A DNA stretch of 64,000 nt from Candidatus Omnitrophota bacterium. Lineage in GTDB: Bacteria > Omnitrophota > Omnitrophia > JAHJGZ01 > JAFGJY01. The stretch spans positions 1,996-65,995 of the forward strand of contig JAFGJY010000019.1 in NCBI GenBank assembly GCA_016928875.1. Direction: 5' to 3'. Both the position numbers and the translations under genes were made by a program. The notes under the pieces were generated by a model. It was not told the DNA's origin. It saw nothing but the letters and a program-made list of their open reading frames with translations, and made no database searches. Below, one piece after another: positions 1 through 64,000 of the stretch (positions within the stretch are counted from its first letter, which is position 1; the number at the start of each line of letters is the position of its first letter).

Positions 1-1
1 T

Positions 2-1858
2 TTGACCACCGAAAAAGAGGGCGTTCTCTTGTACGACGCCCTGACAGGGGACAGTCCCGGAACTGTCCCCAACAAGAACAACAAGAAGACCAACAAGAGC
101 TACCTTTTTGTCGATCCCCTCAAGACCATTCGCTGTAATACAAACCGTGACCTTATTAAAAGCATTGGCGCGATCGAGCGCTATTTAAAACTCGGATGCC
201 ACGCTGCAGGTTACTTTTCTTACGAAGCAGGGTATGCCCTTGAGAGTAAATTCACAGGCACACTCGGCCGGGGCAGGTGGCCGATGCTTCATTTTGGGAT
301 CTACCGCGGCGTTTACGAGATCACGGACCTTGATCTTGATGAGATGATACCTGTCACGCCCGAGATGGATGATTTCTGGGTGCGGGACTTTAAACCTTCG
401 ATCTCCAAACAAGAATATTCACGCCAATTCGCAAAAATAAAAGAATACATCAAGGCCGGCGATGTTTACCAGATCAATTATTGCTTTAACCTTGATTTTA
501 CGATGCAGGGAAGTGTTGCCGCGCTTTTTAATGCACTCACCAAACGTCAGAAGGTTTCGTACGCCGCCTTGATCAAGACCAAGGATGAGTGTATCCTGTC
601 ACTTTCGCCGGAAATGTTCTTTGAGGTCGAAAATAAAAAGATCACCATGAAGCCCATGAAAGGAACGCTGCTTAGATCGCGCAGCGCTGCCACAAACAAA
701 CAGGCGCTTGCGAGGTTCAATAAAAGTGAAAAGAACCACGCAGAGAACCTGATGATCGTTGATCTCATACGTAACGATTGCAGCCGATTCTGCAAACCGG
801 ACACGGTCAAGACGCCGCGGCTTTTTACGGTCGAGGAATATGAAACGTTGTACCAAATGACCTCTACGATCACGGGAGAATTGAAACCGAATACTCCGCT
901 CAGCACGATCTTGACGTCACTGTTCCCGTCAGGATCGGTCACGGGCGCGCCCAAGATCCGGGCGATGGAGATCATTAATGAAGTCGAGAAAGGCCCGCGC
1001 GGTGTCTACACCGGCGCGATCGGTTTTATCGCTCCGCATAAAAAAAGGATGATCTTCAATATCCCGATCAGGACCATGGTCATTGACCAGCGCAAGGGCA
1101 GGGGGACCATGGGGATCGGTAGCGGGGTGGTCGTCGATTCAAGGCCTGATCTGGAATACAAGGAATGCGTGGGGAAGGCACGGTTTCTTACCGGGCTCGA
1201 GAAACAACATCAGTTGATCGAGACCATGCTGTTTGAGCCTAAAAAGGGCATTTTTCTGCTGGATTTGCACCTTAAAAGACTGCTTAAAAGCGCCCGTTTT
1301 TTCAACATTCCAGCGGATGAGGATCACCTTCGTGAGGAGCTTAAAAAGAGCGTAAAACGCCTAAAAAACACCAAAAAACACAAAATTAGGCTACTGTTGA
1401 ATACCAAGGGTCAATGCACCATAACAAGTACAGTTCTAAGGCCTCCAAAACGTGGTGACAGCTCCGGAACTGTCACCAAAATACGGGTCTCATCGGTAAA
1501 GACCGACCCCAGTAATATCTTTTGGTACCACAAGACCACTAATCGCGGCTTGTATGACCTCGAATACAAGAAAGCACGTAAAGAGCTCTGTTGTGATACC
1601 ATTTTCACAAATACGCACGGGGAAGTGACCGAAGGTTGCATTTCCACCATTTTTGCCAAAAAAGACGGGATATTTTACACGCCACCAGTACGATGTGGGC
1701 TCTTGCCAGGGGTCTACCGAGAACATGTACTGAAAACGGACAGGGTCCGCTACCGGGAGAAAGTGCTCAGCATGTACGATCTTAAGGACGCTGACGCCAT
1801 CTATCTGGGTAATTCGGTCAGGGGCATGACGCAGGTGGTTTTAGAAGATCGAGCATGA
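2..1858 (+). CDS. pabB: aminodeoxychorismate synthase component I fused to aminodeoxychorismate lyase-like domain (PabB-PabC), 5'-partial
   Basis: Chorismate-utilising enzyme motifs (SPEMFF, PMKGT, ENLMIVDLIRND, GSVTGAPK..RGVYTGAIGF), then a ~220-aa class IV aminotransferase/ADC-lyase-like C-terminus; the ORF has no start inside the window. Confidence 0.85.
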   Translation: MTTEKEGVLLYDALTGDSPGTVPNKNNKKTNKSYLFVDPLKTIRCNTNRDLIKSIGAIERYLKLGCHAAGYFSYEAGYALESKFTGTLGRGRWPMLHFGIYRGVYEITDLDLDEMIPVTPEMDDFWVRDFKPSISKQEYSRQFAKIKEYIKAGDVYQINYCFNLDFTMQGSVAALFNALTKRQKVSYAALIKTKDECILSLSPEMFFEVENKKITMKPMKGTLLRSRSAATNKQALARFNKSEKNHAENLMIVDLIRNDCSRFCKPDTVKTPRLFTVEEYETLYQMTSTITGELKPNTPLSTILTSLFPSGSVTGAPKIRAMEIINEVEKGPRGVYTGAIGFIAPHKKRMIFNIPIRTMVIDQRKGRGTMGIGSGVVVDSRPDLEYKECVGKARFLTGLEKQHQLIETMLFEPKKGIFLLDLHLKRLLKSARFFNIPADEDHLREELKKSVKRLKNTKKHKIRLLLNTKGQCTITSTVLRPPKRGDSSGTVTKIRVSSVKTDPSNIFWYHKTTNRGLYDLEYKKARKELCCDTIFTNTHGEVTEGCISTIFAKKDGIFYTPPVRCGLLPGVYREHVLKTDRVRYREKVLSMYDLKDADAIYLGNSVRGMTQVVLEDRA

Positions 1859-2053
1859 TTCTAAAAGTGGCCCACATGATCGCATATTTGGTGGGGATCA
1901 GATCAAATCTGAGGCGGCTTTGCCATGCTCATGAATGTTACATAACATACATTATAGGACGTTTCTAATTCCTTTTAATCTTTCGGCGCCCTCACTAATT
2001 ACCATTATTGTACGTGTTATGAATGCTGATTTGGTGAGTTGTTCAAATTAGTA

Positions 2054-2251
2054 TCATAAGGTTGGATTACTGCCGGAACCACATGCGTTTATCCCCACCG
2101 CCCCCGTTCCATTCCCACAAGATCCAGTGGCGCTCCCACCAGGAAATGTACCATTTGAACAGAATTTTGCAGGTTCTATCTGCCCGATCAATTCATCATC
2201 GGTGCAAATAGCACTGATCTGAGGTGAAATATATTCCTTTTTTCGCGGCAT
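2054..2251 (-). CDS. putative RiPP precursor peptide P1 (Cys/Gly-rich core, KK-Y-x-x-P-x-I leader family)
   Basis: 65 aa MPRKKEYISPQISAI... leader shared with four other small ORFs; the core has 5 Cys in a G/S/T/N-rich context; it sits directly downstream of an HprK-like kinase gene. Confidence 0.6.
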   Translation of the reverse strand: MPRKKEYISPQISAICTDDELIGQIEPAKFCSNGTFPGGSATGSCGNGTGAVGINACGSGSNPTL

Positions 2252-2305
2252 TCCTATCTCATTTTCTCGTTATTCCTGATTTAAACACATTTTAATACTA
2301 AAAAA

Positions 2306-3322
2306 CTAATTAAGCAAAGAAGAAATAATACCCCAAATATCGCTTGTTTTACCGAGCCCCAAATTAAATGTGGGCGTTGCCCGTAAACAATCAGTAAAAA
2401 GTGCAAAGGCATGCGCGATCCTTTTAGGGTCTTTTTTATGTACCAATCGAAAGGGCTCGGCCATCATGTAAATTGACCTTAGATTTTGTAGATCCCCCAG
2501 ATCTGCTTTCGTAAGGATGGGCTTATTATTTTTATGTAAAATAAATATCGCCTTTAATGTATTTGGTTGTATTGAAGAAATAATATATGAATCCCTATTG
2601 GATGGTATTCCGTTATCATAAAAAAAAAGGTTCGGGTCACCCACCGTAAAACTATCATTTTTTGTGTTCTGAAATATCCGCGTTGTGTCATCAGATACCT
2701 TGCAGATTTCTGCCTTCTCGCTTACAAGCCGGTCAACGCTCGTCGATTTCCCTGCCCCCGATGGGCCGAGGAATAAAATACTTTTCTGACGATACACAGC
2801 CGATGAGGCATGGATGTGAATATAATTAAGATCGACAGTTAGGCTTGATAGGATCGGATACAATGCGGTCAGTTTATGATCTTCTGAGGGTTGTTTTGAG
2901 TGTATGTTATTGTTATGCGCCGTATCTCCCATTACGTATTGTGCCGCTTGATACACGTGAAATGAACCATCAGTACATTTCATGATAAAATAAGACCGTT
3001 TGTTTTCGCTGTACCACAACTCGATCTCTGTGTTGTGATCTTTTATAAAATTAAACGTCCGAGAAAAAACGCGGTCTGTTCCATCGGGGTCGAACATACG
3101 CCATCGCCCGTCATTATCAGCATTAGTATGCAAGCCCCGCATCAGGTCATTGTCGATCCGGTAAAAATAAACGGTATATTCACGCTGATAAGAATGGATC
3201 GTTACATAAAAAGGCGCTACAGTAATAACACCTTTCTTATCCTTAATTAAATTAGCAGATCGGGGCACCGACCTGTGCGCGCATATGTGCATACGACTAT
3301 CTTCCCCCCTCCCCTCAAGCAA
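2306..3322 (-). CDS. HPr kinase-related P-loop kinase-like protein (RiPP-associated paralog 1)
   Basis: Walker A GPSGAGKST followed by the ..SDD..I block typical of the HprK C-terminal domain (compare GESGVGKSE...VADDRVEI); paralogous to 11437-12393, 41551-42636 and 43240-44346; the true start may be an internal Met. Confidence 0.6.
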   Translation of the reverse strand: MLEGRGEDSRMHICAHRSVPRSANLIKDKKGVITVAPFYVTIHSYQREYTVYFYRIDNDLMRGLHTNADNDGRWRMFDPDGTDRVFSRTFNFIKDHNTEIELWYSENKRSYFIMKCTDGSFHVYQAAQYVMGDTAHNNNIHSKQPSEDHKLTALYPILSSLTVDLNYIHIHASSAVYRQKSILFLGPSGAGKSTSVDRLVSEKAEICKVSDDTTRIFQNTKNDSFTVGDPNLFFYDNGIPSNRDSYIISSIQPNTLKAIFILHKNNKPILTKADLGDLQNLRSIYMMAEPFRLVHKKDPKRIAHAFALFTDCLRATPTFNLGLGKTSDIWGIISSLLN

Positions 3323-3408
3323 TCATTTACTTCAATTGTGATAATTATTATATCAACAATGATCCCACAACAAATCTGGCATGGCCCTACCAAGCATCTT
3401 GTAACGGG

Positions 3409-4485
3409 TCACAGCATTGATCGTTCCTTTATAGCTTCATGTATCGCTTCCGCAACACATCTCTGTCCCAACGCTGTGTAATGTCCATCCTCCAATGTAA
3501 TATCTTCAAAGGCATGTTCTTTAAGAAACCGATCGAACGCCGGGCTGATGTCGAGCCATTGCAAACCGGCTTTCCTGACAGCATTTGACATTACTGCTTT
3601 AACCTGATGGGAAATTCGTTTCCCAACAAAATCGACCCCACTGGGCAAATAGGCAAAAACAACTTCTCGGTCATGCGACAAAGCGAGCGCTCCGATATCA
3701 GCAACGATCGCGTCGATAACAGCTGTTACCGCAACGTTTGTCGGATCAAACTCAGATCTCAGTCGAGCTATCCTTTTTCTCGCGATGAATTCAGCCATTT
3801 TGACCACATGTAACGATCGCAATGACTCAACGATCAATATTGGTATATCCGGCGACAGAAAAAAAAGTGGTTTGCGCGGTGCTTTCGCGACACATACCGT
3901 GTTATCATTGTCGATACCGAGAACTGGTTTCGGATAGCCTAAAAATGTGCCGGATAGCATCCGCTCGATATCATAACAACTGATCGCAATGATCGCCATT
4001 GCGTGTTCAAACTTCTCATTATCGCGCATGTACCACAGATACATCTGATCAAGCCCATATCCTGACATACCCATATTGATCGCCTCGATCTTCGTATCGA
4101 GCTTTTCAAGCTCGACAGGCCATGTTTCATGATCATTAACTCCGAATCCCATGGTGTACGAATCACCGACACACACGACCCTGAATTTACCGGGCGGAAT
4201 AGAACGTGAATATTCCTGCGTTGCCCGTAATCCTTGTTGATTTACCGTAATACCAACGCCACGACGAAAACAATTCGGTTTATGAATACCCGGGATATGC
4301 CTCCATCCAAGCAACGGATCGAACTCAGTGTGGATCCGCTCTCGCACTGTACGCATTGGGCTATGTATGAAATGTGATCCGGCGATCATCACCCCAGCTA
4401 TTCCTTCAATGATGATAAGCATGATGATGACCAACAGTATGGTAATACCGATAAATGTAAGCGATCTCCTCACCCAACGCATCAT
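3409..4485 (-). CDS. SGNH/GDSL-family hydrolase, N-terminal membrane anchor
   Basis: N-terminal TM helix; VVCVGDSYTMGFGV block (GDSx motif). Confidence 0.5.
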   Translation of the reverse strand: MMRWVRRSLTFIGITILLVIIMLIIIEGIAGVMIAGSHFIHSPMRTVRERIHTEFDPLLGWRHIPGIHKPNCFRRGVGITVNQQGLRATQEYSRSIPPGKFRVVCVGDSYTMGFGVNDHETWPVELEKLDTKIEAINMGMSGYGLDQMYLWYMRDNEKFEHAMAIIAISCYDIERMLSGTFLGYPKPVLGIDNDNTVCVAKAPRKPLFFLSPDIPILIVESLRSLHVVKMAEFIARKRIARLRSEFDPTNVAVTAVIDAIVADIGALALSHDREVVFAYLPSGVDFVGKRISHQVKAVMSNAVRKAGLQWLDISPAFDRFLKEHAFEDITLEDGHYTALGQRCVAEAIHEAIKERSML

Positions 4486-5873
4486 CGCACCATCCCCTCT
4501 CGCCTCTCACGCACGATCTTTTCGCAGGCCGTAATGCCGTCAAGCAATGCCTCGTCCATATTACAATACATGAAAATCCCCGCTCGTCCGATACAATGCA
4601 GGTTCTCGAATGATCGCACGTGGTCAAGGACGATGTCGCGGTCAGCGTTGTATCCAATGTGGTACATCGGATACGCGTGAGGATACCGCACAACGAACCC
4701 GGTCACGAGATGCCGCTGGCAATCAAACCCGATCTTGCCCATCTCGGACAATGCATGTTCGATCAGGTCAATATCCCCCATCGACCACAATGCATCGTCG
4801 TCGCCGCAGAAATATTCAAGTCCCAGTGTCGATTTATTCTGGTCGATCACCATCGATGAGCTCCAATTCTTGTAATTCTGGATACGGGCAAGCTTGACCG
4901 ACGGGTCGTGGACATAGATCCACTGGTCAGGAAAGACATCACGCATATTCACGATCACATTGACGACCATGTAATGCCTGAATGAAAGTCGCTTAGACGC
5001 TTCAATGACCTTATCCTCCGGGTGTGGGTCCAATACCTCAGTAAATAGTGGTAACGGGATAGATGATACCAAAGTATCGACCGGCACATAGTGCACAGCA
5101 CACGCTGAGCGGTCAAGCAATGAAATACCGATAACCCGGCCATGATCGTGATGCACGCTTTTAAGTTCGTGACGCAGGTGAAACCGCGCGCCCTGTGCTT
5201 CTGCTGTAACACGCAACCGTTCGCATAATTGTCCGGGGCCTCTGCGAGGATATTTAAAGATCTCGTAAAGGTTTTTCTGTGTCTCTGAAGTATTAGGCCA
5301 TAATGCTTGTTGGAGCGCAACGCGCAGCGAAAGCCCTTCAATACGTTGCCGAGCCCAGTCCTCTGAGATCTCATCACACGCTATGCCCCACAGTTTTTCC
5401 GTGTACCCCTTAAAAAATGTCTCGTACAGCCGTTTTCCGAATTTCGCGCTGACATAATTCTCGAAATTCTTGCATTGAGGGTGTTCGTCCGCACCTCGTG
5501 ACGTGATAGCTATTAAGTAACTTGAAAAACAACGTGCTGCTTCGATGATCCCGAGATTCTTAAGTGTATTGCCAAGCGTCAGTGGATAATTGAAATACCG
5601 ATTGCGGTAATATATCCGCGAAAGCCGACGCACCTCGAGCATGTCCTTACCCATGATCCGCGAACACAGCTCATCGATCGCACGGTGTTTCGTAAGGAAT
5701 CGATGTCCGCCAATGTCGAATAAATACCCATGATGATCGATCGTACGGCACAGTCCCCCCACAGCATCATGGTGCTCGTAAACATCGACAGCGGCACCGC
5801 CCTCGGATGCGGCAAGCGCGCACCCTAACCCTGCCGGCCCGGCACCGATTATCGTAATGTGTTGTTTGTTCAT
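4482..5873 (-). CDS. FAD-dependent oxidoreductase (amine-oxidase/PPO-like Rossmann)
   Basis: N-terminal IIGAGPAGLGCALAAS...GG dinucleotide-binding motif; 463 aa. Confidence 0.6.
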   Translation of the reverse strand: MNKQHITIIGAGPAGLGCALAASEGGAAVDVYEHHDAVGGLCRTIDHHGYLFDIGGHRFLTKHRAIDELCSRIMGKDMLEVRRLSRIYYRNRYFNYPLTLGNTLKNLGIIEAARCFSSYLIAITSRGADEHPQCKNFENYVSAKFGKRLYETFFKGYTEKLWGIACDEISEDWARQRIEGLSLRVALQQALWPNTSETQKNLYEIFKYPRRGPGQLCERLRVTAEAQGARFHLRHELKSVHHDHGRVIGISLLDRSACAVHYVPVDTLVSSIPLPLFTEVLDPHPEDKVIEASKRLSFRHYMVVNVIVNMRDVFPDQWIYVHDPSVKLARIQNYKNWSSSMVIDQNKSTLGLEYFCGDDDALWSMGDIDLIEHALSEMGKIGFDCQRHLVTGFVVRYPHAYPMYHIGYNADRDIVLDHVRSFENLHCIGRAGIFMYCNMDEALLDGITACEKIVRERREGMVR

Positions 5874-6613
5874 AAAGCGGTCTTTTCCTTTGAACGTAAA
5901 TAGTTCACATACGACCCGATCACCGTGTCCGTCTTCCCCTGTTCGCGGATCGCCCCCCGATGGAGCCAGAGAGCGTCGGTACAGTAACGACGAAGCACAT
6001 CGACGTTGTGTGAGGTCATGATTATCGTTTTTCCGGCATCAATAAGGTACATTATAAAAGAATCAAGCCGTGCGGCAAATCCTTCGTCAATATGCGCAAG
6101 CGTCTCATCAAAGAGGTAAATATCCCCCTGAGCTTGCATGAAGATGCTCATGGTTAATTTTTCCTGCTGTCCTATCGATAATTCACGAAGTTGCGCATTT
6201 TTAAGATGCGCCAAGCCACATGATCCGAGTATTTCGTCGATCAATGGGGTCATTGTTTTACGTTCAATGCCGTGTATTGCGGCGATCACATACATATTAT
6301 CTATGACCGGTAGATATTGATAAAATCCAACGCAATACGCGTACAAAGCTCTTATTTGCCCCTCTATTGAAAAAGAACCACTGTCGGGACGATAAATGCC
6401 GCACAATATGCGCAATAATGTCGTCTTCCCGTGACCGCTCTCACCGATAAGGGCAAGCCTCTGCCCTTTGGCCACCTCGAACGTAACATTATTGAGGACG
6501 CGAGAATAGGCATTATCACGCCTCTTTTTGCCCGCGAGAAAAAGCACTTCCAACAAGGTATATTCCCCTGCCGCGATCCTGAAATTCTTAGATATGTTCT
6601 CTGCTCTGATCAT
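5870..6613 (-). CDS. ABC transporter ATP-binding protein (ABC-2/Wzt-TagH-like exporter ATPase)
   Basis: Walker A GESGHGKTT, signature LSIGQQEK, Walker B IYLFDE; translationally coupled to the downstream ABC-2 permease. Confidence 0.8.
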   Translation of the reverse strand: MIRAENISKNFRIAAGEYTLLEVLFLAGKKRRDNAYSRVLNNVTFEVAKGQRLALIGESGHGKTTLLRILCGIYRPDSGSFSIEGQIRALYAYCVGFYQYLPVIDNMYVIAAIHGIERKTMTPLIDEILGSCGLAHLKNAQLRELSIGQQEKLTMSIFMQAQGDIYLFDETLAHIDEGFAARLDSFIMYLIDAGKTIIMTSHNVDVLRRYCTDALWLHRGAIREQGKTDTVIGSYVNYLRSKEKTAL

Positions 6614-7455
6614 ACGTATTCATCGATCGTGTGTTCAAGAATGAGAAAGACAACATAAACAGCCCCAAGGATTACGGTCCCCTGGGCGAGACAATGGAGA
6701 TAGACGGGCCACCATGAAGCAGCGGCGCCTAAAAATGTGTTCCTGATAGCACAGATGTACGGTGTTATTGGGTTAAGGATGTATTGAACACGCGCTATGG
6801 TCGGACCTACGTCATCAAGAGAATAAAAAACAGGTGTCAAGAAAAACAATAAACGTGCAGCAAGAGACCAGATGTGTTGCACATCGCGTGTGAAGCTAAA
6901 CCCGATCGTCAGTAATAACCCTATTCCCATGGTCATCATGATAAAGCTCATGAGCAACGGCATCAAGAGGACCAGTGTTGTGATGGTCAGTAAACGCATA
7001 CAGAGGCTTATGACGATACATACCAACATTTCTAGTAAGAACTTGTAAATATGCGGTACCGCATTAGCGATAATGACGGTCTCGCGCAAGGTCATTGAAT
7101 TGACCACAACATCCTTATTGTTGCGCAATGCGTACAGTGAATACGACGTGAGCGATATGAAGAAATTTACACACGTGATCCCGATAAAAAGATAAAAAGG
7201 ATAATGCGGTATCACGTCCCCGAAAATATCGTGAAAGATCGTGTACATAAAAATAAATATAATGACGGGCGAAAATAAACTCCACATTGCCCCGACGAAC
7301 GTATTATGGTTGATGAGCTTTATGTTCGCCCTGATAAGTTCACCCAAGATCGCTTTGTTCGACGGAGCTAGAAGTGTGCGGGAACGTTCTTTAAATAGCG
7401 ATAATAGGACCATGGTCAATAAAACTTTCTGTTGTTCATGAGGTACGATATGCAT
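6610..7455 (-). CDS. ABC-2 type transporter permease
   Basis: 281 aa, six predicted TM helices; 4-nt overlap with the ATPase gene. Confidence 0.7.
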   Translation of the reverse strand: MHIVPHEQQKVLLTMVLLSLFKERSRTLLAPSNKAILGELIRANIKLINHNTFVGAMWSLFSPVIIFIFMYTIFHDIFGDVIPHYPFYLFIGITCVNFFISLTSYSLYALRNNKDVVVNSMTLRETVIIANAVPHIYKFLLEMLVCIVISLCMRLLTITTLVLLMPLLMSFIMMTMGIGLLLTIGFSFTRDVQHIWSLAARLLFFLTPVFYSLDDVGPTIARVQYILNPITPYICAIRNTFLGAAASWWPVYLHCLAQGTVILGAVYVVFLILEHTIDEYV

Positions 7456-8441
7456 CCCTTCGCAAGGCCGAACATCATGCCGGATGCCATGACCAATGAA
7501 TCGATAAAAGTAAAAAGGATAACTGCTATGTAATAACGTTTTTTCATGTGTTTGAACATCGTTGCAAATAGGCCGTAGTTAAGGCAGAACCACACTACAA
7601 GAAGAATAGCCATAATACCGTTTACTGGTCCCCCCCTCACCCCGAAGACGGCCCACAGGCTCATTATAAATATAATAACGGTAAGCGCAATCATTAATGT
7701 TTGGCTCAAGGATGCATGGGCGAAGCGTCCTTCCTTCATCGATACACGCGATACGTACCGTAATGCCAGCAGCGTCCATGACATGGGTACCAGAAAATCG
7801 TTCTTAAGCAATGAAGAGAACGAGTAGTATTTGTAGTGATCCACCATCAGGTCTTTAATGAAATGTATCTCCTTGCCTTGAGTATGGAGATAAAGCCCCA
7901 TTTCTGTATCGTCGCCGTTGTCTAGTGATGCAGGGATATGTGTCGGATCGACCTCCCGGCGAAGGGCGAATATCGAACCGTAGAGGAAATGCACTGAGCA
8001 CGGTAGGTTCGAAAATCGATAATGCATGTACAGATGCTTGTACACGCTAAAGAAATTCTTGTAGTGAGACCTTGCTGAAAGCCTTCCCGTCAGAGCCATA
8101 CATGTAGGATTCTGCATGAAGTGTTCGACGATGATCCTGATCGATGCCTCCGTGATCACTACATCCTGATCGATATTAATAATGATATCTCCCTTTGCTC
8201 TTGAATATCCTATTCTCCGCGCCGCGATCCGGCCTTTATTCCCCGGCAATCGAATAACCGTGGCGCCGTTCTCTTCGGCGAGTGCAAACGTGTTATCATT
8301 ACTGCCGTCATCTACCACGATTATTTCATCGGGCAATAGCGATGAGCGATGTATCGTAGTAAGACAGTCGACAATGGTCCTTTCAGTGTTGTAGGCCGGG
8401 ATAACAACGGAAATAATAGGGTGATGCCGGTTTATTGTCAT
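7416..8441 (-). CDS. glycosyltransferase family 2 with C-terminal TM segments
   Basis: SVVIPAYNTERTI...VVDDGSND...DQD GT-A motifs; start placed at the internal Met (MTINRHHPIISVVIPAYN), which gives an ATGA overlap with the upstream GT2. Confidence 0.75.
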   Translation of the reverse strand: MTINRHHPIISVVIPAYNTERTIVDCLTTIHRSSLLPDEIIVVDDGSNDNTFALAEENGATVIRLPGNKGRIAARRIGYSRAKGDIIINIDQDVVITEASIRIIVEHFMQNPTCMALTGRLSARSHYKNFFSVYKHLYMHYRFSNLPCSVHFLYGSIFALRREVDPTHIPASLDNGDDTEMGLYLHTQGKEIHFIKDLMVDHYKYYSFSSLLKNDFLVPMSWTLLALRYVSRVSMKEGRFAHASLSQTLMIALTVIIFIMSLWAVFGVRGGPVNGIMAILLVVWFCLNYGLFATMFKHMKKRYYIAVILFTFIDSLVMASGMMFGLAKGCISYLMNNRKFY

Positions 8442-9316
8442 GTAGTTGACCTGCCCAGTAGTTTTTGAACCATTATTATTAATTCGCGCGTGAACAATCC
8501 TGCTCGATACGTACAATTACCGACAAAAAGACAAGGAGGTAGCAGGATTATTTCATACAATGCATGATGCTTTTTAAGAGTACGCATTAATATTCTAAGC
8601 CTCTCGATGAACGTGAGGACCCGATACGGGTGTGTGCTGAGAACGAGATAGTTATAATAGGCGTAATAGAATTGTTTTCTGACCCACTTGGGCATCCTTA
8701 ACATTTCTAAGTGGCAGACCACAACATTTTGCACGAAGACGACCTTTATTGACGGGTCTTTATTAATGATCCTATGTAAGAATTCTGTATCCCCTGTCCT
8801 AACATCGATGTTAAAATGACCGTGGCGTTCAAATAATGCAGCTCGGCACGCCATATTATTAGTGTATGCATACCAGCATTCGCGCAGTTGTTCATCAAAA
8901 ATATACTGGATCCGTACATTCTCGTAATTCGCGATGCACCGCATAGCCAATGAGCTTTCCCGCGGGAACGATCGTTTCCCAAGGACTACATCGTTTCCCG
9001 CTTCGATAGAAGCGCTGATATTTTCAAGCCAATCGCGATCAACCCGACAATCAGCATCGGTAAAGGCTATGATCGCCCCTTGCGCCCGGGCAAGAGCTGT
9101 ATTACGGCACGCATAAGGCCCTTTACGCTCCTCTTGCAGGCTAATGATATCCGTGTATTCCTTAACGATCCGCAATGATTCATCAGAGGAATTATTATCG
9201 ACCATGATGATCTCATATGACTCTCGTGGTAAAGACTGATGCTCCAATGATTCAATACACTCTGCGATGAGCCGGGCCTCATTTTTATAGGGGACTATGA
9301 CGGATATTTTAACCAT
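8438..9316 (-). CDS. glycosyltransferase family 2
   Basis: SVIVPYKNEARLI...MVDNNSSDES...FTDADC motifs. Confidence 0.8.
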   Translation of the reverse strand: MVKISVIVPYKNEARLIAECIESLEHQSLPRESYEIIMVDNNSSDESLRIVKEYTDIISLQEERKGPYACRNTALARAQGAIIAFTDADCRVDRDWLENISASIEAGNDVVLGKRSFPRESSLAMRCIANYENVRIQYIFDEQLRECWYAYTNNMACRAALFERHGHFNIDVRTGDTEFLHRIINKDPSIKVVFVQNVVVCHLEMLRMPKWVRKQFYYAYYNYLVLSTHPYRVLTFIERLRILMRTLKKHHALYEIILLPPCLFVGNCTYRAGLFTRELIIMVQKLLGRSTT

Positions 9317-9585
9317 GTTCAGGCCCTTTTAGAGTCCTTTTTTGTACTTCGAGCAGTTATATTTAAAAGTTGTTTGTATGTCATTTTAAACGAATATTTA
9401 TAACATTAATAAGTATAAAAAACAACGAATTGTTTAGTCAGCTCTTCGTGGTAATGTTCGTCAATTAAATGAGATATAGCTATGTTCGAGTACTTTTTTG
9501 AAGTATAATCACGAATCATGATAAATTGTGTGTAACAGTTTAAATACGGTGATGAAAACAAACCACATAATAAGGAGTTCTATTA
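9317..9585. promoter_or_regulatory. AT-rich divergent intergenic region (putative promoters)
   Basis: 269-bp AT-rich spacer between the divergent minus-strand GT2 operon and the plus-strand ORF; AAGGAG RBS lies 8 nt before ATG 9586. Confidence 0.25.
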
Positions 9586-9984
9586 ATGGACAAACCACGC
9601 CCGAATGCCATCGCCATGATCATTTGCGATACGGTCATTGCCGACAAGAAGACCAACAAACAATCGCTCATCAATATTTTTAACAGTATCGGCGCACAGC
9701 ACGTCCCTTTTGTTCATCAAAGGCTCAATGTATTCATTTCGCTTGTCGATGGGATCGGTGAATATGACGGACGGCTTGTGTGTACGAATATCAGCACTGA
9801 TCAGCAGATCATGTCGATCAACTGCCCGGTGGAGTTTAAACGCAGATTACAAACGATCGAGTTCCACTGTGAGATCTTTGGCCTCAAGTTCCCTTCCTAC
9901 GGGACCTACATTTTTGATTTTTACTGTAATGATGAGATCGTTATTTCGAGGAAATTCGCAGTCAATGAGATAAAACCAAAATAG
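9586..9984 (+). CDS. hypothetical protein
   Basis: 132-aa ORF with a strong AAGGAG RBS; no recognisable motifs; one of only two plus-strand genes inside the 2-46 kb cluster (the other is the 39766..40959 nucleotidyltransferase). Confidence 0.5.
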   Translation: MDKPRPNAIAMIICDTVIADKKTNKQSLINIFNSIGAQHVPFVHQRLNVFISLVDGIGEYDGRLVCTNISTDQQIMSINCPVEFKRRLQTIEFHCEIFGLKFPSYGTYIFDFYCNDEIVISRKFAVNEIKPK

Positions 9985-10035
9985 CGAGATGATCATTTCT
10001 GATCCGGGTTGAACACGTTGCATAAGAAATGATAT

Positions 10036-10275
10036 TTAAATGCCTGTATACGTCAGTGGCGTGCCGCCGGCCGTGCAATTGTGCGGATCTAACCCTGGGT
10101 TGCAATTGCCCCAATAAAAAGTACTTCCCGATTTGCAACCGAACGGAGAGGCGATCACCGTGCCATTAAAACACTCAGCGCTTGCGTTGTTGCCATTACC
10201 GCAAGCAGCTGCATCGACATAACTGGGAGCAGCTTCAAGCATAATTTTTGGCGTTGCATATTGTTTTTTATTCAT
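10036..10275 (-). CDS. putative RiPP precursor peptide P2 (KK-Y-x-x-P-x-I leader family)
   Basis: 79 aa MNKKQYATPKIMLE..; core AACGNGNNASAECFNGTVIASPFGCKSGSTFYWGNCNPGLDPHNCTAGGTP.. with 6 Cys. Confidence 0.65.
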   Translation of the reverse strand: MNKKQYATPKIMLEAAPSYVDAAACGNGNNASAECFNGTVIASPFGCKSGSTFYWGNCNPGLDPHNCTAGGTPLTYTGI

Positions 10276-10342
10276 ATTTTCTTCTTCACGGTGACTTGAT
10301 TATACGGCATTATGTCATGTGTCTCAAGAAATATATTACCGG

Positions 10343-10441
10343 AACTCTATTTGCGAGCTAAAGACACGTTTAATGTTTTCGGATGCAGCTGTTAACTCTT
10401 GCGTTCCGATCGTCTCAACGGTCCGCAGGTCTACGATCAGC
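10343..10441. repeat. about 100-bp remnant copy (~95% identity) of the 3' end of the ABC exporter gene 33025..34791
   Basis: Near-identical to 33022-33130 (aactctatYtgcgagctaaagacacg...ggtctacgatcagca), which encodes the ABC C-terminus ...VETIGAQELTAASENFKRVFSSQIEF; here it lies intergenic between the rSAM gene and precursor P2. Confidence 0.8.
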
Positions 10442-10529
10442 AAAGATGGATTTACAATTTAAAGGATTTGCTTTGCACATCGCGAGATCCGTTGTGAAAT
10501 GTTAATTAGCTTATGAATAATTAAAAAGG

Positions 10530-11432
10530 TCAATACCCGGCAAACAATCCTCGTAGGTTCTCATGCTGGATCATTTTAGCAGGTCCTCTTTGGATACTTT
10601 TTACGAAGCAATTACAATCAAGAACTGAATAAGAATATTTCCTCCTTAATGCCTCTTCCATGATATCGTACACTAATCCATTATCGTACAAGTGCATTTC
10701 GTGGCATTGATAGATCTCAGCATCAGGTAATATTTTTGCGATTTTGCGGCGATTATATTGAGTTACTTCTATTTCACCTATATTTACATGATCTACGCCG
10801 ATATCCTCAATAATGGGCAACATCTCGAAGAGCTTTGTTTTATGCGGAGGCCATGCCGGTGTTTCAACGGTTAGCGCTTTAAAATACTTCCTGGCTAGGG
10901 ATACGTTTTTGTAAACGTCCTTTGAGAAATTTGATGCACCGAGATGAAACCGTATTTCATCAATGCCAAGGTCTCGGAGCTCCTCAAGTATATCTTTGGT
11001 CGCCAAAACTCCGTTTGTGTAAAGGTAAAACCACGGGCTTCCCTTAGTCTCCTTTTTGATATCATTGTACACCTTCATATATTCTCTAATGGTCTTCATG
11101 TACAAAAGTGGCTCACCGCCTCCGCTAAAACTGATCGAAGTTGGGCGATAATGAGGCTCACGCGATTCCCGTATTATTGACGTAATCGTATTGAGCAAGT
11201 CGATCTTTCCAGGTTCTTTCATTTTGTAAAAACAATAACAGCAATTGAGATTACACTTTGCTCCCGTAAGTAGATTGCGATGATATCTATCATAGACGAA
11301 ACAACTGCCGCACCCGGGAGAGATTTTTCCAATATGCACGCAATGTCCACTGGCGTGATATTGAAGCTCTTTGATGGCTTCCTGTCGCTTGAACTTTCTT
11401 GTGTATGCTTCTTGTATAGATAATAGTTTCAT
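10530..11432 (-). CDS. radical SAM protein (no SPASM domain seen)
   Basis: CNLNCCYC (CxxxCxxC) plus SFSGGGEPLL glycine motif; extra N-terminal Cys pair (GCGSCF); start taken at MKLLSIQEAY to avoid overlap with the kinase. Confidence 0.65.
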   Translation of the reverse strand: MKLLSIQEAYTRKFKRQEAIKELQYHASGHCVHIGKISPGCGSCFVYDRYHRNLLTGAKCNLNCCYCFYKMKEPGKIDLLNTITSIIRESREPHYRPTSISFSGGGEPLLYMKTIREYMKVYNDIKKETKGSPWFYLYTNGVLATKDILEELRDLGIDEIRFHLGASNFSKDVYKNVSLARKYFKALTVETPAWPPHKTKLFEMLPIIEDIGVDHVNIGEIEVTQYNRRKIAKILPDAEIYQCHEMHLYDNGLVYDIMEEALRRKYSYSVLDCNCFVKSIQRGPAKMIQHENLRGLFAGY

Positions 11433-11436
11433 CTCT

Positions 11437-12393
11437 TTAAATACGGCTTTCTGAGGATCGTGATAACTTCCTGACAAACGTAATTATGCTCTTGTCATTG
11501 ACAAATCCCAATCGGTAACACGGTACATTTTTTATTACATGCTGACATAATGAGGCAATGCTTTCTAACCCTTCCTTATCCCAGAACGTGGGAAACAATG
11601 CCGGATACAATAATTTAAATGCCTCTGCCCCGGAGACCTTCTCGGCAACATTTTTTGAAGAGTGATGAATGAAAAACAAGACATTAAGTCGGGCAGATTC
11701 TATCTTAGAGTCAAGATAATCGCTAAATTCGCCATGCCACGGAGAACCATAAATAACGAATGTTCCCGCTTCTTTACGCACAATGATCCGATCGTCATTT
11801 AAGACCATGGCTTTCGTGTGCTTATGCCACAGTCTCGCGGTCGTGGTTTTACCATCGCCTGATTTACCAGCGAAAACAAATCCTCTGCCATCAATATCTT
11901 TTACGCCGATAGCATGGGTGAATATACCTTGATTTCTTTGAGCAAGATAATTTATCAAAAGGATCTGCAAAAAGTCGTAAATGATGTCTGATGTTGTCCA
12001 CACATACCCTGCACTCTTTTTAGGCAATAGATATGCGGTTACTTTATCAAAGGTTTTATTCACTACCATAAGCTGCTTTTTATTCGCGAGTGGACAGGTA
12101 AAAATATAGCCCTTTTCGTTCTTAAATAATCTCCAGTTTTCACTGCCGTCCTCAAAATGGTATGTAACAAACAACCGTTTTTTCTTCGTTATTGCAGGCA
12201 GTTTATTAACGATCTTGATCTTAACATTGATGTGTGGTGTCCGGTTCCCCTTGCAAAAGAACTTCTCGTAGCGTTCAAGCCTTTGCTCTTGCTTGACTTG
12301 CTCTGTGAGCGTTTCGAGCGGGAAGCGGCTTGCAAGTCGAATAACCACATCAGAGATCTTTAACGTAATTGTTCCCTTTCCAGAGAGCTTCAT
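11437..12393 (-). CDS. HPr kinase-related P-loop kinase-like protein (paralog 2)
   Basis: FAGKSGDGKTT...VLNDDRIIV block homologous to the other three paralogs. Confidence 0.6.
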   Translation of the reverse strand: MKLSGKGTITLKISDVVIRLASRFPLETLTEQVKQEQRLERYEKFFCKGNRTPHINVKIKIVNKLPAITKKKRLFVTYHFEDGSENWRLFKNEKGYIFTCPLANKKQLMVVNKTFDKVTAYLLPKKSAGYVWTTSDIIYDFLQILLINYLAQRNQGIFTHAIGVKDIDGRGFVFAGKSGDGKTTTARLWHKHTKAMVLNDDRIIVRKEAGTFVIYGSPWHGEFSDYLDSKIESARLNVLFFIHHSSKNVAEKVSGAEAFKLLYPALFPTFWDKEGLESIASLCQHVIKNVPCYRLGFVNDKSIITFVRKLSRSSESRI

Positions 12394-12414
12394 AGTTCAC
12401 CTTTATTTGACCGT

Positions 12415-13284
12415 TTACATTGGAATATGCGGTTGATACACAATTCTATTCACTCCACTGTGCTTATACTCCCGTAGGCGTAATCGCGCGTTTTTATAGA
12501 ACTGTGTGTTGCCTCTAAGATAAATGATCTTAGGCATGGTTCTATGCCTCAGCTTAAATATATACCTCTGACATTCTTTTGCGCATGCCCTGATCCTGAG
12601 CAATGACTTCTCTTTCTCTTCACACCCGGCCGTAAGGCAATAAAAGGTCGTACTAATATAAACATACGGCACGTAAACTGACGCGCCTATTTTGTCTTTT
12701 GGTAATGCTAACGACAGGCCTTGCTCAGTATTATCTAACTCTATTCTGCTTATGCGCTGAGAAATTAAAAAATCGTGAATGATCGGGACGCTTGCCGTAT
12801 TTGAACCTTTGTAATACGGGTCTACTCCCGAAGGAAGCGGTTTTTGAATAAGAATAGTCCGCTTCCCAGGATTTATATAATCTACCATAAGGCGTGGTGT
12901 TACCTCTCTCTTAAGTAACGATATTATACGAGGCCCTCGTTTCTGCTTAGTAAGTAATCTGCCCAATACCGGAATAAGATTGCGATACTTACTGTTAACT
13001 AGACTTAACACTCCCCAATCATTAACTATTACCTCACACGTAATATCTTCTGACTTTAAATATTCAAACAATACCTGCAACTCCTCTAAACCACTATTTG
13101 TCACACACGGGCTCACAAGAGAAAAAGCTAATCTGCTCTGTTTGGTGTAATGTATGACGGTCTGAAGATCCCGTAATGAAGGAATGAGTCGTTCGCAGAA
13201 CTCATTACCATAATACAGTCTGGTATACATGTCATCCGCGTCGGTCAATTGAGCGATATTAGTAATAAAGAGAGCTTTTTCCAA
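12415..13284 (-). CDS. peptidase U32 family protein, short UbiV-like form
   Basis: N-terminal RLYYGNEFCE (compare UbiV VIYLGETVC) and C-terminal Cys cluster YCLTAGC..x12..C..x3..C resembling the U32 Fe-S ligand pattern; paralog of 16303-17205. Confidence 0.5.
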   Translation of the reverse strand: MEKALFITNIAQLTDADDMYTRLYYGNEFCERLIPSLRDLQTVIHYTKQSRLAFSLVSPCVTNSGLEELQVLFEYLKSEDITCEVIVNDWGVLSLVNSKYRNLIPVLGRLLTKQKRGPRIISLLKREVTPRLMVDYINPGKRTILIQKPLPSGVDPYYKGSNTASVPIIHDFLISQRISRIELDNTEQGLSLALPKDKIGASVYVPYVYISTTFYCLTAGCEEKEKSLLRIRACAKECQRYIFKLRHRTMPKIIYLRGNTQFYKNARLRLREYKHSGVNRIVYQPHIPM

Positions 13285-14163
13285 TTAGCTATCCTCTCCT
13301 TTTACGAGAACATTTTTACTCCCAGAGAAGTAGAAGGATATTTTGCCGTGCGTATCTTTCTTCGCGAAGATCAACTTATCGCGTATGTAATGGTCTGCAT
13401 TTACAGGACAAAAACTTTGGCATATTCTGCAGACCGATTTTTGATCGTACACCGCTTCATCCCAAATAGCATCTTGTTTACATGCTCGCCCTATCAGAGT
13501 CAACGTATCATTAACGACACGTTTACAGTGATCTTTGTGTGAAGCGAATAACGAGAAATTGTCGATCTGTTCACTAGGACATGCGTTCACGCAAATAGTG
13601 CAATCTTTACACCCGGGATATTCTTTGGGGTGCATGGGGGTGTTATAGTACATTTTAGTTTCGGAAAATAGCACCTGCAGTTTAATGTCAGAGCCAAATC
13701 GTGGATTGATGATCAACGAATTTTTACCGAATTGCCCCAGGCCCGCATAGTACGCAATGTCTTTCAGTAAAAGTATTTTATTTCTGGTGTCATAGCCGGT
13801 ACGTTTCAAATATGAATATTCATTACCGACAATATTCTGTTTATCCGGTTTGTTATCTCTGTCCAACACATGTGTTTTGATGCGTAATTTCTTCCATAGG
13901 ATAACGGCTACTTCCAATATAATATCTTCTACCGAATAATCCAATGCTATTGGCGTGTAATGTGCCAGAATTATTATGGATTTGACCGTGGGCATCACAT
14001 CGCGGGGCCGGGCACTGTATTTCGGCCCGCCGTATTCGAGAGGAATATGACACAGGTGTGAGTCACATCGTTCTAAATGCTCCGGATCGCAAATCCCAAT
14101 GTGGCATATTTCTCGCAACGCATTCGGCAATAATGCTTCTATATCTTGAGCGTGTATTTTCAT
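13285..14163 (-). CDS. QueG (epoxyqueuosine reductase)-like 4Fe-4S dicluster protein
   Basis: GCKDCTICVNACP and CRICQSFCP ferredoxin motifs in a QueG-like arrangement; paralog of 21073-21798. Confidence 0.55.
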   Translation of the reverse strand: MKIHAQDIEALLPNALREICHIGICDPEHLERCDSHLCHIPLEYGGPKYSARPRDVMPTVKSIIILAHYTPIALDYSVEDIILEVAVILWKKLRIKTHVLDRDNKPDKQNIVGNEYSYLKRTGYDTRNKILLLKDIAYYAGLGQFGKNSLIINPRFGSDIKLQVLFSETKMYYNTPMHPKEYPGCKDCTICVNACPSEQIDNFSLFASHKDHCKRVVNDTLTLIGRACKQDAIWDEAVYDQKSVCRICQSFCPVNADHYIRDKLIFAKKDTHGKISFYFSGSKNVLVKGEDS

Positions 14164-15215
14164 TTACGATACCCCCCCTCGAGTATTACTGAAGGATGGT
14201 AACAATTATTACCTCTACATTGATCCGCATAGTTAAACGTTGTTTGATACAAATGTTGTACTTGATGGATAAATTCTATTTTTGATATACCGTTATTATT
14301 CTCTATAATATCTAAAACCGCTCGGATAAATCGTGTACTTGTAAACCTCTTTTGCGCATCCAGCTGTCGTCCAACGATCTTAAGTAATGAAATCTTAGTC
14401 TTATTGATATCGTATAGCGCGCAGGCCCCACATTGCACGCCGTCAATGAGGTGTTTGTGAAAAGTAGGCCGTATATCAGGCTTTGTGACCTTCTTCCCTT
14501 CGTGATCGAATGTCTCAACAGAATAATCTAACCAGCATGCATCAGATTCTGCTTGCGGGTCGTACGCTGTAGCAACATGTAGCCGCTGCTGAGCGCCCCA
14601 TTCTTCATGTGAAATGTCCTCCGTTGAATCTCTCCCCGCTGTATGCAGGAACGTACAAAAGCCATCAGTGTAAACACAGAGTGTATTTAAGACAAAAACC
14701 TCGAACGCTATATCCGGATTATCATCCGACAACGTTCTCATTGATTCCAGTGTTGTTTGTCGATCCAAGACAATACGTGACGCACCTAACCTTTTATAGA
14801 ATCGTACCGCTTCGGAGTTAAAAACTGTACCACCCGTAGAAATATGGATCTGCCGCGTACATCCCATTTCTCGTAATGTCAACAAGAGACCAATATCAGC
14901 TACGATATAACTATCGATATCGATGCCCTCAAGCTGAGAAATAATTTTGAGCAGCAATGGGTATTGCTCTTTCACGTACAATCCATTCAATGTCAAATGA
15001 ACAGGTGTATTTCGTGAGTGTGCCAACGTAACTGCTTCCGTCAACTCTTTAAGATCCGTAAAATTACTGCCGCCCCCCTTGCGTTCGAACTCAAACGCCG
15101 TGTATTGTCTCGCCCATTCGGGCGACATATATCCACAATATAATTCATCTGCTCCCGCATCGATCAGACGCATTACTTCTTCTTTTTCTTTAAATGGCGC
15201 AATGATCTTTAACAT
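14160..15215 (-). CDS. peptidase U32 family protein, long UbiU/RlhA-like form
   Basis: IDAGADELYCG...FTDLKE..HLTLNG..ADIGLL..GASRIVL TIM-barrel blocks and the U32 signature-like EVFVLNTLCVYTDGFCTF; start chosen at MLKIIAPF by alignment to UbiU. Confidence 0.65.
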   Translation of the reverse strand: MLKIIAPFKEKEEVMRLIDAGADELYCGYMSPEWARQYTAFEFERKGGGSNFTDLKELTEAVTLAHSRNTPVHLTLNGLYVKEQYPLLLKIISQLEGIDIDSYIVADIGLLLTLREMGCTRQIHISTGGTVFNSEAVRFYKRLGASRIVLDRQTTLESMRTLSDDNPDIAFEVFVLNTLCVYTDGFCTFLHTAGRDSTEDISHEEWGAQQRLHVATAYDPQAESDACWLDYSVETFDHEGKKVTKPDIRPTFHKHLIDGVQCGACALYDINKTKISLLKIVGRQLDAQKRFTSTRFIRAVLDIIENNNGISKIEFIHQVQHLYQTTFNYADQCRGNNCYHPSVILEGGYRK

Positions 15216-15261
15216 ACATTTAAAACACCGTATTCGACATGAAATGTAATTACATGATCTG

Positions 15262-16299
15262 TTACACGAGAGTTTGTTTCTTGGCACGCTTCGCCAGTTC
15301 ACAATAATACGTCACGGGATTATCCATAGCACCTGTTTCTACCAGTGCTCTGCCAGGACATGAGAGGCAGTATTCTCTGGCCTCGCAGTCGTAACATTGT
15401 GAGCCTGCAGTAAGTTCCTTGCCATGTACTAATGGCAGTAATCTATTTGAGATACGTTCAATATCATCTTTAAGTACATTATATGATGGTTCCCGTATCA
15501 AAGTGCAAAGAAACATCTTCCCATGTGGATCGATGTATACGCAGTTCCTGCCGGCGATCGCACAGCGAAATAGATCGTTCGTATGCTCACGTGACGAGGT
15601 AGGCCCACAAATACCACCTTCTTCAACTTTATTATGTAGGTGCATAAACTGATCTGGAGATATTCTTAAACTGCACGGTGAAACATCCCCATTTAAACGT
15701 GCGTATAAAATATCATCCGGACGGAATTGTAACCCGAATCCCTCAACAAACTCCTTTATTTGGGGTAGATGAACGAGATTATCAGTCGTTACTTGTGTTT
15801 TGATCTTAAGTGGGATACGTGCACTCAATATCGATCGTACCCCATTCATCACTCTATCAAAAGAGCCTTGCACTTGGGATATTGCCTCGTAAACATCTTT
15901 TGTGACACCATTAAGGGTAACCTCGACCACAAAAGGAGGCCTTTTCTCAAGATACTGTGCGATCTCTTCTGTCAATGAATAGGCACTTGTAAATATGGTA
16001 ATAATGAAGCCTTTGCCCTTGGCATAAGAATAGATCTCCAGAAAATCCTCTCTCATTAACGGGTCTCCCCCCGTAAAACAAAGCCATAGTATACCTTCAT
16101 CAAATATCCTATCCAATATTCGCTTGACCTCATCGGTCTTTAATTCGTCCTTGCGGTACTCTGGCGTATTGTAGCACTCAGTATAACAGTGTTTGCAGTG
16201 CAGTCCACATCCAAAGGTAAGCTCAAACTGACAGACATTGTGCCGTTTGTTTTTCAAGTGAGTATCTAAGCTGAACGTTCTATATTGTATTTCTTTCAT
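15262..16299 (-). CDS. radical SAM/SPASM domain peptide-maturase-like protein
   Basis: CGLHCKHC (CxxxCxxC), FTGGDPLM, C-terminal SPASM Cys array CYDCEAREYCLSCPG; close paralog of 21791-22864 and 24262-25353. Confidence 0.8.
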   Translation of the reverse strand: MKEIQYRTFSLDTHLKNKRHNVCQFELTFGCGLHCKHCYTECYNTPEYRKDELKTDEVKRILDRIFDEGILWLCFTGGDPLMREDFLEIYSYAKGKGFIITIFTSAYSLTEEIAQYLEKRPPFVVEVTLNGVTKDVYEAISQVQGSFDRVMNGVRSILSARIPLKIKTQVTTDNLVHLPQIKEFVEGFGLQFRPDDILYARLNGDVSPCSLRISPDQFMHLHNKVEEGGICGPTSSREHTNDLFRCAIAGRNCVYIDPHGKMFLCTLIREPSYNVLKDDIERISNRLLPLVHGKELTAGSQCYDCEAREYCLSCPGRALVETGAMDNPVTYYCELAKRAKKQTLV

Positions 16300-16302
16300 G
16301 AT

Positions 16303-17205
16303 CTAAAACGGTAATTCGGGTTGATAAACAACTCTATCTACATCATATTGTTGTATAAGAGCAGCGTTTAAAGGATTACGGTAAAAAACGGTATTGCCTC
16401 TTTTGTAGATAACTTTTGGAATTGCGCGATTTCGTAATATGTCGTAATACCGCTGACATTCTTTTTTACACACATTGATACGATATATCTTTTGGAATGT
16501 AGTTTCCATAGGACAAAATCGGGTCGTAGAGATATTTACAAATGGTGTATAAATGGACTTCTTACACGTGATCCCCTTCACATTCAGGCCCTGAATAAGA
16601 TTATTCAATTCTACTCTGTTTATGCCGAACGTGCTTAAAAAAGCTGCGAATGACGGTGAGTTCACATAGGATGCCTTAACACCCTCTTGGTATCGTTTAT
16701 CGGGGACCTTATGGACAAATATCCGTATTTCCCCATCCTTGCCTTTGGCAGCGACGGGTAATTGCTTTCGAATAATGTGCCCCATAGACGGGTCTCTTTG
16801 TTGACGCACCAACAGCCTGCCAAATGCAAGTTCAAAGCGCCCATCACATTCACTCTTTAGATACTGCAACACCCCCCAATCATTTATCACTATTTCACAC
16901 GATATGTTAGCTTCTTTAAACCAGATGAATGTATCGCGTAATCTCTGTAAGCCGTGCTCTGTAACAAAAGGGGTAACATACGTAAATCCGAGCCCTTGTT
17001 TTTCAACTCGTTCAAATACTTTTTGTGTCGCTTCGAGCGGAGGGATCAAATTCTGACAAAACTCGTTCCCCCAATACACTCTATGATATTCATCATCCTT
17101 GAGATATTTCATTCCATTAATACTCACTACATGTACGGCCTTTTCTGTTGACGTAATAGATCCCTTGATCGACCGTTCTGAAGACATTGTAATTGCCATT
17201 GTCAA
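16303..17205 (-). CDS. peptidase U32 family protein, short UbiV-like form (paralog of 12415-13284)
   Basis: RVYWGNEFCQ N-terminal motif; C-terminal FC..x..C..x3..C cluster. Confidence 0.5.
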   Translation of the reverse strand: MTMAITMSSERSIKGSITSTEKAVHVVSINGMKYLKDDEYHRVYWGNEFCQNLIPPLEATQKVFERVEKQGLGFTYVTPFVTEHGLQRLRDTFIWFKEANISCEIVINDWGVLQYLKSECDGRFELAFGRLLVRQQRDPSMGHIIRKQLPVAAKGKDGEIRIFVHKVPDKRYQEGVKASYVNSPSFAAFLSTFGINRVELNNLIQGLNVKGITCKKSIYTPFVNISTTRFCPMETTFQKIYRINVCKKECQRYYDILRNRAIPKVIYKRGNTVFYRNPLNAALIQQYDVDRVVYQPELPF

Positions 17206-18464
17206 AGCACCTCACTTGACAGACGACCACCTACTTCTATCATATATAGTGTTTTGTACGATAATACCGTGAGTACTTCATCAGGGGGATCAAGTTGTTT
17301 ACTGACGTGCAGAAGACCTTGTGCTATCTCATCATATGAACTGCTCTCTGATATTATCTTAGATAATCGTTTTTTTATTAATGTAGCCTTTCCCGATTGC
17401 ATGCGATATTTTTTCGTGATCTTGAGAATGATATCTACAAGCATGCTCCTGATCTTTATGTGTGCTTTATCGAGTTTGTCTTTAAGGTGATAACTTTCAG
17501 CAAAATAAATGTCTTTATATTCATATGTTGTAAACGTTACATGTGCACGAGAATGACGCAGAATAAATTCGAGCATTATCTTGAAATCGTTGAAACTCTC
17601 CCCTGGATAACCAATAATTAGAATAAGCGTGATCTTTGTCGTACTGCAATATCTTTCCATCCACGATAGAAATGACATAAAATCTTGCATCTTGAAATCT
17701 TTACCAACTAACTTTATAAGTCGATCAGTTACCGTAATTAATGATATACGCATTGAATCTATCTTGCCTGATTTCAATATTGGTCTTAACTCATCTGCAT
17801 ATGATAGAAATTCAGGGTTCATACAATCAAGTCCGATCCTGTAGTTGCCAGATATTTTCAATATTCTATTCAATAAGGCAGCTAAGTTCGTACCGATGTC
17901 CCATCCGTATATCGCAGTATTCTGAGCAACGAACGAAAATCTTTCATGCTTATCTTCGAGCCCCCTCTTAAACAATGCAATAATGTCGTCTGGATCAAGG
18001 CTGCGAAGCTGGCCAAAACCGTATTTATCAACGCAAAACGTACAATCTTGATAGCACCCTTTAGCAATATATATTGAGTATAAACCGAATTGATTCACGA
18101 ACGGTTGATTGATCGTGTTAAATGGATGTGTAACACCCAAAATAGAATCTAAGTGATCTAATTCTTCATTTAATAAAAATATGATGCCTTCTCTGTCCTT
18201 GATCAGACCCTTTCTCGACGAGAGCACGCCGGTAACAATAAATAGTGCGTTGCTATTCCTATTATTATTTAAATAATCGATAGTTTTTATGGAATCTTCA
18301 TAATAAAACAAACATGTATCACATATCACGACATCTGCTTTCTTAAGATCGTTCGTAAACAGATACTCATTTATCGTCAGGTAGTTTACGAGCAGGGTTC
18401 TTTCCAAAAAGTGTTCTTGATTACCTTCTGAGACACCTTGGAAATACACGGTTTTTGAACTCAT
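17202..18464 (-). CDS. MiaB/RimO-like methylthiotransferase-family radical SAM protein (divergent N-terminal domain)
   Basis: MTTase-like N-terminal domain (VVICDTC resembles MiaB VLLNTCS) but the first cluster Cys is replaced (FQGVSEGNQ versus TWGCQMN); rSAM motif AKGCYQDCTFCV matches MiaB EGCNKYCTFCV. Confidence 0.6.
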   Translation of the reverse strand: MSSKTVYFQGVSEGNQEHFLERTLLVNYLTINEYLFTNDLKKADVVICDTCLFYYEDSIKTIDYLNNNRNSNALFIVTGVLSSRKGLIKDREGIIFLLNEELDHLDSILGVTHPFNTINQPFVNQFGLYSIYIAKGCYQDCTFCVDKYGFGQLRSLDPDDIIALFKRGLEDKHERFSFVAQNTAIYGWDIGTNLAALLNRILKISGNYRIGLDCMNPEFLSYADELRPILKSGKIDSMRISLITVTDRLIKLVGKDFKMQDFMSFLSWMERYCSTTKITLILIIGYPGESFNDFKIMLEFILRHSRAHVTFTTYEYKDIYFAESYHLKDKLDKAHIKIRSMLVDIILKITKKYRMQSGKATLIKKRLSKIISESSSYDEIAQGLLHVSKQLDPPDEVLTVLSYKTLYMIEVGGRLSSEVL

Positions 18465-18503
18465 AGGGATTTCCTCTTTAATAAAGACAAAAAATACATA
18501 TCA

Positions 18504-20039
18504 TTAAATACTACTACGCCGTGGGAGCATTCCGTTGATTTTGATCAATTTATCGACGTCATCCCTGGATATGGTACCAAGCGAATGTGTAAAGGGATAA
18601 ATAAATCTAAAAGGGAGTTCACCATCATAGGCATAGCGTATCCCATACTGTTCGGGGTCATTAAATACGGCATTATTCGGTGTCAGATAGTAAACGTTAA
18701 TGATAGGTTGTACATTTGGATACTCAACGAGCGAACAAACGGTATCCAGGGCTTCATCAATAGTTTCACTGGGAAGCCCGATCATTACCTGGCAACATAT
18801 TTTTAGCCCCACATCAGAGGCGTCCTTAAGGATACGTTTTGCAACATTTGTTCGTATGCCTTTCTTACAAAAGTTAAGGACTCGCTGGTTCATTGATTCA
18901 AGGCCGCAGACCAATTCGAAGCACCCTGCTTTCTTAATAAGCCTCAATATATCTTTGGTAATAGAATCTTCTAATCTCGAAAAAGACGACCATGCGATCT
19001 TGATATTTTCCCGAATGAGGGCATTACTGAACTCCTCCATTTGGCGTGGAGATAACACCGCATTTGAGATCAGTACGCCGTAACAATTATGCCTTTCCTT
19101 AAGTTCTTTAATGTCCCGTATCACTAATTCTATATTTTTTTCCCGATAGGGCACTTTAGGAAGCGGAAGGTCAACGCAAAATATACATTTATCCCAATAA
19201 CATCCTCTTGATGTTTCATAGGTAAGTGACAATTTGCCCTCTACATTTTTATGGTGCTCTAAGGGGATGCCTTCAAAATCAGGACACGGTAATGCGTCAA
19301 TGTCTTCCTTCGATCGCACGTTAGATGGCACAAAAGTATCGTTACGTTTGAATATCAGGTTCGGAACGTTCGACAGTGGCGTATTTCTCTTAATGGCATT
19401 TATAAGCGAGACCAAAGGGGTTTCACCCTCGGAATAGATCATGTAATCGTAAAACTCGCCGAAGTCACTTCGCTTGATAAGTTCTTCTTTGAATAAGGTT
19501 ATCCATTGGCCTCCCACAACTACTTTGATTTGCGGTATCTCAGATTTTATGACACGGCCGAAGGTGAAGGCGGAAATTACTTGTGAAGGTGCTGTAATGG
19601 ATATACCGACCATATCGTACTTATCATCTTTGATACGTTCGAGGATCTCTCTTTTAAAGAACGCTTTGAATGTATTTTCTTCTTCATCGTCGATATATCG
19701 AAACAAGTTATGTGAAGAAAGCAACTTCTCAGTAAAGTCAAAACGAGCGCCGAGTACCGGATCTACCGGTTCACTGAAACTATTTTGATTTCTATACTGA
19801 ATATCTTTGTAGTAATATACCTTATCCCGTATTTTCTCGTTCCTATACTGCTCTGTTACTATGTGATCGAGTTTATTATTGATAATATAGTTATAATATT
19901 TGTGATCTAAGTCGTCTTGATGCGCATCGATGCCCTGAGCTCTCAAAAATGCAAGAAGCGACGGTGTGCTGAGCGGCGGATGGCCTGTGTTAAATGCCGG
20001 AGGAATTAAGAGTAATATTTTAAATTCAGTGTTTTTCAT
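18504..20039 (-). CDS. B12-binding-domain radical SAM protein (class B-like)
   Basis: N-terminal Rossmann-like B12-binding-type region, then rSAM with the unusual spacing CYWDKCIFC (Cx4Cx2C); 511 aa. Confidence 0.55.
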   Translation of the reverse strand: MKNTEFKILLLIPPAFNTGHPPLSTPSLLAFLRAQGIDAHQDDLDHKYYNYIINNKLDHIVTEQYRNEKIRDKVYYYKDIQYRNQNSFSEPVDPVLGARFDFTEKLLSSHNLFRYIDDEEENTFKAFFKREILERIKDDKYDMVGISITAPSQVISAFTFGRVIKSEIPQIKVVVGGQWITLFKEELIKRSDFGEFYDYMIYSEGETPLVSLINAIKRNTPLSNVPNLIFKRNDTFVPSNVRSKEDIDALPCPDFEGIPLEHHKNVEGKLSLTYETSRGCYWDKCIFCVDLPLPKVPYREKNIELVIRDIKELKERHNCYGVLISNAVLSPRQMEEFSNALIRENIKIAWSSFSRLEDSITKDILRLIKKAGCFELVCGLESMNQRVLNFCKKGIRTNVAKRILKDASDVGLKICCQVMIGLPSETIDEALDTVCSLVEYPNVQPIINVYYLTPNNAVFNDPEQYGIRYAYDGELPFRFIYPFTHSLGTISRDDVDKLIKINGMLPRRSSI

Positions 20040-21076
20040 CGCTTTACAAAGGCCTCGTCTTTAAAAACCGAAGGGTAATAACAGTCATAACGATTGCATG
20101 TAACGTGAAACACCTTTTTAAATAACGTCTTACATTTTTGCACGTATTCTTTTTTTGAAATAGCATCATCGATCAAGAATCCTAATGATTCTTTAATAAA
20201 TAATGTTGCTTTTACTTTCTCTTCCAAGGGTAAATTTCTATCCAGGACTTTTAGGTTACGAGCGCCGATCCTCATTAAGTCATATATAGCACAGGCACCA
20301 CAGCCTTCGATGTCCCGGTCCATCCAATATTTAAACGGTATTGAAGAAGTTTTATTCTTAGTTTTATTTAAGAAGACTCTTTGTCGACGAAATCGGCTCC
20401 GACATCCGCCGGCAAAGCCGCGCTTCGATATACGTGAGGAGCTATAAAAAAAGATGTTTTCCCTTCCAATTCCCTCTTCATTCAATTCACCGGTATCTTC
20501 TTTGCAGTACGTGCAAAGGCCGTCTTCAAAATAACATTGGTCATGGATAATGAATATTTCATATTCCATGTCCGCGTCGTGTATTATCACGTCCCGGATT
20601 TCGCCGATTGTCATTGCTCTAGGTAAAACCACCCTCGTCGCACCCAATGATCTATAAAATTCCACAGCACTGCTATTACAAATGACAGCATCCGTACCGA
20701 TCACGACATCTTTACCACTCAGCACCGCCGGATCCATACGTATAAGCAATGCTGGGTCTGCAAATATTATCCCATCAGCGCCCGCAGACAATACGTCCCG
20801 AATAATACGCTCTGCCATCTCATATTGTTCATCTAAATAATAAAATGCGTTCATAGCAACGTGAACTTTAACACCATGCTTATGAGCTACAGAAATAGCG
20901 TTATCAAGATCAGCCAGTTTCGTAAAATTAGCATGTGACGAACGCTGGTTAATACTAAAGTTTTTATATCTCTTTCGCCAGCTATGCGGTTCTATGCCAC
21001 AGAACAACTCATCAGCCCCCGCCTCACACAACGGTTCCACTTCATAAATATGCGCTAAAGGAGATTTGATTCTCAT
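20036..21076 (-). CDS. peptidase U32 family protein, long UbiU-like form
   Basis: CEAGADELFCG...FTKLAD...HVAMNAF...ADPALL...GATRVVL and a C-terminal Cys cluster DQCYFEDGLCTYC; start set at the internal Met, giving an ATGA overlap. Confidence 0.65.
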   Translation of the reverse strand: MRIKSPLAHIYEVEPLCEAGADELFCGIEPHSWRKRYKNFSINQRSSHANFTKLADLDNAISVAHKHGVKVHVAMNAFYYLDEQYEMAERIIRDVLSAGADGIIFADPALLIRMDPAVLSGKDVVIGTDAVICNSSAVEFYRSLGATRVVLPRAMTIGEIRDVIIHDADMEYEIFIIHDQCYFEDGLCTYCKEDTGELNEEGIGRENIFFYSSSRISKRGFAGGCRSRFRRQRVFLNKTKNKTSSIPFKYWMDRDIEGCGACAIYDLMRIGARNLKVLDRNLPLEEKVKATLFIKESLGFLIDDAISKKEYVQKCKTLFKKVFHVTCNRYDCYYPSVFKDEAFVKR

Positions 21077-21798
21077 TGATTTCCGAAGCTCTTCATGCAT
21101 AATGGATCATTTCTTAACATGGTTACTTGACACTTTGTCTGCTCCTGGCATGCCCGGCAATGATTTAAACCACCGCTTACCCCGCTAAAAACACTGGCCC
21201 TGGCTTCTACTTCATGCCTGACCTCATCATTGTTTATAACTGCCAAGCACTTGGTCATATCGAATCGAAATGTTTCGAGTGTAGTGCCTGAAAAAGCGTG
21301 TCCCGGACATGCGTGATGGCATCGTAAGCAATCAGTATTACATGCGGGAAGGTATTCGGGCAAATTAGGTTTTTGATATCCTTTGATCTCATCGCAAAAG
21401 GCCCATGCAACTATTTTGCAATCAAAACCAAACTTAGGGTTCCAGATCAGATTATTATATCCTCGACAACCAAGACCCGCTTTAACAGCTGCCTCCTTTA
21501 GATCAAGCCTGATCATAAAAATGTTTTTTTTAAAATATGCTGTCAGAATATTTTGTGTTTTCGGCTTGATGTCATAATCATGGGCAACATCGCTATATTT
21601 TACAATGATCAGACTATTTTCTATTTTATTCCAATATTTCTCAGTCCCTTGGTCCAAAGGGATCACCCCTGAAGTAGAATATGCGTCTAGAAGCTTTAAC
21701 TTCATTCTCCCTAATCGCCATGTTTCTTCTTTGTCTAAAACACCGATCTGATATATATCTTCGCGAAAGAGGTTCTTTATTGTTTTGAACTCAATCAT
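21073..21798 (-). CDS. QueG-like 4Fe-4S dicluster protein
   Basis: AGLGCRGYNNLIWNPKFG (QueG-like block), CLRCHHACPG and CRACQEQTKC clusters; start set at MIEFKTIK to remove a 158-nt overlap. Confidence 0.55.
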   Translation of the reverse strand: MIEFKTIKNLFREDIYQIGVLDKEETWRLGRMKLKLLDAYSTSGVIPLDQGTEKYWNKIENSLIIVKYSDVAHDYDIKPKTQNILTAYFKKNIFMIRLDLKEAAVKAGLGCRGYNNLIWNPKFGFDCKIVAWAFCDEIKGYQKPNLPEYLPACNTDCLRCHHACPGHAFSGTTLETFRFDMTKCLAVINNDEVRHEVEARASVFSGVSGGLNHCRACQEQTKCQVTMLRNDPLCMKSFGNQ

Positions 21799-22864
21799 GG
21801 CATACACTACCCTTTGAATAGTCCATTTCTGCAAAGGCACGGCTTTCCGGTTCGCACGAGCTAAAATCATTATTAAAAAGCCACCCTCGTGCCGGGCACC
21901 ATTTACAATATGAAGCAAGTTCACAGGTATCACACTGATAATTATCACCAGGAGTTATACGGGCAACCAACTCTTTAAGCCGTTTCCAGCACCCTTCAAG
22001 CGAGCTGTCTAATATCTTATATTTAGGATGATCTATCATCAGGCACATCTTTAACTCACCCAGTGGCGTGATCGCAGCCTGCGTTCTCCCCACCCCGCAT
22101 TTGAAAAACTCATGCTGAGTGTATTTTTCGTGGATCATTGACCGGTCACAATCAGGATCGTTAGACCGCTTCTTTTGGGACGAAGGATCCGGCGCCTCTA
22201 TGTTATCTGAGGTATACTTCAAAGGTCTTCGATACTTAAATGGCTCGTATGATCCATCGAGGCACGGAGAAAGCAACGCATCTACACGATGCTGTGCTTT
22301 GAGTGAATGCGCAAATTCCTGTATCTGGTCTATCTCGGTTTCATTGCTGTTTAAAACACACGTCTTGAATCCTAAATGCATTCCCTTAGTATGGAGTAAC
22401 TTTATTACATTAAATACCTTGTCTCGTGAGCCTGGTGCTCGACTAACAGACTCAAAGGTCTCACGACGAATGCCTGGTATGGTTATATCTATTAGATTTG
22501 GGCGTAACAGCGCTAATTGCTCCGCGATATGTTCGTCGATCAATGATCCATTAGTATAGAGAATGATCTGAAATCCTAATTCTTTTGCGTACCAAAGGAT
22601 GTCTACTATATCCTCTCTTACGAACGGTTCTCCTCCGGTAAAGCCCAAGTAAAGACAGCCTATGGCTGAAAGTTGATCTAATATATAAAAGACCTCTGTC
22701 GTTGAGAGCTCTTTATACTTTCTGTAACTGTACGGAATATAACAATGACCGCACTCGAAATTGCAGCGATAGGTTAGTTCGAACATTACGCGTAAAGGAA
22801 AGCCTTTATCATGTGCAACATTATGGATACGTTTTCTGAACTCATCATACTGTTGAGATTTCAT
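21791..22864 (-). CDS. radical SAM/SPASM domain peptide-maturase-like protein
   Basis: CNFECGHC, FTGGEPFV, SPASM array CDTCELASYCKWCPARG. Confidence 0.8.
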   Translation of the reverse strand: MKSQQYDEFRKRIHNVAHDKGFPLRVMFELTYRCNFECGHCYIPYSYRKYKELSTTEVFYILDQLSAIGCLYLGFTGGEPFVREDIVDILWYAKELGFQIILYTNGSLIDEHIAEQLALLRPNLIDITIPGIRRETFESVSRAPGSRDKVFNVIKLLHTKGMHLGFKTCVLNSNETEIDQIQEFAHSLKAQHRVDALLSPCLDGSYEPFKYRRPLKYTSDNIEAPDPSSQKKRSNDPDCDRSMIHEKYTQHEFFKCGVGRTQAAITPLGELKMCLMIDHPKYKILDSSLEGCWKRLKELVARITPGDNYQCDTCELASYCKWCPARGWLFNNDFSSCEPESRAFAEMDYSKGSVCHD

Positions 22865-24255
22865 TGTACTACCTCATGAGCTTTTGCCTTACGTATGCAC
22901 TTATCTATTTCTATGCTGCTCAGCTCCGTTCTACCCATATTTCTATAACATCGCGCGAGAGCAAGTGCTACGCAGGCATCATCCGGATTTATCTTTTCTT
23001 CCTTTTTGTATTCTTTTATTGCCCCTGTATATTCTTCCATTTTTTCATAACAAAGCCCTAAGAAGAAATGAGCTCCTTTTGCACCGTTCCTTAATTCCAA
23101 GAAACTCCGCGTATACTTTATCGCATCCATATATTGCCCGACATTAAAACAGGCTCTACTTACCAATTCATAAATATATTCTCTATTGCTGCCTGACGAT
23201 GTTTTTAAGATATTTTCATATACCCGTATGGCGTTTAATTCGTCCTGCTTCCGATCTTGTCCTGAGAAGTCTCGATTAACAACCGTTGCCTTGTGAGCGA
23301 GCATAGTGCAGTATCGACAAGCACTGCAGTTACCATCACAAGCGATCATCGCATTAAAGAAATCGCTGTCACGCAGTGTCTTGTAATCGATGTACTCAAA
23401 ATACACAAGTCCGGGACTATCTAATAGTTCTAAGAGATTACCGTTGAACTCCCGGTTAATATAAGATTCAAGACATAATTGGATCCGGTTCGTGGGAAAT
23501 ACACGCGTTGACAATTTATAATAATCAATAAAGGATTCGTAGTAATTCAGTGCCTCAGGCGGTATAAATGGTACACTAAAAACCTTTTCCTTCTTTCGCT
23601 CATAGATCTCCGTACAGGGATTATCGGCAGCAATACCTTCTGCCACCTTATCAGTGATACTGCTATGGTGCGACAGATTATTATAATGCATAACACGATA
23701 TGGGCAATTACGTAAACATCCTTCATTAAGCATTAAACGTATTTTTAGCGCTGTCCGTTCTTTTATCTGTTTGATCAAGGGTATGTTCCTATTTATATCT
23801 CTGTCAATGGTGAGCACATCAACGCCCAGTTCTTTAAGATATACGGCGTGTTCAACGGTTTTAACGTAGCAATTCACTGACGACTCTATGCGAATATCAC
23901 TGATATGTGTCCGTATCTTTGAAATATACACAGGATTTGTAACCACGACTGAACCAAGGCCCATGTCGCGTAATTCCTTTATATAATCCACTAATCTCTC
24001 AAAATATCTCTTATCGAGACCAACACCTCCCTCGCATGTTGCGTTTAATAAAAGTTGAGAGGTGATATTGAGAGAAGTGCACTTCGCGATGATGTTAGGT
24101 ATCTCTTGGGTATAATTGTGTGCCGGTGAAGTGATTCTTCCTGAACCGATGTATTGGACAGGTGCGGGAAAGTAAAGCGCTTCGATATTCTCTTGATAAG
24201 AACTTAGAAGGTCAAGCAGCTGAGCATCATGGTTATAACCAATTGAGAACTTCAT
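22861..24255 (-). CDS. U32-like TIM-barrel protein with C-terminal TPR repeats
   Basis: N-terminal region resembles the U32 barrel (LKELGVDVLTIDRD...NEGCLRNCPY); the C-terminal ~120 aa are TPR-like (MGRTELSSIEIDKC..); weak call. Confidence 0.35.
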   Translation of the reverse strand: MKFSIGYNHDAQLLDLLSSYQENIEALYFPAPVQYIGSGRITSPAHNYTQEIPNIIAKCTSLNITSQLLLNATCEGGVGLDKRYFERLVDYIKELRDMGLGSVVVTNPVYISKIRTHISDIRIESSVNCYVKTVEHAVYLKELGVDVLTIDRDINRNIPLIKQIKERTALKIRLMLNEGCLRNCPYRVMHYNNLSHHSSITDKVAEGIAADNPCTEIYERKKEKVFSVPFIPPEALNYYESFIDYYKLSTRVFPTNRIQLCLESYINREFNGNLLELLDSPGLVYFEYIDYKTLRDSDFFNAMIACDGNCSACRYCTMLAHKATVVNRDFSGQDRKQDELNAIRVYENILKTSSGSNREYIYELVSRACFNVGQYMDAIKYTRSFLELRNGAKGAHFFLGLCYEKMEEYTGAIKEYKKEEKINPDDACVALALARCYRNMGRTELSSIEIDKCIRKAKAHEVVQ

Positions 24256-24261
24256 TTATAT

Positions 24262-25353
24262 CTATCTTTGTTTTGAACAATGTAATGCTTCCCTATACCG
24301 TTTATTCTCTTCAGCGAGTCGGCAATAGTATTCAACGGGTGCTTCTTCGTCACCAGTCTCAAGCAGCGCCTTTGCCGGACAGGTAAAACAGAGAGCTTTT
24401 AGATCACAAAACTGACATTTTGAGTTGGTCTTAAACTCCTCTTTTAACAATTGCGGGAATGTGTGATAAAAGCCTTCTTTGAACGGCGTTGTTCTTAGAT
24501 CTACGCTAAATTTATCAGTGAGGATACAGAACTTAAGCCTTCCATACGGATTGACAAAAAACTGCCTCATCCAACTATTGCATTGATACAAATAACGTCT
24601 ATCCCTTTGGAGGTCTTCGTATCCACTATGCAGACATTTTTTGTATTCCTTCCAGATATCGGGATCATCTTTTCTGGCTTCCATGAGCTCATCAAAAGAA
24701 AGTCGATATCGACACGACGAAGTATCACCATTGAGCCGGGGCGAAATTATCGGGTCATATTTAAAGCGATATGCATTCTTAGACAGCTTCCCGATATTCT
24801 GTTCCGTCCATTCTTTTATCTTCGGGATTTCGTCTTTATTGACAGAAAGGTAATTTGATTTTATCATCAAATAAAGCCCACCATGTATCATTTTGTTGAT
24901 TGCCGTCATACACCGCTCAAAAGATCCCTCAACCTGCGTCACCGTTTCATAGGTATCCTTTGTTATGCCATTTAAGGTCACCTCTATCAGCATAGGAGGA
25001 GATTTTATTAAATATTCTATTACTGTATCACTTACGGCATGAGCATTGGTAAATAAAGTGATGATAAAGCCCTTATCCTTCGCATACGAATATAGCTCAA
25101 GAAAATCATCTCGTAATGATGGTTCGCCGCCACTCATAGTGAGCCAGACGCAACCTTCTCTCTGTATTTCATCAAAGATCTCCTTCCACTCATTGAGAGA
25201 TAATTCTTGGCTTTTATCTTCGTTCCCCTTACAGTAACAATGAATACAATCGAGATCGCAACGGTAGGTAAGTTCAATATGACCATGCAACGGTTTATGA
25301 TCCCATTTATTGGCTACTGTCTTGTGGAAGTCACCAAAATCGATGTGCTTCAT
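24262..25353 (-). CDS. radical SAM/SPASM domain peptide-maturase-like protein
   Basis: CDLDCIHC, MSGGEPSL, SPASM array CQFCDLKALCFTCPAKA; lies directly downstream of a precursor and RRE. Confidence 0.8.
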   Translation of the reverse strand: MKHIDFGDFHKTVANKWDHKPLHGHIELTYRCDLDCIHCYCKGNEDKSQELSLNEWKEIFDEIQREGCVWLTMSGGEPSLRDDFLELYSYAKDKGFIITLFTNAHAVSDTVIEYLIKSPPMLIEVTLNGITKDTYETVTQVEGSFERCMTAINKMIHGGLYLMIKSNYLSVNKDEIPKIKEWTEQNIGKLSKNAYRFKYDPIISPRLNGDTSSCRYRLSFDELMEARKDDPDIWKEYKKCLHSGYEDLQRDRRYLYQCNSWMRQFFVNPYGRLKFCILTDKFSVDLRTTPFKEGFYHTFPQLLKEEFKTNSKCQFCDLKALCFTCPAKALLETGDEEAPVEYYCRLAEENKRYREALHCSKQR

Positions 25354-25493
25354 ACAACCCCTTTATCTTTTGCCGACTATGATGGTATGTAAGATAAGCC
25401 CAATGTGGTCGATGTTCTAGCGGAGACGTTATTATTAGATGGTAAGAAATTATAACTGCACCGTAACCTGTACTGCTTACTATTCAAACGATC

Positions 25494-25745
25494 TTAGGAA
25501 CTTGCTGTACCTGAGGTATGAGCAAAGCCGTAGTATCCCGTAAGTGGATTAGTATAGCACGGTTTGTGGTTCGTTGAGTCTCTCCCCCACGTGCACATTG
25601 CACGGTCAATATAGCTACTGTGTGCGATCCAGCTTCGGTGTGTCCATTGCATCCCGATCGCCATGCACGTACACGCGAGCACTGCCTGCTCGGGATTAAG
25701 CTTTACTCTGGTGATCTCAGGTTTGAATTTTGGTTTTTTTGCCAT
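25494..25745 (-). CDS. putative RiPP precursor peptide X (distinct family)
   Basis: 83 aa with a strong AGGAGA RBS and an 11-nt gap from the PqqD gene; leader KPEITRVKLNPEQAVL then a Cys/Trp/His-rich core CTCMAIGMQWTH..C.W..C. Confidence 0.55.
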   Translation of the reverse strand: MAKKPKFKPEITRVKLNPEQAVLACTCMAIGMQWTHRSWIAHSSYIDRAMCTWGRDSTNHKPCYTNPLTGYYGFAHTSGTASS

Positions 25746-25756
25746 TTTTTATCTCC

Positions 25757-26044
25757 TCATATTGACTTAAGAGCCTGTATTTCCCGCAGTTCTTCTAAAT
25801 ATTTTTGCATTTCTTCTTCTATTTCCTCTGGTGTGGCGTCATATTTCTTTAAGATCTCTGCTTTTATATCAGCCACCGTTTTTTTTCCATCGATCAATCC
25901 CCACACCTCCGAAGCAACCTTGTTCAGCGTATAGATGCAATCAATATCGTTGGAAGATTTATAGATCGGAAGAAGAATCGTCTCATCATCGATCACTCTT
26001 GTTACCATATCTTCGTTCTTACGCAAAATCGTGGTATTTTCCAT
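25757..26044 (-). CDS. PqqD-family RiPP recognition element (stand-alone RRE)
   Basis: 95 aa; IYTLNKVASEVWGLIDGKKTVADI matches the PqqD core. Confidence 0.75.
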   Translation of the reverse strand: MENTTILRKNEDMVTRVIDDETILLPIYKSSNDIDCIYTLNKVASEVWGLIDGKKTVADIKAEILKKYDATPEEIEEEMQKYLEELREIQALKSI

Positions 26045-26057
26045 CTTTTAGCTCCTT

Positions 26058-27545
26058 TTATCCTATTACATTATTTGTACGTATTTTTTTAATTTGCTTA
26101 TCTATCATTTGCAGCTTTCTGGCAAGTTCTCGCGAGCCATGGCCGGTCTTCTTGCCTTTCTTGTTTATACTTTGTTTTCTACGTAACTCATTAAATTTAA
26201 TGCGAATAAGAGTAATCATATCATCTGAAATGGTATAATTCAAACCTATTTTTAGGATCCTAATTATCGCATTGTCGATATTGTAGCCAAACCTTATTGT
26301 GTCAGAATATTTTTTAACAGCTGCTTCATAATTCCCCTCTTTTTCATATATCTGGGCTACCATATAATAACACTCAGGTGCCATCGGCTCAATAGCCAGA
26401 TAGGACAGCAACAATTTCTTTGCGATAGAATATTCCTTTAACCCAAATTCTGCCTGCCCCAAACCTAAAAGGGCTTGAGATGTTGCCCTAGAAAATAGTT
26501 TATCTCGACTGGCTTTGAGCGCAGAAGAAAATAACATTCGAGCTTTGATAAACTCTTTATCTTTTAATGCAATAAACCCCAAGCCACAAAGACAAAAGGA
26601 ATTCTCAGGATCGGCCGCATTGATCCTTAAGAACTCTTTGTGCGCCTTGGAGAATTTACGCACACCAAAATACAACGGCCCATAATTATTATCCCCGGCT
26701 CGATAAGTATGATTTAATGTAATAGCCTTCTTATAAAGATCTTTTTTATCAGAAGAAGTAAAGAGAGAGAAATAGTGTGCCGCCTCAGAATTCCGTAGAA
26801 AACGCTTTCTAAACTGTTTCGGGGAGAAAAGATAGGCGATTTCATCACCAAAATGTTTATAAACCATAGGTGTATATCCGCCGTTTACAGAATAGGCGAT
26901 AGTAATGATTTCCGGATCTAGTATCTTTTGTTTAAGTCTTTCCACTAAACAGTTCGGTGAGATCCATGGTTTGCGTTTCCCTATGTTTGTCGTATTTTCA
27001 GCATTCACAAGACTGTCTACAACCAAATAATCAGTATCAATGTCTAGTAATACATTCCTCTGCAAAAGCGGTAATTTTTCTAATGTAGATATAATGAACT
27101 TTCTTCCAAATAACTCTGTTTCGAATATCCCTTGGTTCAATGTGTAAGATAAACGCCCACGGTTGGACGGATCTCGTTTTGCTAAATTCCTCAGTATTCT
27201 TTTTATAAATACGGTCGATTCTTTAAATTCCTTCGATCCTCCGGGGACGATCCAATAAAAATCCTTGACGATTTCCGCCTCGATCGCCGGGTAAATATAG
27301 TTACCAATATTGGTCTGCTTATCAAGATCACTTTGGTACTGTTTGAAAGCGAGTGTATACTCTAGTTTTTGCTTCAATTCCTTTACGCTTGTTGCCGTAT
27401 TGAATATTGTATCTATTGGTTGAGCCTGATGAAATCCAAAATCCATATGAGCATCGATATGTACCAGATCAAGGCCTTTGATCTGGTTATCTCTCCAGAC
27501 CTTCAATGCCTCATCATGATCTTCAATAAGGAATATTTTAGCCAT
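26058..27545 (-). CDS. hypothetical protein with N-terminal UPF0489/arginase-fold-like HIDAHxD motif and C-terminal TPR repeats
   Basis: LVHIDAHMDF motif near the N-terminus; TPR-like repeats in the last ~200 aa; weak. Confidence 0.3.
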   Translation of the reverse strand: MAKIFLIEDHDEALKVWRDNQIKGLDLVHIDAHMDFGFHQAQPIDTIFNTATSVKELKQKLEYTLAFKQYQSDLDKQTNIGNYIYPAIEAEIVKDFYWIVPGGSKEFKESTVFIKRILRNLAKRDPSNRGRLSYTLNQGIFETELFGRKFIISTLEKLPLLQRNVLLDIDTDYLVVDSLVNAENTTNIGKRKPWISPNCLVERLKQKILDPEIITIAYSVNGGYTPMVYKHFGDEIAYLFSPKQFRKRFLRNSEAAHYFSLFTSSDKKDLYKKAITLNHTYRAGDNNYGPLYFGVRKFSKAHKEFLRINAADPENSFCLCGLGFIALKDKEFIKARMLFSSALKASRDKLFSRATSQALLGLGQAEFGLKEYSIAKKLLLSYLAIEPMAPECYYMVAQIYEKEGNYEAAVKKYSDTIRFGYNIDNAIIRILKIGLNYTISDDMITLIRIKFNELRRKQSINKKGKKTGHGSRELARKLQMIDKQIKKIRTNNVIG

Positions 27546-27628
27546 TAGTGCTTATCTCCAATTTGATCCCGGAAAAAGTTCCTGTATGATGCACGTTCTG
27601 CCATGGGTTGAGTATGTAACATCCCCCC

Positions 27629-28957
27629 TCAGGACTCATCTAAGAAATACCATTTAAAGAATTCTTCTCGGAATTTATCCCTCTTTTCAAAGAGGACATT
27701 GTTCGTAGGGACCTTGCCTTCTTCCCGCGCACGGTCATCTACTGCCACATGTGAGGATAATTCTTGTTCTATGAGTGAATGATACTCAATATGATGAATC
27801 CCTGAAAATATCTTCAAGAAGAACAAAGCATACGGAGTGTAAAAAGAGATAAAATCAATTGGACGTTTGTTCCTGTATGACTCCCAGTCCCCAGAGATCA
27901 TTTTTACTTTCTCTGTGGCCAAAAGGGCCACTAGTTTATCGATAATATTTGAATACTCATATTTTTTAACTGAAGATCGTGCGTTTTTCTCCATAACCGC
28001 GACTTCTTTTCGATTCTGCAGATAATGAGAAATCCAATGTATCCACTCTTCTTTATTAATATCAACATCATACGCAGAAATAGATTTAAGGGGGATGATC
28101 ACACCATTTATACCGTTCGTAATAAATTCTGAATTAGCAGCCCAATCAGATGCAATAACCGGCAATCCACAGGCCAATGCCTCAATATTGACAAGGCTAA
28201 ACGTTTCGTATCGTGCAAAGGTAGGGTTTAGTAAGAATAAGCTTCTGCTGAGCATCTCCAGCTTTTCGATCCCAACACGCAATCCTTCAAAGCGGACATA
28301 TTCTTCAAGATGTTTTTCCGCAATACGATTGTTAAGCGTAGAAACGTAATCGGACGGCGTGGTATCATCAAGATAATCTCCGTACAAGGGACCAATGATC
28401 TTTAGATGTGCCGGACCTGCCTTTGCAATGATCTCATCCCACCATTCAATCAAGAATGTGAGTCCTTTATCATAAGAAAGACGTCCTAAAAAGCATACAC
28501 TGTTTTCCTTCTTTTGTTCTTTTACTGTACGGATTTCTTCAAAATCAAGGCCGTAGGGTATAATATGAACAGTGGCTCTTTTTGTGAGTTTTTCAAATAA
28601 TCGTTTGCAGTATGCAGAGGGAACAATTACTACATCATGGTTTTCTAACAGTGGAAGAGCGGCGGCCATCCTGAAGAAAGATATGTAGATTGTGTGGACC
28701 CTAACAAGGTAAGGCACGGTGTAGCTACACTTTTTTCTTACAATAAGCGATAACAACAAATATTCTTGATCATCAATGTAAAGATAGTTAATATTCCTCT
28801 CTAAAAGCCTTGCAATGGCAGATTCAATTTGATTCGAATTCGATATTTCTTCCTTGAGCAGCTCGACCTTCCTCCCGAGATATTCAAAAAAGGTGCTTTC
28901 GATCGATTTCATCGAAATGAATGTAACTGACGATCTAACAACAGTACCTATTTTCAT
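27629..28957 (-). CDS. glycosyltransferase family 4 (GT-B)
   Basis: C-terminal EALACGLPVIASDWAANSEFI motif typical of GT4/GT1. Confidence 0.75.
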   Translation of the reverse strand: MKIGTVVRSSVTFISMKSIESTFFEYLGRKVELLKEEISNSNQIESAIARLLERNINYLYIDDQEYLLLSLIVRKKCSYTVPYLVRVHTIYISFFRMAAALPLLENHDVVIVPSAYCKRLFEKLTKRATVHIIPYGLDFEEIRTVKEQKKENSVCFLGRLSYDKGLTFLIEWWDEIIAKAGPAHLKIIGPLYGDYLDDTTPSDYVSTLNNRIAEKHLEEYVRFEGLRVGIEKLEMLSRSLFLLNPTFARYETFSLVNIEALACGLPVIASDWAANSEFITNGINGVIIPLKSISAYDVDINKEEWIHWISHYLQNRKEVAVMEKNARSSVKKYEYSNIIDKLVALLATEKVKMISGDWESYRNKRPIDFISFYTPYALFFLKIFSGIHHIEYHSLIEQELSSHVAVDDRAREEGKVPTNNVLFEKRDKFREEFFKWYFLDES

Positions 28958-29098
28958 TGCATCACTATGTCTTTTGTAACAATAAAAGCACGCAATAAAA
29001 TAAAAGTGCAGTTCTTACAAAGCATATCTTCATTTGCTTACCCCATTTTGGGAAAGTTACATGAGTTTGACGGAGCTCAAGCTCCTAACACCTCTATC

Positions 29099-29272
29099 CA
29101 GTGTCTGGTACTCTAACAAAATTGGCTTCCCCATATTATCAATATGTACTCGCAAGAATGATGGGCGCTTAAGGATTCTAAACTTAACCCCATTTCTTGT
29201 AAGGGAATGCTCTGTGCCAATCAATGCCGAAGGCTGATCCGCCTCTGGTGGAAGCCCAGCTAACCGCACGCA
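29099..29272. repeat. degenerate copy of the tRNA-Asp 5' half plus a tRNA-Val-like sequence (direct repeat of 46612-46950)
   Basis: cagtgtctggtactctaacaaaattggcttcccca matches 46612-46648; ggcgcttaaggattctaaacttaacccc...aagggaatgctct[gtgccaatcaatgccgaaggctgatccgcctctggtggaag]cccagctaaccgcacg matches the insertion-bearing tRNA-Val copy at 46821-46950; same orientation. Confidence 0.75.
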
Positions 29273-29350
29273 ATGAGTAAAATATGTCCAATGCGAACGC
29301 CGAAAGAATGAGTATTATAATCAAGCAGGTCATATTTGCCAAATAGAAAG

Positions 29351-30712
29351 CTAGTGAGAATTATTTCTTGTAAATCTTGTTAATATCAATTCATCAAGGA
29401 CTGTTTTAACGTTTTGGGCGATTAATCTATTTCCTTTTGGCGTGCAATGACCGAATTCACCACCGAAAATATCTATAAAATATGTGACATATCCACCGTT
29501 TGCAACGGCGTCTTTAAAAACCTCTTCATTTGATACAAAATTTACCTGTTCCGGATACAGAAAGTGGTCTTTTATTTCATCTACATCTCTAAGCGGGTAT
29601 TGAAGGGCCACAATCGGAATACCATGTTTTAATGCTTTTTCTTCGATAAGTCGGTAATTCTTTCCCGTATAAGGATTAGAAGATCGTTCCCTGATCTTGC
29701 GGGCACGCAAAAAATATTCCTCAGCGAGTTGGCGCTCATTACGATTTAGCTCAACGGTACCAAGTGCGCCCCATAATTTATCATTGCCTGGCAAATGATG
29801 AAGGCCTTTCTTTAATATATCTTCAGCCTCTTCGTAGTTGCTCTCTCTTAAGTATAGTTCAGCTAATACAAGATAGCCGGATAGACTATCACGTTCAATT
29901 TCTATCATCCGTTTGCCAAGTTGGAAAGATTCATCTTCCAACCCCTTCAACGCTTGCTCATGACCCGGTCTCAATTCCAGAGCTTTTAATAGATTCGTGC
30001 GTGATTCTTCGCGCTGACCGACCCAACGTTGTATTGTTCCTAAATATGCTAAGATATCCGCATTCTCAGAAAAACGCTCCGCACCGATCTCTAGTGCTTT
30101 CAGTGCACGTCTATGGGCATTTAAGGAATCAATGTGGTCAACATATTCGATCAGTTCCTCTGCACTCATGCTGTGTAAAGAAGCTATTTGAGCTGTACTA
30201 AGCTGCTCGGATGTGGTGTTATCAAGCAATAATGGGAACCATTTCAATATTACAGCTCTAGATAGACGATAAAAAGTACGAACAAAATGTACTAAACGTA
30301 GGTTACCATATAAATACCAAGGATCGACTTGTTCCATATTGTCGTTTATCCCCATCATGGTAACAATGATGTCCGGATGGTACTGATCAATATATTCTTC
30401 TAATCGAAGGGCGATCCTTCCTGTTGTTGTACCAACCTCCCCTTTATTAATGACTTTTACCCGTTTCACTGCATCGTTACTATCCATTAGCTGTTGCAAT
30501 ATCCATGGATAAGAATACATTCCGCCCGCTGTGGTCGACTCACCAATACAGAGTATACGAACATCGTTATCATTGTGCTGAAAAGTAATATTACTATGTT
30601 CCTGTATCAGGCTAAAGGTGAACCCTAGCAAACGTAGGAACAGCTCAAGAAGCAAAAGTATTATTAGAAAGGCGAGAAGACTAAAAAAGCACTTTTTACG
30701 ATATTTTATCAT
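29351..30712 (-). CDS. membrane-anchored SGNH-like hydrolase with TPR repeats
   Basis: N-terminal TM; ILCIGESTTAGG (a GDS(L)-like block with Glu); central TPR-like repeats; weak functional call. Confidence 0.35.
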   Translation of the reverse strand: MIKYRKKCFFSLLAFLIILLLLELFLRLLGFTFSLIQEHSNITFQHNDNDVRILCIGESTTAGGMYSYPWILQQLMDSNDAVKRVKVINKGEVGTTTGRIALRLEEYIDQYHPDIIVTMMGINDNMEQVDPWYLYGNLRLVHFVRTFYRLSRAVILKWFPLLLDNTTSEQLSTAQIASLHSMSAEELIEYVDHIDSLNAHRRALKALEIGAERFSENADILAYLGTIQRWVGQREESRTNLLKALELRPGHEQALKGLEDESFQLGKRMIEIERDSLSGYLVLAELYLRESNYEEAEDILKKGLHHLPGNDKLWGALGTVELNRNERQLAEEYFLRARKIRERSSNPYTGKNYRLIEEKALKHGIPIVALQYPLRDVDEIKDHFLYPEQVNFVSNEEVFKDAVANGGYVTYFIDIFGGEFGHCTPKGNRLIAQNVKTVLDELILTRFTRNNSH

Positions 30713-30755
30713 GTTGGATGGGAATTAATATCACGACAGATTTCTTGACAGCTAC

Positions 30756-30820
30756 TTTATAATTCTCCCTTTTTCATATATCTGGACTACGATACAATAA
30801 TGCTCAGGTACCAAAGGAAT
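30756..30820. repeat. about 63-bp remnant copy of an internal segment of the TPR gene 26058..27545
   Basis: tttataattctccctttttcatatatctggactacgatacaataatgctcaggtaccaaagg versus 26325-26387 ttcataattcccctctttttcatatatctgggctaccatataataacactcaggtgccatcgg. Confidence 0.65.
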
Positions 30821-30823
30821 ATT

Positions 30824-32587
30824 TTACCCATTTTTACTTAATTGTTCTTCCATTTGATTACGAAAAAAATCTCTGTATACCTGGCTTCCTGATAATAGTT
30901 GCGCATGAGTACCAACTTCTATTTTCCCCTGATTTAAAAAATATATCCTTTCTGCGTCTTTCACTGAAAACAATCTATGTGAAATAATTATAGTGTTTAA
31001 ACCTTGCCTTTTATCTCGTAAGGCCCGAAATATCTTTTCCTCAGTATGTAAATCTACGGCAGAAGTGGCTTCGTCGAGAATAAGCAAGTCAGGGGCTCTC
31101 ACTATGGCTCTCGCCAACGCGATCCGCTGTTTAAGACCTTGTGATAAACGACAGGCGTCTTCACCGATAAAACTATCATAACCATCGGGCAATTGGCTAA
31201 TATAATCATGCACAGAGGCGATCGATGACGCGGCTTCTATTTCTTTCCGGCTCATTCCTTTTAATCCATAGGTGATGTTTTCGCATATTGAAACATCAAA
31301 TAGAAAAGGTTCTTGAGTAGCAATAGTAATGCGTTTGCGTAATGATGTTAATGTTATGTCCTTCAAGTTTAGCCCGTCTAAAAGTACTTCGCCCGCCCAA
31401 GGCTCGTATAGCCTGATCAATAAGTTCATTAACGTGGTTTTACCACTGCCAGAAGGGCCAACGAGCGCCACCCAGGAGCACCCGGGAACATCTAAATTAA
31501 GCTCGTTAAATATTGGCCGATCTTTCTGATATCCAAATGATACATTTTTAAAAGAGATATCTCTATGTATCGACTTTAATGTTTTTGCACCGGCACTATC
31601 CTTTATCTGTGGTTCTATATCCATGACCTCGAATAATTTATCGAACGATACCGCTTCCTGAATAAGATACCCGAATCTGTCCCCCATAGCCTTGAATAAA
31701 CAACCAAGTTGAGTCAAATAAAGCATTACTGCTGTATAGCTGCCGATGCTTATTTTATTATCAATTATGAGCATGCCTCCATAAAACGCAACTCCGCCAA
31801 ATATAGCTTTGGATAAAATAGAAGAACCCACAGAGTTAATGATTGACCAACGAAAGCTTTTGATCCCCCATCGAATATTTTTGATCAAATGTTTTGTGTA
31901 TGTTCGCCTTTGAAAAGACTCGAGGCCAAAAGCCTTAACGATCAGCATCTTGGAGAAACCTTCGTGAATGATGTGGGCCAACTGTGCACCATGCTTCCAA
32001 ACTTCCTCATAAAGTGGCTTCAATTTATTCTGCAGATATATATTGGGAATTATAAATAGAGGACATACAATCAGGAAAAATATAGTCATCCGAAGATCGA
32101 TCCATAATGAAATTACTAATATGATCGAGATCTTGCAAACATCAATCAAGAAAGATGGGCACTGTTCAAGTATAATATTGCAAAGTGTCTCCGTATCAGA
32201 AAGTCTGAATATATTTTCGCCTATTGATTTTGACCGAAAATATTCAAGATCCAGGGAGAATAACTTCTTAATATACTTATCTGCGATATTAAGTCTTATC
32301 TTTATTGATATCCTATTTTTTATGACATCTCGCATAACACCCACAAACATGCTAAAGAGAAATACTATCACTCCGACAACGGATATATCAAGAAATGTAT
32401 CTATATCTTTAGTTAAAAAAGCCTTATCTATGAACAACTTTGAAATTAATGGCCCCACCAAATAGAATATTGAATTGACCAATCCAAATAAGAACAAGAT
32501 GATAATATTTCTCTTGTAAGCGTAGAACACTTTTAAGATGCGATGTGTTGTATTTACTTTATTCTGTTTTGCTAATGTGCAATTCAT
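30824..32587 (-). CDS. ABC exporter, fused permease/ATPase (type I exporter; no C39 peptidase domain)
   Basis: 6-TM N-terminal half; Walker A GPSGSGKTT, LSQGLKQRIALARA, Walker B LILDEATSAVD. Confidence 0.85.
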   Translation of the reverse strand: MNCTLAKQNKVNTTHRILKVFYAYKRNIIILFLFGLVNSIFYLVGPLISKLFIDKAFLTKDIDTFLDISVVGVIVFLFSMFVGVMRDVIKNRISIKIRLNIADKYIKKLFSLDLEYFRSKSIGENIFRLSDTETLCNIILEQCPSFLIDVCKISIILVISLWIDLRMTIFFLIVCPLFIIPNIYLQNKLKPLYEEVWKHGAQLAHIIHEGFSKMLIVKAFGLESFQRRTYTKHLIKNIRWGIKSFRWSIINSVGSSILSKAIFGGVAFYGGMLIIDNKISIGSYTAVMLYLTQLGCLFKAMGDRFGYLIQEAVSFDKLFEVMDIEPQIKDSAGAKTLKSIHRDISFKNVSFGYQKDRPIFNELNLDVPGCSWVALVGPSGSGKTTLMNLLIRLYEPWAGEVLLDGLNLKDITLTSLRKRITIATQEPFLFDVSICENITYGLKGMSRKEIEAASSIASVHDYISQLPDGYDSFIGEDACRLSQGLKQRIALARAIVRAPDLLILDEATSAVDLHTEEKIFRALRDKRQGLNTIIISHRLFSVKDAERIYFLNQGKIEVGTHAQLLSGSQVYRDFFRNQMEEQLSKNG

Positions 32588-33015
32588 TTATTATCTCGTA
32601 CTTTCTTCCGAATAATACCATGCAACGGTTTAAATAGTGTAAGCAAGGGTGCTAATTCTACTATCGCCCGATTAATATATCTGTATCTGCGCTTCGTAAG
32701 ATCGATCATTGTATCATTTTTCAAAATCCCTACCACTTTACCTAATAACATTTCGTTAGTTATACATTCAGGCGCCGACGGAGAATTGTCCCCGCGGACA
32801 TAAAGATGGCTTTTTTTTGCGTCTAGGGACCTTCTTATTAAGCGATGGCAAACCATTTGATCGTTTATTCGATACAATATGATATCGCCGATCACTAGGT
32901 CCTTGAGAGACACTTTTTTGATCAGCAACTTTTGTCCTTGCCTCACAAATGGCCACATACTAAAGCCAATGGCATCAATAAAAATAATATTCTGAAAATC
33001 TCTATTTAAGCCCAT
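32584..33015 (-). CDS. S24/S26-family (signal peptidase I-like) serine peptidase
   Basis: 143 aa; nucleophile motif IGFSMWP (GxSMxP) and GDIILYR...VCHRLI block. Confidence 0.55.
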   Translation of the reverse strand: MGLNRDFQNIIFIDAIGFSMWPFVRQGQKLLIKKVSLKDLVIGDIILYRINDQMVCHRLIRRSLDAKKSHLYVRGDNSPSAPECITNEMLLGKVVGILKNDTMIDLTKRRYRYINRAIVELAPLLTLFKPLHGIIRKKVRDNK

Positions 33016-33024
33016 AATATAATA

Positions 33025-34791
33025 TCACCTAAACTCTATCTGCGAGCTAAAGACACGCTTAAAGTTCTCGGATGCAGCTGTTAACTCTTGCGCTCCGATC
33101 GTCTCGACGGTCCGCGGGTCTACGATCAGCATGATCTTCTCACAATGACGGATAGCTGACAATCGATGCGAAATAACGACAATAGTCGCACTCGGTATCA
33201 GTTGCCGTACATTGGCAAATATATCCGCTTCGGTTGCACTGTCAACGGCGGAGAGCCCCTCATCCATAATTAGAAATTCCGGCTTTTTCAGTAATGCCCG
33301 CGCCAGCGCAATACGCTGCTTTTGTCCTTGCGATAGCTTCACCCCTTCTTCACCGATCATCGTCTTATACCCGTCCTTAAGCCCCGTTATGAATGTATGT
33401 ATCTCACTCATACGACATACTTCTTCGATATCAGAGAACGATGCTGGCAAATGTCCGAAACGCACATTATCCTCAATAGAACTGTTCATAAGAAGCGGTT
33501 GTTGCATTACCATTGCGGCTTTTTCATAGAATGATTTTTTATTAAGGCACCTAAGGTCATTATCACCGATCATGATCGAACCCTCTTGCGGAGATAACAA
33601 ACCAAGCAATAAATATGCTAATGTGGTCTTGCCACATCCGGAATGTCCGACGATCCCCAATGACTCGCCGGGCTGTATCGAGTAGTCGATGTGCTCTAAT
33701 ACCGATTTTCCTGCGCGATACGCGAACGACACATGTTTGACCCTTATTGTCTTATCCAGTAGCGAATCTATCAAAACGCCTTTCTCTGTTGTGACTATGT
33801 TATGTTCATCATGTGCCATGATCTCATTGACCCGTTTGCAGCTTGCCGCTGTAACGACGAGCCTCCGTAACATGAAGGAAACGTGAGACTGTAGCGATAC
33901 GATCTGTCCGGCATAGGCAAGTATTGCGCTCAGCGTCCCAAGCGTGATATCTCCCCGAATGACGCGCACGCATGCATAGATACCTATTACACCAACAAGA
34001 CCGCGCGTTATGACATTGTGTGAGATCATGAGAATAAATTCGAAACGTGCTATCTCGATCGATCGGCGTATGTGCGTTACCAGATCACCGATAATGGAAT
34101 GCTTGATGTACCGCTCGCGATTAAATGCCTTAATGAGGAGAACATGTGCGAATAGTTCGCGAACACCCATTAAAATACGTTCAAAGTATTCCCACAATCC
34201 CGTGTGAAGACTGCGGATCTTTTCATGCGTAAGGAAGATCGGCAATGCAATGATCGGAGCGGCTATGATAAAGAACAGCCCGACTGTGCGATCAAGGATA
34301 AATATAAAATAAAATGAGAAGACCATGCGCGGCAACATCTCGACGAATTCGATCGGGATCGATGTCAACGATTCAGAGATCCGGTCAGTATCGAACATGA
34401 TCCTGTTGGTACCCTGGCTGGAATCGTTATCTATATGGAAACTGATGTCGCGTTGCAAATAACAATTTATGACCTTGTGCCGCAACAAAAACGCGACCTT
34501 GTTCTTCACTATGGTTTGATACATTTGCCGCCATTGTGTGGCCAACAGAGACACACCGCTCAATACTGCGCCAGTTATCGCGATCATAAAGAACAATTGA
34601 AAATCCTTTTCCATTATTCCCTTATCGATCCCCTGACGCATAAACATCGGCAAAAGCAACGTTATACATAAGGGGATCATCGAGGCGAAAGAAAGCATAG
34701 CAAGCGCACGTCGATATCGCCTCACGAAAGGAATGAAGCGCAAACATTCGACGAGTGAATCTTTAATGGATACGATCGAGCGTAGGTTCAT
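33025..34791 (-). CDS. ABC exporter, fused permease/ATPase
   Basis: GHSGCGKTT, LSQGQKQRIALARA, LIMDEGLSAVD; 6-TM N-terminal half. Confidence 0.85.
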   Translation of the reverse strand: MNLRSIVSIKDSLVECLRFIPFVRRYRRALAMLSFASMIPLCITLLLPMFMRQGIDKGIMEKDFQLFFMIAITGAVLSGVSLLATQWRQMYQTIVKNKVAFLLRHKVINCYLQRDISFHIDNDSSQGTNRIMFDTDRISESLTSIPIEFVEMLPRMVFSFYFIFILDRTVGLFFIIAAPIIALPIFLTHEKIRSLHTGLWEYFERILMGVRELFAHVLLIKAFNRERYIKHSIIGDLVTHIRRSIEIARFEFILMISHNVITRGLVGVIGIYACVRVIRGDITLGTLSAILAYAGQIVSLQSHVSFMLRRLVVTAASCKRVNEIMAHDEHNIVTTEKGVLIDSLLDKTIRVKHVSFAYRAGKSVLEHIDYSIQPGESLGIVGHSGCGKTTLAYLLLGLLSPQEGSIMIGDNDLRCLNKKSFYEKAAMVMQQPLLMNSSIEDNVRFGHLPASFSDIEEVCRMSEIHTFITGLKDGYKTMIGEEGVKLSQGQKQRIALARALLKKPEFLIMDEGLSAVDSATEADIFANVRQLIPSATIVVISHRLSAIRHCEKIMLIVDPRTVETIGAQELTAASENFKRVFSSQIEFR

Positions 34792-34817
34792 GGGCGTGTT
34801 ATGTACTTATGTGGTTT

Positions 34818-36455
34818 TTAAACATTTAACCTTGAAAATGTAAAGAGGTCATAGACCTTGAATGTCTTTTTTGCCGTTATAGCATAATTGCCATGGTGCT
34901 GCAACAGATCGAGCGGGAGAGCCTGGGAAGCTGTCATATAATAAAATGTCTCTACGCCGCGAGCATTGAACGTAGATAACATATCCGCAAACTCATCATT
35001 GTTCCGGGCAACAAGCATGCGGCGGTCAAAATACTTCAGCCCCGCGTGTTCGAACAATGAGTTCCTGGTAAAGACGATAATATCGCCGTCATCGGTAAAC
35101 TCTTCTATGAACGTTGTCCGTTCCGCATTGAGTTGCTTGAAATATAAGATATCGCAACGGAACCGAAATACAACGCATCCGATGGTCGCAATGCACAAAA
35201 AGATAAAGACCACGAATATGTTCTTTCTTTTAATAATATCTTCGAATCGTATGCCGATCGCGATCATAACAAAGGGGATCATGGGCAGAAGATAACGCAC
35301 ATTATTATCCGGGTTCCTATAAAATAATATTCCGACCAATGTCATGAAGATAATGAAAACGATGAAGAATAGCTTCAATAGCGTGTTCACATCGTACGCC
35401 CCGAAACGTTCTTGATCAGGTCCTTCCGCTTTGACGGCATAAAACCACAACAAGAAGATACTTAATGGATATTCGATGAACACGCGATCGGTCACTGACT
35501 CTTGCAGCAAAAGGACGATATATCCGCTCCACAGAAGTACGCATAAAAGATCGAATGATTGATCGCTCGATGATCTTCTTGAAGTCATTGATAACCAGAT
35601 CCATGTGCCTATAAATGCGATAACGACCACGAGTTTATCGAATTGGATAAAACGCGGCGGCGGATTGCACGTGACATGCAGTCCGAAGATCGTGCCGTAA
35701 AGCCATTGGTTAACTGCGCAATGTAGCCCAACAACAAAGCCCGTGCCCGCAACGATCGCTGCAACCTCCCGCCAGCGTTTCTTTAGAAGGAAGTATAGTC
35801 CCACCGGCCCCAAGAACGCCACGATAAGGCCGTAACATTCGGTCCGGAAGAAGATCGTCAGCGCTATGCATGCAGAACCGGCTACCATATAACGTATTTT
35901 CTTTGGATCATCATAAACAGAGCGTGTAAAGAGATACAGGCCCGTAACAAGAAAAGCAAGCAAAGGCACGTGGTCCCAAAACGTGATCGCGTATAAACTG
36001 GTCGGGTTTACACACACATAGATAATGGTCAGAATAAGGGCGTACTTCGGCTTGAGCAGGCGCATTATTTTATAAAAAAATAAAGCCCCGACCCAGAACG
36101 CGAGTAGGGGGAAAAACAGAACACACCGCTCCCCTAAAAACGGATAGAGAAAACTTGTCATAAAGGGCAATAATACTTGGTAGGAACTTATCAATCGGCC
36201 GTTATGCAATAACCATTTTCGGTGTGTACCTATGAATGTATATTCGGGATCCAGGTCTTTGGCAGGATAAACAAGCGACAACGACTTCCAATCATTGATG
36301 CAAAAACTTCGCATTTGGATGTATTTTATGCCGAAATCATCGGCATATAATCCGTTCGGGACGAAATGGTAACAGAGGACCAGAACGATCCCCAGCAACA
36401 CGAAGAACAACGTTGCATACGCACCCGCATTGAGTGCACCAGTTCTCTCTCTCAT
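34818..36455 (-). CDS. polytopic membrane protein, GT-C-fold glycosyltransferase-like (ArnT/PMT-like)
   Basis: 545 aa with more than 10 TM helices; DD motif (LYADDFGIKY) in the first extracytoplasmic loop as in GT-C enzymes; weak. Confidence 0.35.
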   Translation of the reverse strand: MRERTGALNAGAYATLFFVLLGIVLVLCYHFVPNGLYADDFGIKYIQMRSFCINDWKSLSLVYPAKDLDPEYTFIGTHRKWLLHNGRLISSYQVLLPFMTSFLYPFLGERCVLFFPLLAFWVGALFFYKIMRLLKPKYALILTIIYVCVNPTSLYAITFWDHVPLLAFLVTGLYLFTRSVYDDPKKIRYMVAGSACIALTIFFRTECYGLIVAFLGPVGLYFLLKKRWREVAAIVAGTGFVVGLHCAVNQWLYGTIFGLHVTCNPPPRFIQFDKLVVVIAFIGTWIWLSMTSRRSSSDQSFDLLCVLLWSGYIVLLLQESVTDRVFIEYPLSIFLLWFYAVKAEGPDQERFGAYDVNTLLKLFFIVFIIFMTLVGILFYRNPDNNVRYLLPMIPFVMIAIGIRFEDIIKRKNIFVVFIFLCIATIGCVVFRFRCDILYFKQLNAERTTFIEEFTDDGDIIVFTRNSLFEHAGLKYFDRRMLVARNNDEFADMLSTFNARGVETFYYMTASQALPLDLLQHHGNYAITAKKTFKVYDLFTFSRLNV

Positions 36456-36493
36456 AGAAAGGCATTACTCCAGCGTTTCAGGCTTCCCTGTTT

Positions 36494-36802
36494 TTATGAT
36501 TCGATCAGAAAACCGCTTTGTTTTAACTTTTCAATATGCTCATCAAGGTCTTTCTTTGCCTCGGCTTCACCGACCTCGTATTCATCAAGGATATTCTTTA
36601 AAAGAGTATCGATCGTTACCGGCTGTTCACATCTGTCCCAAATAAACCGTGCTGTTTCATTGATCACGATAAAATTCGCCGTATCCGCATTAAAGAGGAA
36701 TGTCTCATCCCCCTCATCACGCGTCACCACGTTTTCCGCATGTTTTAACTGCTTCTCTGACATGATCGTATTTCCTCCCTCAGCCTTTGTGGGGACAGAC
36801 AC
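36494..36802 (-). CDS. PqqD-family RiPP recognition element
   Basis: 102 aa; FLFNADTANFIVINETARFIWDRCEQPVTIDTLL matches the PqqD core. Confidence 0.7.
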   Translation of the reverse strand: MSVPTKAEGGNTIMSEKQLKHAENVVTRDEGDETFLFNADTANFIVINETARFIWDRCEQPVTIDTLLKNILDEYEVGEAEAKKDLDEHIEKLKQSGFLIES

Positions 36803-36826
36803 CAGTGTCTGTCCATAATGATTTAT

Positions 36827-37294
36827 TTATTCTACTTCACATTGTGCGTGGTCTGTCTTCCTGAGCCGCGCATGCGACAATTTTCTATGCAACCACTTAA
36901 ACGGCGACAATGTCTTGATCCGCGCATATATTTTAGAATTATTCAAGAAAACGAACAATTTCTGTGCCCGCTTTATAAATCTTCCACTATCTTCGATCGG
37001 TATCTCATCTGTGCCGCGGTATGCCGCGATGACCTTCCCTTTTATCTTATCATACGGGACACGGAAGGCATCGGCTTGCACCAGTGTCGAATCCGGTTTT
37101 GTCATCAGTGAACCATCGGGGTTTATCGACAATATCCTATGGGTTATCAACTTCGAATTATCACTGTTTTCAAAGACGACAATATCGCCTATTGCGAACG
37201 TCACATAGTCGGCTTTCTTGATCAACAGCGCATCGCCGATCTTAAGCAGCGGCTCCATGCTGTTACCGATAAGTTTGGCGGACATGTATTTCAT
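36827..37294 (-). CDS. S26-family signal peptidase I-like serine peptidase
   Basis: 155 aa; canonical GNSMEP nucleophile motif, then GDIVVFE and ITHRIL blocks. Confidence 0.65.
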   Translation of the reverse strand: MKYMSAKLIGNSMEPLLKIGDALLIKKADYVTFAIGDIVVFENSDNSKLITHRILSINPDGSLMTKPDSTLVQADAFRVPYDKIKGKVIAAYRGTDEIPIEDSGRFIKRAQKLFVFLNNSKIYARIKTLSPFKWLHRKLSHARLRKTDHAQCEVE

Positions 37295-37360
37295 GGTGAC
37301 ATCTCTGCTTGGCTATGATTACTGCTCATCGTTGGTAGACGCGGCAACTTCGGATACAAT

Positions 37361-37436
37361 GTCTTTCCCGCGAAAGCGGGAATCAAGGTACTTTTATGCC
37401 TAGATCTTGGATAAGCCTTCGGCTTTCCGGGACGAC
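37361..37436. repeat. REP-like nested-hairpin intergenic repeat, family A
   Basis: gtctttcccgcgaaagcgggaa...ggataagccttcggctttccgggacgac; the same architecture occurs at about seven intergenic sites between 47 and 60 kb. Confidence 0.7.
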
Positions 37437-37477
37437 ACTAGGACCGGCCATGGCAATTACGACAATAAACAAGGAAC

Positions 37478-38581
37478 TTAGATACTGACCTTTTTGTATT
37501 TAAACTTCTCCGGAAACAGGCCCAACCTATCCGCTTCCTCGCAAAAATAGAACGGAGCCAAAAGGTCGCCATGGGAATAAAAGGCCTCTGCCCTGCATTT
37601 GCCGAGACAAAAGTTCTTGAACATACACTCCCCGCAGATGCCTTGCAGCTTGCTCGGGAGGTCACTGCGCAATGTTTTCAGTATTGCAGAATCGTGCCAT
37701 ATTTCTTTTAAAGAGCGTTCATGGATCGTGCCCAATAAAAGTTCAGGCGTACTTGCCCCGATACCGCAGATCGACATGCGGCCATCGGCCAAAACCCCGA
37801 GAATATTAAATATTCCACATCGCCCTTTATGCCTGCTTTTGGCCGGGAAGAAAGAGAACACGGGTGGTATGTCGAAGATCATGGCTACCTTTATCTGAGG
37901 CTGGACTTCTTCATCGATCACTTTTTTAATATCCAAATAATCCTTGACCGAAAGAACATCGTTTGAAGCGGCCAAACTTTTTCCGCGTTCAATATCGTTG
38001 ATACAATTGAGCTTCAGACTTGCCGCACCCAGCGACTGCGCCAGACGCGCCGTCTCTAAAATATATCGGACGTTAGGCCGGTAAAGAGACATGATCACCT
38101 GCGGCCTAAATCCCCGCTCGGCACATATTTTTACGCCGCGGCATGCTTTGTCGAATGAACCCGGCACCCCGCGCAACGCTTCGTGTATCTCCGCCGTAGG
38201 ACCGTCGATGCTTATCGAAATATGCGAAAGCTTCATCTCTTTAAAGAAATCTCCCGTCTCATCATCGATCAAAATGCCGTTGGTTTCCATAGTCATATAC
38301 AGGTTCTTTTCTTTGGCATACTTCATGAGCGGTCGTGTATGCAGACTTAAGAGCGGTTCTCCGCCGGTAAATTTTATGCTTTGCAGACCGAGCGGGATGG
38401 CTTGATCGATTATGGTGGTAAAGGTTTCGTACGGAGCTTCCTCCGGCGCTGTCGTTGCATCGAGATATTCAGGGGCTATCCAGCAATGTTTGCACGCACA
38501 ATTACAATACGACGTCATGTAAAAATATAACATGCCAAGTGGCGGAGTATTTGGTGCAAGGTCAAGGACACGTTCGTTCAT
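37478..38581 (-). CDS. radical SAM/SPASM domain peptide-maturase-like protein
   Basis: CNCACKHC, FTGGEPLL, SPASM CGECMFKNFCLGKC. Confidence 0.8.
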   Translation of the reverse strand: MNERVLDLAPNTPPLGMLYFYMTSYCNCACKHCWIAPEYLDATTAPEEAPYETFTTIIDQAIPLGLQSIKFTGGEPLLSLHTRPLMKYAKEKNLYMTMETNGILIDDETGDFFKEMKLSHISISIDGPTAEIHEALRGVPGSFDKACRGVKICAERGFRPQVIMSLYRPNVRYILETARLAQSLGAASLKLNCINDIERGKSLAASNDVLSVKDYLDIKKVIDEEVQPQIKVAMIFDIPPVFSFFPAKSRHKGRCGIFNILGVLADGRMSICGIGASTPELLLGTIHERSLKEIWHDSAILKTLRSDLPSKLQGICGECMFKNFCLGKCRAEAFYSHGDLLAPFYFCEEADRLGLFPEKFKYKKVSI

Positions 38582-39627
38582 AATGTGTTAAAGACCTCCT
38601 CTTTAATGCAATATAATTTTTTGTTCATGAACTTCCCTGGATTATGATATGGTTGACAGCGATGGCCAAGATAACAGAGCCGCAAATATTCACAGTTCAC
38701 ACACTCAGCTATCTCTTCGGCTTGTAGGTAAGCAGGTTCACGGAATTGATTCATCACCGGTGAATTGAGCCAAATATCTTTAAGCGAGGTTTCATAAAGG
38801 TCGCCGGCCACACAATCCCAGATTATCTCGCACGGGACGACTTTCCCGTCGGGACGGATGGCACACTGTTTCATCGCTGCCCCGCAGGGACTGACCATGA
38901 GCGGAAATTCAAATGTTGGCGGTGCCTCGCGTAATTTATCCAAGATCTCGACTTGCGTCATAACAGAACCCGTTATTGCATTTTTATATTTTTTGTTCAG
39001 TTCACGTACAACATCGAGCGATTGAAAGGTTTCTGCCGGCGTCATCAGTATTTGGTCGGAATAACAGGCGGCATTGCCGACATAGCACACATTGTTGAAA
39101 CGAATACTGTTAATGCCAAGCTCGCACGAAAGTTTATACATATTTTCAATATCGTGGTAATTGAATTTGGTCAGGATCGCAGACAGCGTAATGCCCCTCT
39201 TTATGCGTTTGATCTCTTCGATACCGCGGATCACCTTATCGAACGAACCCTGGCCGCGAAACGCGTCATGTACTTCGGCGCACGATCCGTCAATGCTGAT
39301 GCAATATGATCTGATCTTCGAACGTGCAAGCCAATCAGCTTCTTCACGATCGATCAATGTTCCGTTAGTGTTCACGCTTATCGTCAGCGGACATTTCCCC
39401 AGTTCCTCGGCAACAAAATGAAAATGTTCGGACATGAATGGCTCACCGCCGAATATCGAAACACTGAAGATCTTCATATCGCGTATCTGATGAATGATAT
39501 TGAGGAGCATTTCACGAGAAAATTCACGGCAGCCTGTCGTGCTGCTCGCCAGACAGTGCTTACAGGCTAAATTACACTTATTGGTTATACCGAAACTGAT
39601 ATTGTGCGGCGCGCTTAAAGTCTTCAT
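38578..39627 (-). CDS. radical SAM/SPASM domain peptide-maturase-like protein
   Basis: CNLACKHC, IFGGEPFM, SPASM CVNCEYLRLCYLGHRC; translationally coupled to 37478-38581. Confidence 0.8.
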   Translation of the reverse strand: MKTLSAPHNISFGITNKCNLACKHCLASSTTGCREFSREMLLNIIHQIRDMKIFSVSIFGGEPFMSEHFHFVAEELGKCPLTISVNTNGTLIDREEADWLARSKIRSYCISIDGSCAEVHDAFRGQGSFDKVIRGIEEIKRIKRGITLSAILTKFNYHDIENMYKLSCELGINSIRFNNVCYVGNAACYSDQILMTPAETFQSLDVVRELNKKYKNAITGSVMTQVEILDKLREAPPTFEFPLMVSPCGAAMKQCAIRPDGKVVPCEIIWDCVAGDLYETSLKDIWLNSPVMNQFREPAYLQAEEIAECVNCEYLRLCYLGHRCQPYHNPGKFMNKKLYCIKEEVFNTL

Positions 39628-39765
39628 ATGTAAATATTTCCATTCATGGGAGCGAGTGCGGTTTATATTTTAGATAATTTACGTTGGAAGAAACTACTAT
39701 ATTATAATATGATTGAACAATCAATAATTAATTTGCTAATCATTTATATTGAATAAGTTAGCGCT

Positions 39766-40959
39766 ATGGTACCATACCGCAAAGACCTGACCGAAAAACT
39801 TCTGATGTTCATCATGAAACATGATGCGCGCGATCTTATTTCTGCAGACGCCCTTGAGCATACTGACTGGAGCACATTCCTGCCGTTCGTGCGCTATCAC
39901 GGTTTACATAGCATGTTGTACCCGCTGCTCAAGCCCTTTCGTGAGCATATCCCCCATGTGCATTACGCTAGTTTTCATAAATCGTATTTTCAAGCGATCG
40001 CATTCAATGTGCGGGCAAAAGGATCATTTATGAAGATCAAAGATCTTTTTGACGGGAACGGTATCCAACTCGTACCGCTTAAAGGTATGGCGCTCATCTT
40101 CGATATTTATTCCTCGCATCCCTCGCGGCCAATGTGCGACCTTGATATCCTGATCACAGATAGTGATTACGAACGAGCGAAGGATCTTCTTAAGCAGATC
40201 GGATACATTAAAAATGTCTCTGATGATAGTGAACACTACTGGCGCAATGAACAGATGCACGTGAGCTTTGGTCCGAGAGACGGTACATTACCATTGTGTA
40301 TACTTGAGATGCACTGGCAGCTTGATTACACGCGCAAGTATCCCCTTTTGTCTGATCTCTGGCACCGCGTCCGGACTATCCCTGATGAAGGCGATGAAAT
40401 TGTGACCCTCTCGCCGGAAGATACACTGTTCTCGCTGGCACTACATCAGCGAAGGTTTGGTGCGCCACTCCAACTTAAGTATGCGTTTGATACGGCGTTG
40501 CTCTTTAAAAAGTATGAGAATAGTATTGATATTGATTATCTTATAAGTGAAGGCCGCAGGTCGCGGATACGATCGGCCCTGTATGCCCTCGTCAAGCAAT
40601 GTTCTTTTTTTTACTCTGATACGTCGGTTGAAAGATTACTAAAGGAATTACACATCTCAACGCTACGCAAGAACTGCCTGGACGCAATGATCAAAAAGAA
40701 CACATTTGAAATACAGAACAACACAAAGCAGCTGTTTGCCACCCTGCATCTGTTCCTCTTTGATAGCTGGAACGAACCATTATTCTACATGCTGAACATA
40801 CCCTATGTGCAGTTCTGCAAATATTACGGTCTTCTCCCCGGGCAGAAATATTCCCGCTTCTTGTACTCTCTCCGTTATTTTTACTATGGAATTGGGCTGA
40901 TACAATTAGGTGTGCAAAAGCTGTGTTTTTTACTACGGGGCGAAGCGGAGAAAAGATGA
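39766..40959 (+). CDS. nucleotidyltransferase-fold family protein (RiPP-cluster associated)
   Basis: PLKGMALIFDIY...CDLDILI matches the pol-beta NTase G[SG]x(n)DxD motif; the family is known next to HprK-like kinases in lasso-peptide clusters. Confidence 0.5.
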   Translation: MVPYRKDLTEKLLMFIMKHDARDLISADALEHTDWSTFLPFVRYHGLHSMLYPLLKPFREHIPHVHYASFHKSYFQAIAFNVRAKGSFMKIKDLFDGNGIQLVPLKGMALIFDIYSSHPSRPMCDLDILITDSDYERAKDLLKQIGYIKNVSDDSEHYWRNEQMHVSFGPRDGTLPLCILEMHWQLDYTRKYPLLSDLWHRVRTIPDEGDEIVTLSPEDTLFSLALHQRRFGAPLQLKYAFDTALLFKKYENSIDIDYLISEGRRSRIRSALYALVKQCSFFYSDTSVERLLKELHISTLRKNCLDAMIKKNTFEIQNNTKQLFATLHLFLFDSWNEPLFYMLNIPYVQFCKYYGLLPGQKYSRFLYSLRYFYYGIGLIQLGVQKLCFLLRGEAEKR

Positions 40960-40980
40960 ACGATCGTTCCCCTGCGTTCT

Positions 40981-41210
40981 TTACAAAGGAAATAGTAACG
41001 GGCCGGCCCCGCCGATACAATCATTAGGCGAAGGACCTGCCGTACAGCTACCAAAAGAGTATCCTACCTCACAAAACCCAGGATGCATGATCGAATTATT
41101 AGTGTTCCATGCGCCGCTCGCAGCATTACCGTGGCCACATGCTAAACATGAGCCGGATACCCTTGGTTATATTCAAAAACTTGTGGCGCAGTATAATGTT
41201 TTTTCGATAT
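40981..41210 (-). pseudogene. decayed precursor gene of the KK-Y-x-x-P-x-I family (start lost, 1-nt frameshift)
   Basis: The minus strand reads ..SKKHYTAPQVFEYNQGYPAHV* then, in the +1 frame, CGHGNAASGAWNTNNSIMHPGFCEVGYSFGSCTAGPSPNDCIGG..*; the DNA aligns to P3 (41228-41473) with ATG changed to TCG and a 1-nt deletion. Confidence 0.6.
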
Positions 41211-41227
41211 ACAATTTGCTGACTGTG

Positions 41228-41473
41228 TTATATCGCGGGCCATACTTGCGGCGAATCACCGGCGGTGCAATTATTAGGGCTACCGCCGGAAGTACAATTC
41301 CCGAACGAATACCCTATGGTGCAATAGCCGGGATAGGCGATTGAATTCCCAATACTGCATGTACCGCTCGCTGTACTCCCCAGGCCACAAGCATATGCAT
41401 CTGCCGGATGCCCTTGGTTATATTCTATGATCTGTGGTGGGCTATAATCTTTTTTATTTTTCATTATTTCCAA
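41228..41473 (-). CDS. putative RiPP precursor peptide P3 (KK-Y-x-x-P-x-I leader family)
   Basis: 81 aa MEIMKNKKDYSPPQIIEY..; core with 6 Cys, ..NCTAGDSPQVWPAI. Confidence 0.65.
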   Translation of the reverse strand: MEIMKNKKDYSPPQIIEYNQGHPADAYACGLGSTASGTCSIGNSIAYPGYCTIGYSFGNCTSGGSPNNCTAGDSPQVWPAI

Positions 41474-41550
41474 ATCTATGATTTTATACTTGTGTAAGAA
41501 TTATAACACATTAGGTATGATTCGCGGATATTTTTGCTGTTTAAAAGCCA

Positions 41551-42636
41551 TTACCGATCTCCATGATCAAGTTTGTTTACTAGATCGTTAAAGTCATCGC
41601 TGAGATCTGCTTTTAACGGGAATTTAAGTTCATAAGAAGGAATACCTGTAGCAATGTCGGCTAGCATATTAAAATAGAAGCTATTACTCTCACGGTCGGC
41701 ATTCATTGCCATAAGCTGTAATGGTTGATCGTAAAAAAGGAAACGACTGAGAGCATCACGCACATCGATGGGCGTTGCTTTTAAAACATCTGATTTCTCA
41801 AGGAAGAATATATATTTGATCGGAAATGAGCGTGATACCATGTCGGCGCTCATACTTCCCTGCTTGTACTCGTTCCACCATGGCGTTGCAACCGCAGAAA
41901 ATCCACCCTGTTCATCGGTCACAATGATACTGAGATCGTCACTCAGACCCCTGTACTTTTTAAGTGTTTTTACGATCGTTGATTTCCCATCGCCTCCCTT
42001 GCCTAAAAATACATACCCTGCCCCCTCACGAGCACACGAAGCCGCATGCATAATGACACCTTTTCGAGCGGCCATAAGTGATGTCCTGAATATCTCGTAC
42101 AGCGCTTGAACGCGAACTAAATGCTGTACTTTTATCTCAAGCGGGTCTGCTTCACCAATGATCAAGCGGAACATGAACCCGCACCGCTGTTGCTTGCAAA
42201 AAAAGCTCAACACTGCGCCGGACGAGACAACCGTCGCATCTTCAGTCTTTACTCCATCCAGAAGTACCTCAAAAAGCTGTGGGTGTGCGTCAAAATACGC
42301 CGCAAAAAAGAATTTAAACGTATCCTCGAGGCAATCTTTGGGATTATTGTACAGTAATACGATCTTCTTCTTAAGCAGCGTGATAAACTCGTGATACTTG
42401 GCTGGTAATCTTTCCCGTCGCGCTTCCACTAAATATTCTATGTAATAATTATAGTCGTTCTCTTCTTCTTGGACCACAGGATACTGTGCGAACGGTGTGT
42501 AGTCTAATATCATGCCTATTTCAGCCTTGCGGCTCACATCAAAATGGATGTTAACGCAGATGCCTGCTATACATACTCTCACCCTATCGAACTGCCGTTT
42601 TTTGAATAGACTATCATGCGATATCATACCATTCAT
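41551..42636 (-). CDS. HPr kinase-related P-loop kinase-like protein (paralog 3)
   Basis: VIMHAASCAREGAGYVFLGKGGDGKSTIV..LSDDLSIIV. Confidence 0.6.
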   Translation of the reverse strand: MNGMISHDSLFKKRQFDRVRVCIAGICVNIHFDVSRKAEIGMILDYTPFAQYPVVQEEENDYNYYIEYLVEARRERLPAKYHEFITLLKKKIVLLYNNPKDCLEDTFKFFFAAYFDAHPQLFEVLLDGVKTEDATVVSSGAVLSFFCKQQRCGFMFRLIIGEADPLEIKVQHLVRVQALYEIFRTSLMAARKGVIMHAASCAREGAGYVFLGKGGDGKSTIVKTLKKYRGLSDDLSIIVTDEQGGFSAVATPWWNEYKQGSMSADMVSRSFPIKYIFFLEKSDVLKATPIDVRDALSRFLFYDQPLQLMAMNADRESNSFYFNMLADIATGIPSYELKFPLKADLSDDFNDLVNKLDHGDR

Positions 42637-42838
42637 ATATGCTCAATCATGTCTTCCATGTTTTTTAAAAGTATTCTATATTGCAATGGACATTAAATTA
42701 TTTTTTATTAACGCCGGCATATCGTACATACTTACATTATGTGGTGAGAATTCCTGACCGGGAACAAAAGAAGGGATTCATAGGCTCATCTTGTGTGAAT
42801 TATCTGCAGCTTCTTGAATAATAACACTTAGAATAAAC

Positions 42839-43087
42839 TCAGTAAACGACGTTGCTACCAAAAGAACAATAGCCTGTTGCAGCAGTGCCGGCCTCGCACA
42901 GCGAAGGGGCGAATCCTGTGTTACATATGTTATTAGCAGCCGTACCAGTACCGCAAGCAGTGCTAGCAGCGCCACCGGAGTTGCACACCCCAATGACGCC
43001 TGATCCGGGATCACAGAGGCCAACACCTTCAGAATCAGAGGGGGGATTAAAAAATGCTATTTGTGGTTTTAAATATGGTCGCTTCAT
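42839..43087 (-). CDS. putative RiPP precursor peptide P4 (KK-Y-x-x-P-x-I leader family)
   Basis: 82 aa MKRPYLKPQIAFF..; core with 7 Cys in a G/S/T/A-rich context. Confidence 0.65.
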   Translation of the reverse strand: MKRPYLKPQIAFFNPPSDSEGVGLCDPGSGVIGVCNSGGAASTACGTGTAANNICNTGFAPSLCEAGTAATGYCSFGSNVVY

Positions 43088-43239
43088 ATATTCAATTCAT
43101 TGTATATTCCTAGAAATGCTTACTCAAATGTTTGTATTATAAATAGTTATAATAATATGTCAATGTATCTTTAACTACGCGCCCGCATTTTTTGAACGCC
43201 TGCTGATTACGGATTACGGGATCTGTTATCTGGGTATAT

Positions 43240-44346
43240 TTACCGTAAATTCCCCTTTATTTTCTCAAAGGCATCTGACAGGTCTTCGGTAATTGGGAAT
43301 TCAAGCTCGTAACACGCACATCGTCGTGTCAGCGTTCGTAAGAAATCAAAATAAAAAGCAATGCTCTTTTTATCTGTGGAAATTCCCTGAAAACGAAATG
43401 GCGAGTCATCATAAAGAAAGCGCCTCATCGCATCGCTTCGGGAAAGAGGGATCATTGCCAGTTTCGTTGCTTTTTTAAGAAAGAAAACATGGCGCAATAC
43501 GTTATCAATGCAAACTTCATGTGCCCTACCCTTACGGGCAACCACATCATCGTTATTCCACAACGATGGAGCGAGCATAAAATCTCCCTTATCCACAGGA
43601 TTTAATACTATGCTTACGTCATCGCTTAAGACATGATATCCCTTGAGACTGTTAATGATCGTCGACTTCCCTCCTCCTCCTCTGCCCATAAAGAGGTTCG
43701 CATCATTACTTTTAAGATTGGATGCACCATGGAGCATAATGCCTTTTCTCTCACCTGCAAGCACGGTTCTTGTGATCATATATAACATTTCCATGCCGGC
43801 TCGACGGTCATAATGGTCAGTCCCCTCATCGGCAGGTGGCACAACAGACAACACGATCCCCACTTTTGCACGTGGGCAGTAGAATACTATCATGATCGAC
43901 GATACGCACATATAGCAATCGCCGTCCAGCAGGATCTTTTTGATCACGTTGAAAATATGGGGGTATTGATCAAAATACGAGGCAAGGTACTGACGCATTA
44001 GTGAATCTCCCTTGATGCATCTATTTCGGTCAAAGTACACAATATTCTTATCGAGGTACGTTAAGATCGTACGATAGTCCGAGTTCACATTGCTAACGTC
44101 AGATCGACGCAGAAAACACAGGTAATAGTCCGCACCGCTTACTACATATCTTGTAGGATCGCTCTGTGTATTCGTACATGCTTCTTTAATAAACGACTGC
44201 TCAACGAAACCATTGTCGTTAGGATCGAATCGTAAGGTTGCATGGATGTACCCCATCTTAAAATACAAGCTAGATGTGAATGTGCTATTGAGAAGCTCTT
44301 TATTCAAACTAGTATCCTTACCGTTAATGATATTTGCATTCATCAT
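43240..44346 (-). CDS. HPr kinase-related P-loop kinase-like protein (paralog 4)
   Basis: GIMLHGASNLKSNDANLFMGRGGGGKSTII..LSDDVSIVL. Confidence 0.6.
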   Translation of the reverse strand: MMNANIINGKDTSLNKELLNSTFTSSLYFKMGYIHATLRFDPNDNGFVEQSFIKEACTNTQSDPTRYVVSGADYYLCFLRRSDVSNVNSDYRTILTYLDKNIVYFDRNRCIKGDSLMRQYLASYFDQYPHIFNVIKKILLDGDCYMCVSSIMIVFYCPRAKVGIVLSVVPPADEGTDHYDRRAGMEMLYMITRTVLAGERKGIMLHGASNLKSNDANLFMGRGGGGKSTIINSLKGYHVLSDDVSIVLNPVDKGDFMLAPSLWNNDDVVARKGRAHEVCIDNVLRHVFFLKKATKLAMIPLSRSDAMRRFLYDDSPFRFQGISTDKKSIAFYFDFLRTLTRRCACYELEFPITEDLSDAFEKIKGNLR

Positions 44347-44457
44347 GTTATTTTCTGCAAAAGGACATAACGAATACTATCAGTAAAGATGAGTTTTGCC
44401 CCGATCTTATTTAATATGAATTCAAATGTCCTTATGGTATAAAATGAAATATGCGTT

Positions 44458-45166
44458 TCATCGCGTATATACTACTATTTCAGGAAATGATTGTCGAACG
44501 CTGTTCTTACCATCCTCCTGATAAGGTGTTTTGTACGCATAGGGGTTCCCGGCATTGATACGTACCAATGACATATCATCAGCAAGACAACAATTCGGCT
44601 CGAGAGTTCGAGCGACCGTTGGTTTACCCTGGTCCGCTGGCCCCCAAAGCAAAGTGTGCTTTACCATTTATTACAACCGCTGCCCCATGCATAAGCAACA
44701 GGTCTATTGTGTGGCATGCAACAAGTCTTACCATATCTTTTATTGTTGCCGAATAGAGACATTCACAGTTCATGGAGTTTTGAGATCGCAGTCGGTATAG
44801 TGGCATCATTCCGGAAGGTATGTGATACGTTATGAATTGATCAGGGTAAACATGCACAGCCTAGGTATTGTCGTTGACAGTGTATACCCGTTGTGCTGGG
44901 TTACGTGCGGCGAGGAGATCATAGCGATCGTTCAAAGAAACACTGGTATTGTTCCTTGCGCATAAAATAACTTCTTCTAGCCTGTCAAATGAGAACGCTT
45001 CATTATTGAAACAATCGATATCCTCGATCCTTACCGTAATGTATTGGTCATGGTCGCCAAAATGATCATTTCTTACATAAAGTGCACGGTGCCGTGCATC
45101 ATGCTCATTCAAATTTATGAGAAAGCTATCATGACTGGAAGAAAAAGCAATACCGGCTGATGACAA
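44458..45166 (-). pseudogene. HprK-like kinase pseudogene (in-frame TAG at 44861-44863 plus a frameshift; C-terminally truncated)
   Basis: ORFs 44861-45166 and 44624-44857 share one frame, separated only by TAG; the second ends ..LLLMHGAAVVINGKAHFALGASGPG (P-loop). The third ORF, 44458-44667, in a shifted frame, continues GKPTVARTLE..LADDMSLV, homologous to the GKST..LSDD..I block. Confidence 0.6.
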
Positions 45167-45229
45167 TTATCTTATTATAATCGATTTAAGAACATAGATA
45201 AATGAAAATAAATAATAATGCAAAGCTGC

Positions 45230-45487
45230 TCATACCGGATATGGCGCCGGAGAACCGCCAAAAACACAATCATTCGGCTTAGCGCCCCACGTACAACTTC
45301 CAAACGTCCCCCCTTGCTCACAAAAACCGGAGATTGCAGTTCCGATAACAGTGCCGTTCATACATGTACCAGATGCAGAACTCCCGCCTCCACATGCGTC
45401 TGCGTATGCAGAAAATGAGTCACCATATTCTAATATAGTTGGTTGAGAATATTTTTTTTTCATAGCGCCTAAACGATTTACTTTCAC
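45230..45487 (-). CDS. putative RiPP precursor peptide P5 (KK-Y-x-x-P-x-I leader family)
   Basis: 85 aa MKKKYSQPTILEY..; core ADACGGGSSASGTCMNGTVIGTAISGFCEQGGTFGSCTWGAKPNDCVFGGSP. Confidence 0.65.
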   Translation of the reverse strand: MKVNRLGAMKKKYSQPTILEYGDSFSAYADACGGGSSASGTCMNGTVIGTAISGFCEQGGTFGSCTWGAKPNDCVFGGSPAPYPV

Positions 45488-45529
45488 TCATAATACGCTA
45501 TTAACTCTGCGTTGTCAAACCAAAATCCT

Positions 45530-46189
45530 TCATCCTTTCTTCTTCATAACACAATATTTCACGTTGTCATTGGATAGCAGGACCCCGCCGATCGCATTGG
45601 CAATAACTCTCAACGTGTTAACTGTATAAAATGAAATATGTGTTTCATCCCTTATGTACCACCATTTAAGGAACTCAATGTCATTGCCAGGATGAAAGCG
45701 TGTCATGATCGCGAGAATTCCATGAGGATTAAGGCGTGACACCAGTTCAGATAATTGCATAAGTGGGCTTTTAAGATGCTCGATCACTTCTGTAGTTGTG
45801 ATCAGATCATACTTCTTTTTAAAGACCTCTTCGTGAGGATAAAAATACGGGTCATAATGATCAACGTATTCTATGTGCTCTTTTAATAATGTTGCAAGCA
45901 CCGGCGTAGTCCCGCAGCCGAAATCGAGGGCTGAAGAGACATGGTCCTTGTGAGGCAGGATCGCGGAATCAATAAAACTCAGGAACATATCGACATATCC
46001 CTTATTTTCGAACGTATTATTATGCAGTTCGTAGCGGCGTTTTTCTTCATCCGGGGCCAGGATCAAACATTCATCAAGTGATATAAACTCGCAGTTCTCA
46101 CACACAACGTAGCGCTTTGATGTTTCTCTGTGTATCAGTATCCTGGTTTGTGAACTACATATTTTGCACGATGGAGTAGGCATTGGCAT
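45530..46189 (-). CDS. class I SAM-dependent methyltransferase with N-terminal Cys4 zinc-ribbon
   Basis: CKICSS...CENCEF ribbon; LDFGCGTTPVLATLL is methyltransferase motif I. Confidence 0.7.
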   Translation of the reverse strand: MPMPTPSCKICSSQTRILIHRETSKRYVVCENCEFISLDECLILAPDEEKRRYELHNNTFENKGYVDMFLSFIDSAILPHKDHVSSALDFGCGTTPVLATLLKEHIEYVDHYDPYFYPHEEVFKKKYDLITTTEVIEHLKSPLMQLSELVSRLNPHGILAIMTRFHPGNDIEFLKWWYIRDETHISFYTVNTLRVIANAIGGVLLSNDNVKYCVMKKKG

Positions 46190-46308
46190 ACCTTAGTTCT
46201 TGTGGTGCCGTATGAGTAAACTACCACGCCCTTACAGACACGGCATTTGTCTAAAAAACCAAGCTGCGCTTGTCCGCGGTCTTTTTGGTACATATATTTT
46301 TATCGGTT

Positions 46309-46452
46309 GGTGGCCGCAGGCTTTAGCCTGCGCTGTACCAAAACCTTGAAAAACATACAATCCACCTACGAGGTGTGAAAAGAGCTTTTCTCACACCTCG
46401 TAGGTGAAGAATCCGTAATTAGTACAAACGCGGGCCAAAGCCTGCGGCTACC
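46309..46452. repeat. nested palindrome (about 30-bp outer arms around a 45-bp near-perfect inner palindrome) in a non-coding spacer
   Basis: Outer arms ggtggccgcaggctttagcctgcgctgtacc and gtacaaacgcgggccaaagcctgcggctacc; inner ccacctacgaggtgtgaaaagagcttttctcacacctcgtaggtg. Confidence 0.6.
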
Positions 46453-46533
46453 ATTCATTCTTGACTCTTCGGACGACCGCGGATTCGCATCCATCCACGC
46501 GCTTACGGACGTGGTATTGTGTGAGGATGCCAT

Positions 46534-46570
46534 AAAAAAGCCGCAACAGAACTGTTACGGCTTTTTTTTA
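46534..46570. terminator. Rho-independent (bidirectional) terminator downstream of tRNA-Asp
   Basis: aaaaaaGCCGCAACAGaaCTGTTACGGCtttttttt: a 10-bp stem with one mismatch, flanked by A and T tracts. Confidence 0.55.
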
Positions 46571-46648
46571 TGGCGGGAGCGACGGGACTTGAACCCGCAA
46601 CACCCAGATCGACAGTCTGGTACTCTAACCAAATTGAGCTACGCCCCC
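46571..46648 (-). tRNA. tRNA-Asp (anticodon GTC), CCA encoded
   Basis: The reverse complement GGGGGCGTAGCTCAATTTGGTTAGAGTACCAGACTGTCGATCTGGGTGTTGCGGGTTCAAGTCCCGTCGCTCCCGCCA folds as a cloverleaf with a 7-bp acceptor stem (one G-U), anticodon loop CTGTCGA and TPsiC GTTCAAG. Confidence 0.85.
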
Positions 46649-46665
46649 ATATATCAATGAATACC

Positions 46666-46740
46666 TGGGCGTTTAAGGATTCGAACCTTAGACCCCTTCC
46701 TTGTAAGGGAAGTGCTCTAAACCAGCTGAGCTAAACGCCC
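46666..46740 (-). tRNA. tRNA-Val (anticodon TAC)
   Basis: The reverse complement GGGCGTTTAGCTCAGCTGGTTTAGAGCACTTCCCTTACAAGGAAGGGGTCTAAGGTTCGAATCCTTAAACGCCCA has acceptor GGGCGTT/AACGCCC and anticodon loop CTTACAA; CCA is not encoded. Confidence 0.85.
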
Positions 46741-46820
46741 GTCAATACAAAAAACAAATTAAGCTTTCTTGGATTCTCCGCCACACGACGTGGCGCATTC
46801 GCCAATATCAGGAAGATATA

Positions 46821-46950
46821 ATGGCGAAGAACCTTAGACCCCTTCCTTGTAAGCCGAGTAGGTCCGCCGTTTTTATTCGCGGAGGAAGTGCTCTGTACAA
46901 ACCTCAGCCAAAGGCTGATCCGCCTCTGGCGGAAGCTGAGCTAAACGCCC
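46821..46950 (-). pseudogene. disrupted second tRNA-Val copy carrying two short insertions
   Basis: gaaccttagaccccttccttgtaag[ccgagtaggtccgccgtttttattcgcggag]gaagtgctct[gtacaaacctcagccaaaggctgatccgcctctggcggaag]ctgagctaaacgcccg; the insertions fall in the anticodon-stem and D-loop regions; insertion 1 recurs at 50613-50645. Confidence 0.7.
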
Positions 46951-47060
46951 GTCAATGCTTAAAATATGTCAAAAGTCCAAGCGAAAGAAGGTGTATTATA
47001 AGCAAGCCCTCTTCATTTGTCAAATAGTAACGCCCAATTTTTTGTTTTACCCACAGCATA

Positions 47061-47196
47061 TCGTCCCGGCCGTTCTTTGGTGTCGTCCCCGCCATTCTTT
47101 GCTGTCGTCCCCGCGCAAGCGGGGATCGAGGCACCGAGATCCCGGATAAGCCTCCCGCCACAAGACGAGGCGGGCAGGTCGGCTTTCCGGGACGAC
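47061..47196. repeat. REP-like nested-hairpin repeat, family A (with internal duplication and an extra hairpin insert)
   Basis: gtcgtccccgcgcaagcggggatc...cccggataagcc[tcccgccacaagacgaggcgggcagg]tcggctttccgggacgac. Confidence 0.75.
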
Positions 47197-47250
47197 GTGA
47201 AGAGGGTGCGGGGATGATATGGTACCTTCTGCGAAGATGACCCTAACTAA

Positions 47251-48213
47251 CTATCCCGACTGTACATGGGCATCCTTTGTAATGGTATTTATCCTCTCGG
47301 CAAGCTCCTTTGCCTCAGTAAAAAGCTGGTCTAACTGTGCCGTATCAGGCATGTGACGCGCGAATTTTACCAGGTCGCAATCCTGAAGGAACGTGATCAA
47401 ACGATTATGGACCTCGATCTCGACACCGACCTCGGCACACCGTGCGTTCAGTTCACTGGTCGTCAGGTCCATCGTCTCGAAGGTGAACGCCACACCGAGA
47501 TACCATCGGACGATATCGGATATCTTGTCCGTGAATTCCGATATCCGTCCTTCCGCGATAAGCCGGCTCTGCCGCAACTCGAAAAGTTTTTTCATCGTCC
47601 GCTCATACGGCGTAAGCAAAAGGTCTTTGTCAGCTGTAAGACGACGAATGATCGTACGGATGAGAAGAAATAACGCAAACCCAATGATAAGGACAACTGC
47701 GCCCCATCCCGCATATGAAATATACCGCAATAAAGTCTTTTTGGGGTCAACGATGTCCTTGATCGCGTGAATATCATCCGCTTCTTCTTTAATGACCGAG
47801 CCGACAGCAATAACAATGCTCTCTGATATCAAGGTCTCGACCGCCTCAGCTTCGGCAGAACGCTTGTATTGTATCGAAACAGGATGGATCACTAGTTCGC
47901 CCACAGAATACGGCACTACCACAAAGTCGCGCGTAATTATATGCTTCCCCTCGCCCTCAGGGTGACGGGCACTATCGTCGATATCTTTGATTGTGAATTC
48001 GGAGAGATGCGTAAGAGAAATATCGCTTACCACAACGATCGGATCATTATAGACCAGCTCAACGCGGTATTTGATCTTTGTACCGATCGTGGCAATAGTC
48101 TTGTCAGCTGAAACATTCAGCGCAATGCCATCAGCTGCACAAGCGATGTTCATACCCGCTACCATAATGAACAGCGCAGCTGAGCACAAGAACAATAAAG
48201 ATCGTTTACGCAT
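47251..48213 (-). CDS. BatD-like membrane protein (signal peptide, beta-rich ectodomain, single TM)
   Basis: Signal peptide, TM around aa 165-185; sits downstream of the MoxR-DUF58 pair as in Bat operons; paralog of 50782-51681. Confidence 0.45.
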   Translation of the reverse strand: MRKRSLLFLCSAALFIMVAGMNIACAADGIALNVSADKTIATIGTKIKYRVELVYNDPIVVVSDISLTHLSEFTIKDIDDSARHPEGEGKHIITRDFVVVPYSVGELVIHPVSIQYKRSAEAEAVETLISESIVIAVGSVIKEEADDIHAIKDIVDPKKTLLRYISYAGWGAVVLIIGFALFLLIRTIIRRLTADKDLLLTPYERTMKKLFELRQSRLIAEGRISEFTDKISDIVRWYLGVAFTFETMDLTTSELNARCAEVGVEIEVHNRLITFLQDCDLVKFARHMPDTAQLDQLFTEAKELAERINTITKDAHVQSG

Positions 48214-49087
48214 GTTTCCTCTGCTCTCGTTTCATGAAGAATTTCATGATCGGATCGACATACGGAAGCGTTACATCGATATTGATGGTATCGACGCCGT
48301 ATGAGGTCAATTTTTTAATGAGCTGCTTCATGTCCTCGGTGCGTTGCTTCTCGAACTGTTCCCGCAATTTCTTATTGGATGTGTTAACGCAACGCACTTC
48401 TCCTGTCTCCGGGTCCTCCAACTCTATGAGCCCGACATTCGGTAACGCTCTCTCGCGCGGATCATTGATGATCATCCCGATCGCATCATGGTAGCGCGCG
48501 AGGATCTTAAGCGGCTTATCATACCCTGCATCCATAAAATCCGAGATAATAAAAATAACCGCTCGCCGGGTGAGCACTTTATTGATGTATTCCAAGGCCT
48601 GCCCCAGATTAGTCCGCACCCCTTCCGGTTTGTTGTAAAGGATCTCGCGTACGACCCTGAGGACATGCTGGGTGCCCTTTTGCATGGGGATGTACTTCTC
48701 GACCTTGTCGGTGAACGTAAGCAGTCCGACCTTATCGTTGTTTTTCACTGCTGAAAATGCCAATAATGCGCTAATTTCCGCGGCTACCTCAGATTTTAAC
48801 TTATCCTGGGAACCGAAAAAATGTGATGATGAAATATCGACCAGAAAAACGACCGCCAGCTCTCGTTCCTCCATGAATTGTTTGACATGCGGGCTGCCGG
48901 TGCGGGCGGTCACGTTCCAATCGATTGTTCTGATGTCGTCACCATAGGTGTAACTGCGCACGTCCGCGAACTCGATCCCCTGTCCTTTAAAGACGGACTG
49001 GTACTCGCCGCCGAAGAACTCATTGACGAGTTTTGTCGTGCGGATCTCGATATTGCGTACTTGCTTAAGTATCTCTTTTGGGATCAT
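48206..49087 (-). CDS. DUF58 (vWA-like) domain protein
   Basis: FKGQGIEFADVRSYTYGDDIRTIDWNVTART and VFLVDISSS blocks classic for DUF58; overlaps the downstream gene by 8 nt. Confidence 0.8.
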   Translation of the reverse strand: MIPKEILKQVRNIEIRTTKLVNEFFGGEYQSVFKGQGIEFADVRSYTYGDDIRTIDWNVTARTGSPHVKQFMEERELAVVFLVDISSSHFFGSQDKLKSEVAAEISALLAFSAVKNNDKVGLLTFTDKVEKYIPMQKGTQHVLRVVREILYNKPEGVRTNLGQALEYINKVLTRRAVIFIISDFMDAGYDKPLKILARYHDAIGMIINDPRERALPNVGLIELEDPETGEVRCVNTSNKKLREQFEKQRTEDMKQLIKKLTSYGVDTINIDVTLPYVDPIMKFFMKREQRKHA

Positions 49088-49366
49088 CGTGTGTTCCTGG
49101 TGCGCGTACTGCGTATTGCGTCAAATCAAAACTATTTACTCCCCCACCCCGTCGTCATTGCGGGCATAAGGGTTAAAAAGTGTTGCTGCTTGATTTTGTA
49201 ATTAAATGATCGTTAAGGCGTTAGAACTAAAATTTAGGCTCATTATCAAAGTGTTTTAATAATGGGGCTTAAATCTGTTTCTAACTCACTGCATTCACGA
49301 CCACTAACATTTTTACTTAGCAACATTTTTTAACCAATATGCACATTGCGAGGAAATAAACTCTAT

Positions 49367-49458
49367 GTCGTCCCCGCGAAAGCGGGGACCTAGTCCTTTA
49401 GATCCGGGATAAGCCTCCCGCCACAAGACGAGGCGGGCAGGTCGGCTTTCCGGGACGA
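49367..49458. repeat. REP-like nested-hairpin repeat, family A
   Basis: gtcgtccccgcgaaagcggggacc...gggataagcctcccgccacaagacgaggcgggcaggtcggctttccgggacgac. Confidence 0.75.
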
Positions 49459-49578
49459 CCTTATAATATAAGCAGCACTGCTCGATATTGTACTGAGATC
49501 CTTCACCCGCCTCCTGCGGGTTCAGGATGCCGTGATTTCCTATGAGTTTCGTCGCTCTAAGCAACGCAACTCATGAAA

Positions 49579-50568
49579 TCACGGCACTTCGATCTGGTCT
49601 AGGATCTTCGTAATAATGTCCTCAGACGTCAACTCCTCTGCCTCCGCTTCATAGGAAACGATGATACGATGGCGCAAGACATCATAGGCGATCTGCTTTA
49701 TGTCGTCGGGTGTAACATATCCACGGCCGCGGATAAAGGCGTGTGCCTTAGCAGCTGTCGTGAGCGCCAATGTCGCACGCGGGGATGCCCCGTAATTGAT
49801 GAGCGGCGCAAGATCATCGAGTTTGAACTTTTGCGGCTCGCGGGTCGCGAACACGATATCGAGGATATATTCCTTGATCTTCACATCAACATAGATCTCG
49901 GTCGTGAGCGCGCGAAGCTTCAGAACGTCTTCCGGCTTTATCACCGCTTTTACCTCGGGCAAGGTCGCCTGGGTCATGGTATCAAGGATCACTTTTTCTT
50001 CTTTGCGGGTCGGATAGGTGATCTTGATCTTGAGCATGAAACGGTCGACCTGCGCTTCCGGCAGCGGATAAGTGCCTTCCTGTTCGATCGGGTTTTGGGT
50101 CGCAAGCACAAGAAATGGTTCTGTAAGCGGAAAGGTGGTCTCGCCGATCGTGATCTGCCGCTCCTGCATCGCCTCGAGCAGCGCACTTTGCACTTTGGAG
50201 GGCGCGCGGTTGATTTCGTCAGCGAGGATGATATTAGAAAAAAGCGGCCCTTTTTTAATAGTGAATTCGCCCTCCTTTTGATTGAAGATCAAGGTCCCGA
50301 GCAGATCCGCCGGTAAAAGATCGGGCGTGAACTGAATACGCTGGAATTTAGTGCTGATCGTGCGCGATAAGGTCTTGACCGCGAGGGTCTTGGCCAAGCC
50401 CGGCACGCCCTCGATCAGGATATGGCCGTTGGCAAGCATCCCGATCATCATCCGCTCGAGCAAATATTTCTGTCCGACCAGGATCTTCGAGATCTCATTG
50501 AAGACCTCATCAATCTTATGATAGTGCTCCTTTATTTTATCGTTGATTATCCTGATCTCATTGTCCAT
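49579..50568 (-). CDS. moxR: MoxR-family AAA+ ATPase
   Basis: Walker A EGVPGLAKT, Walker B ILADEINRA, sensor motifs; 329 aa. Confidence 0.85.
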   Translation of the reverse strand: MDNEIRIINDKIKEHYHKIDEVFNEISKILVGQKYLLERMMIGMLANGHILIEGVPGLAKTLAVKTLSRTISTKFQRIQFTPDLLPADLLGTLIFNQKEGEFTIKKGPLFSNIILADEINRAPSKVQSALLEAMQERQITIGETTFPLTEPFLVLATQNPIEQEGTYPLPEAQVDRFMLKIKITYPTRKEEKVILDTMTQATLPEVKAVIKPEDVLKLRALTTEIYVDVKIKEYILDIVFATREPQKFKLDDLAPLINYGASPRATLALTTAAKAHAFIRGRGYVTPDDIKQIAYDVLRHRIIVSYEAEAEELTSEDIITKILDQIEVP

Positions 50569-50600
50569 GCCGCTCCTCCTTTATGATATAAGCTGCCGTC

Positions 50601-50737
50601 TCCCCTTTTAAGGCCGAGTAGGTCCGCCGTTTTTATTGGCGGAGGAGTGGCCGAAGGCCGAGGGGTTTTGCGTACAATGTACGTGACCTTAAAACCCCCC
50701 TGCGACTCCGTCGCTTCCCCCCTTGCAAGGGGGGACG
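50601..50737. repeat. multi-hairpin intergenic repeat, family B
   Basis: ...ggggttttgcgtacaatgtacgtgaccttaaaacccccctgcgactccgtcgcttccccccttgcaaggggggac; a homologous copy lies at 58083-58230; it also contains the ccgagtaggtccgccgtttttattggcggagg hairpin. Confidence 0.7.
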
Positions 50738-50781
50738 TTAATATTTTTTTATTGCGAATAGGTTTCATACACCAGTGTCTA

Positions 50782-51681
50782 TCAATGTTCACAAACCGCT
50801 TTAAAATCATCGAGCAAGCCGCGTACTTCATGGCGCTCGAACGTAATGCCGGAATAACGCGCTTCTTCGGCACGCTTGAAGATCTTCGTAAGCGTTGCGC
50901 GATGTTTTTCACTTATTTGCCGGAATGCATCATCCGCACCGAGCGTCTCTGCGGGGAGCGATGGCATTCCCGCGATCCCCAGTATTTCAAATAAATACAA
51001 TTGCGCCAGTTTCTCAAGCCGTTCTACAACGGTATTGTACTCCCCCTTATCGAAGATTGCTTGCACCTCTTTAAGTGAATGTGCCAGTTCTTCACGCGGG
51101 TTGCGTTGCTCGCTCCCCGCACGGCGTTTTCTGAGCATATGTACGATCAGGAACCCAAGGATGAGGAGAACAACTGCACCGGCCATGAAGAGTATCGTTC
51201 TCTGCCGTAATAATGGGACACGCTCTGCCATGATGGTCATCGACATCGCGGGCAACGTGATAAAACGCGGGCTTACCTCCCCTTCAACGCTATAATTTAT
51301 CGTGAGCGCCTCGACCATGCCCGTACCAGCTTCGTGAGCGGCAAGGTCATAATCATAGGTACGCACCTTGTAACGTACGCCGTCATCTTCGATCGTTTGC
51401 GTCGCTGTGGCAACATTGACCACCTGCAGCTTGGCAGGATCAATGTGCGGCGGTGTAATACGATACCGTGTTCCGTCATCCACCCAGCGAAACGTTATCG
51501 TGAACGTAAGACGCTCACCCGCAGTTACCTCACTGCGGTCAAAATGCGCTTCTGCTTCGACATTAGGTTCGCGAGTGATGATCCCCGGGCTGATATCAGG
51601 TGTCGCATCCTGCGCGGCGATAGATCGGCCAATCATGCAACATATTATTATATATATAGTTATGAATACAATCCGCTTCAT
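50782..51681 (-). CDS. BatD-like membrane protein (paralog)
   Basis: Signal peptide MKRIVFITIYIIICCMIGRSIAA, TM near aa 160-185; same architecture as 47251-48213. Confidence 0.45.
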   Translation of the reverse strand: MKRIVFITIYIIICCMIGRSIAAQDATPDISPGIITREPNVEAEAHFDRSEVTAGERLTFTITFRWVDDGTRYRITPPHIDPAKLQVVNVATATQTIEDDGVRYKVRTYDYDLAAHEAGTGMVEALTINYSVEGEVSPRFITLPAMSMTIMAERVPLLRQRTILFMAGAVVLLILGFLIVHMLRKRRAGSEQRNPREELAHSLKEVQAIFDKGEYNTVVERLEKLAQLYLFEILGIAGMPSLPAETLGADDAFRQISEKHRATLTKIFKRAEEARYSGITFERHEVRGLLDDFKAVCEH

Positions 51682-51700
51682 ATTGGTACCGATGACCGAT

Positions 51701-51758
51701 GGGGACAGCGCCCAGTGTTTAAAAAAGCTTTTTTAAACACTGGGCGCTGTCCCCTTTT
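51701..51758. terminator. perfect 54-bp palindromic hairpin (bidirectional terminator-like)
   Basis: ggggacagcgcccagtgtttaaaaaagcttttttaaacactgggcgctgtcccc followed by tttt; sits between convergent/tandem gene ends. Confidence 0.6.
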
Positions 51759-51765
51759 GAACATA

Positions 51766-52137
51766 TTATTTTTTCATGGCCAGATCGACCATGGCCAGCA
51801 GTTCGTTATTATCGAATGGTTTTGCAAGCAAATACTGTCCTGCCATCTTGTGGCCGGTCAGCTTCGCTTCTTCGTCATTAACAACGCCGGTAAGAAAAAT
51901 GATCGGAATATTTTTGGTCGCTGCATCGCCTTCAAGCACCGAGGCCATTTTACCGCCGCTTACGCCCGGCATCATCAAATCTGAAATGATCAGGTCCGGT
52001 TTTTCGCTCTTTACTTTCTCGGCGCCCTCTTTACCGTCAGCAGCGAGTATCACCTGATAACCACTCGACGTGAGCACATCATTAAGTGCATCCCGGATCG
52101 CTTCTTCATCATCGACAACCACTATTTTCTTCGCCAT
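51766..52137 (-). CDS. single-domain response regulator (CheY-like receiver)
   Basis: VVDDEEAIR...DLIISDLMMPGVSG...K receiver motifs. Confidence 0.8.
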   Translation of the reverse strand: MAKKIVVVDDEEAIRDALNDVLTSSGYQVILAADGKEGAEKVKSEKPDLIISDLMMPGVSGGKMASVLEGDAATKNIPIIFLTGVVNDEEAKLTGHKMAGQYLLAKPFDNNELLAMVDLAMKK

Positions 52138-52229
52138 GCTCTCCTCCTTTGTTCTCTCATGTTCGTTCTATGGTTCCCAACAATAACATCTTCACCTCTG
52201 GTGTCAGGCACGGTGCCTGAGACCGATCG

Positions 52230-52964
52230 TTATTTCCCGCGTGAGAGGCGCTCGGATAAGATCCGCGGCAAGCCGGCTTTCATGATCTTTGACTGCGCCT
52301 TCGCAACGTCATACTCGACCCGGCGGATCTCTATCACACGCTTAGCCGTGTCAAAAACAGCATATGAGGCGCGCGCATCACCATCACGCGGTTGACCGAC
52401 GCTCCCGACATTAACGATGTATTTGTTCGAATGACGCAGTTCAAGCCGCTCGGTCTTAAAACAATCCACCATCTCATCCGCAGCAAAAACAAGCGGCTGA
52501 TGAGAATGCCCGATAAAACACACCTGCCGCTCGAGCAATTTCACATTCTCATCTGCATCGTCGATATCAAAGATATATCCCCACTCGGCCGGTGCCTTAA
52601 GAGTTGAGTGAACGATACTGCAATCATCACAATGCTTGACAAGCTCGAGGCGTTCCAAATACGCCAGATCATCGCCGCCGAGCTGATCGCGCGTCCACTC
52701 GGCTGCGATCCGTGCGTGAATATTGAACTGCTCGATCGATGTCATCCCGCACGCCGCACGATCATGGTTCCCGGCAATGCACATGCACGGGTGCTCCTTG
52801 CACAAGCGTTCCAATACCGCAATACACGCTGCAGGATCGGCGCCATAGCCGACCACATCGCCCAGGAACAGGTATGTATCGATCTTTTCGCTCGATAATG
52901 CCTCAAGTACTGCCTGGAATGCCTCGAGGTTCGCATGTATATCAGAAAAAATACCGTATCTCAT
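52230..52964 (-). CDS. metallophosphoesterase (YfcE/MJ0936-like)
   Basis: GIFSDIHAN, GDVVGYG, GNHD motifs. Confidence 0.8.
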   Translation of the reverse strand: MRYGIFSDIHANLEAFQAVLEALSSEKIDTYLFLGDVVGYGADPAACIAVLERLCKEHPCMCIAGNHDRAACGMTSIEQFNIHARIAAEWTRDQLGGDDLAYLERLELVKHCDDCSIVHSTLKAPAEWGYIFDIDDADENVKLLERQVCFIGHSHQPLVFAADEMVDCFKTERLELRHSNKYIVNVGSVGQPRDGDARASYAVFDTAKRVIEIRRVEYDVAKAQSKIMKAGLPRILSERLSRGK

Positions 52965-53458
52965 TCCGTCTGGCTTCTGGTTCTCGTATCAGGATACAAC
53001 TTCAAGAGAAATCGTTCCGCGCCGTGGACAACGGTCACTCTATTCGGCGTTATGCTCTCAACCCTGCAGCCCATGATCTCGTCGCCTACCCGCAGCATCT
53101 GATCGTTGATGATCGCATTCGGCACGCCCTGCTCAAAGAACACCCCCATAAGATCGAGCTTGGAGATATCAAATTGCGGGGCCGCTTCCGCTTTCTTGAT
53201 CGGCTCGAACGGACTTATCATTTCTTCGTACTGCGGAACTCCGGCATTGTGCTTAAGTTGTGTCTTTAATTTGCCAAGATCAGGCAGTGGTGCACCGTCT
53301 GTTTTCTGTGGCACCATTACCGCCGACTGATTCGCTTGGCCAACATGCGGTGCCGTTACCGGAAGCGTCTTTTTACCATCCTTTGAAAGCGTCATAACGA
53401 GCCATACCACGATCACGATGACCATGCAGATACCTATATTTCTCTCACGTTTTGTCAT
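52961..53458 (-). CDS. PilP-like pilus assembly lipoprotein/inner-membrane protein
   Basis: N-terminal TM; C-terminal LRVGDEIMGCRVESITPNRVTVV beta-domain block; follows pilMNO. Confidence 0.45.
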   Translation of the reverse strand: MTKRERNIGICMVIVIVVWLVMTLSKDGKKTLPVTAPHVGQANQSAVMVPQKTDGAPLPDLGKLKTQLKHNAGVPQYEEMISPFEPIKKAEAAPQFDISKLDLMGVFFEQGVPNAIINDQMLRVGDEIMGCRVESITPNRVTVVHGAERFLLKLYPDTRTRSQTE

Positions 53459-54048
53459 TGCCCCGTCCCCCTGCCCGCCGCGTCCGCTTCAACGGTCTGG
53501 GCCTTGAACAAGGTATACACCGTCAACTGAACATCCAATAACGTGCCTCCGGCATTGATCGTGAGCCCTTCAACGCCTGCTATGCTCGGAGAAGCCTCGA
53601 TCGCGTCGAGAAATTTAAAAAGGCTCGCATACTGTGTCTTGAAATTCATGCTCATCGGCAACACCTCGTGGTCGCCTTGCGCGCGTTCAGCCATCGGTCG
53701 TACGGTTGAAAGCTCGACTCTGTAATTGTCCGCTATCTTGATTATTTCCTGGGTCAGGAGCGCCACGTTCTTCTCCTGGATGACCTTGGTGCTCATCGCG
53801 CTGACAGCAGACTGAAAAACGACCATACTTTCGGCGATCTCTGCCATTTCCTCCTCAAGATCGGCCTGGATGCGTTTAAGCTGCTCGCGGTCGATTGAAT
53901 TGACCGCGGCTTTTTCCGCCGTGATCTCGTCCTTGAGCGCGCTCATCGCCGCCATGTGCACGCGCACATCGATCGCGATCGTCGTAATGACCACGATCAT
54001 GATCGCGAACCATTGCCAGCGTAATAATCGTCTAAGATAAATGTCCAT
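53455..54048 (-). CDS. pilO: PilO-like type IV pilus assembly protein
   Basis: 197 aa, N-terminal TM plus coiled coil; in pilM-N-O order. Confidence 0.55.
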   Translation of the reverse strand: MDIYLRRLLRWQWFAIMIVVITTIAIDVRVHMAAMSALKDEITAEKAAVNSIDREQLKRIQADLEEEMAEIAESMVVFQSAVSAMSTKVIQEKNVALLTQEIIKIADNYRVELSTVRPMAERAQGDHEVLPMSMNFKTQYASLFKFLDAIEASPSIAGVEGLTINAGGTLLDVQLTVYTLFKAQTVEADAAGRGTGQ

Positions 54049-54085
54049 GCATCCCTTCCAGTCATCATTGAATATAAAATATCAT

Positions 54086-54143
54086 GTCGTCCCGGCCGTA
54101 GAGCCGGGACCCCGGTTCCTAGATCCCCGCTTCCGCGGGGACG
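54086..54143. repeat. REP-like nested-hairpin repeat, family A variant
   Basis: gtcgtcccggccgtagagccgggaccccggttcctagatccccgcttccgcggggacgac. Confidence 0.7.
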
Positions 54144-54231
54144 ACACCGAAGAACTTCCGGAACGACATCTTTTCTTCAATATTCCTTCTGCTCACCACC
54201 TGCGAGGTCGGGAATACTGTGTTCTTTCCTA

Positions 54232-54777
54232 CTATTCAAACGTGCAGGTCAAACTGAACGTGATCGTTGTCCCATCCGCTGCGGTATTCGACTGCATCGA
54301 CGTCAGGTCGACCGTATTAAAATACGGTATTTTTTTGATCTCGAGCAAGAACTCGCTCACCAGCTGGGCATCATACGCCTTGCCTTTCATCTCCAGCGTC
54401 TTTTTTTGGCTGCTCACCGTAACGCTGTTAAGCCACACCTTATTGCGCGCGCTATCGCCGATCAATTTCATCATCGCTTTGTAATGCACACGTTGCGCAG
54501 CGATCTCAAGCAGTGCTTGGTTTTCAGAGACGAAGGCATTTCTCTCATTGCGCAGTAATGTCACTTCACTGCGCACTTTATCAAGTTCTGGCATAGCACG
54601 CGAGAGCTTGATCGCGGTCAGTTCATTCTTAAGTCCCTTGACACCGTCCGCGAGCCATATGTGAACCGGCACAATGCACACGATCACAATGACTGCGCTG
54701 ACGATCATCGTCTTCTTGAGCGCTGCCATGCGCATCTGGTGCTGGTATGCTTCCGGTAAAAGGTTTATTTGTCGCAT
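54232..54777 (-). CDS. pilN: PilN-like type IV pilus assembly protein
   Basis: MRQINLLPE N-terminal motif plus a TM. Confidence 0.65.
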   Translation of the reverse strand: MRQINLLPEAYQHQMRMAALKKTMIVSAVIVIVCIVPVHIWLADGVKGLKNELTAIKLSRAMPELDKVRSEVTLLRNERNAFVSENQALLEIAAQRVHYKAMMKLIGDSARNKVWLNSVTVSSQKKTLEMKGKAYDAQLVSEFLLEIKKIPYFNTVDLTSMQSNTAADGTTITFSLTCTFE

Positions 54778-54860
54778 CTCATCCTTTTGTTATCTTATGT
54801 GTCTATATCTCTCGTCGTCATTGCAGTGAGTCCCAAGTACCCTGTAGCCCTAAACACCAT

Positions 54861-54932
54861 GTCATCCCCGCGAAAGCGGGGATCCAGTTCATGTGTCCAG
54901 ATCCCGGATAAGCCTTCGGCTTTCCGGGACGA
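54861..54932. repeat. REP-like nested-hairpin repeat, family A
   Basis: gtcatccccgcgaaagcggggatccagttcatgtgtccagatcccggataagccttcggctttccgggacgac. Confidence 0.75.
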
Positions 54933-54992
54933 CCTTAAAACCATCAGTAGCGACACGACCCGTACCCACCTGCATAGGTTTGGCGTTAATTT

Positions 54993-56144
54993 TTACAACA
55001 ATGCTGCGCCAAAGGCAGCTGCCACGGTCGGCGCCATCGTATGCATTGCTTCCCGATCGCGCTTTTTCATCTTGACCGAATGGTCTTTAAAAATATCGCC
55101 TCGTTCTACAATTACGCCCAATTTCTCAGCTAAAAACGAATCGATCCCGTTCATCAGAGAACCACCGCCGAAAAGATATGCCTTCTCGATCCGCTCGACC
55201 AGTATCTCTGCTTCACAATACGCGAACGAACGGTTTATTTCAGCTGCAAGCTGAGTTAACGCAGTCTCAATATGGGTTATGAGCGCGCTCTCGCCGTAGT
55301 TCGATCCTGCCCCGCTCGGCCTGAGCGGTTGTTCTTTCTTGATCTGCTCTGCCTCCAGAAAACCGATCTTAAGCCCGTCCTTTATCGCAGAGGTAAAGGT
55401 ATTGCCGGCAATATCGATCGAACGCAGGAACAGCAATTTTCCGTCCTTGACGACCGCCATCACCGTCCGTGAGGCCCCCATATCGATGAGTGCGACCATC
55501 TTGTCCTTCTCGACCGTATGGGTCTTTAAGAACGCTTTGATAAGCGCAAAGGCCGTAATATCCACTTTGGTCGGGACCATCTTAAGCTCGCGCAAAAGCG
55601 CGATATATTTGTTGATCGCATCATTGTGCGCAACGACAAGCACCACATCCTTATTCTCCGCCCCGTGTCCTACGGGCCCGCCCAGGTCCTGGAAATCGAC
55701 CACTGCTTGCTCGAGCGGAAAACTGATGAACTTCTCTGCCCGCCACCTGATGGCCTTTAAAAGTTCAAGCTCTGAAAGGCACGGAACGTTGATCTGTTGC
55801 GATATCACCGCGGTGTCCGATATCGTAAGCGCAATACGTTTGTCCTTGATCTTGCATTCCTTGATCAAGGTCTTGAGTTCTTTCTCGATAAGCACGGTAT
55901 CCTGCCACGAATTCCCGCTGTCAAGCGACGGTGCCAGTTCTTTATATCCGACCTTTATCACGCTCACGGAATTCGGCATCTCCTTAAGCGCGGCAATTTT
56001 GACCGAATGTGAGCCGATATCGATCCCGATCTGTGCGGCTTCTTTGTACATCGGCCTGAGCGGATTGCACACATCGAGATACGATGCGATCTTGGTCGCT
56101 TCAAGTACCTCGTTCACCTTGTTCCACTGTTCGCGTATGTCCAT
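54993..56144 (-). CDS. pilM: PilM type IV pilus assembly ATPase-fold protein
   Basis: IGIDIGSHSVKIAAL actin-like N-terminus; 383 aa. Confidence 0.8.
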   Translation of the reverse strand: MDIREQWNKVNEVLEATKIASYLDVCNPLRPMYKEAAQIGIDIGSHSVKIAALKEMPNSVSVIKVGYKELAPSLDSGNSWQDTVLIEKELKTLIKECKIKDKRIALTISDTAVISQQINVPCLSELELLKAIRWRAEKFISFPLEQAVVDFQDLGGPVGHGAENKDVVLVVAHNDAINKYIALLRELKMVPTKVDITAFALIKAFLKTHTVEKDKMVALIDMGASRTVMAVVKDGKLLFLRSIDIAGNTFTSAIKDGLKIGFLEAEQIKKEQPLRPSGAGSNYGESALITHIETALTQLAAEINRSFAYCEAEILVERIEKAYLFGGGSLMNGIDSFLAEKLGVIVERGDIFKDHSVKMKKRDREAMHTMAPTVAAAFGAALL

Positions 56145-56187
56145 GTGGTATTAGCCTCTGTTTGCATTAAATCAAAACTCAAAACAT

Positions 56188-56290
56188 GTCGTCCCCGCGC
56201 CTGTCCTCGCATCTTCGTTTTCGAAGAAAACGGCAGAGGAAAAGCGGGGACCTAGATCCCGGCTCTGCGCTTCGCTTCGACCGGGACGAC
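56188..56290. repeat. REP-like nested-hairpin repeat, family A (long-loop variant)
   Basis: gtcgtccccgcgcctgtcctcgcatcttcgttttcgaagaaaacggcagaggaaaagcggggacc...cccggctctgcgcttcgcttcgaccgggacgac. Confidence 0.7.
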
Positions 56291-56333
56291 AGCAAGAAAA
56301 TATTATCAAAATAACGGTGAGTAATTATCTAAC

Positions 56334-58034
56334 TTAATTACCTTCCCCTATCGGCAGGCGTATCGTGAATGTCGTACCTTTTCCGACCTGGCTGTCTAAT
56401 AAGATCTGCCCGCCGTGATTGGCCACGATGTCCGAACTCACCGACAACCCAAGCCCGGTTCCTTTGCCCTCGCCCTTGGTCGTAAAGAGCGCCTGAAAGA
56501 TCTTTTGTTTAATATCGTCCGGTATCCCGTGGCCGGTATCCGTAAACAGCGTATCGACCCATTTCCCGTCCGTTAGCTTTGTCGTGATCGTGAGACTGCC
56601 GCCATGCTCGAGCATGGAATCCTTGGCATTGATGATCATATTGAGGAACACCTGCTGGATCTGGTTCGGATCGACCAAGACCTTAGGAATGTCCTCGCCC
56701 AAGTGCTTAATGACCTCGATCGCGTTCTTGCTCATGTGATAGCGCGCGACCTCAAGTGCCGCCTCCGCGATATCATTGACACTGTTTGGCGCGGTCTCCG
56801 CCTTTTTCTTGCGCGCCAAATGCAGGAGGTCCTTGGCGATCTTATGGCAACGCTGGCCTTCTTTGTTGATCACACCCGCGTATTTGATGTAATTTTTTAT
56901 ATTTTCCTCGGCAAGTTTGCCTGCCTCGAGGTTCTTGCCTATTAATTCAGAATAACTGATCACACTGGTGAGCGGGTTATTGATCTCATGCACGATCCCG
57001 CCCGCAAGCGCACCGAGGGCTGCGATCTTCTCTGCCTCAACTAACGCTGCTTGTCTGTTCTTGAGCTCTTCGTACGCCCGCTTAAGATCATCGAATAGTT
57101 GCGCGTTCGCTATTGCCAGCCCCACCTCACGCGAAACAACACTTAAGAGCTCCAGGTCCTCCTGCGTAAACGCCTTTGTAGCGCTCTTTGTATCTACGTT
57201 CAGGATCCCCAGGATCTCGTCTTTATGCTTGATCGGCACGCACATCGCGGAGCGGATCTGATGGAAGATGATACTTTCCGAGACCTGCATGTTCTTTTTG
57301 TCTTGCGCATCCGAAATGAGCAACGCCTCGCCGCGCTTTACTACCTGATCGATGATCGTGCGTGAGATCGCGATCTCGGCTGAGCTCTTTGATCCTGACT
57401 TGGTCTTATGGACCACCTGTGGCAGCGGCTCCTTCGTCTCTTTGTCAAGAAGCAGAATATAACCGCGGTCCGCTTTTGTGATGTCCAGTACCAGCGCGAG
57501 GATCTTATCGAGCACGGTCGGCATATCTTCGACCGTACCGATACTGTAATTTACCTTGTAGAGAATATTAAGGCGCTCATACGCGCTCGTGAGTTTTGCG
57601 GGATCGGCCTTCACCTCTTCGGCTGTGACCGGTTTTACCTGATCGGGCTTAACCGAAAATTGAACGGTAAGGCCGTCAAGTATCTGACCGGCTTCGCCGA
57701 TCGTGACCCGCGATATATTCTCTGCGCCCTCGGCCCGTTCAAGCGCTGAATCGGACATGAAGGTCAGACTGATCTTGCCCAGCCGTATCTCGTCGCCGAA
57801 CTTCAGGACTTTATGCGCGACCTTATCGTTATTGACGAATGTCCCGTTCGTGCTGCCAAGGTCTTCGATCATGTACCCGTCCGAGGTCCATGAAATGCGC
57901 GCGTGCGTACGCGAGACCTGCTGGTCTGGCACGACGATATTGTTCGACCCATCGCGGCCTATCGAGACTTCGGCTGCGCTTATCCTCAGTTCTTCGCCCG
58001 CTCGCTCTCCTGTATTGACTATCAACTTTGGCAT
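56334..58034 (-). CDS. sensor histidine kinase with N-terminal FHA and central GAF domains
   Basis: FHA (GRDGSNNIVV..SRTHARI..GSTNGTFVN), GAF, HisKA HEINNPLTSV, HATPase GTGLGLSVS. Confidence 0.8.
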   Translation of the reverse strand: MPKLIVNTGERAGEELRISAAEVSIGRDGSNNIVVPDQQVSRTHARISWTSDGYMIEDLGSTNGTFVNNDKVAHKVLKFGDEIRLGKISLTFMSDSALERAEGAENISRVTIGEAGQILDGLTVQFSVKPDQVKPVTAEEVKADPAKLTSAYERLNILYKVNYSIGTVEDMPTVLDKILALVLDITKADRGYILLLDKETKEPLPQVVHKTKSGSKSSAEIAISRTIIDQVVKRGEALLISDAQDKKNMQVSESIIFHQIRSAMCVPIKHKDEILGILNVDTKSATKAFTQEDLELLSVVSREVGLAIANAQLFDDLKRAYEELKNRQAALVEAEKIAALGALAGGIVHEINNPLTSVISYSELIGKNLEAGKLAEENIKNYIKYAGVINKEGQRCHKIAKDLLHLARKKKAETAPNSVNDIAEAALEVARYHMSKNAIEVIKHLGEDIPKVLVDPNQIQQVFLNMIINAKDSMLEHGGSLTITTKLTDGKWVDTLFTDTGHGIPDDIKQKIFQALFTTKGEGKGTGLGLSVSSDIVANHGGQILLDSQVGKGTTFTIRLPIGEGN

Positions 58035-58082
58035 CGTGTACTCCTTTGTGAAAATGTATCAAAACCCAAAACAAAATAATTC

Positions 58083-58230
58083 TCCCCTTGAGGGGAGTGG
58101 CTCCGCAGGAGCCGACCTTGTCCCGTTGGATTCCACCGCCTGTGGCGGGGTCCCTTTGCGGGAGGGGTGTTGCGTACCTATTCTCAACATCCCCCTGCGA
58201 CTTCGTCGCTTCCCCCTTCAAAGGGGGACT
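58083..58230. repeat. multi-hairpin intergenic repeat, family B
   Basis: ccccttgaggggag, ggctccgcaggagcc and ccgcctgtggcgg hairpins, then gggtgttgcgtacc...ccccctgcgacttcgtcgcttcccccttcaaagggggac, homologous to 50601-50737. Confidence 0.7.
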
Positions 58231-58286
58231 CCCTCTACTACAAAACCAATTATTTGTTTAAAAAAACGGATAATAAAACATCTACG

Positions 58287-59606
58287 TCAGCCCAGCCGCT
58301 CCTGGGCCTCTGCCCTGAGCCGTCCGGTATCATCATACTTAACTACGCTTTGCCATGCCTTGCGTGCATCGGCCGTCTTGCCTTTCTTCTCCAGCGCGAG
58401 CGCCAGCTCTCGATAGTATGGCGCATGATCAGGACGCAGCATGATCGCTTTTTTGAGCGCGTATATCGCCTGATCGACCTCACCGATACTCATAAGTTTC
58501 TCTGCCTGCGAAACCTTCTCCTCAGCCTGCTCGAGGACCTTAAGATGACGCTCAACTTCTCCCATGAGATCTTTTTCGCCCAAGATCATCGATTTTGCCT
58601 TCTCAATGTACTCCTCACTGTACAATCTGATCTCATCTTTGTATTTCGGCACAAAGTACACTGCAAGCGCCCCTATCACCGCGATCACAATGAGCCCCAT
58701 CGGAAACCTCTTGGTGCCAGGCACGGTGTCAGGCACGGTGCCAGGCACCACTCTGGTCGCACCCTGCATGATCACCGTTGCGGATTCCTTGTTCTCAGGC
58801 GCCTTGGCAACGAATGCTTTAATGTCACTTATAAGATCGTCCGCGCGCTGATACCGCTCACCGAGATTCTTTGCCATTGCCTTTAACGTAATACGCTCTA
58901 CTTCAGGCGGGATTCCCTTTACGAATGTACTCATCGGCGGCGGCGCCTCTTGTTTATGTTTCTGGAAGATCGCCTGAAATGACTCGCCCTGGAACGGCGT
59001 CCGTCCGGTAAGCATTTCATACATGGTTACCCCAAGCGCGTAAATGTCAGTACGCGAATCAACCTGATCCCCATCGATCTGTTCCGGGGACATGTACTCC
59101 GGTGTCCCCATTGATGACCCCGTTGCAGTTAATTTGGTCACACCCGGCAATTTTACAAGACCGAAATCCATGACCTTAACCACGCCTTGGTTCGTGATCA
59201 TGATGTTCGCCGGCTTGATATCACGGTGATACATGAGTTCTTTATGCGCATAGGCCAGCACATCTGCAACCTGCACAATGATCGATAATGTTTGGTCAAC
59301 TGAGAAACGGCCCTTGTTCTTTATAAGGGTCTTCAGATTATCACCCTCGACATATTCCATGGCGATGTAATGGCTCCCGCCGCTTGCGCCGACCTCATAG
59401 ACCTCGATGATGTTCGGATGTTTAAGCCGCTGCACTGCTGCAGCCTCACGATTGAAACGCCCGACCATGCTTGGATCGACCATCGTCTGCAAGAGCACCT
59501 TGATCGCCGCGACCTTACCTGCCGCATTGACCCCTTTGTAGACGACCGCCATGCCGCCTTTGCCGATCTCCCGTTGAATTTTAAATTTACCGATCTCTTT
59601 TTCCAT
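58287..59606 (-). CDS. Hanks-type Ser/Thr protein kinase with TM and C-terminal TPR
   Basis: GKGGMAVVYKG, HRDIKPANI, DFGL, GTPEYMSPE; a TM near aa 300; TPR-like tail. Confidence 0.85.
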   Translation of the reverse strand: MEKEIGKFKIQREIGKGGMAVVYKGVNAAGKVAAIKVLLQTMVDPSMVGRFNREAAAVQRLKHPNIIEVYEVGASGGSHYIAMEYVEGDNLKTLIKNKGRFSVDQTLSIIVQVADVLAYAHKELMYHRDIKPANIMITNQGVVKVMDFGLVKLPGVTKLTATGSSMGTPEYMSPEQIDGDQVDSRTDIYALGVTMYEMLTGRTPFQGESFQAIFQKHKQEAPPPMSTFVKGIPPEVERITLKAMAKNLGERYQRADDLISDIKAFVAKAPENKESATVIMQGATRVVPGTVPDTVPGTKRFPMGLIVIAVIGALAVYFVPKYKDEIRLYSEEYIEKAKSMILGEKDLMGEVERHLKVLEQAEEKVSQAEKLMSIGEVDQAIYALKKAIMLRPDHAPYYRELALALEKKGKTADARKAWQSVVKYDDTGRLRAEAQERLG

Positions 59607-59636
59607 ATTGTTCTCCTAATGGCTTCTCCTCTTTAT

Positions 59637-59706
59637 GTCATCCCCGCGGACGCGGGGATCTCAGTTCTTAGATCCCGGCTCTTCGCTATGCTTCGGCCGG
59701 GACGAC
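59637..59706. repeat. REP-like nested-hairpin repeat, family A
   Basis: gtcatccccgcggacgcggggatctcagttcttagatcccggctcttcgctatgcttcggccgggacgac. Confidence 0.75.
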
Positions 59707-59760
59707 CTTAAAAGGGCATTACCCAACCGCGTAGGTTGATTTTAACACCAATTGTTATGT

Positions 59761-60873
59761 TCAATCTGTCGAATGCCCTTTCCACGACACGACCTCAATA
59801 TGATCAGGCCCTGAATCTCCCCCGGTGAAATTATACGGCCGAAGTGTCGGGTCATAATTGATGGTAAAATCCGTAAGCATCTCCGGCACAGGATCCAAAT
59901 AAATGTTCTGGCGCGCAACCACCGCCCCGTTGATCACTATGTTTTGCACACTATCAAAATATATATTCCCGCGAGCATACACAAGTCCGTTAATGCGAAC
60001 GTCACTTAGCGGTCCCGTCAATAAATGATTGAATTGGATATTGCCGCCCGCCACCAAAGCCGGATAATCATTTGTAGACCGATCCGCGTACAGGGTAAAT
60101 CCATCGGCATCGGTATGAATATAGATATCACCGGTCGCAACAATAAAACCCGTAATGCTCACATTCTGCGCGTTAATATACACATCACCATCAACGAAAT
60201 AACTTTGTTCGTCTTCCATGTAATCAGTACTAAGGACATAGTCGCCCATGTGGGTAACGCTTGCATGCGATTGATAGGCAAGCGTCAGGTTCCCGCTCCC
60301 CGCGACATCAGGGATCTTGAGAATCCCTTCTGACGGAAGGCCGAATGACTCTATCGTACCAACAAGCGAAAGGTCGGACGCATATGCTAAGTTCGGCGAA
60401 TACTGATAATATGCACGCACATTACCATTGATCGTGCCCGTTATTTGTGTCACTGTCCCCGAATAATCAATGCTGCGTCCGGCGAGTATCGCACTGGTAA
60501 ACCCGCTGTTATTCAAGACCGCTTCAAGCGATTTGCGATACATCGTATCGCCCGCGACCTCCACTAAACACGTGTGATCGCTCGCGGTATAACTAATACG
60601 ATAATCATTTGCAGAATCATTATTAATGTCGCAATAAAGATACCCCACAGGAGAATCCAAACTATTTGCACCTAATAATTCCAAGTAAGCCATCATGTGA
60701 TAAAGGCCTGCCTGAGCATCATATTGTCGCTTGAGCATGAGATAGTGGCTATCGGCGATCTTTGTATCAAGACGCATCGCGCCCAAATAGGTAACACCGA
60801 CAGTTATTATCAGCATACCGATACCGAGCGCTATTATATAAACGATCCCTGAATTTTGCGTGGTCCGCAACAT
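59761..60873 (-). CDS. GspK/PilX-like minor pseudopilin (large, N-terminal TM)
   Basis: 370 aa with an N-terminal hydrophobic segment; position after the G-H-I-J-like genes. Confidence 0.4.
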   Translation of the reverse strand: MLRTTQNSGIVYIIALGIGMLIITVGVTYLGAMRLDTKIADSHYLMLKRQYDAQAGLYHMMAYLELLGANSLDSPVGYLYCDINNDSANDYRISYTASDHTCLVEVAGDTMYRKSLEAVLNNSGFTSAILAGRSIDYSGTVTQITGTINGNVRAYYQYSPNLAYASDLSLVGTIESFGLPSEGILKIPDVAGSGNLTLAYQSHASVTHMGDYVLSTDYMEDEQSYFVDGDVYINAQNVSITGFIVATGDIYIHTDADGFTLYADRSTNDYPALVAGGNIQFNHLLTGPLSDVRINGLVYARGNIYFDSVQNIVINGAVVARQNIYLDPVPEMLTDFTINYDPTLRPYNFTGGDSGPDHIEVVSWKGHSTD

Positions 60874-60888
60874 ATCACCCTTTGAGTA

Positions 60889-61440
60889 TCATACATTTCT
60901 CATACAAGCAGTGGCTATCAGTCTGACTTCATTCCCGAACTCATCTAATACGCCGAGCGTTACTTCCACGGCGACCACGGCATCATGTACTCCCATCGCA
61001 TTAGTAAGGCCACCCGTCGTGTTCTCTTTAAGCAATCGCGTCTGCAATACTGAAATACGAATGTCGCCCGGCCCAACGCCTGCGATAACTGTTGCGGGCT
61101 CGCCATTGATCGACCGCTCCAAAACGTCACCGTTTTTGTGATAGAGAATGACTTCTGCATGCCAATCATCATTGACGCGCGTGCGCGTATAAAATTCAAG
61201 TACGTCGGTCGGAGCGCCTTTTATCTTTGCCGCATACCGTAGGTCTCTTATTATTTTATCCATCGCAAGACGCGCATGCTGCAATGCTTCATTGTTGCTG
61301 AACGTTAAGCGGCTATTTGTAAGCGAGACTTGAAATGCCATAGCCACCGCAGAGATAATGACCGCGCTTACCGCTAATGACAATATAACCTCAAAAAGGG
61401 TAAATCCCGTCTTTGATGATCGCCGTATATGCATTATCAT
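60889..61440 (-). CDS. prepilin-type N-terminal cleavage/methylation domain protein (GspJ/PilW-like)
   Basis: KTGFTLFEVILSLAV prepilin motif. Confidence 0.7.
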   Translation of the reverse strand: MIMHIRRSSKTGFTLFEVILSLAVSAVIISAVAMAFQVSLTNSRLTFSNNEALQHARLAMDKIIRDLRYAAKIKGAPTDVLEFYTRTRVNDDWHAEVILYHKNGDVLERSINGEPATVIAGVGPGDIRISVLQTRLLKENTTGGLTNAMGVHDAVVAVEVTLGVLDEFGNEVRLIATACMRNV

Positions 61441-61485
61441 TGTGATCCCCCCCTCGCGCGGACAAATATAGCGATATGATCGTAA

Positions 61486-61875
61486 CTATTGACTATGGGG
61501 CAAAAACGTTTCTATCTCAACCTGATGTTTGATATCACCCGCGGGCCATGCTACAGTCACGACCACTCGTTTTAAGTACATTTCCAGTCCCGCCGGCACA
61601 TGCCCCGTGCCGATCTTTTCTACAACAGTATACATGTACTGGCTAAATTGAGCCTCAGGAAAAATGGCACTCCCGTTAACATGCTCATCTGCGGGAAGTG
61701 CGCTGATCTCTTCCAATTTCCGCTCAAGGAGAAATAGTGCAATAGAGCGTTCCTTATTGAGTCGTGAGAATTTCGTGCCGCATTGCATGAATGTGATGCC
61801 GGAAACAACTATAACCCCCATCACAAATAGCGCAGCTACCGCTTCGATCAACGTAAACGACCGTTTATTGAACAA
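61486..61875 (-). CDS. prepilin-type protein (GspI/PilV-like)
   Basis: KRSFTLIEAVAALFV prepilin motif; 129 aa. Confidence 0.7.
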   Translation of the reverse strand: MFNKRSFTLIEAVAALFVMGVIVVSGITFMQCGTKFSRLNKERSIALFLLERKLEEISALPADEHVNGSAIFPEAQFSQYMYTVVEKIGTGHVPAGLEMYLKRVVVTVAWPAGDIKHQVEIETFLPHSQ

Positions 61876-61894
61876 AATTCCTCCTTACCGTATA

Positions 61895-62407
61895 TTATGC
61901 TGCAGTCACGGTGATCCTGCCGGATATCGGTTCAACCGTCACGTCATATGCTATCCCTGAAGCAGATTCGTGAACAAGCCGTACCGTACCGCCTTCATTC
62001 GGCTCGCCGAACTCATTAAAACGTATGCTGGGCATAGGGAGCGAATCCCACACGATAATTCTGGAGAATGTTATCGGCCCGAACTCCACATTGTCCGGCA
62101 GATGCTCAAATCCTCTGTTCGGGAACGTTCCGTCGGCATTAATATCAGTATCGCTATCGCTATAATGGAATGAATATTGATGTGGAATCTCCGAGTTGTC
62201 GAAGCGTAATGCCCACATTTTCCCTTCAGCGATTGCCCGCTGCTGCACGTCCCATAATAGATATTTCAGCTCCATCGCCGCATTCTTAACGTCATTCTTC
62301 GGAACGTTCTGTATGATCTTAGGCACAATAATACTGGCAGAAACAGCGATTATCATGATCGCCATGATGAGCTCTAAGATAGTAAACCCTTGCCTATGTC
62401 GTGCCAT
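61895..62407 (-). CDS. prepilin-type protein (GspH/FimT-like)
   Basis: The internal start MARHRQGFTILELIMAI carries the prepilin motif; the longer ORF start at 62560 is unlikely. Confidence 0.65.
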   Translation of the reverse strand: MARHRQGFTILELIMAIMIIAVSASIIVPKIIQNVPKNDVKNAAMELKYLLWDVQQRAIAEGKMWALRFDNSEIPHQYSFHYSDSDTDINADGTFPNRGFEHLPDNVEFGPITFSRIIVWDSLPMPSIRFNEFGEPNEGGTVRLVHESASGIAYDVTVEPISGRITVTAA

Positions 62408-62432
62408 GTTACGAGAATAATTCAAAATTGGA

Positions 62433-62876
62433 TTACCATTGATCATACGTAGTCGTACCATCGGCTGTCGGTGCGGCGCTGTTAACATAAATATCATATT
62501 CGGTAGGTGAAACATAATAATACCACCACCCACCGTTGTTACCAGAAGGCATCGCACCACCCATCACTATTGCATTCGACACTGGATTGGTCGCATTGAT
62601 CACACGCGCATCGGGAATACTTCTCATCATCGTTAGCAACGCTGTTTCAAGCGTAGGCCCGGTAATAGGCAACACATTAGCATCATCAGACATATACATC
62701 TGCAACGCTGATCTCAGATTTTCTAAATTCGCTCTTGTTGCTGCGTCATCAGCCTTTGTTTTCTGGCTTGAGAATTTCGGCATGATGATGGCCGCCAGCA
62801 CACCGATGATCGCGATGACCATCACAAGCTCGACCAGCGTGAAGCCTTTCCTTTTCCGAACGAACACCTTGAACAT
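62433..62876 (-). CDS. major pseudopilin/pilin (GspG/PilA-like)
   Basis: KGFTLVELVMVIAIIGVLAAI is a class III signal peptide. Confidence 0.8.
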   Translation of the reverse strand: MFKVFVRKRKGFTLVELVMVIAIIGVLAAIIMPKFSSQKTKADDAATRANLENLRSALQMYMSDDANVLPITGPTLETALLTMMRSIPDARVINATNPVSNAIVMGGAMPSGNNGGWWYYYVSPTEYDIYVNSAAPTADGTTTYDQW

Positions 62877-62919
62877 AATCCCTCCTTTGTGATATTAGTT
62901 GTAGTGTAGTAATACGTAA

Positions 62920-64000
62920 TCATCCCATGCTTTGCATGATATCCGTAAGCGGCATAAAGATCGATACCGCGATAAACCCAACGATGATAGTCATAAAAAT
63001 GATCAAGACCGGTTCGATGATCTTGGTAAAGTTCTTGATCATATTGTCGACTTCACGTGTGTAATAGCTCGCTACTTTCGCAAGCATCTTATCGAGCTCC
63101 CCTGTCTCTTCACCTACGTTGATCATATTGACCACCATCTGCGGAAAAAGTTTACTCTCATCAAGCGGCTGCGAGATCGAACGGCCTTCTTTGACGCGCA
63201 CTGAAACGTCCTTGAGCACTTTTACGACCAACGTATTGTCGATCGTGTCCATCGCGACCTCAAGGGCCACAAGGATCGTAATGCCGCTGCTGACAAGTAT
63301 CGATAGTGTTTGCGCGAATTGTGAGACGATGGATTTAGTCACGACCATACCTATGACAGGAATCTTAAGAATAAAACGATCATACACTATACGACCTGGT
63401 TTTGTGTTGTGAACCAGCTTAAGAAAGAAAACAATGGCGCTTACGGCTATCAAGACCAAGTACCATTTCTCTCGTAAGAAGGTGCTTACATTAAGCAAGA
63501 ATTGTGTCGGTCCGGGGATCGGTGTCCCCAGGTCTTCGAAGACCAGCATGAATTTGGGCAACACAAAGGTTACCAGGAAGAACGCCACTCCGATACACGC
63601 TGTTAGCAGTATCGCCGGGTAACTGAGCGCGGATCTGATATTCGATTGGACTTCAGCCTGTTTCTCAAGATATTCCGCAAGCCGCCTGACCATTTCATCC
63701 AGCACCCCTCCAACTTCACCCGCAGCGGCCATCTGAACGTAAAGCCGCGAGAAATAGTGCGGATGCTCCCGCAATGCTTCTGAAAACGATGCGCCTTCTT
63801 CGATCCTGCGGATCATGGTCTGCACGATCGACTTCCATTTTTTATCCTCCATCTGTGTCTCAAGGGTTTTGAGCGCATTGATAAGCGGCAAGCCCGCATC
63901 GAGCATGGTGTAAAGTTGCCAGCTAAAGACTGAGACCTCGGTCAGTTTCGCCTTTTTAGGGCCAAAGAGCGGAATATCAAAGAGGGACTTTTTCGATGAT
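62920..64000 (-). CDS. GspF/PilC-family inner-membrane platform protein, 3'-partial in the window (the N-terminus runs off the end)
   Basis: The reading frame stays open to position 64000 (..FGPKKAKLTEVSVFSWQLYTMLDAGLPL, the T2SF domain motif); there is a second T2SF-like repeat and 3 TM helices. Confidence 0.8.
   Translation of the reverse strand, partial: SSKKSLFDIPLFGPKKAKLTEVSVFSWQLYTMLDAGLPLINALKTLETQMEDKKWKSIVQTMIRRIEEGASFSEALREHPHYFSRLYVQMAAAGEVGGVLDEMVRRLAEYLEKQAEVQSNIRSALSYPAILLTACIGVAFFLVTFVLPKFMLVFEDLGTPIPGPTQFLLNVSTFLREKWYLVLIAVSAIVFFLKLVHNTKPGRIVYDRFILKIPVIGMVVTKSIVSQFAQTLSILVSSGITILVALEVAMDTIDNTLVVKVLKDVSVRVKEGRSISQPLDESKLFPQMVVNMINVGEETGELDKMLAKVASYYTREVDNMIKNFTKIIEPVLIIFMTIIVGFIAVSIFMPLTDIMQSMG

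Follow-up and report, generated by a model that had tools for sequence, protein, structure and literature searches.

The closest described counterpart of the locus considered here is the SynChlorMet (SCM) cassette, a single-copy gene set made up of ScmA (TIGR04252), ScmC (TIGR04249/PF27840), ScmD (TIGR04248), ScmE (TIGR04250), and ScmF (TIGR04251), for which a literature search returned neither a paper nor a chemical product and whose definition is, as far as could be found, bioinformatic only. Other RiPP systems resemble the locus in part. In the ranthipeptides and sactipeptides (SCIFF/CteB, PapB/freyrasin, SkfB, AlbA), a Cys-rich core goes with a leader-dependent maturase of the radical-SAM/SPASM type and with a PqqD-type RRE, and where such cores and SPASM enzymes occur together, the products have so far mostly proved to be thioether peptides. 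The theme of HprK-like, PqqD, and radical-SAM/SPASM proteins is also seen in the HprK-related kinase A/B and GeoRSP systems (TIGR04352, TIGR04355, TIGR04302, TIGR04303). In some lasso-peptide pathways, exemplified by paeninodin (PadeK) and pseudomycoidin (PsmK/PsmN), the RiPP is tailored by an HPr-kinase homologue and a nucleotidyltransferase, the lasso-type kinases acting on a C-terminal Ser (PMC8498205).

The window analysed here is a 64-kb stretch of DNA from a Candidatus Omnitrophica (Omnitrophota) MAG, in which an earlier note had described six small ORFs as putative RiPP precursor genes tied to radical-SAM/SPASM and HprK-like proteins. That association is supported by the present analysis, and the six ORFs are probably ScmA-type RiPP precursors (five intact, one pseudogene) of a divergent, expanded SCM-like cassette, matured along the lines proposed below. 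Precursor genes and genes of the ScmC, ScmD, ScmE, and ScmF types all lie together between 36.5 and 45.5 kb (Table 1).

Table 1. Positions of features in the 64-kb window, named after their predicted function.
Feature	Position	Strand	Remarks
Precursor A1	45230..45463	-	77 aa, MKKKYSQPTILEY..., 5 core Cys
Precursor A2	42839..43087	-	82 aa, MKRPYLKPQIAFF..., 6 core Cys
Precursor A3	41228..41464	-	78 aa, MKNKKDYSPPQIIEY..., 5 core Cys
Precursor B	10036..10275	-	79 aa, MNKKQYATPKIML..., 5 core Cys
Precursor C	2054..2251	-	65 aa, MPRKKEYISPQISAI..., most divergent copy
Precursor pseudogene	40981..41210	-	No in-frame start codon, stop after leader, 1-nt frameshift
ScmC-like protein 1	41551..42636	-	PEPCK/HprK-fold P-loop domain in C-terminal half; TIGR04249 69.3 bits
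ScmC-like protein 2	43240..44346	-	TIGR04249 32.6 bits; 31% identical to ScmC1
ScmC/HprK-like protein 3	11437..12393	-	Near precursor B; HprK_rel_B E=5e-5; E=1e-10 to ScmC1
ScmC/HprK-like protein 4	2306..3322	-	55 nt upstream of precursor C
Decayed ScmC-like gene	44458..45166	-	101-aa N-terminal relic ORF and frameshifted P-loop/DD fragments
ScmE-like radical-SAM/SPASM enzyme	38578..39627	-	Best match TIGR04250, 166 bits (cutoff 400)
ScmF-like radical-SAM/SPASM enzyme	37478..38581	-	Best match TIGR04251, 337.4 bits (cutoff 400)
Radical-SAM enzyme, no SPASM domain detected	10530..11477	-	Between ScmC3 and precursor B
PqqD-family leader-binding (RRE) protein, ScmD equivalent	36494..36802	-	PF05402 56.4 bits
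S24/S26 signal-peptidase-like protein, candidate leader peptidase	36827..37294	-	Homologues in other SCM-like loci
Second S24/S26 peptidase-like protein	32584..33015	-	Flanked by the two ABC exporter genes
PF14907 (NTP_transf_5) nucleotidyltransferase	39766..40959	+	136.9 bits; strand opposite to cassette
SAM-dependent methyltransferase (Methyltransf_23)	45530..46189	-	Operon head; syntenic on JGI contig
Methyltransferase C-terminus remnant	44352..44495	-	Two in-frame stops; 52% identity to 45530-46189 product
LA_3751/LA_3752-family putative glycosyltransferase	34818..36455	-	189.1 bits (cutoff 200)
Two ABC exporter genes, fused TMD-NBD	30824..34791 (33025-34791 and 30824-32587)	-	Flank second peptidase
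Perfect sigma-70 consensus, TTGACA-16-TATAAT	43136..43163	-	12/12; 49 nt upstream of A2 ATG
Sigma-70-like site, TTGACA-17-TATTAT	45490..45518	-	11/12; 27 nt upstream of A1 ATG
Sigma-70-like site, TTGAGA-17-TATAAT	10299..10327	-	11/12; 24 nt upstream of B ATG

The paralogous family proposed at the outset is borne out: its five intact ORFs, all on the minus strand, and a frameshifted pseudogene show tblastn similarity far beyond chance (A1 with A3, E=4e-20; A1 with B, 6e-15; A3 with B, 1e-15; A2 with C, 1e-6; A3 with the pseudogene, 9e-20). All six translations match those given in the earlier note, but several of its details required revision. For A1 and A3, the ATG codons at 45463 and 41464 are likelier starts than the upstream GTG/TTG codons previously chosen, and with a promoter-like -10 element at 45490, ahead of the A1 ATG, the transcript could hardly include the A1 GTG at 45487. 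Each core holds four to six Cys rather than five to seven, with precursor C having four and one more in its leader, and these are spaced 9-14 residues apart (mode 10), not 7-11. The copy described as decayed is indeed so, and its complete core can be read in another frame (40981-41166). In the protein collections searched, A3, B, and C are present as P0001, P0002, and P0004, respectively; A1 has no NCBI gene call and a single Logan call (P0003), and A2 is missing from both collections.

The leader carries the motif K/R-x-Y-x-x-P-x-I in the window copies and K/R-x-Y-x-x-P-x-[ILV] over the whole peptide family, and the leader Tyr is separated from the first core Cys by a fixed distance of 18-21 residues. 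The core consists of 3-10 repeats of about 10 residues each, C-x-x-G-[SGT]-x-[AP]-x-x-x, in which Gly occupies +3 in 96% of repeats, while Ser or Thr is found at +4 in 46% and at +5 in 37% and is invariant at neither; besides Gly, Cys is the sole invariant side chain of each repeat. An A-x-A motif lies immediately N-terminal to the first Cys in A1, A3, and B and is found in only one subfamily, comprising 7 of the 43 peptides. Conservation of leader and core, a further part of the original proposal, is upheld by their alignment in register over about 40 homologues and by the divergence among the window paralogues, in which synonymous sites are saturated (pS 0.64-0.87) and pN reaches only 0.31-0.51.

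The profile search of protein sets that the earlier note had suggested was carried out as an exhaustive HMMER scan. Of its 45 hits, some 40 are peptides of 53-137 aa that share this architecture, and cassette genes recur on their contigs. On related contigs from unrelated metagenomes, PqqD, two radical-SAM/SPASM enzymes of the ScmE and ScmF types, the peptide, ScmC, and an S26-type peptidase are found repeatedly. An A3 orthologue (P0006) lies downstream of an ScmC with 50% identity to that of the window (ScmC orthologue, then peptide, in L001), and a JGI contig carries a methyltransferase, ScmC, a peptide, PF14907 on the opposite strand, and a second peptide. In L010-L015, the order is PqqD, ScmE, ScmF, and peptide, with S26 and ScmC alongside; there, as in L005, the SCM-type components are co-located as in the window. 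L002 and L003 combine a family peptide with an ScmE orthologue only, neither ScmC nor PqqD being detected within the 12.6 kb examined, so that ScmC and PqqD are not universally required.

That the peptides match neither SCIFF (TIGR03973) nor any other curated sacti- or ranthipeptide precursor model in NCBIfam or Pfam, even at E<=10, agrees with what had been claimed for them. The further suggestion of an undescribed RiPP class is not supported. ScmA (TIGR04252) is the only curated family that the peptides match (23 of 41 family members), and their neighbours match ScmC, ScmE, and ScmF best in NCBIfam, with the PqqD protein also matching ScmD. The 41551-42636 product has a precomputed Pfam match to PF27840 (ScmC), and in hhalign the window peptides and ScmA-like ones from elsewhere align in register (98.5%, E=3.9e-15). 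The RiPP type has therefore already been catalogued bioinformatically. All NCBIfam SCM scores in the window are below the curated cutoffs; against ScmA (cutoff 35 bits), A3 scores 18.6 and A2 14.2, and A1, B, and C have no match in the NCBIfam scan. However, peptide P0022, which was retrieved by the window profile and adjoins an ScmC passing its cutoff (239.6 vs 125), itself scores only 18.7 bits on ScmA, and the TIGR04252 model is thus narrower than the family.

Both the ScmE- and the ScmF-like enzyme possess the CxxxCxxC motif and the C-terminal (SPASM auxiliary-cluster) Cys residues of sacti- and ranthipeptide maturases. A 68%-identical orthologue of the former adjoins peptide P0007, and the latter has eight metagenomic relatives of about 40% identity in the same cassette. 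Their closest solved relatives are PqqE, SkfB, SuiB, CteB, and anSME, all peptide-modifying SPASM enzymes and all with similarly weak scores. These solved enzymes carry out several different reactions. Weak homology extends to PapB and AlbA, but, in contrast to the ranthi- and sactipeptide systems, the RRE of the window is a separate protein rather than enzyme-fused, the core repeats a CxxG unit regularly every 10 residues, and there is a kinase-fold partner; the thioether is here proposed by analogy.

The window contains four ScmC kinase-fold paralogues that are intact and a fifth that is decayed, the latter with 41 bits against a local ScmC HMM. The TIGR04249 scores of the window proteins (down to 14.1 bits) lie under the cutoff of 125. 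Alignment columns that are invariant in all paralogues include a His, the GxGK[ST]T of the P-loop, and a DD. In Foldseek, the AF2 model of ScmC1 matches only PEPCK and HprK/P (1kkl_B, TMt 0.49), and a PDB profile search with ScmC finds HprK/P at E=1.5e-3; ScmC thereby shows the predicted P-loop fold and the catalytic residues (His, GxGK[ST], DD) of an HprK/P-type, PadeK-like RiPP kinase. The statement that every copy lies near a radical-SAM enzyme and an HprK-like kinase holds overall, a ScmC/HprK-like gene being situated no more than about 1.2 kb from each intact precursor except A1, whose kinase neighbour is decayed. Precursor C is also an exception, being separated from the closest radical-SAM gene by 8 kb that include polysaccharide genes, and precursors B and C occupy a neighbourhood separate from that of ScmE and ScmF. 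ScmC paralogues match the HprK_rel_A/B models weakly, as PqqD and radical-SAM proteins do the GeoRSP models, with scores far under the cutoffs and under those of the SCM models.

In the pathway we propose, the PqqD protein would bind the Y-x-x-P leader in the manner of lasso and other RRE-dependent pathways and pass the core on to the ScmE and ScmF enzymes for the introduction of one radical-mediated cross-link per repeat; by analogy, this would most likely be a Cys thioether of the sacti-/ranthipeptide type. The ScmC paralogues, about one per precursor, may phosphorylate core Ser/Thr with NTP, and the PF14907 nucleotidyltransferase, whose syntenic position is kept on the JGI contig and which is also present in L015, could contribute further tailoring together with the methyltransferase. 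The leader may then be cut off by the S26-type peptidase, in A1, A3, and B after the A-x-A directly before the first Cys, and the two ABC half-transporters would export the product.

The same precursors and cassette might instead support other radical chemistry, such as C-C or C-O cross-links, epimerisation, or Cys oxidation to formylglycine or thioaldehyde. PqqE and SuiB (C-C) and anSME (Cys/Ser oxidation) stand among the solved relatives at scores as weak as those of thioether-forming SkfB and CteB, and the conservation of two different SPASM enzymes in the cassette suggests two different reactions. Nevertheless, the invariance of Cys within each repeat and the predominance of thioether products among Cys-rich core and SPASM pairs make such chemistry unlikely. 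Markedly less probable still is a lanthipeptide-like route, in which ScmC would phosphorylate the Ser/Thr at +4/+5, elimination would give a dehydro-amino acid to which Cys adds, and the radical-SAM enzymes would be secondary. The frequency of Ser/Thr at these positions and the pairing of each precursor with a kinase-fold protein having its P-loop and DD intact are consistent with it, but these residues vary, Pfam and NCBIfam scans detected no lyase or LanC-like cyclase domain in the window, and the L002/L003 peptides occur with the ScmE orthologue and no ScmC.

Several features recall a lasso-peptide system. The Y-x-x-P motif is present in all window copies and the leader weakly matches the lasso_cyano leader model (E=0.019), the best NCBIfam match of the PqqD protein is the lasso PqqD chaperone (lasso_PqqD_Bac, 37.9 bits, cutoff 80, against 26.2 bits, cutoff 100, for ScmD TIGR04248), and an HPr-kinase-fold protein and a PF14907-type nucleotidyltransferase, both known lasso tailoring genes, occur in one RiPP cluster as in the PadeK and PsmK/PsmN systems. 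Lasso precursors or a degenerate lasso cluster are nonetheless hardly credible, as no Asn-synthase-like cyclase (C) or transglutaminase-like protease (B2) was found in the 64-kb window (Pfam/NCBIfam, nearly all ORFs of at least 280 aa), the cores consist of Cys repeats over 45-60 aa, and the conserved partner in other genomes, and the class-defining enzymes in the window, are radical-SAM/SPASM proteins. The five window peptides, moreover, end in I, I, V, Y, and L, none having the C-terminal Ser substrate expected of a PadeK-like pathway (PMC8498205). It is equally implausible that the ORFs encode small, unmodified Cys/Gly-rich proteins with a secreted or structural role, or that they arose by chance; two of the five are not called as genes by NCBI and their composition is of low complexity, but leader and core stay in register over about 40 homologues, synteny with maturase genes is tight and recurring, three copies have dedicated predicted promoters, and protein sequence is kept despite saturated synonymous sites.

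Precursors of the ScmA type with Cys-directed radical maturation thus remain the probable reading, and the SCM cassette the nearest relative, all five of its component types being co-located in the window in a gene order shared with metagenomic SCM-like loci. There are also differences. Window scores all fall below the NCBIfam cutoffs, lasso-type PqqD models give the PqqD protein a better score than ScmD does, and the host belongs to the Omnitrophota; the single-copy cassette is replaced by five precursors and a pseudogene with four ScmC paralogues and a decayed copy, to which PF14907, a methyltransferase, a putative glycosyltransferase, two S26 peptidases, and two ABC exporters are added. The window represents, within a bioinformatically known and chemically uncharacterised RiPP type, a divergent and expanded variant.

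All six Cys-rich open reading frames of the earlier note are present, and their translations match those quoted there. Five are intact minus-strand precursor genes (A1, A2, A3, B, and C), for which the likely start codons are ATG 45463 in A1 and ATG 41464 in A3. The sixth copy is a pseudogene, as had been proposed: it lacks an in-frame start, is broken by a stop codon behind its leader and by a 1-nt frameshift, and has a complete Cys-repeat core that is readable in another frame (40981-41166). The paralogues are related at tblastn E-values of 4e-20 (A1/A3), 6e-15 (A1/B), 1e-15 (A3/B), 1e-6 (A2/C), and 9e-20 (A3/pseudogene), and their synonymous sites are saturated (pS 0.64-0.87) as against a pN of 0.31-0.51; the protein sequence has thus been kept long after the DNA was randomized. 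The leader motif occurs five times, against about 1 on average and 4 at most in mononucleotide shuffles; this is not a strong excess, so that it is the sequence-similarity statistics that establish significance. In each of the two regions scanned, the top sigma-70-like matches are correctly oriented and directly upstream of precursor genes, namely a perfect TTGACA-16-TATAAT 49 nt ahead of the A2 ATG and 11/12 sites 27 nt ahead of the A1 ATG and 24 nt ahead of the B ATG; site totals are no higher than the shuffle expectation, the signal being the position of the top-scoring sites. Peptides among the word-indexed protein matches bear NCBI locus tags JW938_01475 to JW938_01670. Neither of the two protein collections searched contains A2, and A1 was found only as a Logan call starting at an upstream GTG, and public annotation of this MAG thus seems to miss two of the five intact precursors.

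The sole NCBIfam or Pfam family matched by the window peptides is ScmA (TIGR04252), the precursor of the SynChlorMet (SCM) cassette, at 18.6 and 14.2 bits with a cutoff of 35. Neither collection gave a match to SCIFF, sacti-, ranthi-, or lanthipeptide precursor families, and the earlier placement of these peptides outside the characterized RiPP classes was therefore right; their description as undescribed was wrong, since ScmA is matched and the SCM type is already catalogued. A word-indexed protein search with the peptide profile returned essentially self matches only, which reflects a limit of sensitivity and does not count as evidence of absence. Exhaustive HMMER scanning of 1.84 billion representatives (E ≤ 1e-3) gave 45 matches, about 40 of them peptides of 53-137 aa with the same design. 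Across 41 aligned members, successive Cys are most often 10 residues apart, a Gly stands at +3 from the Cys in 96% of repeats, and the +6 position is Ala or Pro in 67%; the leader Tyr precedes the first core Cys by 18-21 residues in 37/40 peptides. Of the 41, 23 have a match to ScmA and to no peptide family besides. In hhalign, the window peptides align in register with the ScmA-like peptide set (98.5%, E = 3.9e-15), a set itself retrieved with the window profile. One relative, P0022, scores 18.7 bits with the ScmA model, equal to window A3, even though the ScmC that follows it passes the TIGR04249 cutoff (239.6 vs 125), which indicates that the curated ScmA model is drawn too tightly for the family it represents. 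That model misses most of the family; about 40 relatives came to light only through exhaustive profile searching, and annotation of SCM-type clusters is thus probably incomplete, the more so in uncultured phyla like Omnitrophota.

The main minus-strand operon runs from 46.2 to 30.8 kb, with the PF14907 nucleotidyltransferase gene on the plus strand within it. B and C lie 30-40 kb away, each with its own paralogue of ScmC, the kinase-fold protein of the cassette.

Features of the precursor loci and their surroundings in the window
Feature	Coordinates	Strand
tRNA-Asp/tRNA-Val pair	46571-46740	-
Methyltransferase	45530-46189	-
Precursor A1	45230-45463	-
ORF of 101 aa, probable N-terminal relic of the decayed ScmC	44861-45166	-
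Decayed ScmC	44458-45166	-
Frameshifted ScmC-like P-loop/DD region	44458-44857	-
Methyltransferase remnant (C-terminal fragment, two in-frame stops)	44352-44495	-
ScmC2	43240-44346	-
Precursor A2	42839-43087	-
ScmC1	41551-42636	-
Precursor A3	41228-41464	-
Precursor pseudogene	40981-41210	-
PF14907 nucleotidyltransferase	39766-40959	+
ScmE-like radical-SAM/SPASM	38578-39627	-
ScmF-like radical-SAM/SPASM	37478-38581	-
S26-like peptidase	36827-37294	-
PqqD	36494-36802	-
Putative glycosyltransferase	34818-36455	-
ABC exporter	33025-34791	-
Second S26-like peptidase	32584-33015	-
Second ABC exporter	30824-32587	-
PqqD-like ORF	25757-26044	-
ORF of 83 aa	25494-25745	-
Enzyme-rich operon	10530-25353	-
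Paralogous pair within that operon	12415-13284 / 16303-17205	
ScmC/HprK-like paralogue of B	11437-12393	-
Radical-SAM gene adjoining B, no SPASM domain detected	10530-11477	-
Polysaccharide-type genes between C and B	3409-9316	-
ScmC/HprK-like paralogue of C	2306-3322	-

Two other gene assignments were considered and rejected: the plus-strand ORF is not a transposase, being a PF14907 nucleotidyltransferase that is syntenic in another contig, and the 101-aa ORF gives no PqqD signal that would make it a PqqD/RRE protein, the real PqqD being encoded elsewhere in the operon, and is better read as a piece of the decayed ScmC. The whole interval between A1 and ScmC2 (44352-45166) is made of gene relics, which, taken with the precursor pseudogene, indicates that methyltransferase-ScmC-precursor units have been duplicated in tandem and have decayed, a clear case of birth-and-death.

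An invariant His, a GxGK[ST]T P-loop, and a downstream DD are kept in the four intact ScmC paralogues and two metagenomic relatives. Confidence in the AlphaFold model is confined to residues ~180-360 (pLDDT 80-93), with pLDDT below 50 in the N-terminal half, and the model's significant Foldseek matches in the PDB are only PEP carboxykinases and HPr kinase/phosphorylase (1kkl_B, TMt 0.49); a PDB profile search likewise matched HprK/P and PEPCK across the P-loop-to-DD stretch.

Three known pathway types bear on the assignment of the locus. Some components are lasso-like: one window leader weakly matches the lasso-peptide leader model, and the PqqD protein scores higher with the lasso-type PqqD chaperone model (37.9) than with ScmD (26.2). 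The lasso-peptide reading nevertheless fails, because neither a lasso cyclase nor a B2 protease turned up among the window genes scanned with Pfam and/or NCBIfam, which include nearly all ORFs of 280 aa or more. The locus resembles sacti- and ranthipeptide pathways in having a leader, a PqqD protein, and SPASM radical-SAM enzymes that act on a core rich in Cys. Its gene content places it with the SynChlorMet cassette, yet the best NCBIfam matches (337 bits for ScmF, 166 for ScmE, and 69 for ScmC) are all under the curated cutoffs, and since every SCM cutoff is missed it is not filed as a strict member. The locus is thus a divergent, expanded SCM variant in which there are several precursors and several ScmC paralogues, along with lasso-like tailoring genes, peptidases, and exporters.

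Related loci elsewhere share parts of this arrangement. P0006, the nearest peptide from outside the window, is encoded directly downstream of the gene for a protein that shares 50% identity with ScmC1, and the contig carrying P0009 and P0010 has, as in the window, a methyltransferase, a PF27840:ScmC gene, a peptide, an opposite-strand PF14907 gene, and a second peptide. Eight metagenomic loci carry ScmF relatives (~40% identity), with PqqD, ScmE, ScmF, and peptide in order, an S26 peptidase and ScmC on the opposite strand, and W-x-x-P rather than Y-x-x-P leaders. At L010, L011, and L014/L015, SCM-like peptides have a W-x-x-P-x-[IL] leader followed by 'DALP...G.C' and no curated ScmA match at E ≤ 0.001, despite their position directly after ScmE-ScmF. 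At two further loci (L002, L003), a family peptide is followed by an ScmE orthologue 68% identical to that of the window and neither ScmC nor PqqD was detected in the DNA examined there; this makes the ScmE-type enzyme the probable core maturase, with ScmC in an accessory role. Word-indexed searches with ScmC1 and with the ScmC alignment gave essentially self matches only, again a sensitivity limit and not evidence of absence. Neither ScmC1 nor an alignment of three ScmC sequences gave matches when scanned against the genome collection, nor did the ScmC alignment in the metagenomes, where only ScmF as query yielded relatives.

A different precursor also looks to be encoded in the window. Next after a PqqD-like ORF (PqqD 39 bits, ScmD 36.6) is an 83-aa ORF with a K-F-K-P-E-I leader and a Cys/Trp/His/Tyr-rich core; it has no NCBIfam match, its core is unrelated to the ScmA-like family, and it looks to stand at the head of the 10.5-25.4 kb radical-SAM operon. 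The latter encodes three radical-SAM/SPASM proteins, a B12-radical-SAM C-methyltransferase (TIGR03975-like), a MiaB-like methylthiotransferase, a QueG/RDH-like ferredoxin protein, a TPR protein, a paralogous pair (37% identical, no family match), and two peptidase-U32/UbiU-like proteins, which are unusual within a RiPP-like cluster. The polysaccharide-type genes comprise a GDSL esterase, an FAD oxidoreductase, Wzt/Wzm-like ABC transporter genes, and two GT2 glycosyltransferases; they may have a part in glycosylating the peptides or may just happen to lie between C and B. GC content is 0.38-0.45 over ~2-46 kb (2001-46000; one bin 0.50) vs 0.47-0.53 in the flanks (1-2000, 46001-64000), the low-GC block beginning after a PabB-type gene and ending at the tRNA pair; it may be a horizontally acquired island with both peptide clusters and the polysaccharide genes.

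Maturation would begin with binding of the Y-x-x-P leader by the PqqD protein, after which ScmE and ScmF may form a single radical cross-link in every 10-residue repeat, with a Cys thioether as the likeliest type. The nearest solved SPASM enzymes (PqqE, SkfB, SuiB, CteB, and anSME) differ in their reactions, and several cross-link types are therefore possible. ScmC would then transfer phosphate from an NTP to a core hydroxyl. In lasso peptides, an HPr-kinase homologue phosphorylates the C-terminal Ser of the precursor, and in pseudomycoidin a nucleotidyltransferase puts hexoses onto that phosphate (PMC8498205); the window peptides end in other residues, and the modified site must therefore differ. 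Further tailoring might be performed by the PF14907 enzyme and the methyltransferase, followed by leader removal by an S26-type peptidase and secretion through the ABC exporters. In A1, A3, B, and the peptides most closely related to them (7/43 peptides), an A-x-A stands immediately before the first Cys, and signal-peptidase-type cleavage thus fits this subfamily only.

The SCM cassette has had its place in protein-family databases for years, and genome mining often finds clusters of this sort. Searches of the literature, whose coverage was incomplete so that absence is no proof, found no paper on the cassette, its product, linkage chemistry, or the kinase-fold role, and none of relevance on ScmA/ScmC, kinase-linked ranthipeptides, or SPASM with PqqD and HPr kinase. 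The locus is a chemically uncharacterized RiPP cluster of an uncultured phylum with an unusual hybrid toolkit. Its unusual completeness and readability (several precursors with their own promoters and a full gene set for maturation, tailoring, leader removal, and export), together with a repeat that follows clear rules (a Cys every 10 residues, Gly at +3, a fixed leader-to-core distance), make it a good template for heterologous reconstitution. A bolder and rather unlikely proposal is that the product is an uncharacterized RiPP type, a chain of decapeptide (CxxGxxAxxx) macrocycles cross-linked by radical-SAM enzymes; an HprK-fold ScmC dedicated to the precursor would phosphorylate it, and the PF14907 enzyme would then glycosylate or nucleotidylate the phosphate. 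If this is true, the lasso leader/RRE/kinase/nucleotidyltransferase toolkit would be a portable module, recruited here by a radical-SAM pathway, and the ScmC N-terminal domain would be the specificity element for each precursor, which would account for one ScmC per precursor.

Follow-up and report, generated by a model that had tools for sequence, protein, structure and literature searches.

Why a single RiPP locus should carry several P-loop kinase-like genes, each close to a small precursor-like ORF, and what these proteins do there, are the questions raised by a Candidatus Omnitrophica MAG (GCA_016928875.1). The window analysed, that is, the whole stretch JAFGJY010000019.1:1996-65995, comprises 64,000 nucleotides, and the Logan assembly of SRR13394437, made independently, disagrees with it at only 4 of 14,834 bases over 31551-46384. 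In the best overall explanation, which we regard as evenly balanced between acceptance and doubt, the locus is of the SynChlorMet (SCM) RiPP type, though divergent and expanded, and the multiplied ScmC-like proteins are predicted to act as kinases. The SCM cassette is described by the models ScmA (TIGR04252), ScmC (TIGR04249/PF27840), ScmD (PqqD; TIGR04248), ScmE (TIGR04250) and ScmF (TIGR04251). Literature searches under the names "SynChlorMet" or "ScmC" returned nothing relevant, and no paper joining HPr kinase, radical SAM and PqqD was found.

Family and fold of the kinase-like proteins

The four intact ORFs, K1 to K4, were found exactly where the first-pass annotation had placed them, all on the minus strand, and are paralogs sharing the block His...GxxGxGK(S/T)T...DD, with the motifs HIHASS..FLGPSGAGKST..VSDD in K1, THAIG..FAGKSGDGKTT..LNDD in K2, MHAAS..FLGKGGDGKST..LSDD in K3 and LHGAS..FMGRGGGGKST..LSDD in K4. 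H, G, GK, T and DD are invariant in their alignment, and the His, Walker A and Asp-Asp elements are also present in a reconstruction of the fifth copy. The latter is a real pseudogene (K5-pseudo), but is longer than the piece 44861-45166 first reported; it carries an in-frame TAG (44861-44863) and a +1 frameshift in the Walker A motif (between GASGPG and KPT, at about 44626), and is truncated after about 235 aa. A profile built from 90 foreign ScmC-type homologs scored 206 bits with K3, 160 with K2, 156 with K4, 75 with K1 and 60 with the reconstructed pseudogene, and detected no further copy in the six frames of the window. Over 94 homologs, H197, G217, K218, T220 and D233 (K3 numbering) are invariant. 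The N-terminal domain is the more divergent part of the window copies (15-21% identity, vs 20-35% for the C-terminal domain).

These ORFs had been read as carrying the signature of the HprK/P C-terminal domain. The His, the Walker A motif, the DD pair and an HprK/PEPCK-type fold bear this out, but the Pfam Hpr_kinase_C model (gathering score 33.3 bits) does not: it matches only K2, at 11.9 bits (E=0.16), and gives no match for K1, K3, K4 or the pseudogene piece 44861-45166. Neither do the kinases belong to the HprK-related families A and B to which they had been linked, since with TIGR04352 and TIGR04355 (cut-offs 200) K3 and K4 reach 24.3 and 24.9 bits for family A, and K2 22.5 bits for family B. 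Judging from profile matches, the correct family is ScmC, of which these two PqqD-associated families (with the TIGR04353 PqqD protein) are sister families. With TIGR04249 (cut-off 125), K3 scores 69.3 bits, K4 32.6, K2 17.9 and K1 14.1 (E=0.023), and precomputed Pfam data assign PF27840 to K2, K3, K4 and all but two among the homologs listed. The ScmC model matches 91 of the 94 homologs, the family A model 70, the family B model, by cross-matching, 31, and that of true HprK 11. All the curated cut-offs are missed, for ScmC as for ScmE, ScmF and ScmA (Table 1), so membership is to be understood at the superfamily or divergent-family level.

The window proteins have two domains: the N-terminal one is variable and beta-rich, and the C-terminal one has a P-loop and the PEP-carboxykinase/HprK fold. 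Alignments with PEPCK extend over 194-239 residues, the longest spanning both domains, vs only 132-150 residues for full-length HprK/P. Sequence similarity to HprK/P (PF07475, TIGR00679) and to ATP/GTP PEP carboxykinases is marginal (Pfam E=0.16; PDB profile E=1e-4 over 73 residues); the N-terminal domain aligns with PEPCK and not with that of HprK, and the window context gives no hint of HPr/PTS or gluconeogenesis.

Precursors, cassette enzymes and a second system

Table 1. Features of the locus (window positions)
Feature	Position	Strand	Remarks
P1	2054..2251	-	precursor-like, 65 aa; leader KKEYISPQI, Cys/Gly-rich core
K1	2306..3322	-	ScmC-like P-loop protein, the most divergent of the paralogs; 338 aa, TTG start provisional; GPSGAGKST...VSDD
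P2	10036..10275	-	precursor-like, 79 aa
ABC-gene 3' remnant	10336..10443	-	between K2-radical SAM and P2; ~105 nt, ~92% identity to 3' end of 33025-34791
Radical SAM gene	10530..11477	-	tightly coupled to K2; Pfam Radical_SAM; likely ATG 11432, 4 nt after K2 stop
K2	11437..12393	-	ScmC-family protein of conserved Omnitrophica lineage
Second-system precursor	25494..25745	-	leader KKPKFKPEITRVKLNPEQAVLAC; likely cognate peptide of K2 cluster
PqqD-family peptide chaperone	36494..36802	-	ScmD-like; Pfam PqqD E=4e-15, TIGR04248 E=7e-6
Signal-peptidase-I-like (S24/S26) protein	36827..37294	-	candidate leader peptidase; TIGR02228 E=4e-13
ScmF-like radical SAM/SPASM enzyme	37478..38581	-	TIGR04251, 337 bits (cut-off 400)
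ScmE-like radical SAM/SPASM enzyme	38578..39627	-	best match TIGR04250, 166 bits (cut-off 400)
NTP_transf_5 nucleotidyltransferase	39766..40959	+	convergent with array; PF14907 E=1e-39
P3'	40981..41211	-	degenerate precursor copy; frameshift, no start codon
P3	41228..41473	-	precursor-like, 78 aa, ATG at 41464; TIGR04252 (ScmA) E=0.0017, 18.6 bits (cut-off 35)
K3	41551..42636	-	ScmC-like paralog, 361 aa
P4	42839..43087	-	precursor-like, 82 aa
K4	43240..44346	-	ScmC-like paralog, 368 aa; TIGR04249 E=5e-8; precomputed PF27840
K5-pseudo	44458..45166	-	ScmC-like pseudogene
P5	45230..45487	-	precursor-like, 77 aa, ATG at 45463; upstream of pseudogene
Methyltransferase	45530..46189	-	at array head; Pfam Methyltransf_23

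Alongside the four intact and one broken ScmC-like copies, the window contains six precursor-like ORFs, one of them the degenerate P3', which was absent from the earlier list. The window precursors combine a KKxYxxPxI leader, for which a weak lasso_cyano match was obtained, with a core rich in Cys, Gly, Ser and Thr; the C-terminal residues of P1 to P5 are L, I, I, Y and V, and these five cores share no invariant Ser or Thr. As first described, each kinase copy adjoins a precursor or lies one gene away from it, and at most one gene separates every precursor-like ORF (n=6) from an ScmC-like copy. P1 follows K1 after 54 nt, and the K3-P3 and K4-P4 gaps measure 77 and 152 nt; one radical SAM gene stands between K2 and P2, P3' has no kinase of its own, and P5 lies upstream, not downstream, of the pseudogene. 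In 200,000 shuffles of gene order, an arrangement with all six precursors no more than two gene positions away from a kinase copy had p ~0.002, a crude test because the members of a tandem array are not independent events. Sigma70-like sites precede P2 (10327-10299) and P5 (45518-45490), with 11 of 12 positions matching in both cases, and a perfect TTGACA-16-TATAAT is found before P4 (43163-43136).

With regard to the surroundings, the setting proposed at first, a PqqD and radical SAM/SPASM RiPP locus, is confirmed. The ScmF-like, ScmE-like and PqqD proteins are encoded within 6 kb of the K3/K4/K5 array, as one set for the whole array, and K1 and K2 lie outside this ScmE/ScmF/PqqD/ScmA-type cassette. 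The best curated model is an SCM one for K3, K4, both radical SAM/SPASM genes and P3, whereas the PqqD protein, although matched by TIGR04248, obtains higher scores with lasso PqqD models. The order of ScmC followed by the precursor, with PqqD and radical SAM/SPASM neighbours, agrees with foreign SCM loci, but the window differs from these in the sub-threshold scores of every component, in its five ScmC copies and six precursors, with one of each dead, as against one or two elsewhere, and in precursors of 65-85 aa compared with the 49-position ScmA model. It also adds NTP_transf_5, methyltransferase, S24/S26-like peptidase, glycosyltransferase and ABC exporter genes.

In unrelated metagenomes, an ScmC gene was repeatedly seen ahead of a precursor gene whose leader reads KKYxxPx(I/L). 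The related P0002 contig has, with an ORF of 78 aa, the order MT-ScmC-small ORF-NTP_transf_5 of the array; the P0004 contig reads rSAM/SPASM x2-PqqD-ScmC-75 aa ORF, and loci L008 and L009 read PqqD-ScmC-precursor (MDRKKYIPPKL...)-rSAM/SPASM. This recurrence makes the association of ScmC with the precursor look functional. NTP_transf_5 and ScmC genes are also found together on the P0002 contig and in L002, L003 and L010.

K2 is an exception and is part of another RiPP system, one that is conserved in Omnitrophica. Its orthologs (51-66% identity) are likewise flanked on both sides by radical SAM genes, and their loci carry a different precursor family, that of the ORF at 25494-25745, present in 1-4 copies in L002-L004. 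Besides precursors with a PEQAVL leader, this second system has radical SAM/U32 modules and encodes a PqqD and an arginase-like protein. K2 was probably brought beside P2 by a rearrangement, of which the ABC-gene remnant is the scar.

Possible roles of the ScmC-like proteins

In the explanation that we favour, each ScmC would use ATP to phosphorylate a core hydroxyl of the neighbouring precursor, the core being recognised by its more divergent N-terminal domain, while reading of the leader common to the precursors and installation of Cys cross-links would fall to the one PqqD protein and the one ScmE/F radical SAM/SPASM pair. As PsmK/PsmN in pseudomycoidin suggest by analogy, the neighbouring NTP_transf_5 protein and the numerous glycosyltransferases may then add further groups to the phosphate. 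Processing and export of the product would be the task of the S24/S26-like peptidases and ABC transporters. The nucleotidyltransferase partner recalls the PsmK/PsmN phospho-glycosylation pair.

The closest characterised parallels are the lasso peptide kinases PadeK, ThcoK and PsmK, with PsmN, of the paeninodin and pseudomycoidin clusters, which likewise place an HprK-superfamily P-loop protein beside a PqqD-type RRE. The DD pair, essential in PsmK, of which the D158A/D159A mutant is inactive (PMC6993621), is conserved in the window proteins, the leaders share a YxxPx(I/L)-type motif (PMC8498205, PMC6993621), and a nucleotidyltransferase gene, in the window that of the putative PsmN counterpart NTP_transf_5, stands beside a kinase-like gene in both. 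However, PadeK/PsmK-type kinases use the precursor C-terminal Ser as phospho-acceptor (PMC8498205), and none of P1 to P5 ends in Ser; this, like the want of an invariant Ser or Thr in their cores, counts against the kinase reading. The window proteins further differ in not exceeding 25 bits with the HprK-related A/B models and in having radical SAM/SPASM partner enzymes, and a scan of 40 protein-coding ORFs between 3409 and 46189, other than the ABC transporter genes at 30824-32587 and 33025-34791, turned up neither a lasso cyclase (Asn-synthetase-like) nor a B2 protease.

In some cases ScmC forms a fusion with a radical SAM enzyme or is translationally coupled to one, which fits a non-kinase accessory role too. 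ScmC would then assist the radical SAM/SPASM maturases as an ATP-binding accessory or scaffold subunit that, for example, delivers or clamps the precursor, and would be multiplied here because each copy has to fit a different core. We find this rather unlikely, even though ScmC is fixed in a four-gene cassette with two such enzymes and a PqqD protein, K2-type genes overlap flanking radical SAM genes by 1-4 nt, and an ScmC-rSAM fusion in an Aminicenantes MAG has its DD pair degraded to DF (LSDF, second Asp replaced). The invariance of the His, the Walker A Lys and the first Asp over the 94 diverse homologs argues for retained catalysis; the characterised members of the fold group (HprK/P, PEPCK, PadeK/PsmK) are all phosphotransferases, and no radical SAM gene lies within six genes of K1.

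Next in order, and about as unlikely in our opinion, comes the model of the first-pass annotation, in which every kinase acts specifically on the precursor beside it, co-duplication of kinase-plus-peptide units produced the 1:1 pairs, and phosphorylation serves leader recognition or activation. The counts are indeed near 1:1, with five kinase copies to six of the precursor and a single PqqD/ScmE/ScmF set for the array, the strong divergence of the kinases, chiefly in the N-terminal domain, is expected if each tracks a different core, and the single-copy arrangement on the P0002 contig implies that the array grew by local duplication. The similarities of kinases and precursors are, however, incongruent: K3 and K4 are the closest kinases (33%), yet P3 and P4 are distant (28%), and the identities of 43-51% among P2, P3 and P5 contrast with no more than 20-24% among the kinases next to them. 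K4 is nearer to the foreign P0002 protein (53%, C-terminal domain) than to K3, K2-ortholog loci carry other precursors at ratios of 1:4, 1:1 and 2:4, and the ABC-gene scar parts K2 and its radical SAM gene from P2. The sole DNA-level repeat, and the sole recent duplication, concerns a precursor only (P3/P3', 78% identity over 58 nt of leader DNA), and P5 is intact with a strong promoter-like site although its neighbour kinase is dead. The YxxPxI leader motif is of the type bound by PqqD-like RREs, as in lasso leaders, so leader recognition needs no kinase.

It is highly improbable that the substrate of the ScmC-like proteins is not a peptide but a sugar, a lipid-linked glycan or, as for PEPCK, a small acid, so that they would serve the glycosyltransferase-rich surroundings and neighbour the peptides incidentally, for although PEPCK, the best whole-protein fold match, acts on a small molecule and GT2/GT4, Wzy_C, carbamoyltransferase and NTP_transf_5 genes abound here and in L002, L003 and L006, L008 and L009 have ScmC directly followed by the precursor with no glycosyltransferases nearby, and the PqqD gene shares 4 nt with that of ScmC in L008-L011 and on the P0004 contig.

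The array, in which one kinase and one precursor are dead, is old and still changing, and does not consist of pairs that were co-duplicated recently. Overall, it represents an unusually multiplied form of an already known cassette and not a new kind of system.

Kinase-like copies and their family

The four kinase-like ORFs reported in the first-pass annotation are present in the window (K1 to K4), and the motif block that they were said to share is borne out, with invariant His, Gly, Gly-Lys, Thr and Asp-Asp across copies of 16–33% pairwise identity. The fifth copy (K5-pseudo) is indeed a pseudogene, carrying an in-frame TAG, a +1 frameshift within Walker A and a truncation. It lies in a stretch (31551–46384) that differs at 4 of 14,834 bases from an independent Logan assembly of SRR13394437. 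With a profile built from foreign homologs only, without any window sequence, K3 scored 206 bits, K2 160, K4 156, K1 75 and the reconstructed pseudogene 60, and no additional kinase copy was detected by this profile in the six-frame translation of the window. K2 and K3 bear the locus tags JW938_01530 and JW938_01670, respectively, and nearly all genes of the window are on the minus strand.

Coordinates of the kinase-like, precursor and associated features in the window
Feature	Position	Strand	Remark
K1	2306–3322		ScmC-like
K2	11437–12393		ScmC-like
K3	41551–42636		ScmC-like
K4	43240–44346		ScmC-like
K5-pseudo	44458–45166		pseudogene
P1	2054–2251		precursor-like
P2	10036–10275		precursor-like
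P3	41228–41473		precursor-like
P4	42839–43087		precursor-like
P5	45230–45487		precursor-like
P3', degenerate sixth precursor copy	40981–41211	-	frameshifted, no ATG, directly after P3
Best sigma70-like site, P4	43163–43136	-	consensus match
Best sigma70-like site, P5	45518–45490	-	consensus match
Best sigma70-like site, P2	10327–10299	-	consensus match
K2-rSAM	10530–11477		radical SAM gene coupled to K2
Remnant of about 105 nt	10336–10443	-	between K2-rSAM and P2
Second-system precursor, MAKKPKFKPEITRVKLNPEQAVLACTC...GTASS	25494–25745	-	same family as L002–L004 precursors
Second-system PqqD protein	25757–26044	-	adjoins precursor
UPF0489/TPR arginase-like protein, FlmR/OhkR peptide-arginase family	26058–27545	-	beside PqqD
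Small signal-peptidase-I-like (S24/S26) protein	32584–33015	-	beside ABC exporters
Small signal-peptidase-I-like (S24/S26) protein	36827–37294	-	beside ABC exporters
NTP_transf_5	39766–40959	+	
DUF6941 gene	9586–9984	+	between GT2 genes and P2
tRNA-Asp(GTC) and tRNA-Val(TAC)	46571–46740	-	just past methyltransferase

The earlier reading of these proteins as HprK-related P-loop kinases holds at the level of the fold but not of the family, which is ScmC, a component of the SynChlorMet (SCM) cassette. The profile checks proposed at that stage did not reach curated thresholds: Pfam Hpr_kinase_C picked up only K2, at E=0.16, and scores against TIGR04352 and TIGR04355 were at most 25 bits, versus cut-offs of 200. 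The top-scoring model was TIGR04249 (SynChlorMet cassette protein ScmC; 69 bits and E=3e-19 for K3), and precomputed Pfam assignments place PF27840 'ScmC' on K2, K3 and K4. Among 94 aligned homologs, ScmC was matched by 91, HprK-related A by 70 and HprK-related B by 31, bona fide HPr(Ser) kinase by 11 and PEPCK by 6. An exhaustive HMMER search with K3 as query returned 2,702 representatives at E<=1e-3, of which only three reached E<=1e-30, namely, K3, a protein of 367 aa (probably K4, judging by its length and identity) and P0002, a JGI metagenome protein and the closest relative of K3 and K4. A word-indexed homolog search with K3 alone as query gave nothing beyond K3 itself. AlphaFold models were obtained for K3 (pLDDT 71.5, the C-terminal domain mostly near 90) and K2 (pLDDT 88.9). 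Structural alignment with PEPCK spans up to 239 of the 318 residues of K2, so that the two-domain architecture as a whole is PEPCK-like, with the HprK-type domain as its C-terminal half. The N-terminal domain diverges more than the P-loop domain (15–21% vs 20–35% identity). Literature searches, by the names ScmC and SynChlorMet or combining HPr kinase, radical SAM and PqqD, gave no characterisation of ScmC. The K proteins belong to a known family, as divergent members of it, and are multiplied here to an unusual degree.

Precursor-like peptides and a divergent SCM cassette

The five intact precursor-like ORFs (P1 to P5) have a common leader of the form M-x-KK-x-Y-x-x-P-x-I and cores rich in Cys, Gly, Ser and Thr. 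The ScmA precursor model gives a weak match to P3 (E=0.0017), and a lasso leader model does so for the leader of P5. The precursor alignment, used as a query, retrieved P1, P2, P3 and P5 of the window itself and none from outside. Precursors sit 54–152 nt downstream of each of K1, K3 and K4, K2 and P2 are one gene apart, and P5 is upstream of the pseudogene; when gene order was shuffled, the placement of all six precursors within two positions of a kinase copy had p ~0.002. Among the sigma70-like sites of the scanned regions, the three best lie directly 5' of P4 (12/12 positions), P5 (11/12) and P2 (11/12), which suggests that precursors have their own promoters, the total of promoter-like sites in these regions being not above that of shuffled sequence. 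An extended -10 (TGTTATAAT) of P3 is found at about 41513–41505. Judged from its upstream sequence, P5 looks expressible despite its dead neighbouring kinase.

The K5-pseudo/K4/K3 array is followed immediately by a convergent NTP_transf_5 gene and then by ScmE-like and ScmF-like radical SAM/SPASM genes, for which SCM models score best, yet under their cut-offs. Also encoded there are an S24/S26-like peptidase, a PqqD protein, a membrane glycosyltransferase-like protein and a pair of ABC exporters flanking a second S24-like peptidase. These matches of the neighbours and of P3 to SCM models indicate that the array is a divergent SCM cassette, expanded in its A (precursor) and C components only. 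In SCM-type systems, the S24/S26-like proteins are candidates for the leader peptidase; in the foreign loci L010 and L011, where NTP_transf_5 is additionally present, ScmC is followed by a similar protein of 163 aa. The two tRNA genes delimit the cluster on its upstream side; GC content is about 0.40–0.45 within it and about 0.50 past 46 kb, and DUF6941 and NTP_transf_5 are the only plus-strand genes of the cluster.

Foreign loci harbouring ScmC homologs were compared with the array. The P0002 contig, with the order methyltransferase, ScmC, 78-aa ORF and NTP_transf_5 on the opposite strand, is a single-copy version of window 39766–46189. A canonical cassette (P0004) has two rSAM/SPASM genes, PqqD, ScmC, a 75-aa ORF and a further rSAM/SPASM gene; L008 and L009 have PqqD, ScmC, a precursor (MDRKKYIPPKLVSL...CMDGFSPSCHPDPCWGGSGAEGCSGG) and rSAM/SPASM, and in L006 the precursor (MKKTKKKIVRKKYSAPTVIRL...) is located after the PqqD gene. 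The adjacency of ScmC to precursors with a KKYxxPx(I/L) leader is therefore conserved, and it provides the strongest evidence that ScmC and the peptides are functionally linked. Metagenome contig scans with A5 and P0002 as queries gave no confirmed locus, and the genome contig scan with A5 gave one, in Aminicenantes.

With regard to the origin of the pairs, the first-pass annotation was right in its observation of precursors beside kinase copies, but its interpretation is only partly supported, and co-duplication of specific kinase–peptide pairs is not supported. K3 and K4 are the closest kinases (33%), yet P3 and P4 are distant (28%), and the group formed by P2, P3, P5 and P3' (43–53%) neighbours kinases (K2, K3 and K5-pseudo) only 21–24% alike. 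Congruence was judged by identity matrices and an NJ tree, which is rough, with few taxa and saturated branches. In this tree, K2 falls inside a clade of Omnitrophica orthologs (51–66% identity), K4 groups with the foreign P0002 (53% identity over the C-terminal domain) and not with K3 (35%), and K1 and the pseudogene each stand alone on a long branch. The sole DNA-level repeat in the array is the leader shared by P3 and P3' (78% identical), a precursor-only duplication.

K2 and a second RiPP system

The loci of K2 orthologs (L002–L004) carry PqqD, an arginase-like FlmR/OhkR-type protein, several radical SAM genes, NTP_transf_5, S24 peptidase and U32 genes, and one to four precursors of the type MPKKPKFKPxITxVKLNPEQAVLxCxC...SS. 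Since the window encodes such a peptide beside PqqD and arginase-like genes, K2 belongs to a second system. FlmR/OhkR peptide arginases convert Arg to ornithine (PMC12703449). The remnant between K2-rSAM and P2, which translates to ...LLIVDLRTVETIGTQELTAASENIKRVFSSQIEFR, is about 92% identical to 33025–33135, the 3' end of an ABC transporter gene (33025–34791), and is the scar of a recent rearrangement that put P2 beside K2-rSAM. The apparent K2–P2 'pair' is thus a rearrangement by-product, and cautions against inferring function from adjacency alone. L004 has PqqD domains with precursors fused at their C-terminus (938–1480, 4688–5359, 5502–6092; PqqD-...KKRAYKTPEIAKVKMQPEQAVLACC...), and each of two ScmC-like genes (2519–3736, 10001–10933) is flanked on both sides by radical SAM genes.

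The minus-strand region 12415–25353 contains three rSAM/SPASM-like genes (15262, 21791, 24262), five peptidase-U32-like or U32-partner genes (12415, 14160, 16303, 20036, 22861), two ferredoxin-like genes (13285, 21073), a B12-binding radical SAM gene (18504) and a MiaB-like radical SAM gene (17202). To our knowledge, U32 proteins are unusual in RiPP clusters; elsewhere they act in O2-independent hydroxylation.

Possible function of the ScmC paralogs

All characterised members of the HprK/PEPCK fold group that we know of transfer phosphate. HprK-fold RiPP kinases are known so far from lasso peptides only, where PadeK and PsmK phosphorylate the C-terminal Ser of the precursor, a D158A/D159A mutant of PsmK is inactive, and PsmN, an 'uncharacterised NTP transferase', then puts a hexose on the phosphate (PMC8498205, PMC6993621). 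For the phosphorylated RiPPs listed in PMC12639078, no HprK-superfamily kinases other than these appear. The window proteins keep the His, Lys and Asp-Asp residues, and their neighbourhood includes NTP_transf_5 and many glycosyltransferases. In the best model, ScmC would phosphorylate a hydroxyl group in the core of the neighbouring precursor, the PqqD protein would recognise the common YxxPxI leader on behalf of the rSAM/SPASM pair, and the divergent N-terminal domain of ScmC would contact the variable core. Two features of the precursors speak against this model: unlike the PadeK and PsmK substrates, none of P1 to P5 has a Ser at its C-terminal end, and no Ser or Thr is invariant across their cores.

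Also against the model, ScmC is in some cases translationally coupled to radical SAM genes (L003 and L004) or fused to a radical SAM domain (L005, 6658–8097; Aminicenantes MAG JAOUKO010000107.1), two arrangements that fit an accessory role of ScmC with radical SAM enzymes equally well. The L005 fusion, a 479-aa protein encoded after a PqqD gene and a lasso-B2/transglutaminase-like ORF, has an intact Walker A, but its LSDD motif is degraded to LSDF. Extending the kinase model, ScmC could be a core-specific 'reader-writer', each paralog phosphorylating only its neighbouring precursor and priming phospho-glycosylation by NTP_transf_5 and glycosyltransferases, with a single PqqD/rSAM-SPASM set shared among a small library of different peptides that would be cross-linked and phospho-glycosylated; we consider this full scheme rather improbable. 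If true, it would provide the first function for the SCM cassette, which like the ScmC family has stood for years in curated databases without assigned chemistry, and ScmC would be the first kinase of the HprK fold to work in a radical SAM RiPP pathway.

Peptides that are Cys/Gly-rich and carry the KKYxxPx(I/L) leader are tied to ScmC across unrelated metagenomes. The present locus constitutes a natural experiment, with several very divergent ScmC copies, precursors with a common leader and differing cores, and a single PqqD/rSAM-SPASM set, so that whether ScmC is a peptide kinase with core specificity becomes directly testable. It is valuable chiefly as a tractable system in which to assign ScmC a function.

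Follow-up and report, generated by a model that had tools for sequence, protein, structure and literature searches.

Displaced gene ends as likely insertion scars in a composite peptide-modification locus of an uncultured Omnitrophota bacterium

The locus and its gene remnants

The window, i.e. the whole 64,000-nt stretch of DNA that was analysed, lies on a contig of a metagenome-assembled genome without close relatives. The host is an uncultured Omnitrophota bacterium, and the stretch contains a composite peptide-modification locus of about 45 kb, a gene cluster of the peptide natural-product type. Within it, Block L encodes an S24-like peptidase, the ABC exporter ABC2, SGNH-TPR, GT1, peptide-arginase-like/TPR and PqqD proteins, six radical-SAM proteins (one B12-dependent), three U32-like proteins, an HprK-like protein and a PflA-like radical-SAM protein; the PqqD is its own, as is a putative precursor at 25494-25745. 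The best family matches of the surrounding host part are those of the SynChlorMet cassette, ScmA, C, D, E and F (NCBIfam TIGR04248-04252), four being top-ranked and ScmD third, while Block L gene 26058-27545 matches peptide arginase, as found in peptide-arginase RiPP clusters (OspR/FlmR/OhkR; PMC12703449). Unlike members of these families, every score here falls below the curated cut-off (bits/cut-off: ScmF 337/400, ScmE 166/400, ScmC 69/125, ScmD 26/100, ScmA 18.6/35), and the families cover gene content rather than gene fragments.

Self-BLASTN of the window, together with tblastn, recovers all three of the gene fragments previously proposed for this locus far above chance, with significant off-diagonal matches at fragments (i) and (ii) and two occurrences of the leader string that marks fragment (iii). 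The homology of the remnants to intact genes has E-values from 6e-36 to 2e-11, that of a kinase pseudogene being weaker. A truncation or disabling lesion is present in each of the three, as it is in the tail of a methyltransferase gene, and the three are real, dead remnants. They record rearrangement of the locus, as the original prediction held, and the balance of evidence leans towards fragments (i) and (ii) being scars at the junctions of inserted segments, rather than leftovers of duplicated cassettes.

A compositionally distinct block between two copies of an exporter tail

The features at the outer pair of repeats are:

10333..10442, minus strand: pseudogene tail of ABC1, found by self-BLASTN against ABC gene 33025-34791
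33022..33131, minus strand: parent of this tail, at the 3' end of intact ABC1 (33025-34791) and including its stop codon
10530..33015, minus strand: Block L, about 20 consecutive low-GC3 genes flanked by both ABC1-tail copies
10443..10529, minus strand: possible older, heavily decayed ABC-like remnant, with its best alignment at the collinear ABC1 position

Fragment (i) does copy the end of this ABC gene and does lie between the radical-SAM gene 10530-11477 (87 nt before the fragment) and the precursor gene P2 at 10036-10275 (60 nt after it), but its identity, originally put at about 95%, is 90.9% over 110 nt (10333-10442 against 33022-33131, E 6e-36). Of the 588 codons of ABC1 it retains the last 35 and the stop, with TTG replacing ATG; it reads LLIVDLRTVETIGTQELTAASENIKRVFSSQIEFR to the stop, against MLIVDPRTVETIGAQELTAASENFKRVFSSQIEFR at the C-terminal end of ABC1, and the similarity fades within about 10 nt beyond the stop codon. 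The two copies form direct repeats in the same orientation, 22.7 kb apart, and neither is low in GC (0.51 and 0.46).

The DNA between them, about 22.6 kb, differs in composition from its surroundings. The 19 scored genes in 10530-33015 have a GC3 of 0.34-0.44 (mean 0.395), against 0.41-0.58 (mean 0.505) in the remaining cluster (Mann-Whitney p 6e-7), and the core flanks have a mean of 0.58. Fitting two change-points to third codon positions places them at 10192 (support 10072-10252) and 32878 (support 32638-33097), with a gain in lnL of 78 units. Change-points in plain GC fall at 33025 and at 9175 (support 9100-9375) rather than 10.4 kb, such that the lower boundary is placed beside fragment (i) by the GC3 analysis only. 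The tetranucleotide signatures of the core, H part and left part intercorrelate at 0.85-0.88, whereas Block L correlates with them at 0.71-0.77. Core genes of Block L are syntenic in Omnitrophica RIFCSPLOWO2_01_FULL_45_10 at 34-61% amino-acid identity, where a similar set stands alone, and no homologue of an H-part-specific gene was detected in the 12 kb examined there. Block L resembles a separate radical-SAM/peptide-arginase/U32 peptide-modification module, nested in a SynChlorMet-like cassette at the site of what was probably once an ABC1-P2 junction.

Among the homologues examined of radical-SAM gene 10530, none precedes an ABC1-like gene, which argues that the ABC1 tail is not native to the end of Block L. 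The nearest relative of ABC1 is 48% identical and sits on a 2-kb contig. Genome and metagenome scans returned no close relative, and none with either an empty ABC1-P2 site or the fragment, and the insertion is therefore read from one sequence.

The copies differ by six synonymous and four nonsynonymous changes (pN/pS 0.21, binomial p 0.017, ten substitutions in total), a mostly synonymous pattern that would fit two genes that diverged while both still worked, the tail being orphaned later. It also suits the idea of a complete second ABC1 paralogue upstream of P2 that was subsequently deleted down to the final 35 codons, in which case Block L would lie between the copies by coincidence. Directly upstream of fragment (i), 10443-10529 reads ISQRISRCAKQIL, a stop and IVNP, against ISHRLSAIRHCEKIMLIVDP in ABC1, a weak signal (shuffle p about 0.03 for the whole protein and 0.009 for the local segment) that points the same way. 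This explanation nevertheless seems improbable: it calls for no fewer than two events, one duplication and one deletion, it leaves the agreement with both compositional boundaries to chance, and the intergenic census of the locus found no further ABC1-derived DNA.

A likely second junction inside Block L

Fragment (ii) and its partner involve the following features:

30740..30813, minus strand: pseudogene piece of about codons 388-412 of TPR gene 26058-27545 (self-BLASTN)
26309..26383, minus strand: parent of this piece, inside the intact peptide-arginase-like/TPR gene 26058-27545
30814..30878, minus strand: the final 17 codons of ABC2, its native 3' end, which overlaps the retained start of a destroyed arginase-TPR copy
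27546..27628, minus strand: reciprocal scar, a pseudogene tail of ABC2 (GGMLHTQPMAERASYRNFFRDQIGDKH and stop) that fills the entire spacer between GT1 and the arginase-TPR gene
29069..29349, minus strand: decayed copy of a promoter, tRNA-Val and tRNA-Asp, in the 3.2-kb insert between SGNH-TPR and GT1
46571..47030, minus strand: resident tRNA locus at the cluster/core boundary
46571-46648, minus strand: tRNA-Asp of the resident locus
46666-46740, minus strand: tRNA-Val of the resident locus
46830-46964, minus strand: truncated pseudogene of tRNA-Val, with a D-loop insertion like that of the 29069..29349 copy and a second inserted repeat

The derivation of fragment (ii) from TPR gene 26058-27545 stands, with slightly shifted coordinates: 30740-30813 aligns with 26309-26383 over 75 nt, with 84% identity and a single 1-nt gap (E 1.4e-12). 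The fragment is also larger than first described, extending to 30878, where 30814-30878 aligns with 27528-27587 over 65 nt (74% identity, E 2.4e-4). This extension holds the retained start, an ATG plus five codons (MGKIFL), onto which the TPR piece is fused directly, out of frame with the start and with a 1-nt deletion. What is left of the arginase-TPR copy is therefore six codons and about 25 codons, mutually out of frame. At the intact arginase-TPR gene, the stop of the ABC2 pseudogene tail overlaps the ATG (TAATG). The copies of the ABC2-tail/arginase-start segment, at 30878-30814 and 27587-27528, share one orientation. Between fragment (ii) and its reciprocal partner lies a 3.2-kb insert of SGNH-TPR, the decayed tRNA-Val/Asp operon and GT1.

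The ABC2 tail motif Y(R/K)DFF(R/H)NQ is kept in the L001 orthologue; together with the reciprocal tail, this sequence conservation supports a former adjacency of ABC2 and the arginase-TPR gene. Such an adjacency would not be general, as the ABC2 orthologue in L001 is followed by an NTP_transf_5 gene and not by an arginase-TPR gene.

The tRNA copy in the insert matches 46581-47030 in two alignments of 150 nt, at 77% (E 1e-23) and 71% (E 3e-14). Its tRNA-Val has a hairpin insertion of about 39 nt in the D-loop, and ARAGORN makes no tRNA call at 29069..29349. The arrangement is similar to tRNA-associated genomic islands with partial tRNA duplications in that a low-GC cluster adjoins tRNA-Val/Asp (46571-46740) and a decayed second copy is found at a distance of 17.7 kb, as a direct repeat. 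It differs in that the far-end copy, inside the low-GC block, is the whole operon, promoter and both tRNAs at 71-77% identity, instead of a short att site at a tRNA 3' end, and in that the intervals interleave with those of other repeat pairs. A further difference is that no integrase/recombinase domain turned up in the ORFs scanned across the window.

Decayed precursor and methyltransferase genes and a probable kinase pseudogene

The remaining remnants lie in the precursor/kinase array:

40984..41243, minus strand: pseudo-precursor (fragment iii), a frameshifted paralogue in tandem to P3, identified by tblastn against P3
41228..41473, minus strand: intact precursor P3, the reference for the pseudo-precursor
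2054-2251, 10036-10275, 42839-43087 and 45230-45487: the P3-related precursors P1, P2, P4 and P5
44496..45229, minus strand: probable HprK/ScmC-like kinase pseudogene, downstream of P5
44352..44495, minus strand: pseudogene tail of a methyltransferase, about the last 48 codons of gene 45530-46189

Fragment (iii) had been described as a precursor gene with a destroyed start, a 1-nt deletion and a leader string shared with P3. The string occurs exactly twice (41152-41174 and 41403-41425, minus strand; none expected by chance), and the deletion relative to P3 splits the pseudo-precursor between a frame ending in ISKKHYTAPQVFEYNQGYPAHV and stop and another reading ACGHGNAASGAWNTNNSIMHPGFCEVGYSFGSCTAGPSPNDCIGGAGPLLFPL to a stop (tblastn against P3, E 9e-20). 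To call the start destroyed is only partly correct: the homologous ATG is lost, but an in-frame ATG remains ten codons upstream, at 41243. One conserved Cys is replaced by Trp. With a pS of 0.68 and a pN/pS of 0.39 against P3, the pseudo-precursor is an old paralogue that died late, and not a product of recent shuffling; the pN/pS values of fragments (i) and (iii) both come from few sites, most of the divergence apparently preceding inactivation.

The kinase pseudogene, also proposed earlier, is probable, at about 44496-45229: the census supports it, and it is collinear with a weakly matching profile of its four paralogues, though the statistics are weak (tblastn E 1.8e-4 for a search space of 3 kb). 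It is frameshifted, truncated at about residue 245-272 and has a P-loop decayed to GPADQGKPT. The methyltransferase tail shows 52% amino-acid identity over 48 residues (E 2e-11) and 72% DNA identity over 95 nt; it contains two in-frame stops and lies 6 nt upstream of the HprK-like gene 43240-44346. Its copies, at 45682-45588 and 44495-44401, have the same orientation. This tail was absent from the earlier description and surfaced in a systematic census of remnants. Fragment (iii), the kinase pseudogene and the methyltransferase tail fit old local duplication followed by late decay within the array. The combination of a compositional difference and an independent module elsewhere, true of Block L, is not seen for the 3.2-kb or 1.2-kb inserts.

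Alternative explanations

The original prediction held that the locus grew as precursor-kinase-exporter cassettes were repeatedly copied and recombined, the fragments being remains of lost copies. Five related precursors and one pseudo-precursor, four HprK-like paralogues and one probable pseudogene, the arrangement of most HprK-like genes and precursors as kinase-precursor neighbours, and the methyltransferase tail adjoining a kinase gene are all in its favour. Nevertheless it is unlikely overall, and it does not fit fragments (i) and (ii). Gene order in the window reveals no recurring unit of precursor, kinase and exporter; the exporters occur once each, without association to kinase-precursor pairs, and share just 26% protein identity. 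The corresponding values are 25-31% for the four HprK/ScmC-like 'kinases' and 22-37% for the radical-SAM proteins. As the paralogues are 22-37% identical, against 84-91% at the DNA level for fragments (i) and (ii), the duplications in the locus are ancient. Furthermore, the DNA bracketed by fragment (i) and its parent is foreign in composition and no paralogous cassette, fragment (ii) derives from the arginase-TPR gene, a gene that does not belong to the cassette, and the pseudo-precursor/P3 pair is an old 250-nt tandem of a single gene.

An artefact of assembly, whether a chimera of two populations joined at a shared ABC tail or sequencing errors mistaken for frameshifts, is suggested by the metagenomic source of the contig, by the differing composition of Block L and by two of the lesions being 1-nt indels. 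It is very unlikely: the longest exact match shared by the ABC1 tails is 25 nt (13-19 nt for the other repeat pairs), which is shorter than the final k-mers usual in assemblers, and a chimera requires two separate false joins. Moreover, frameshifts are not the sole lesions: the homologous start and a Cys are missing from the pseudo-precursor, and truncation affects the other remnants.

That the fragments are functional, as small ORFs or as conserved RNA or regulatory elements upstream of P2 and SGNH-TPR, is hardly credible even though fragment (i) is an open 35-codon frame with its stop at the homologous place, because there is no excess RNA structure (z 0.15-0.59) or Rfam match, the sigma-70-like promoter of P2 (10327-10299) lies outside the repeat and fragment (ii) is frameshifted.

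Assembly of the locus and comparison with known systems

The best reading, of moderate confidence, is that displaced 3' ends of upstream genes have been kept as scars at insertion junctions. Fragment (i) would then be a displaced or duplicated 3' end of ABC1, Block L having been inserted between the tail copies. Recombination anchored in the ABC1 3' region is the likely mechanism, and may have proceeded by a single crossover via a circular intermediate or by homology-facilitated illegitimate recombination; either would leave ABC1 intact and place the second tail copy beyond the insert. The same type of event, at the next level of nesting, may be represented by fragment (ii) and its partner: the arginase-TPR gene would originally have adjoined ABC2 and been translationally coupled to it, until the 3.2-kb piece with SGNH-TPR, the tRNA-Val/Asp operon copy and GT1 separated them, and the redundant arginase-TPR copy would then have been almost wholly deleted. 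No integrase/recombinase or transposase domain is found in any ORF scanned across the window. Signs of transposon- or MITE-mediated rearrangement (transposase, terminal inverted repeats or short target duplications at the junctions) were not seen; REP-like palindromic repeats exist in the window but lie away from the junctions of fragments (i)-(iii).

One type of scar is seen three times within 35 kb, comprising the last 30-50 or so codons of ABC1, ABC2 and the methyltransferase, with the repeated tail of the upstream gene just upstream of the gene that now follows the inserted segment. It is nonetheless doubtful that the peptide clusters of this lineage routinely gain modules through integrase-free recombination anchored at gene 3' ends, as T6SS/Rhs arrays gain effector tips; were this so, exporter genes would serve as landing points for new modules, and the sequence of acquisitions could be read from the orphan tails.

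Orphaned 3' ends ('C-terminal displacement') in Rhs, CDI and T6SS effector-immunity arrays are attributed to homology-facilitated illegitimate recombination (PMC5361080 and references therein). By analogy, the orphaned ends here may likewise stem from anchored recombination, as an intact gene is followed by acquired DNA and then by an old 3' end in the same orientation, with no integrase. However, the anchor here is an ABC exporter gene from a peptide natural-product cluster, a whole 22.6-kb module takes the place of the toxin tip and immunity gene, and the ABC1 site has a single orphan rather than a string, with a mechanism that is inferred. Campbell-type single-crossover integration produces direct repeats of the homologous segment. 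Here too direct repeats of the recombining segment surround an insert and the upstream gene is intact, but they are just 110 nt long and 91% identical, and no circular donor or replicon is known. These insertion-scar events are of a kind already known, and involve no new type of element or mechanism.

The scars suggest an order of assembly in which a SynChlorMet-like cassette lay by the tRNA genes, a module was then added at the stop codon of its exporter, and a 3.2-kb chromosomal piece finally appears to have entered this second module. Such an order aids the assignment of genes to pathways, which is relevant to anyone expressing clusters of this type. Biosynthetic gene clusters evolve by merger or insertion of sub-clusters (PMC4256081), and the nesting of the conserved Block L within another cluster conforms to this; unlike in the usual reports, the junction scars are still readable. 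They are a useful but ordinary record of cluster growth, and an orphaned gene tail coinciding with a step in GC3 provides a simple signature of nested clusters.

Layout and gene content of the locus

The stretch, part of a contig in a metagenome-assembled genome of Candidatus Omnitrophica/Omnitrophota, carries a peptide-modification locus of approximately 45 kb, nearly all on the minus strand, between core-like flanks: a pabB-like gene (2-1858) lies at one end, and MoxR/DUF58/BatD, type IV pilus and signalling genes follow from 47 kb at the other.

Principal features of the locus
2054-2251, P1, Cys-rich precursor with a leader of the KKxYxxPxI type
10036-10275, P2, precursor of the same type
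41228-41473, P3, precursor of the same type
42839-43087, P4, precursor of the same type
45230-45487, P5, precursor of the same type
30824-32587, ABC2, one of two ABC exporters
33025-34791, ABC1, the other ABC exporter
46571-46740, tRNA-Asp and tRNA-Val, at the border with the core genes
Within the locus, four HprK/ScmC-like "kinase" paralogues
Within the locus, two radical-SAM/SPASM genes with ScmE and ScmF as best matches
Within the locus, PqqD-like genes, NTP_transf_5 and S24/S26-like peptidases
Within the locus, a long series of radical-SAM, U32-like, B12-radical-SAM, glycosyltransferase and TPR genes

An apparent 370-nt spacer in the SynChlorMet-like part is filled by a second PqqD-like gene (36494-36802, minus), the best hits of which are lasso-type and ScmD-like. 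No record of P2 or of gene 4482-5873 was found by exact look-up. Proteins that are paralogous within the locus are only 22-37% identical to each other, which implies that the gene duplications of the cluster are ancient.

An orphan exporter tail at a compositional boundary

Fragment (i), at 10333-10442, matches the 3' end of ABC1 (33022-33131) at 90.9% identity over 110 nt (E 6e-36), somewhat below the roughly 95% of the original prediction, which had correctly recognised its source. It comprises the final 35 codons and the stop, with TTG in place of an ATG codon and TAA in place of TGA, and the two tails form direct repeats 22,689 nt apart. Such identity amid paralogues at 22-37% indicates a far younger event than the duplications that gave rise to the cluster's proteins. 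The differences between the tails are mostly synonymous (six versus four nonsynonymous; pN/pS 0.21, binomial p 0.017), which fits an origin while both tails still belonged to working ABC1 genes, on a test of only ten substitutions in which the live copy was under selection throughout. Between fragment (i) and P2 lies a near-consensus sigma-70-like sequence (10299-10327, minus; TTGAGA-17-TATAAT, 11/12 matches), which may provide P2 with its own promoter.

The repeats enclose about 20 genes of low third-position GC (10530-33015, termed Block L). The 19 scored genes have a GC3 of 0.34-0.44 (mean 0.395), against 0.505 in the remaining cluster (Mann-Whitney p 6e-7) and an average of 0.58 in the core flanks. 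Fitting two change points to third codon positions improves the log likelihood by 78 units, with one break at 10192 (support 10072-10252) and the other at 32878 (support 32638-33097). With plain GC the upper break falls exactly at 33025, the ABC1 stop, while the lower one, drawn down by AT-rich spacers, falls at 9175 and so disagrees with 10192. Tetranucleotide signatures give correlations of 0.85-0.88 among the core, the 2-10 kb part and the 33-46 kb part, whereas Block L reaches only 0.71-0.77 with each of these. From the observed composition and repeat geometry we infer that fragment (i) lies at the border of foreign DNA.

Block L was probably inserted at an ABC1-P2 junction by recombination anchored in the 3' region of ABC1, possibly through one crossover involving a circular intermediate, or else through homology-facilitated illegitimate recombination; either route would keep ABC1 intact and leave a second tail beyond the insert. 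Neither tail is low in GC, and either may have come with the insert. Anchored recombination of this kind has been described at Rhs and T6SS effector loci, where it leaves orphaned 3' ends (PMC5361080); the present locus would add a further instance of that known process and not a new type of system.

Repeated duplication and recombination of precursor-kinase-exporter cassettes, as originally proposed, receives partial support: it accounts for the precursor and kinase array, but leaves fragment (i), and fragment (ii) within Block L, unexplained. A second, full-length ABC1 may instead have been truncated to its tail by deletion; an ABC-like signal directly upstream of fragment (i) is weak and marginal, and such a history would take additional events and have to coincide by chance with both compositional boundaries. 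A chimeric assembly joined through the repeated tails is unlikely, as their longest exact match is just 25 nt.

The suggestion that related genomes be searched for the same fragments yielded nothing for this tail: its 25-nt core had no matches in the metagenome contigs searched, and ABC1 has one exact record (a 74,033-bp contig), its next relative being 48% identical. No close relative was found in the collections searched; the predicted empty site would read as the ABC1 3' end …AGATAGAGTT[YM]RGGTRATA followed by the P2 upstream sequence TTTCTTGAGACACATGACATAATGCCG.

Block L as a module of its own

Two genes absent from the first gene map, which used ORFs of at least 100 aa, lie within Block L: a PqqD gene (25757-26044, minus; Pfam E 1e-14) and a putative 83-aa precursor (25494-25745, minus; MAKKPKFKPEITRVKLNPEQAVLACTC...) of a different type, unrelated to P1-P5. 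Their presence suggests that Block L yields its own product. Beside them is a gene (26058-27545, minus) that fuses an N-terminal UPF0489/PF12640 domain to TPR repeats. This domain is now assigned to the peptide arginase (OspR/FlmR/OhkR) family (PMC12703449), which the N-terminus matches at 57 bits, far below the NCBIfam cut-off of 350.

A comparable gene set is grouped beside pyruvate:ferredoxin oxidoreductase genes in Omnitrophica RIFCSPLOWO2_01_FULL_45_10, with homologues of the radical-SAM gene at 10530 (61%), the B12-radical-SAM gene (46%), PqqD (46%), two further radical-SAM genes (45-46%) and the arginase-TPR gene (34%). Over 12 kb reaching the contig end, no homologues of the genes specific to the 33-46 kb part (precursors, HprK-like kinases, ABC1 and NTP_transf_5) were detected at that locus. 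Homologues of the radical-SAM gene at 10530 are widespread (52-71% identity among the matches listed), and never in the loci inspected was one followed by an ABC1-like gene; hence the orphan tail does not belong to the native end of Block L. A metagenome scan with this gene found nothing.

The same gene (10530-11477, minus), PflA-like, has hundreds of homologues in Omnitrophota, Patescibacteria and other metagenome-assembled genomes, and is conserved far better than the adjoining maturases; its NCBI record is only 230 aa, against about 300 aa in homologues. Also within Block L (region 13285-24255, minus), each of three peptidase-U32-like genes (14160-15302, 20036-21100 and 22861-24255) has a radical-SAM paralogue as its partner, and in two of these sets there is also a 4Fe-4S protein together with a conserved gene of unknown function. 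Such a repeated enzyme set is unusual for a peptide cluster.

A probable smaller insertion within Block L

Fragment (ii) was rightly taken as a copy of an internal piece of the arginase-TPR gene, and is larger than noted: 30740-30813 aligns with 26309-26383 (84% identity over 75 nt, E 1.4e-12), lacks 1 nt at about 30785, and corresponds to TPR codons ~388-412. The adjoining 30814-30878 matches 27528-27587 (74% over 65 nt, E 2.4e-4), and consists of the final 17 codons of ABC2 overlapping the ATG and five codons (MGKIFL) of the arginase-TPR gene. The two matches side by side imply that 30.74-30.88 kb is a nearly wholly deleted copy of the arginase-TPR gene, its start joined in another reading frame to a piece that derives from close to the 3' end. 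Upstream of the intact arginase-TPR gene, the 83-nt spacer is taken up entirely by a reciprocal scar: a decayed ABC2 tail, GGMLHTQPMAERASYRNFFRDQIGDKH and stop, comparable with ...GTHAQLLSGSQVYRDFFRNQMEEQLSKNG and stop, whose stop overlaps the arginase-TPR ATG.

When genomes were scanned with ABC2, a single informative relative emerged (56% identity); its ABC2 orthologue is followed by an NTP_transf_5 gene, and it had no matches to P1-P5. The tail motif also occurs in this orthologue, which identifies the tail of ABC2 as native and the 27.6-kb copy as the remnant. The junctions suggest that ABC2 and the arginase-TPR gene were formerly adjacent and translationally coupled. The relative is Omnitrophica GWA2_41_15 (contig CAKKQB010000028.1), a 35%-GC genome, in which the related cluster comprises three radical-SAM/SPASM genes, GT2, the ABC2 orthologue (56%) and NTP_transf_5 (36%).

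The two junction copies bracket 3.2 kb containing an SGNH-TPR gene, a glycosyltransferase gene (GT1) and a decayed copy of the promoter-tRNA-Val-tRNA-Asp operon (29069-29349, minus), 71-77% identical to 46581-47030. Read from the geometry of the remnants, the locus is a nested assembly, in which a SynChlorMet-like cassette lies beside tRNA genes, a second module appears to have joined it at the stop codon of its exporter, and a small piece of chromosome was probably inserted within that module.

A truncated pseudo-tRNA-Val (46830-46964, minus) lies just upstream of the live tRNA-Val; its tRNA-derived parts are 100% identical to the live gene, and it shares a ~39-nt hairpin insertion in the D-loop with 29069-29349. 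A second short repeat (46845-46886 and 50604-50646, 93% over 43 nt) is inserted in the anticodon stem of this pseudo-tRNA-Val and recurs in a spacer of the MoxR/BatD operon.

The tRNA copies interleave in position with the other repeat pairs. The repeats follow one another on the minus strand as tRNA copy 1, ABC1 tail 1, ABC2-junction copy 1, tRNA copy 2, ABC2-junction copy 2, ABC1 tail 2; this interleaving rules out a single large tandem duplication as the source of all the repeats.

Decay within the precursor and kinase array

Fragment (iii), a pseudo-precursor at 40984-41243 downstream of P3, shares with it a 23-nt leader string that occurs exactly twice, with no occurrences expected by chance. 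The 1-nt deletion originally described, at about 41146, splits its reading into two frames and one conserved Cys is replaced by Trp, while the claimed loss of its start holds in part, the homologous ATG being lost and an in-frame ATG lying 10 codons upstream. Comparison with P3 (pS 0.68, pN/pS 0.39) points to an old paralogue whose inactivation came late. What is repeated in tandem is one gene of ~250 nt rather than a cassette, a further point against growth of the locus by cassette duplication. The proposed kinase pseudogene was recovered as a decayed HprK-like sequence after P5 (~44496-45229), collinear with a profile of the four paralogues, with weak statistics.

A census by tblastn of every window protein against non-coding DNA recovered fragments (i) and (iii), missed fragment (ii), and found no comparable remnants in 17 kb of core DNA. 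It also revealed a remnant absent from the original list, at 44352-44495, which is interrupted by two in-frame stops and derives from the final ~48 codons of the methyltransferase gene 45530-46189. The remnant immediately follows the truncated kinase pseudogene and lies 6 nt upstream of the kinase gene 43240-44346. This is the third case of an upstream gene's tail in front of a downstream gene.

Function of the fragments and other repeats

The fragments are ordinary gene remnants. An RNA or regulatory role has no support, as they fold no better than shuffled sequences and the only Rfam matches are the two tRNAs. A transposon or integrase origin was likewise rejected, as no such domains were found in the window ORFs scanned.

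A REP/MITE-like palindromic intergenic repeat of ~75-95 nt (core GTCGTCCCCGCGAAAGCGGGGATC...CCGGGACGAC), with no Rfam match, is present in six copies, none of them in Block L and one inside the 33-46 kb part of the cluster.

Copies of the REP/MITE-like repeat
37356-37445
47103-47196
49366-49459
54097-54168 (reverse)
54856-54942
59630-59713
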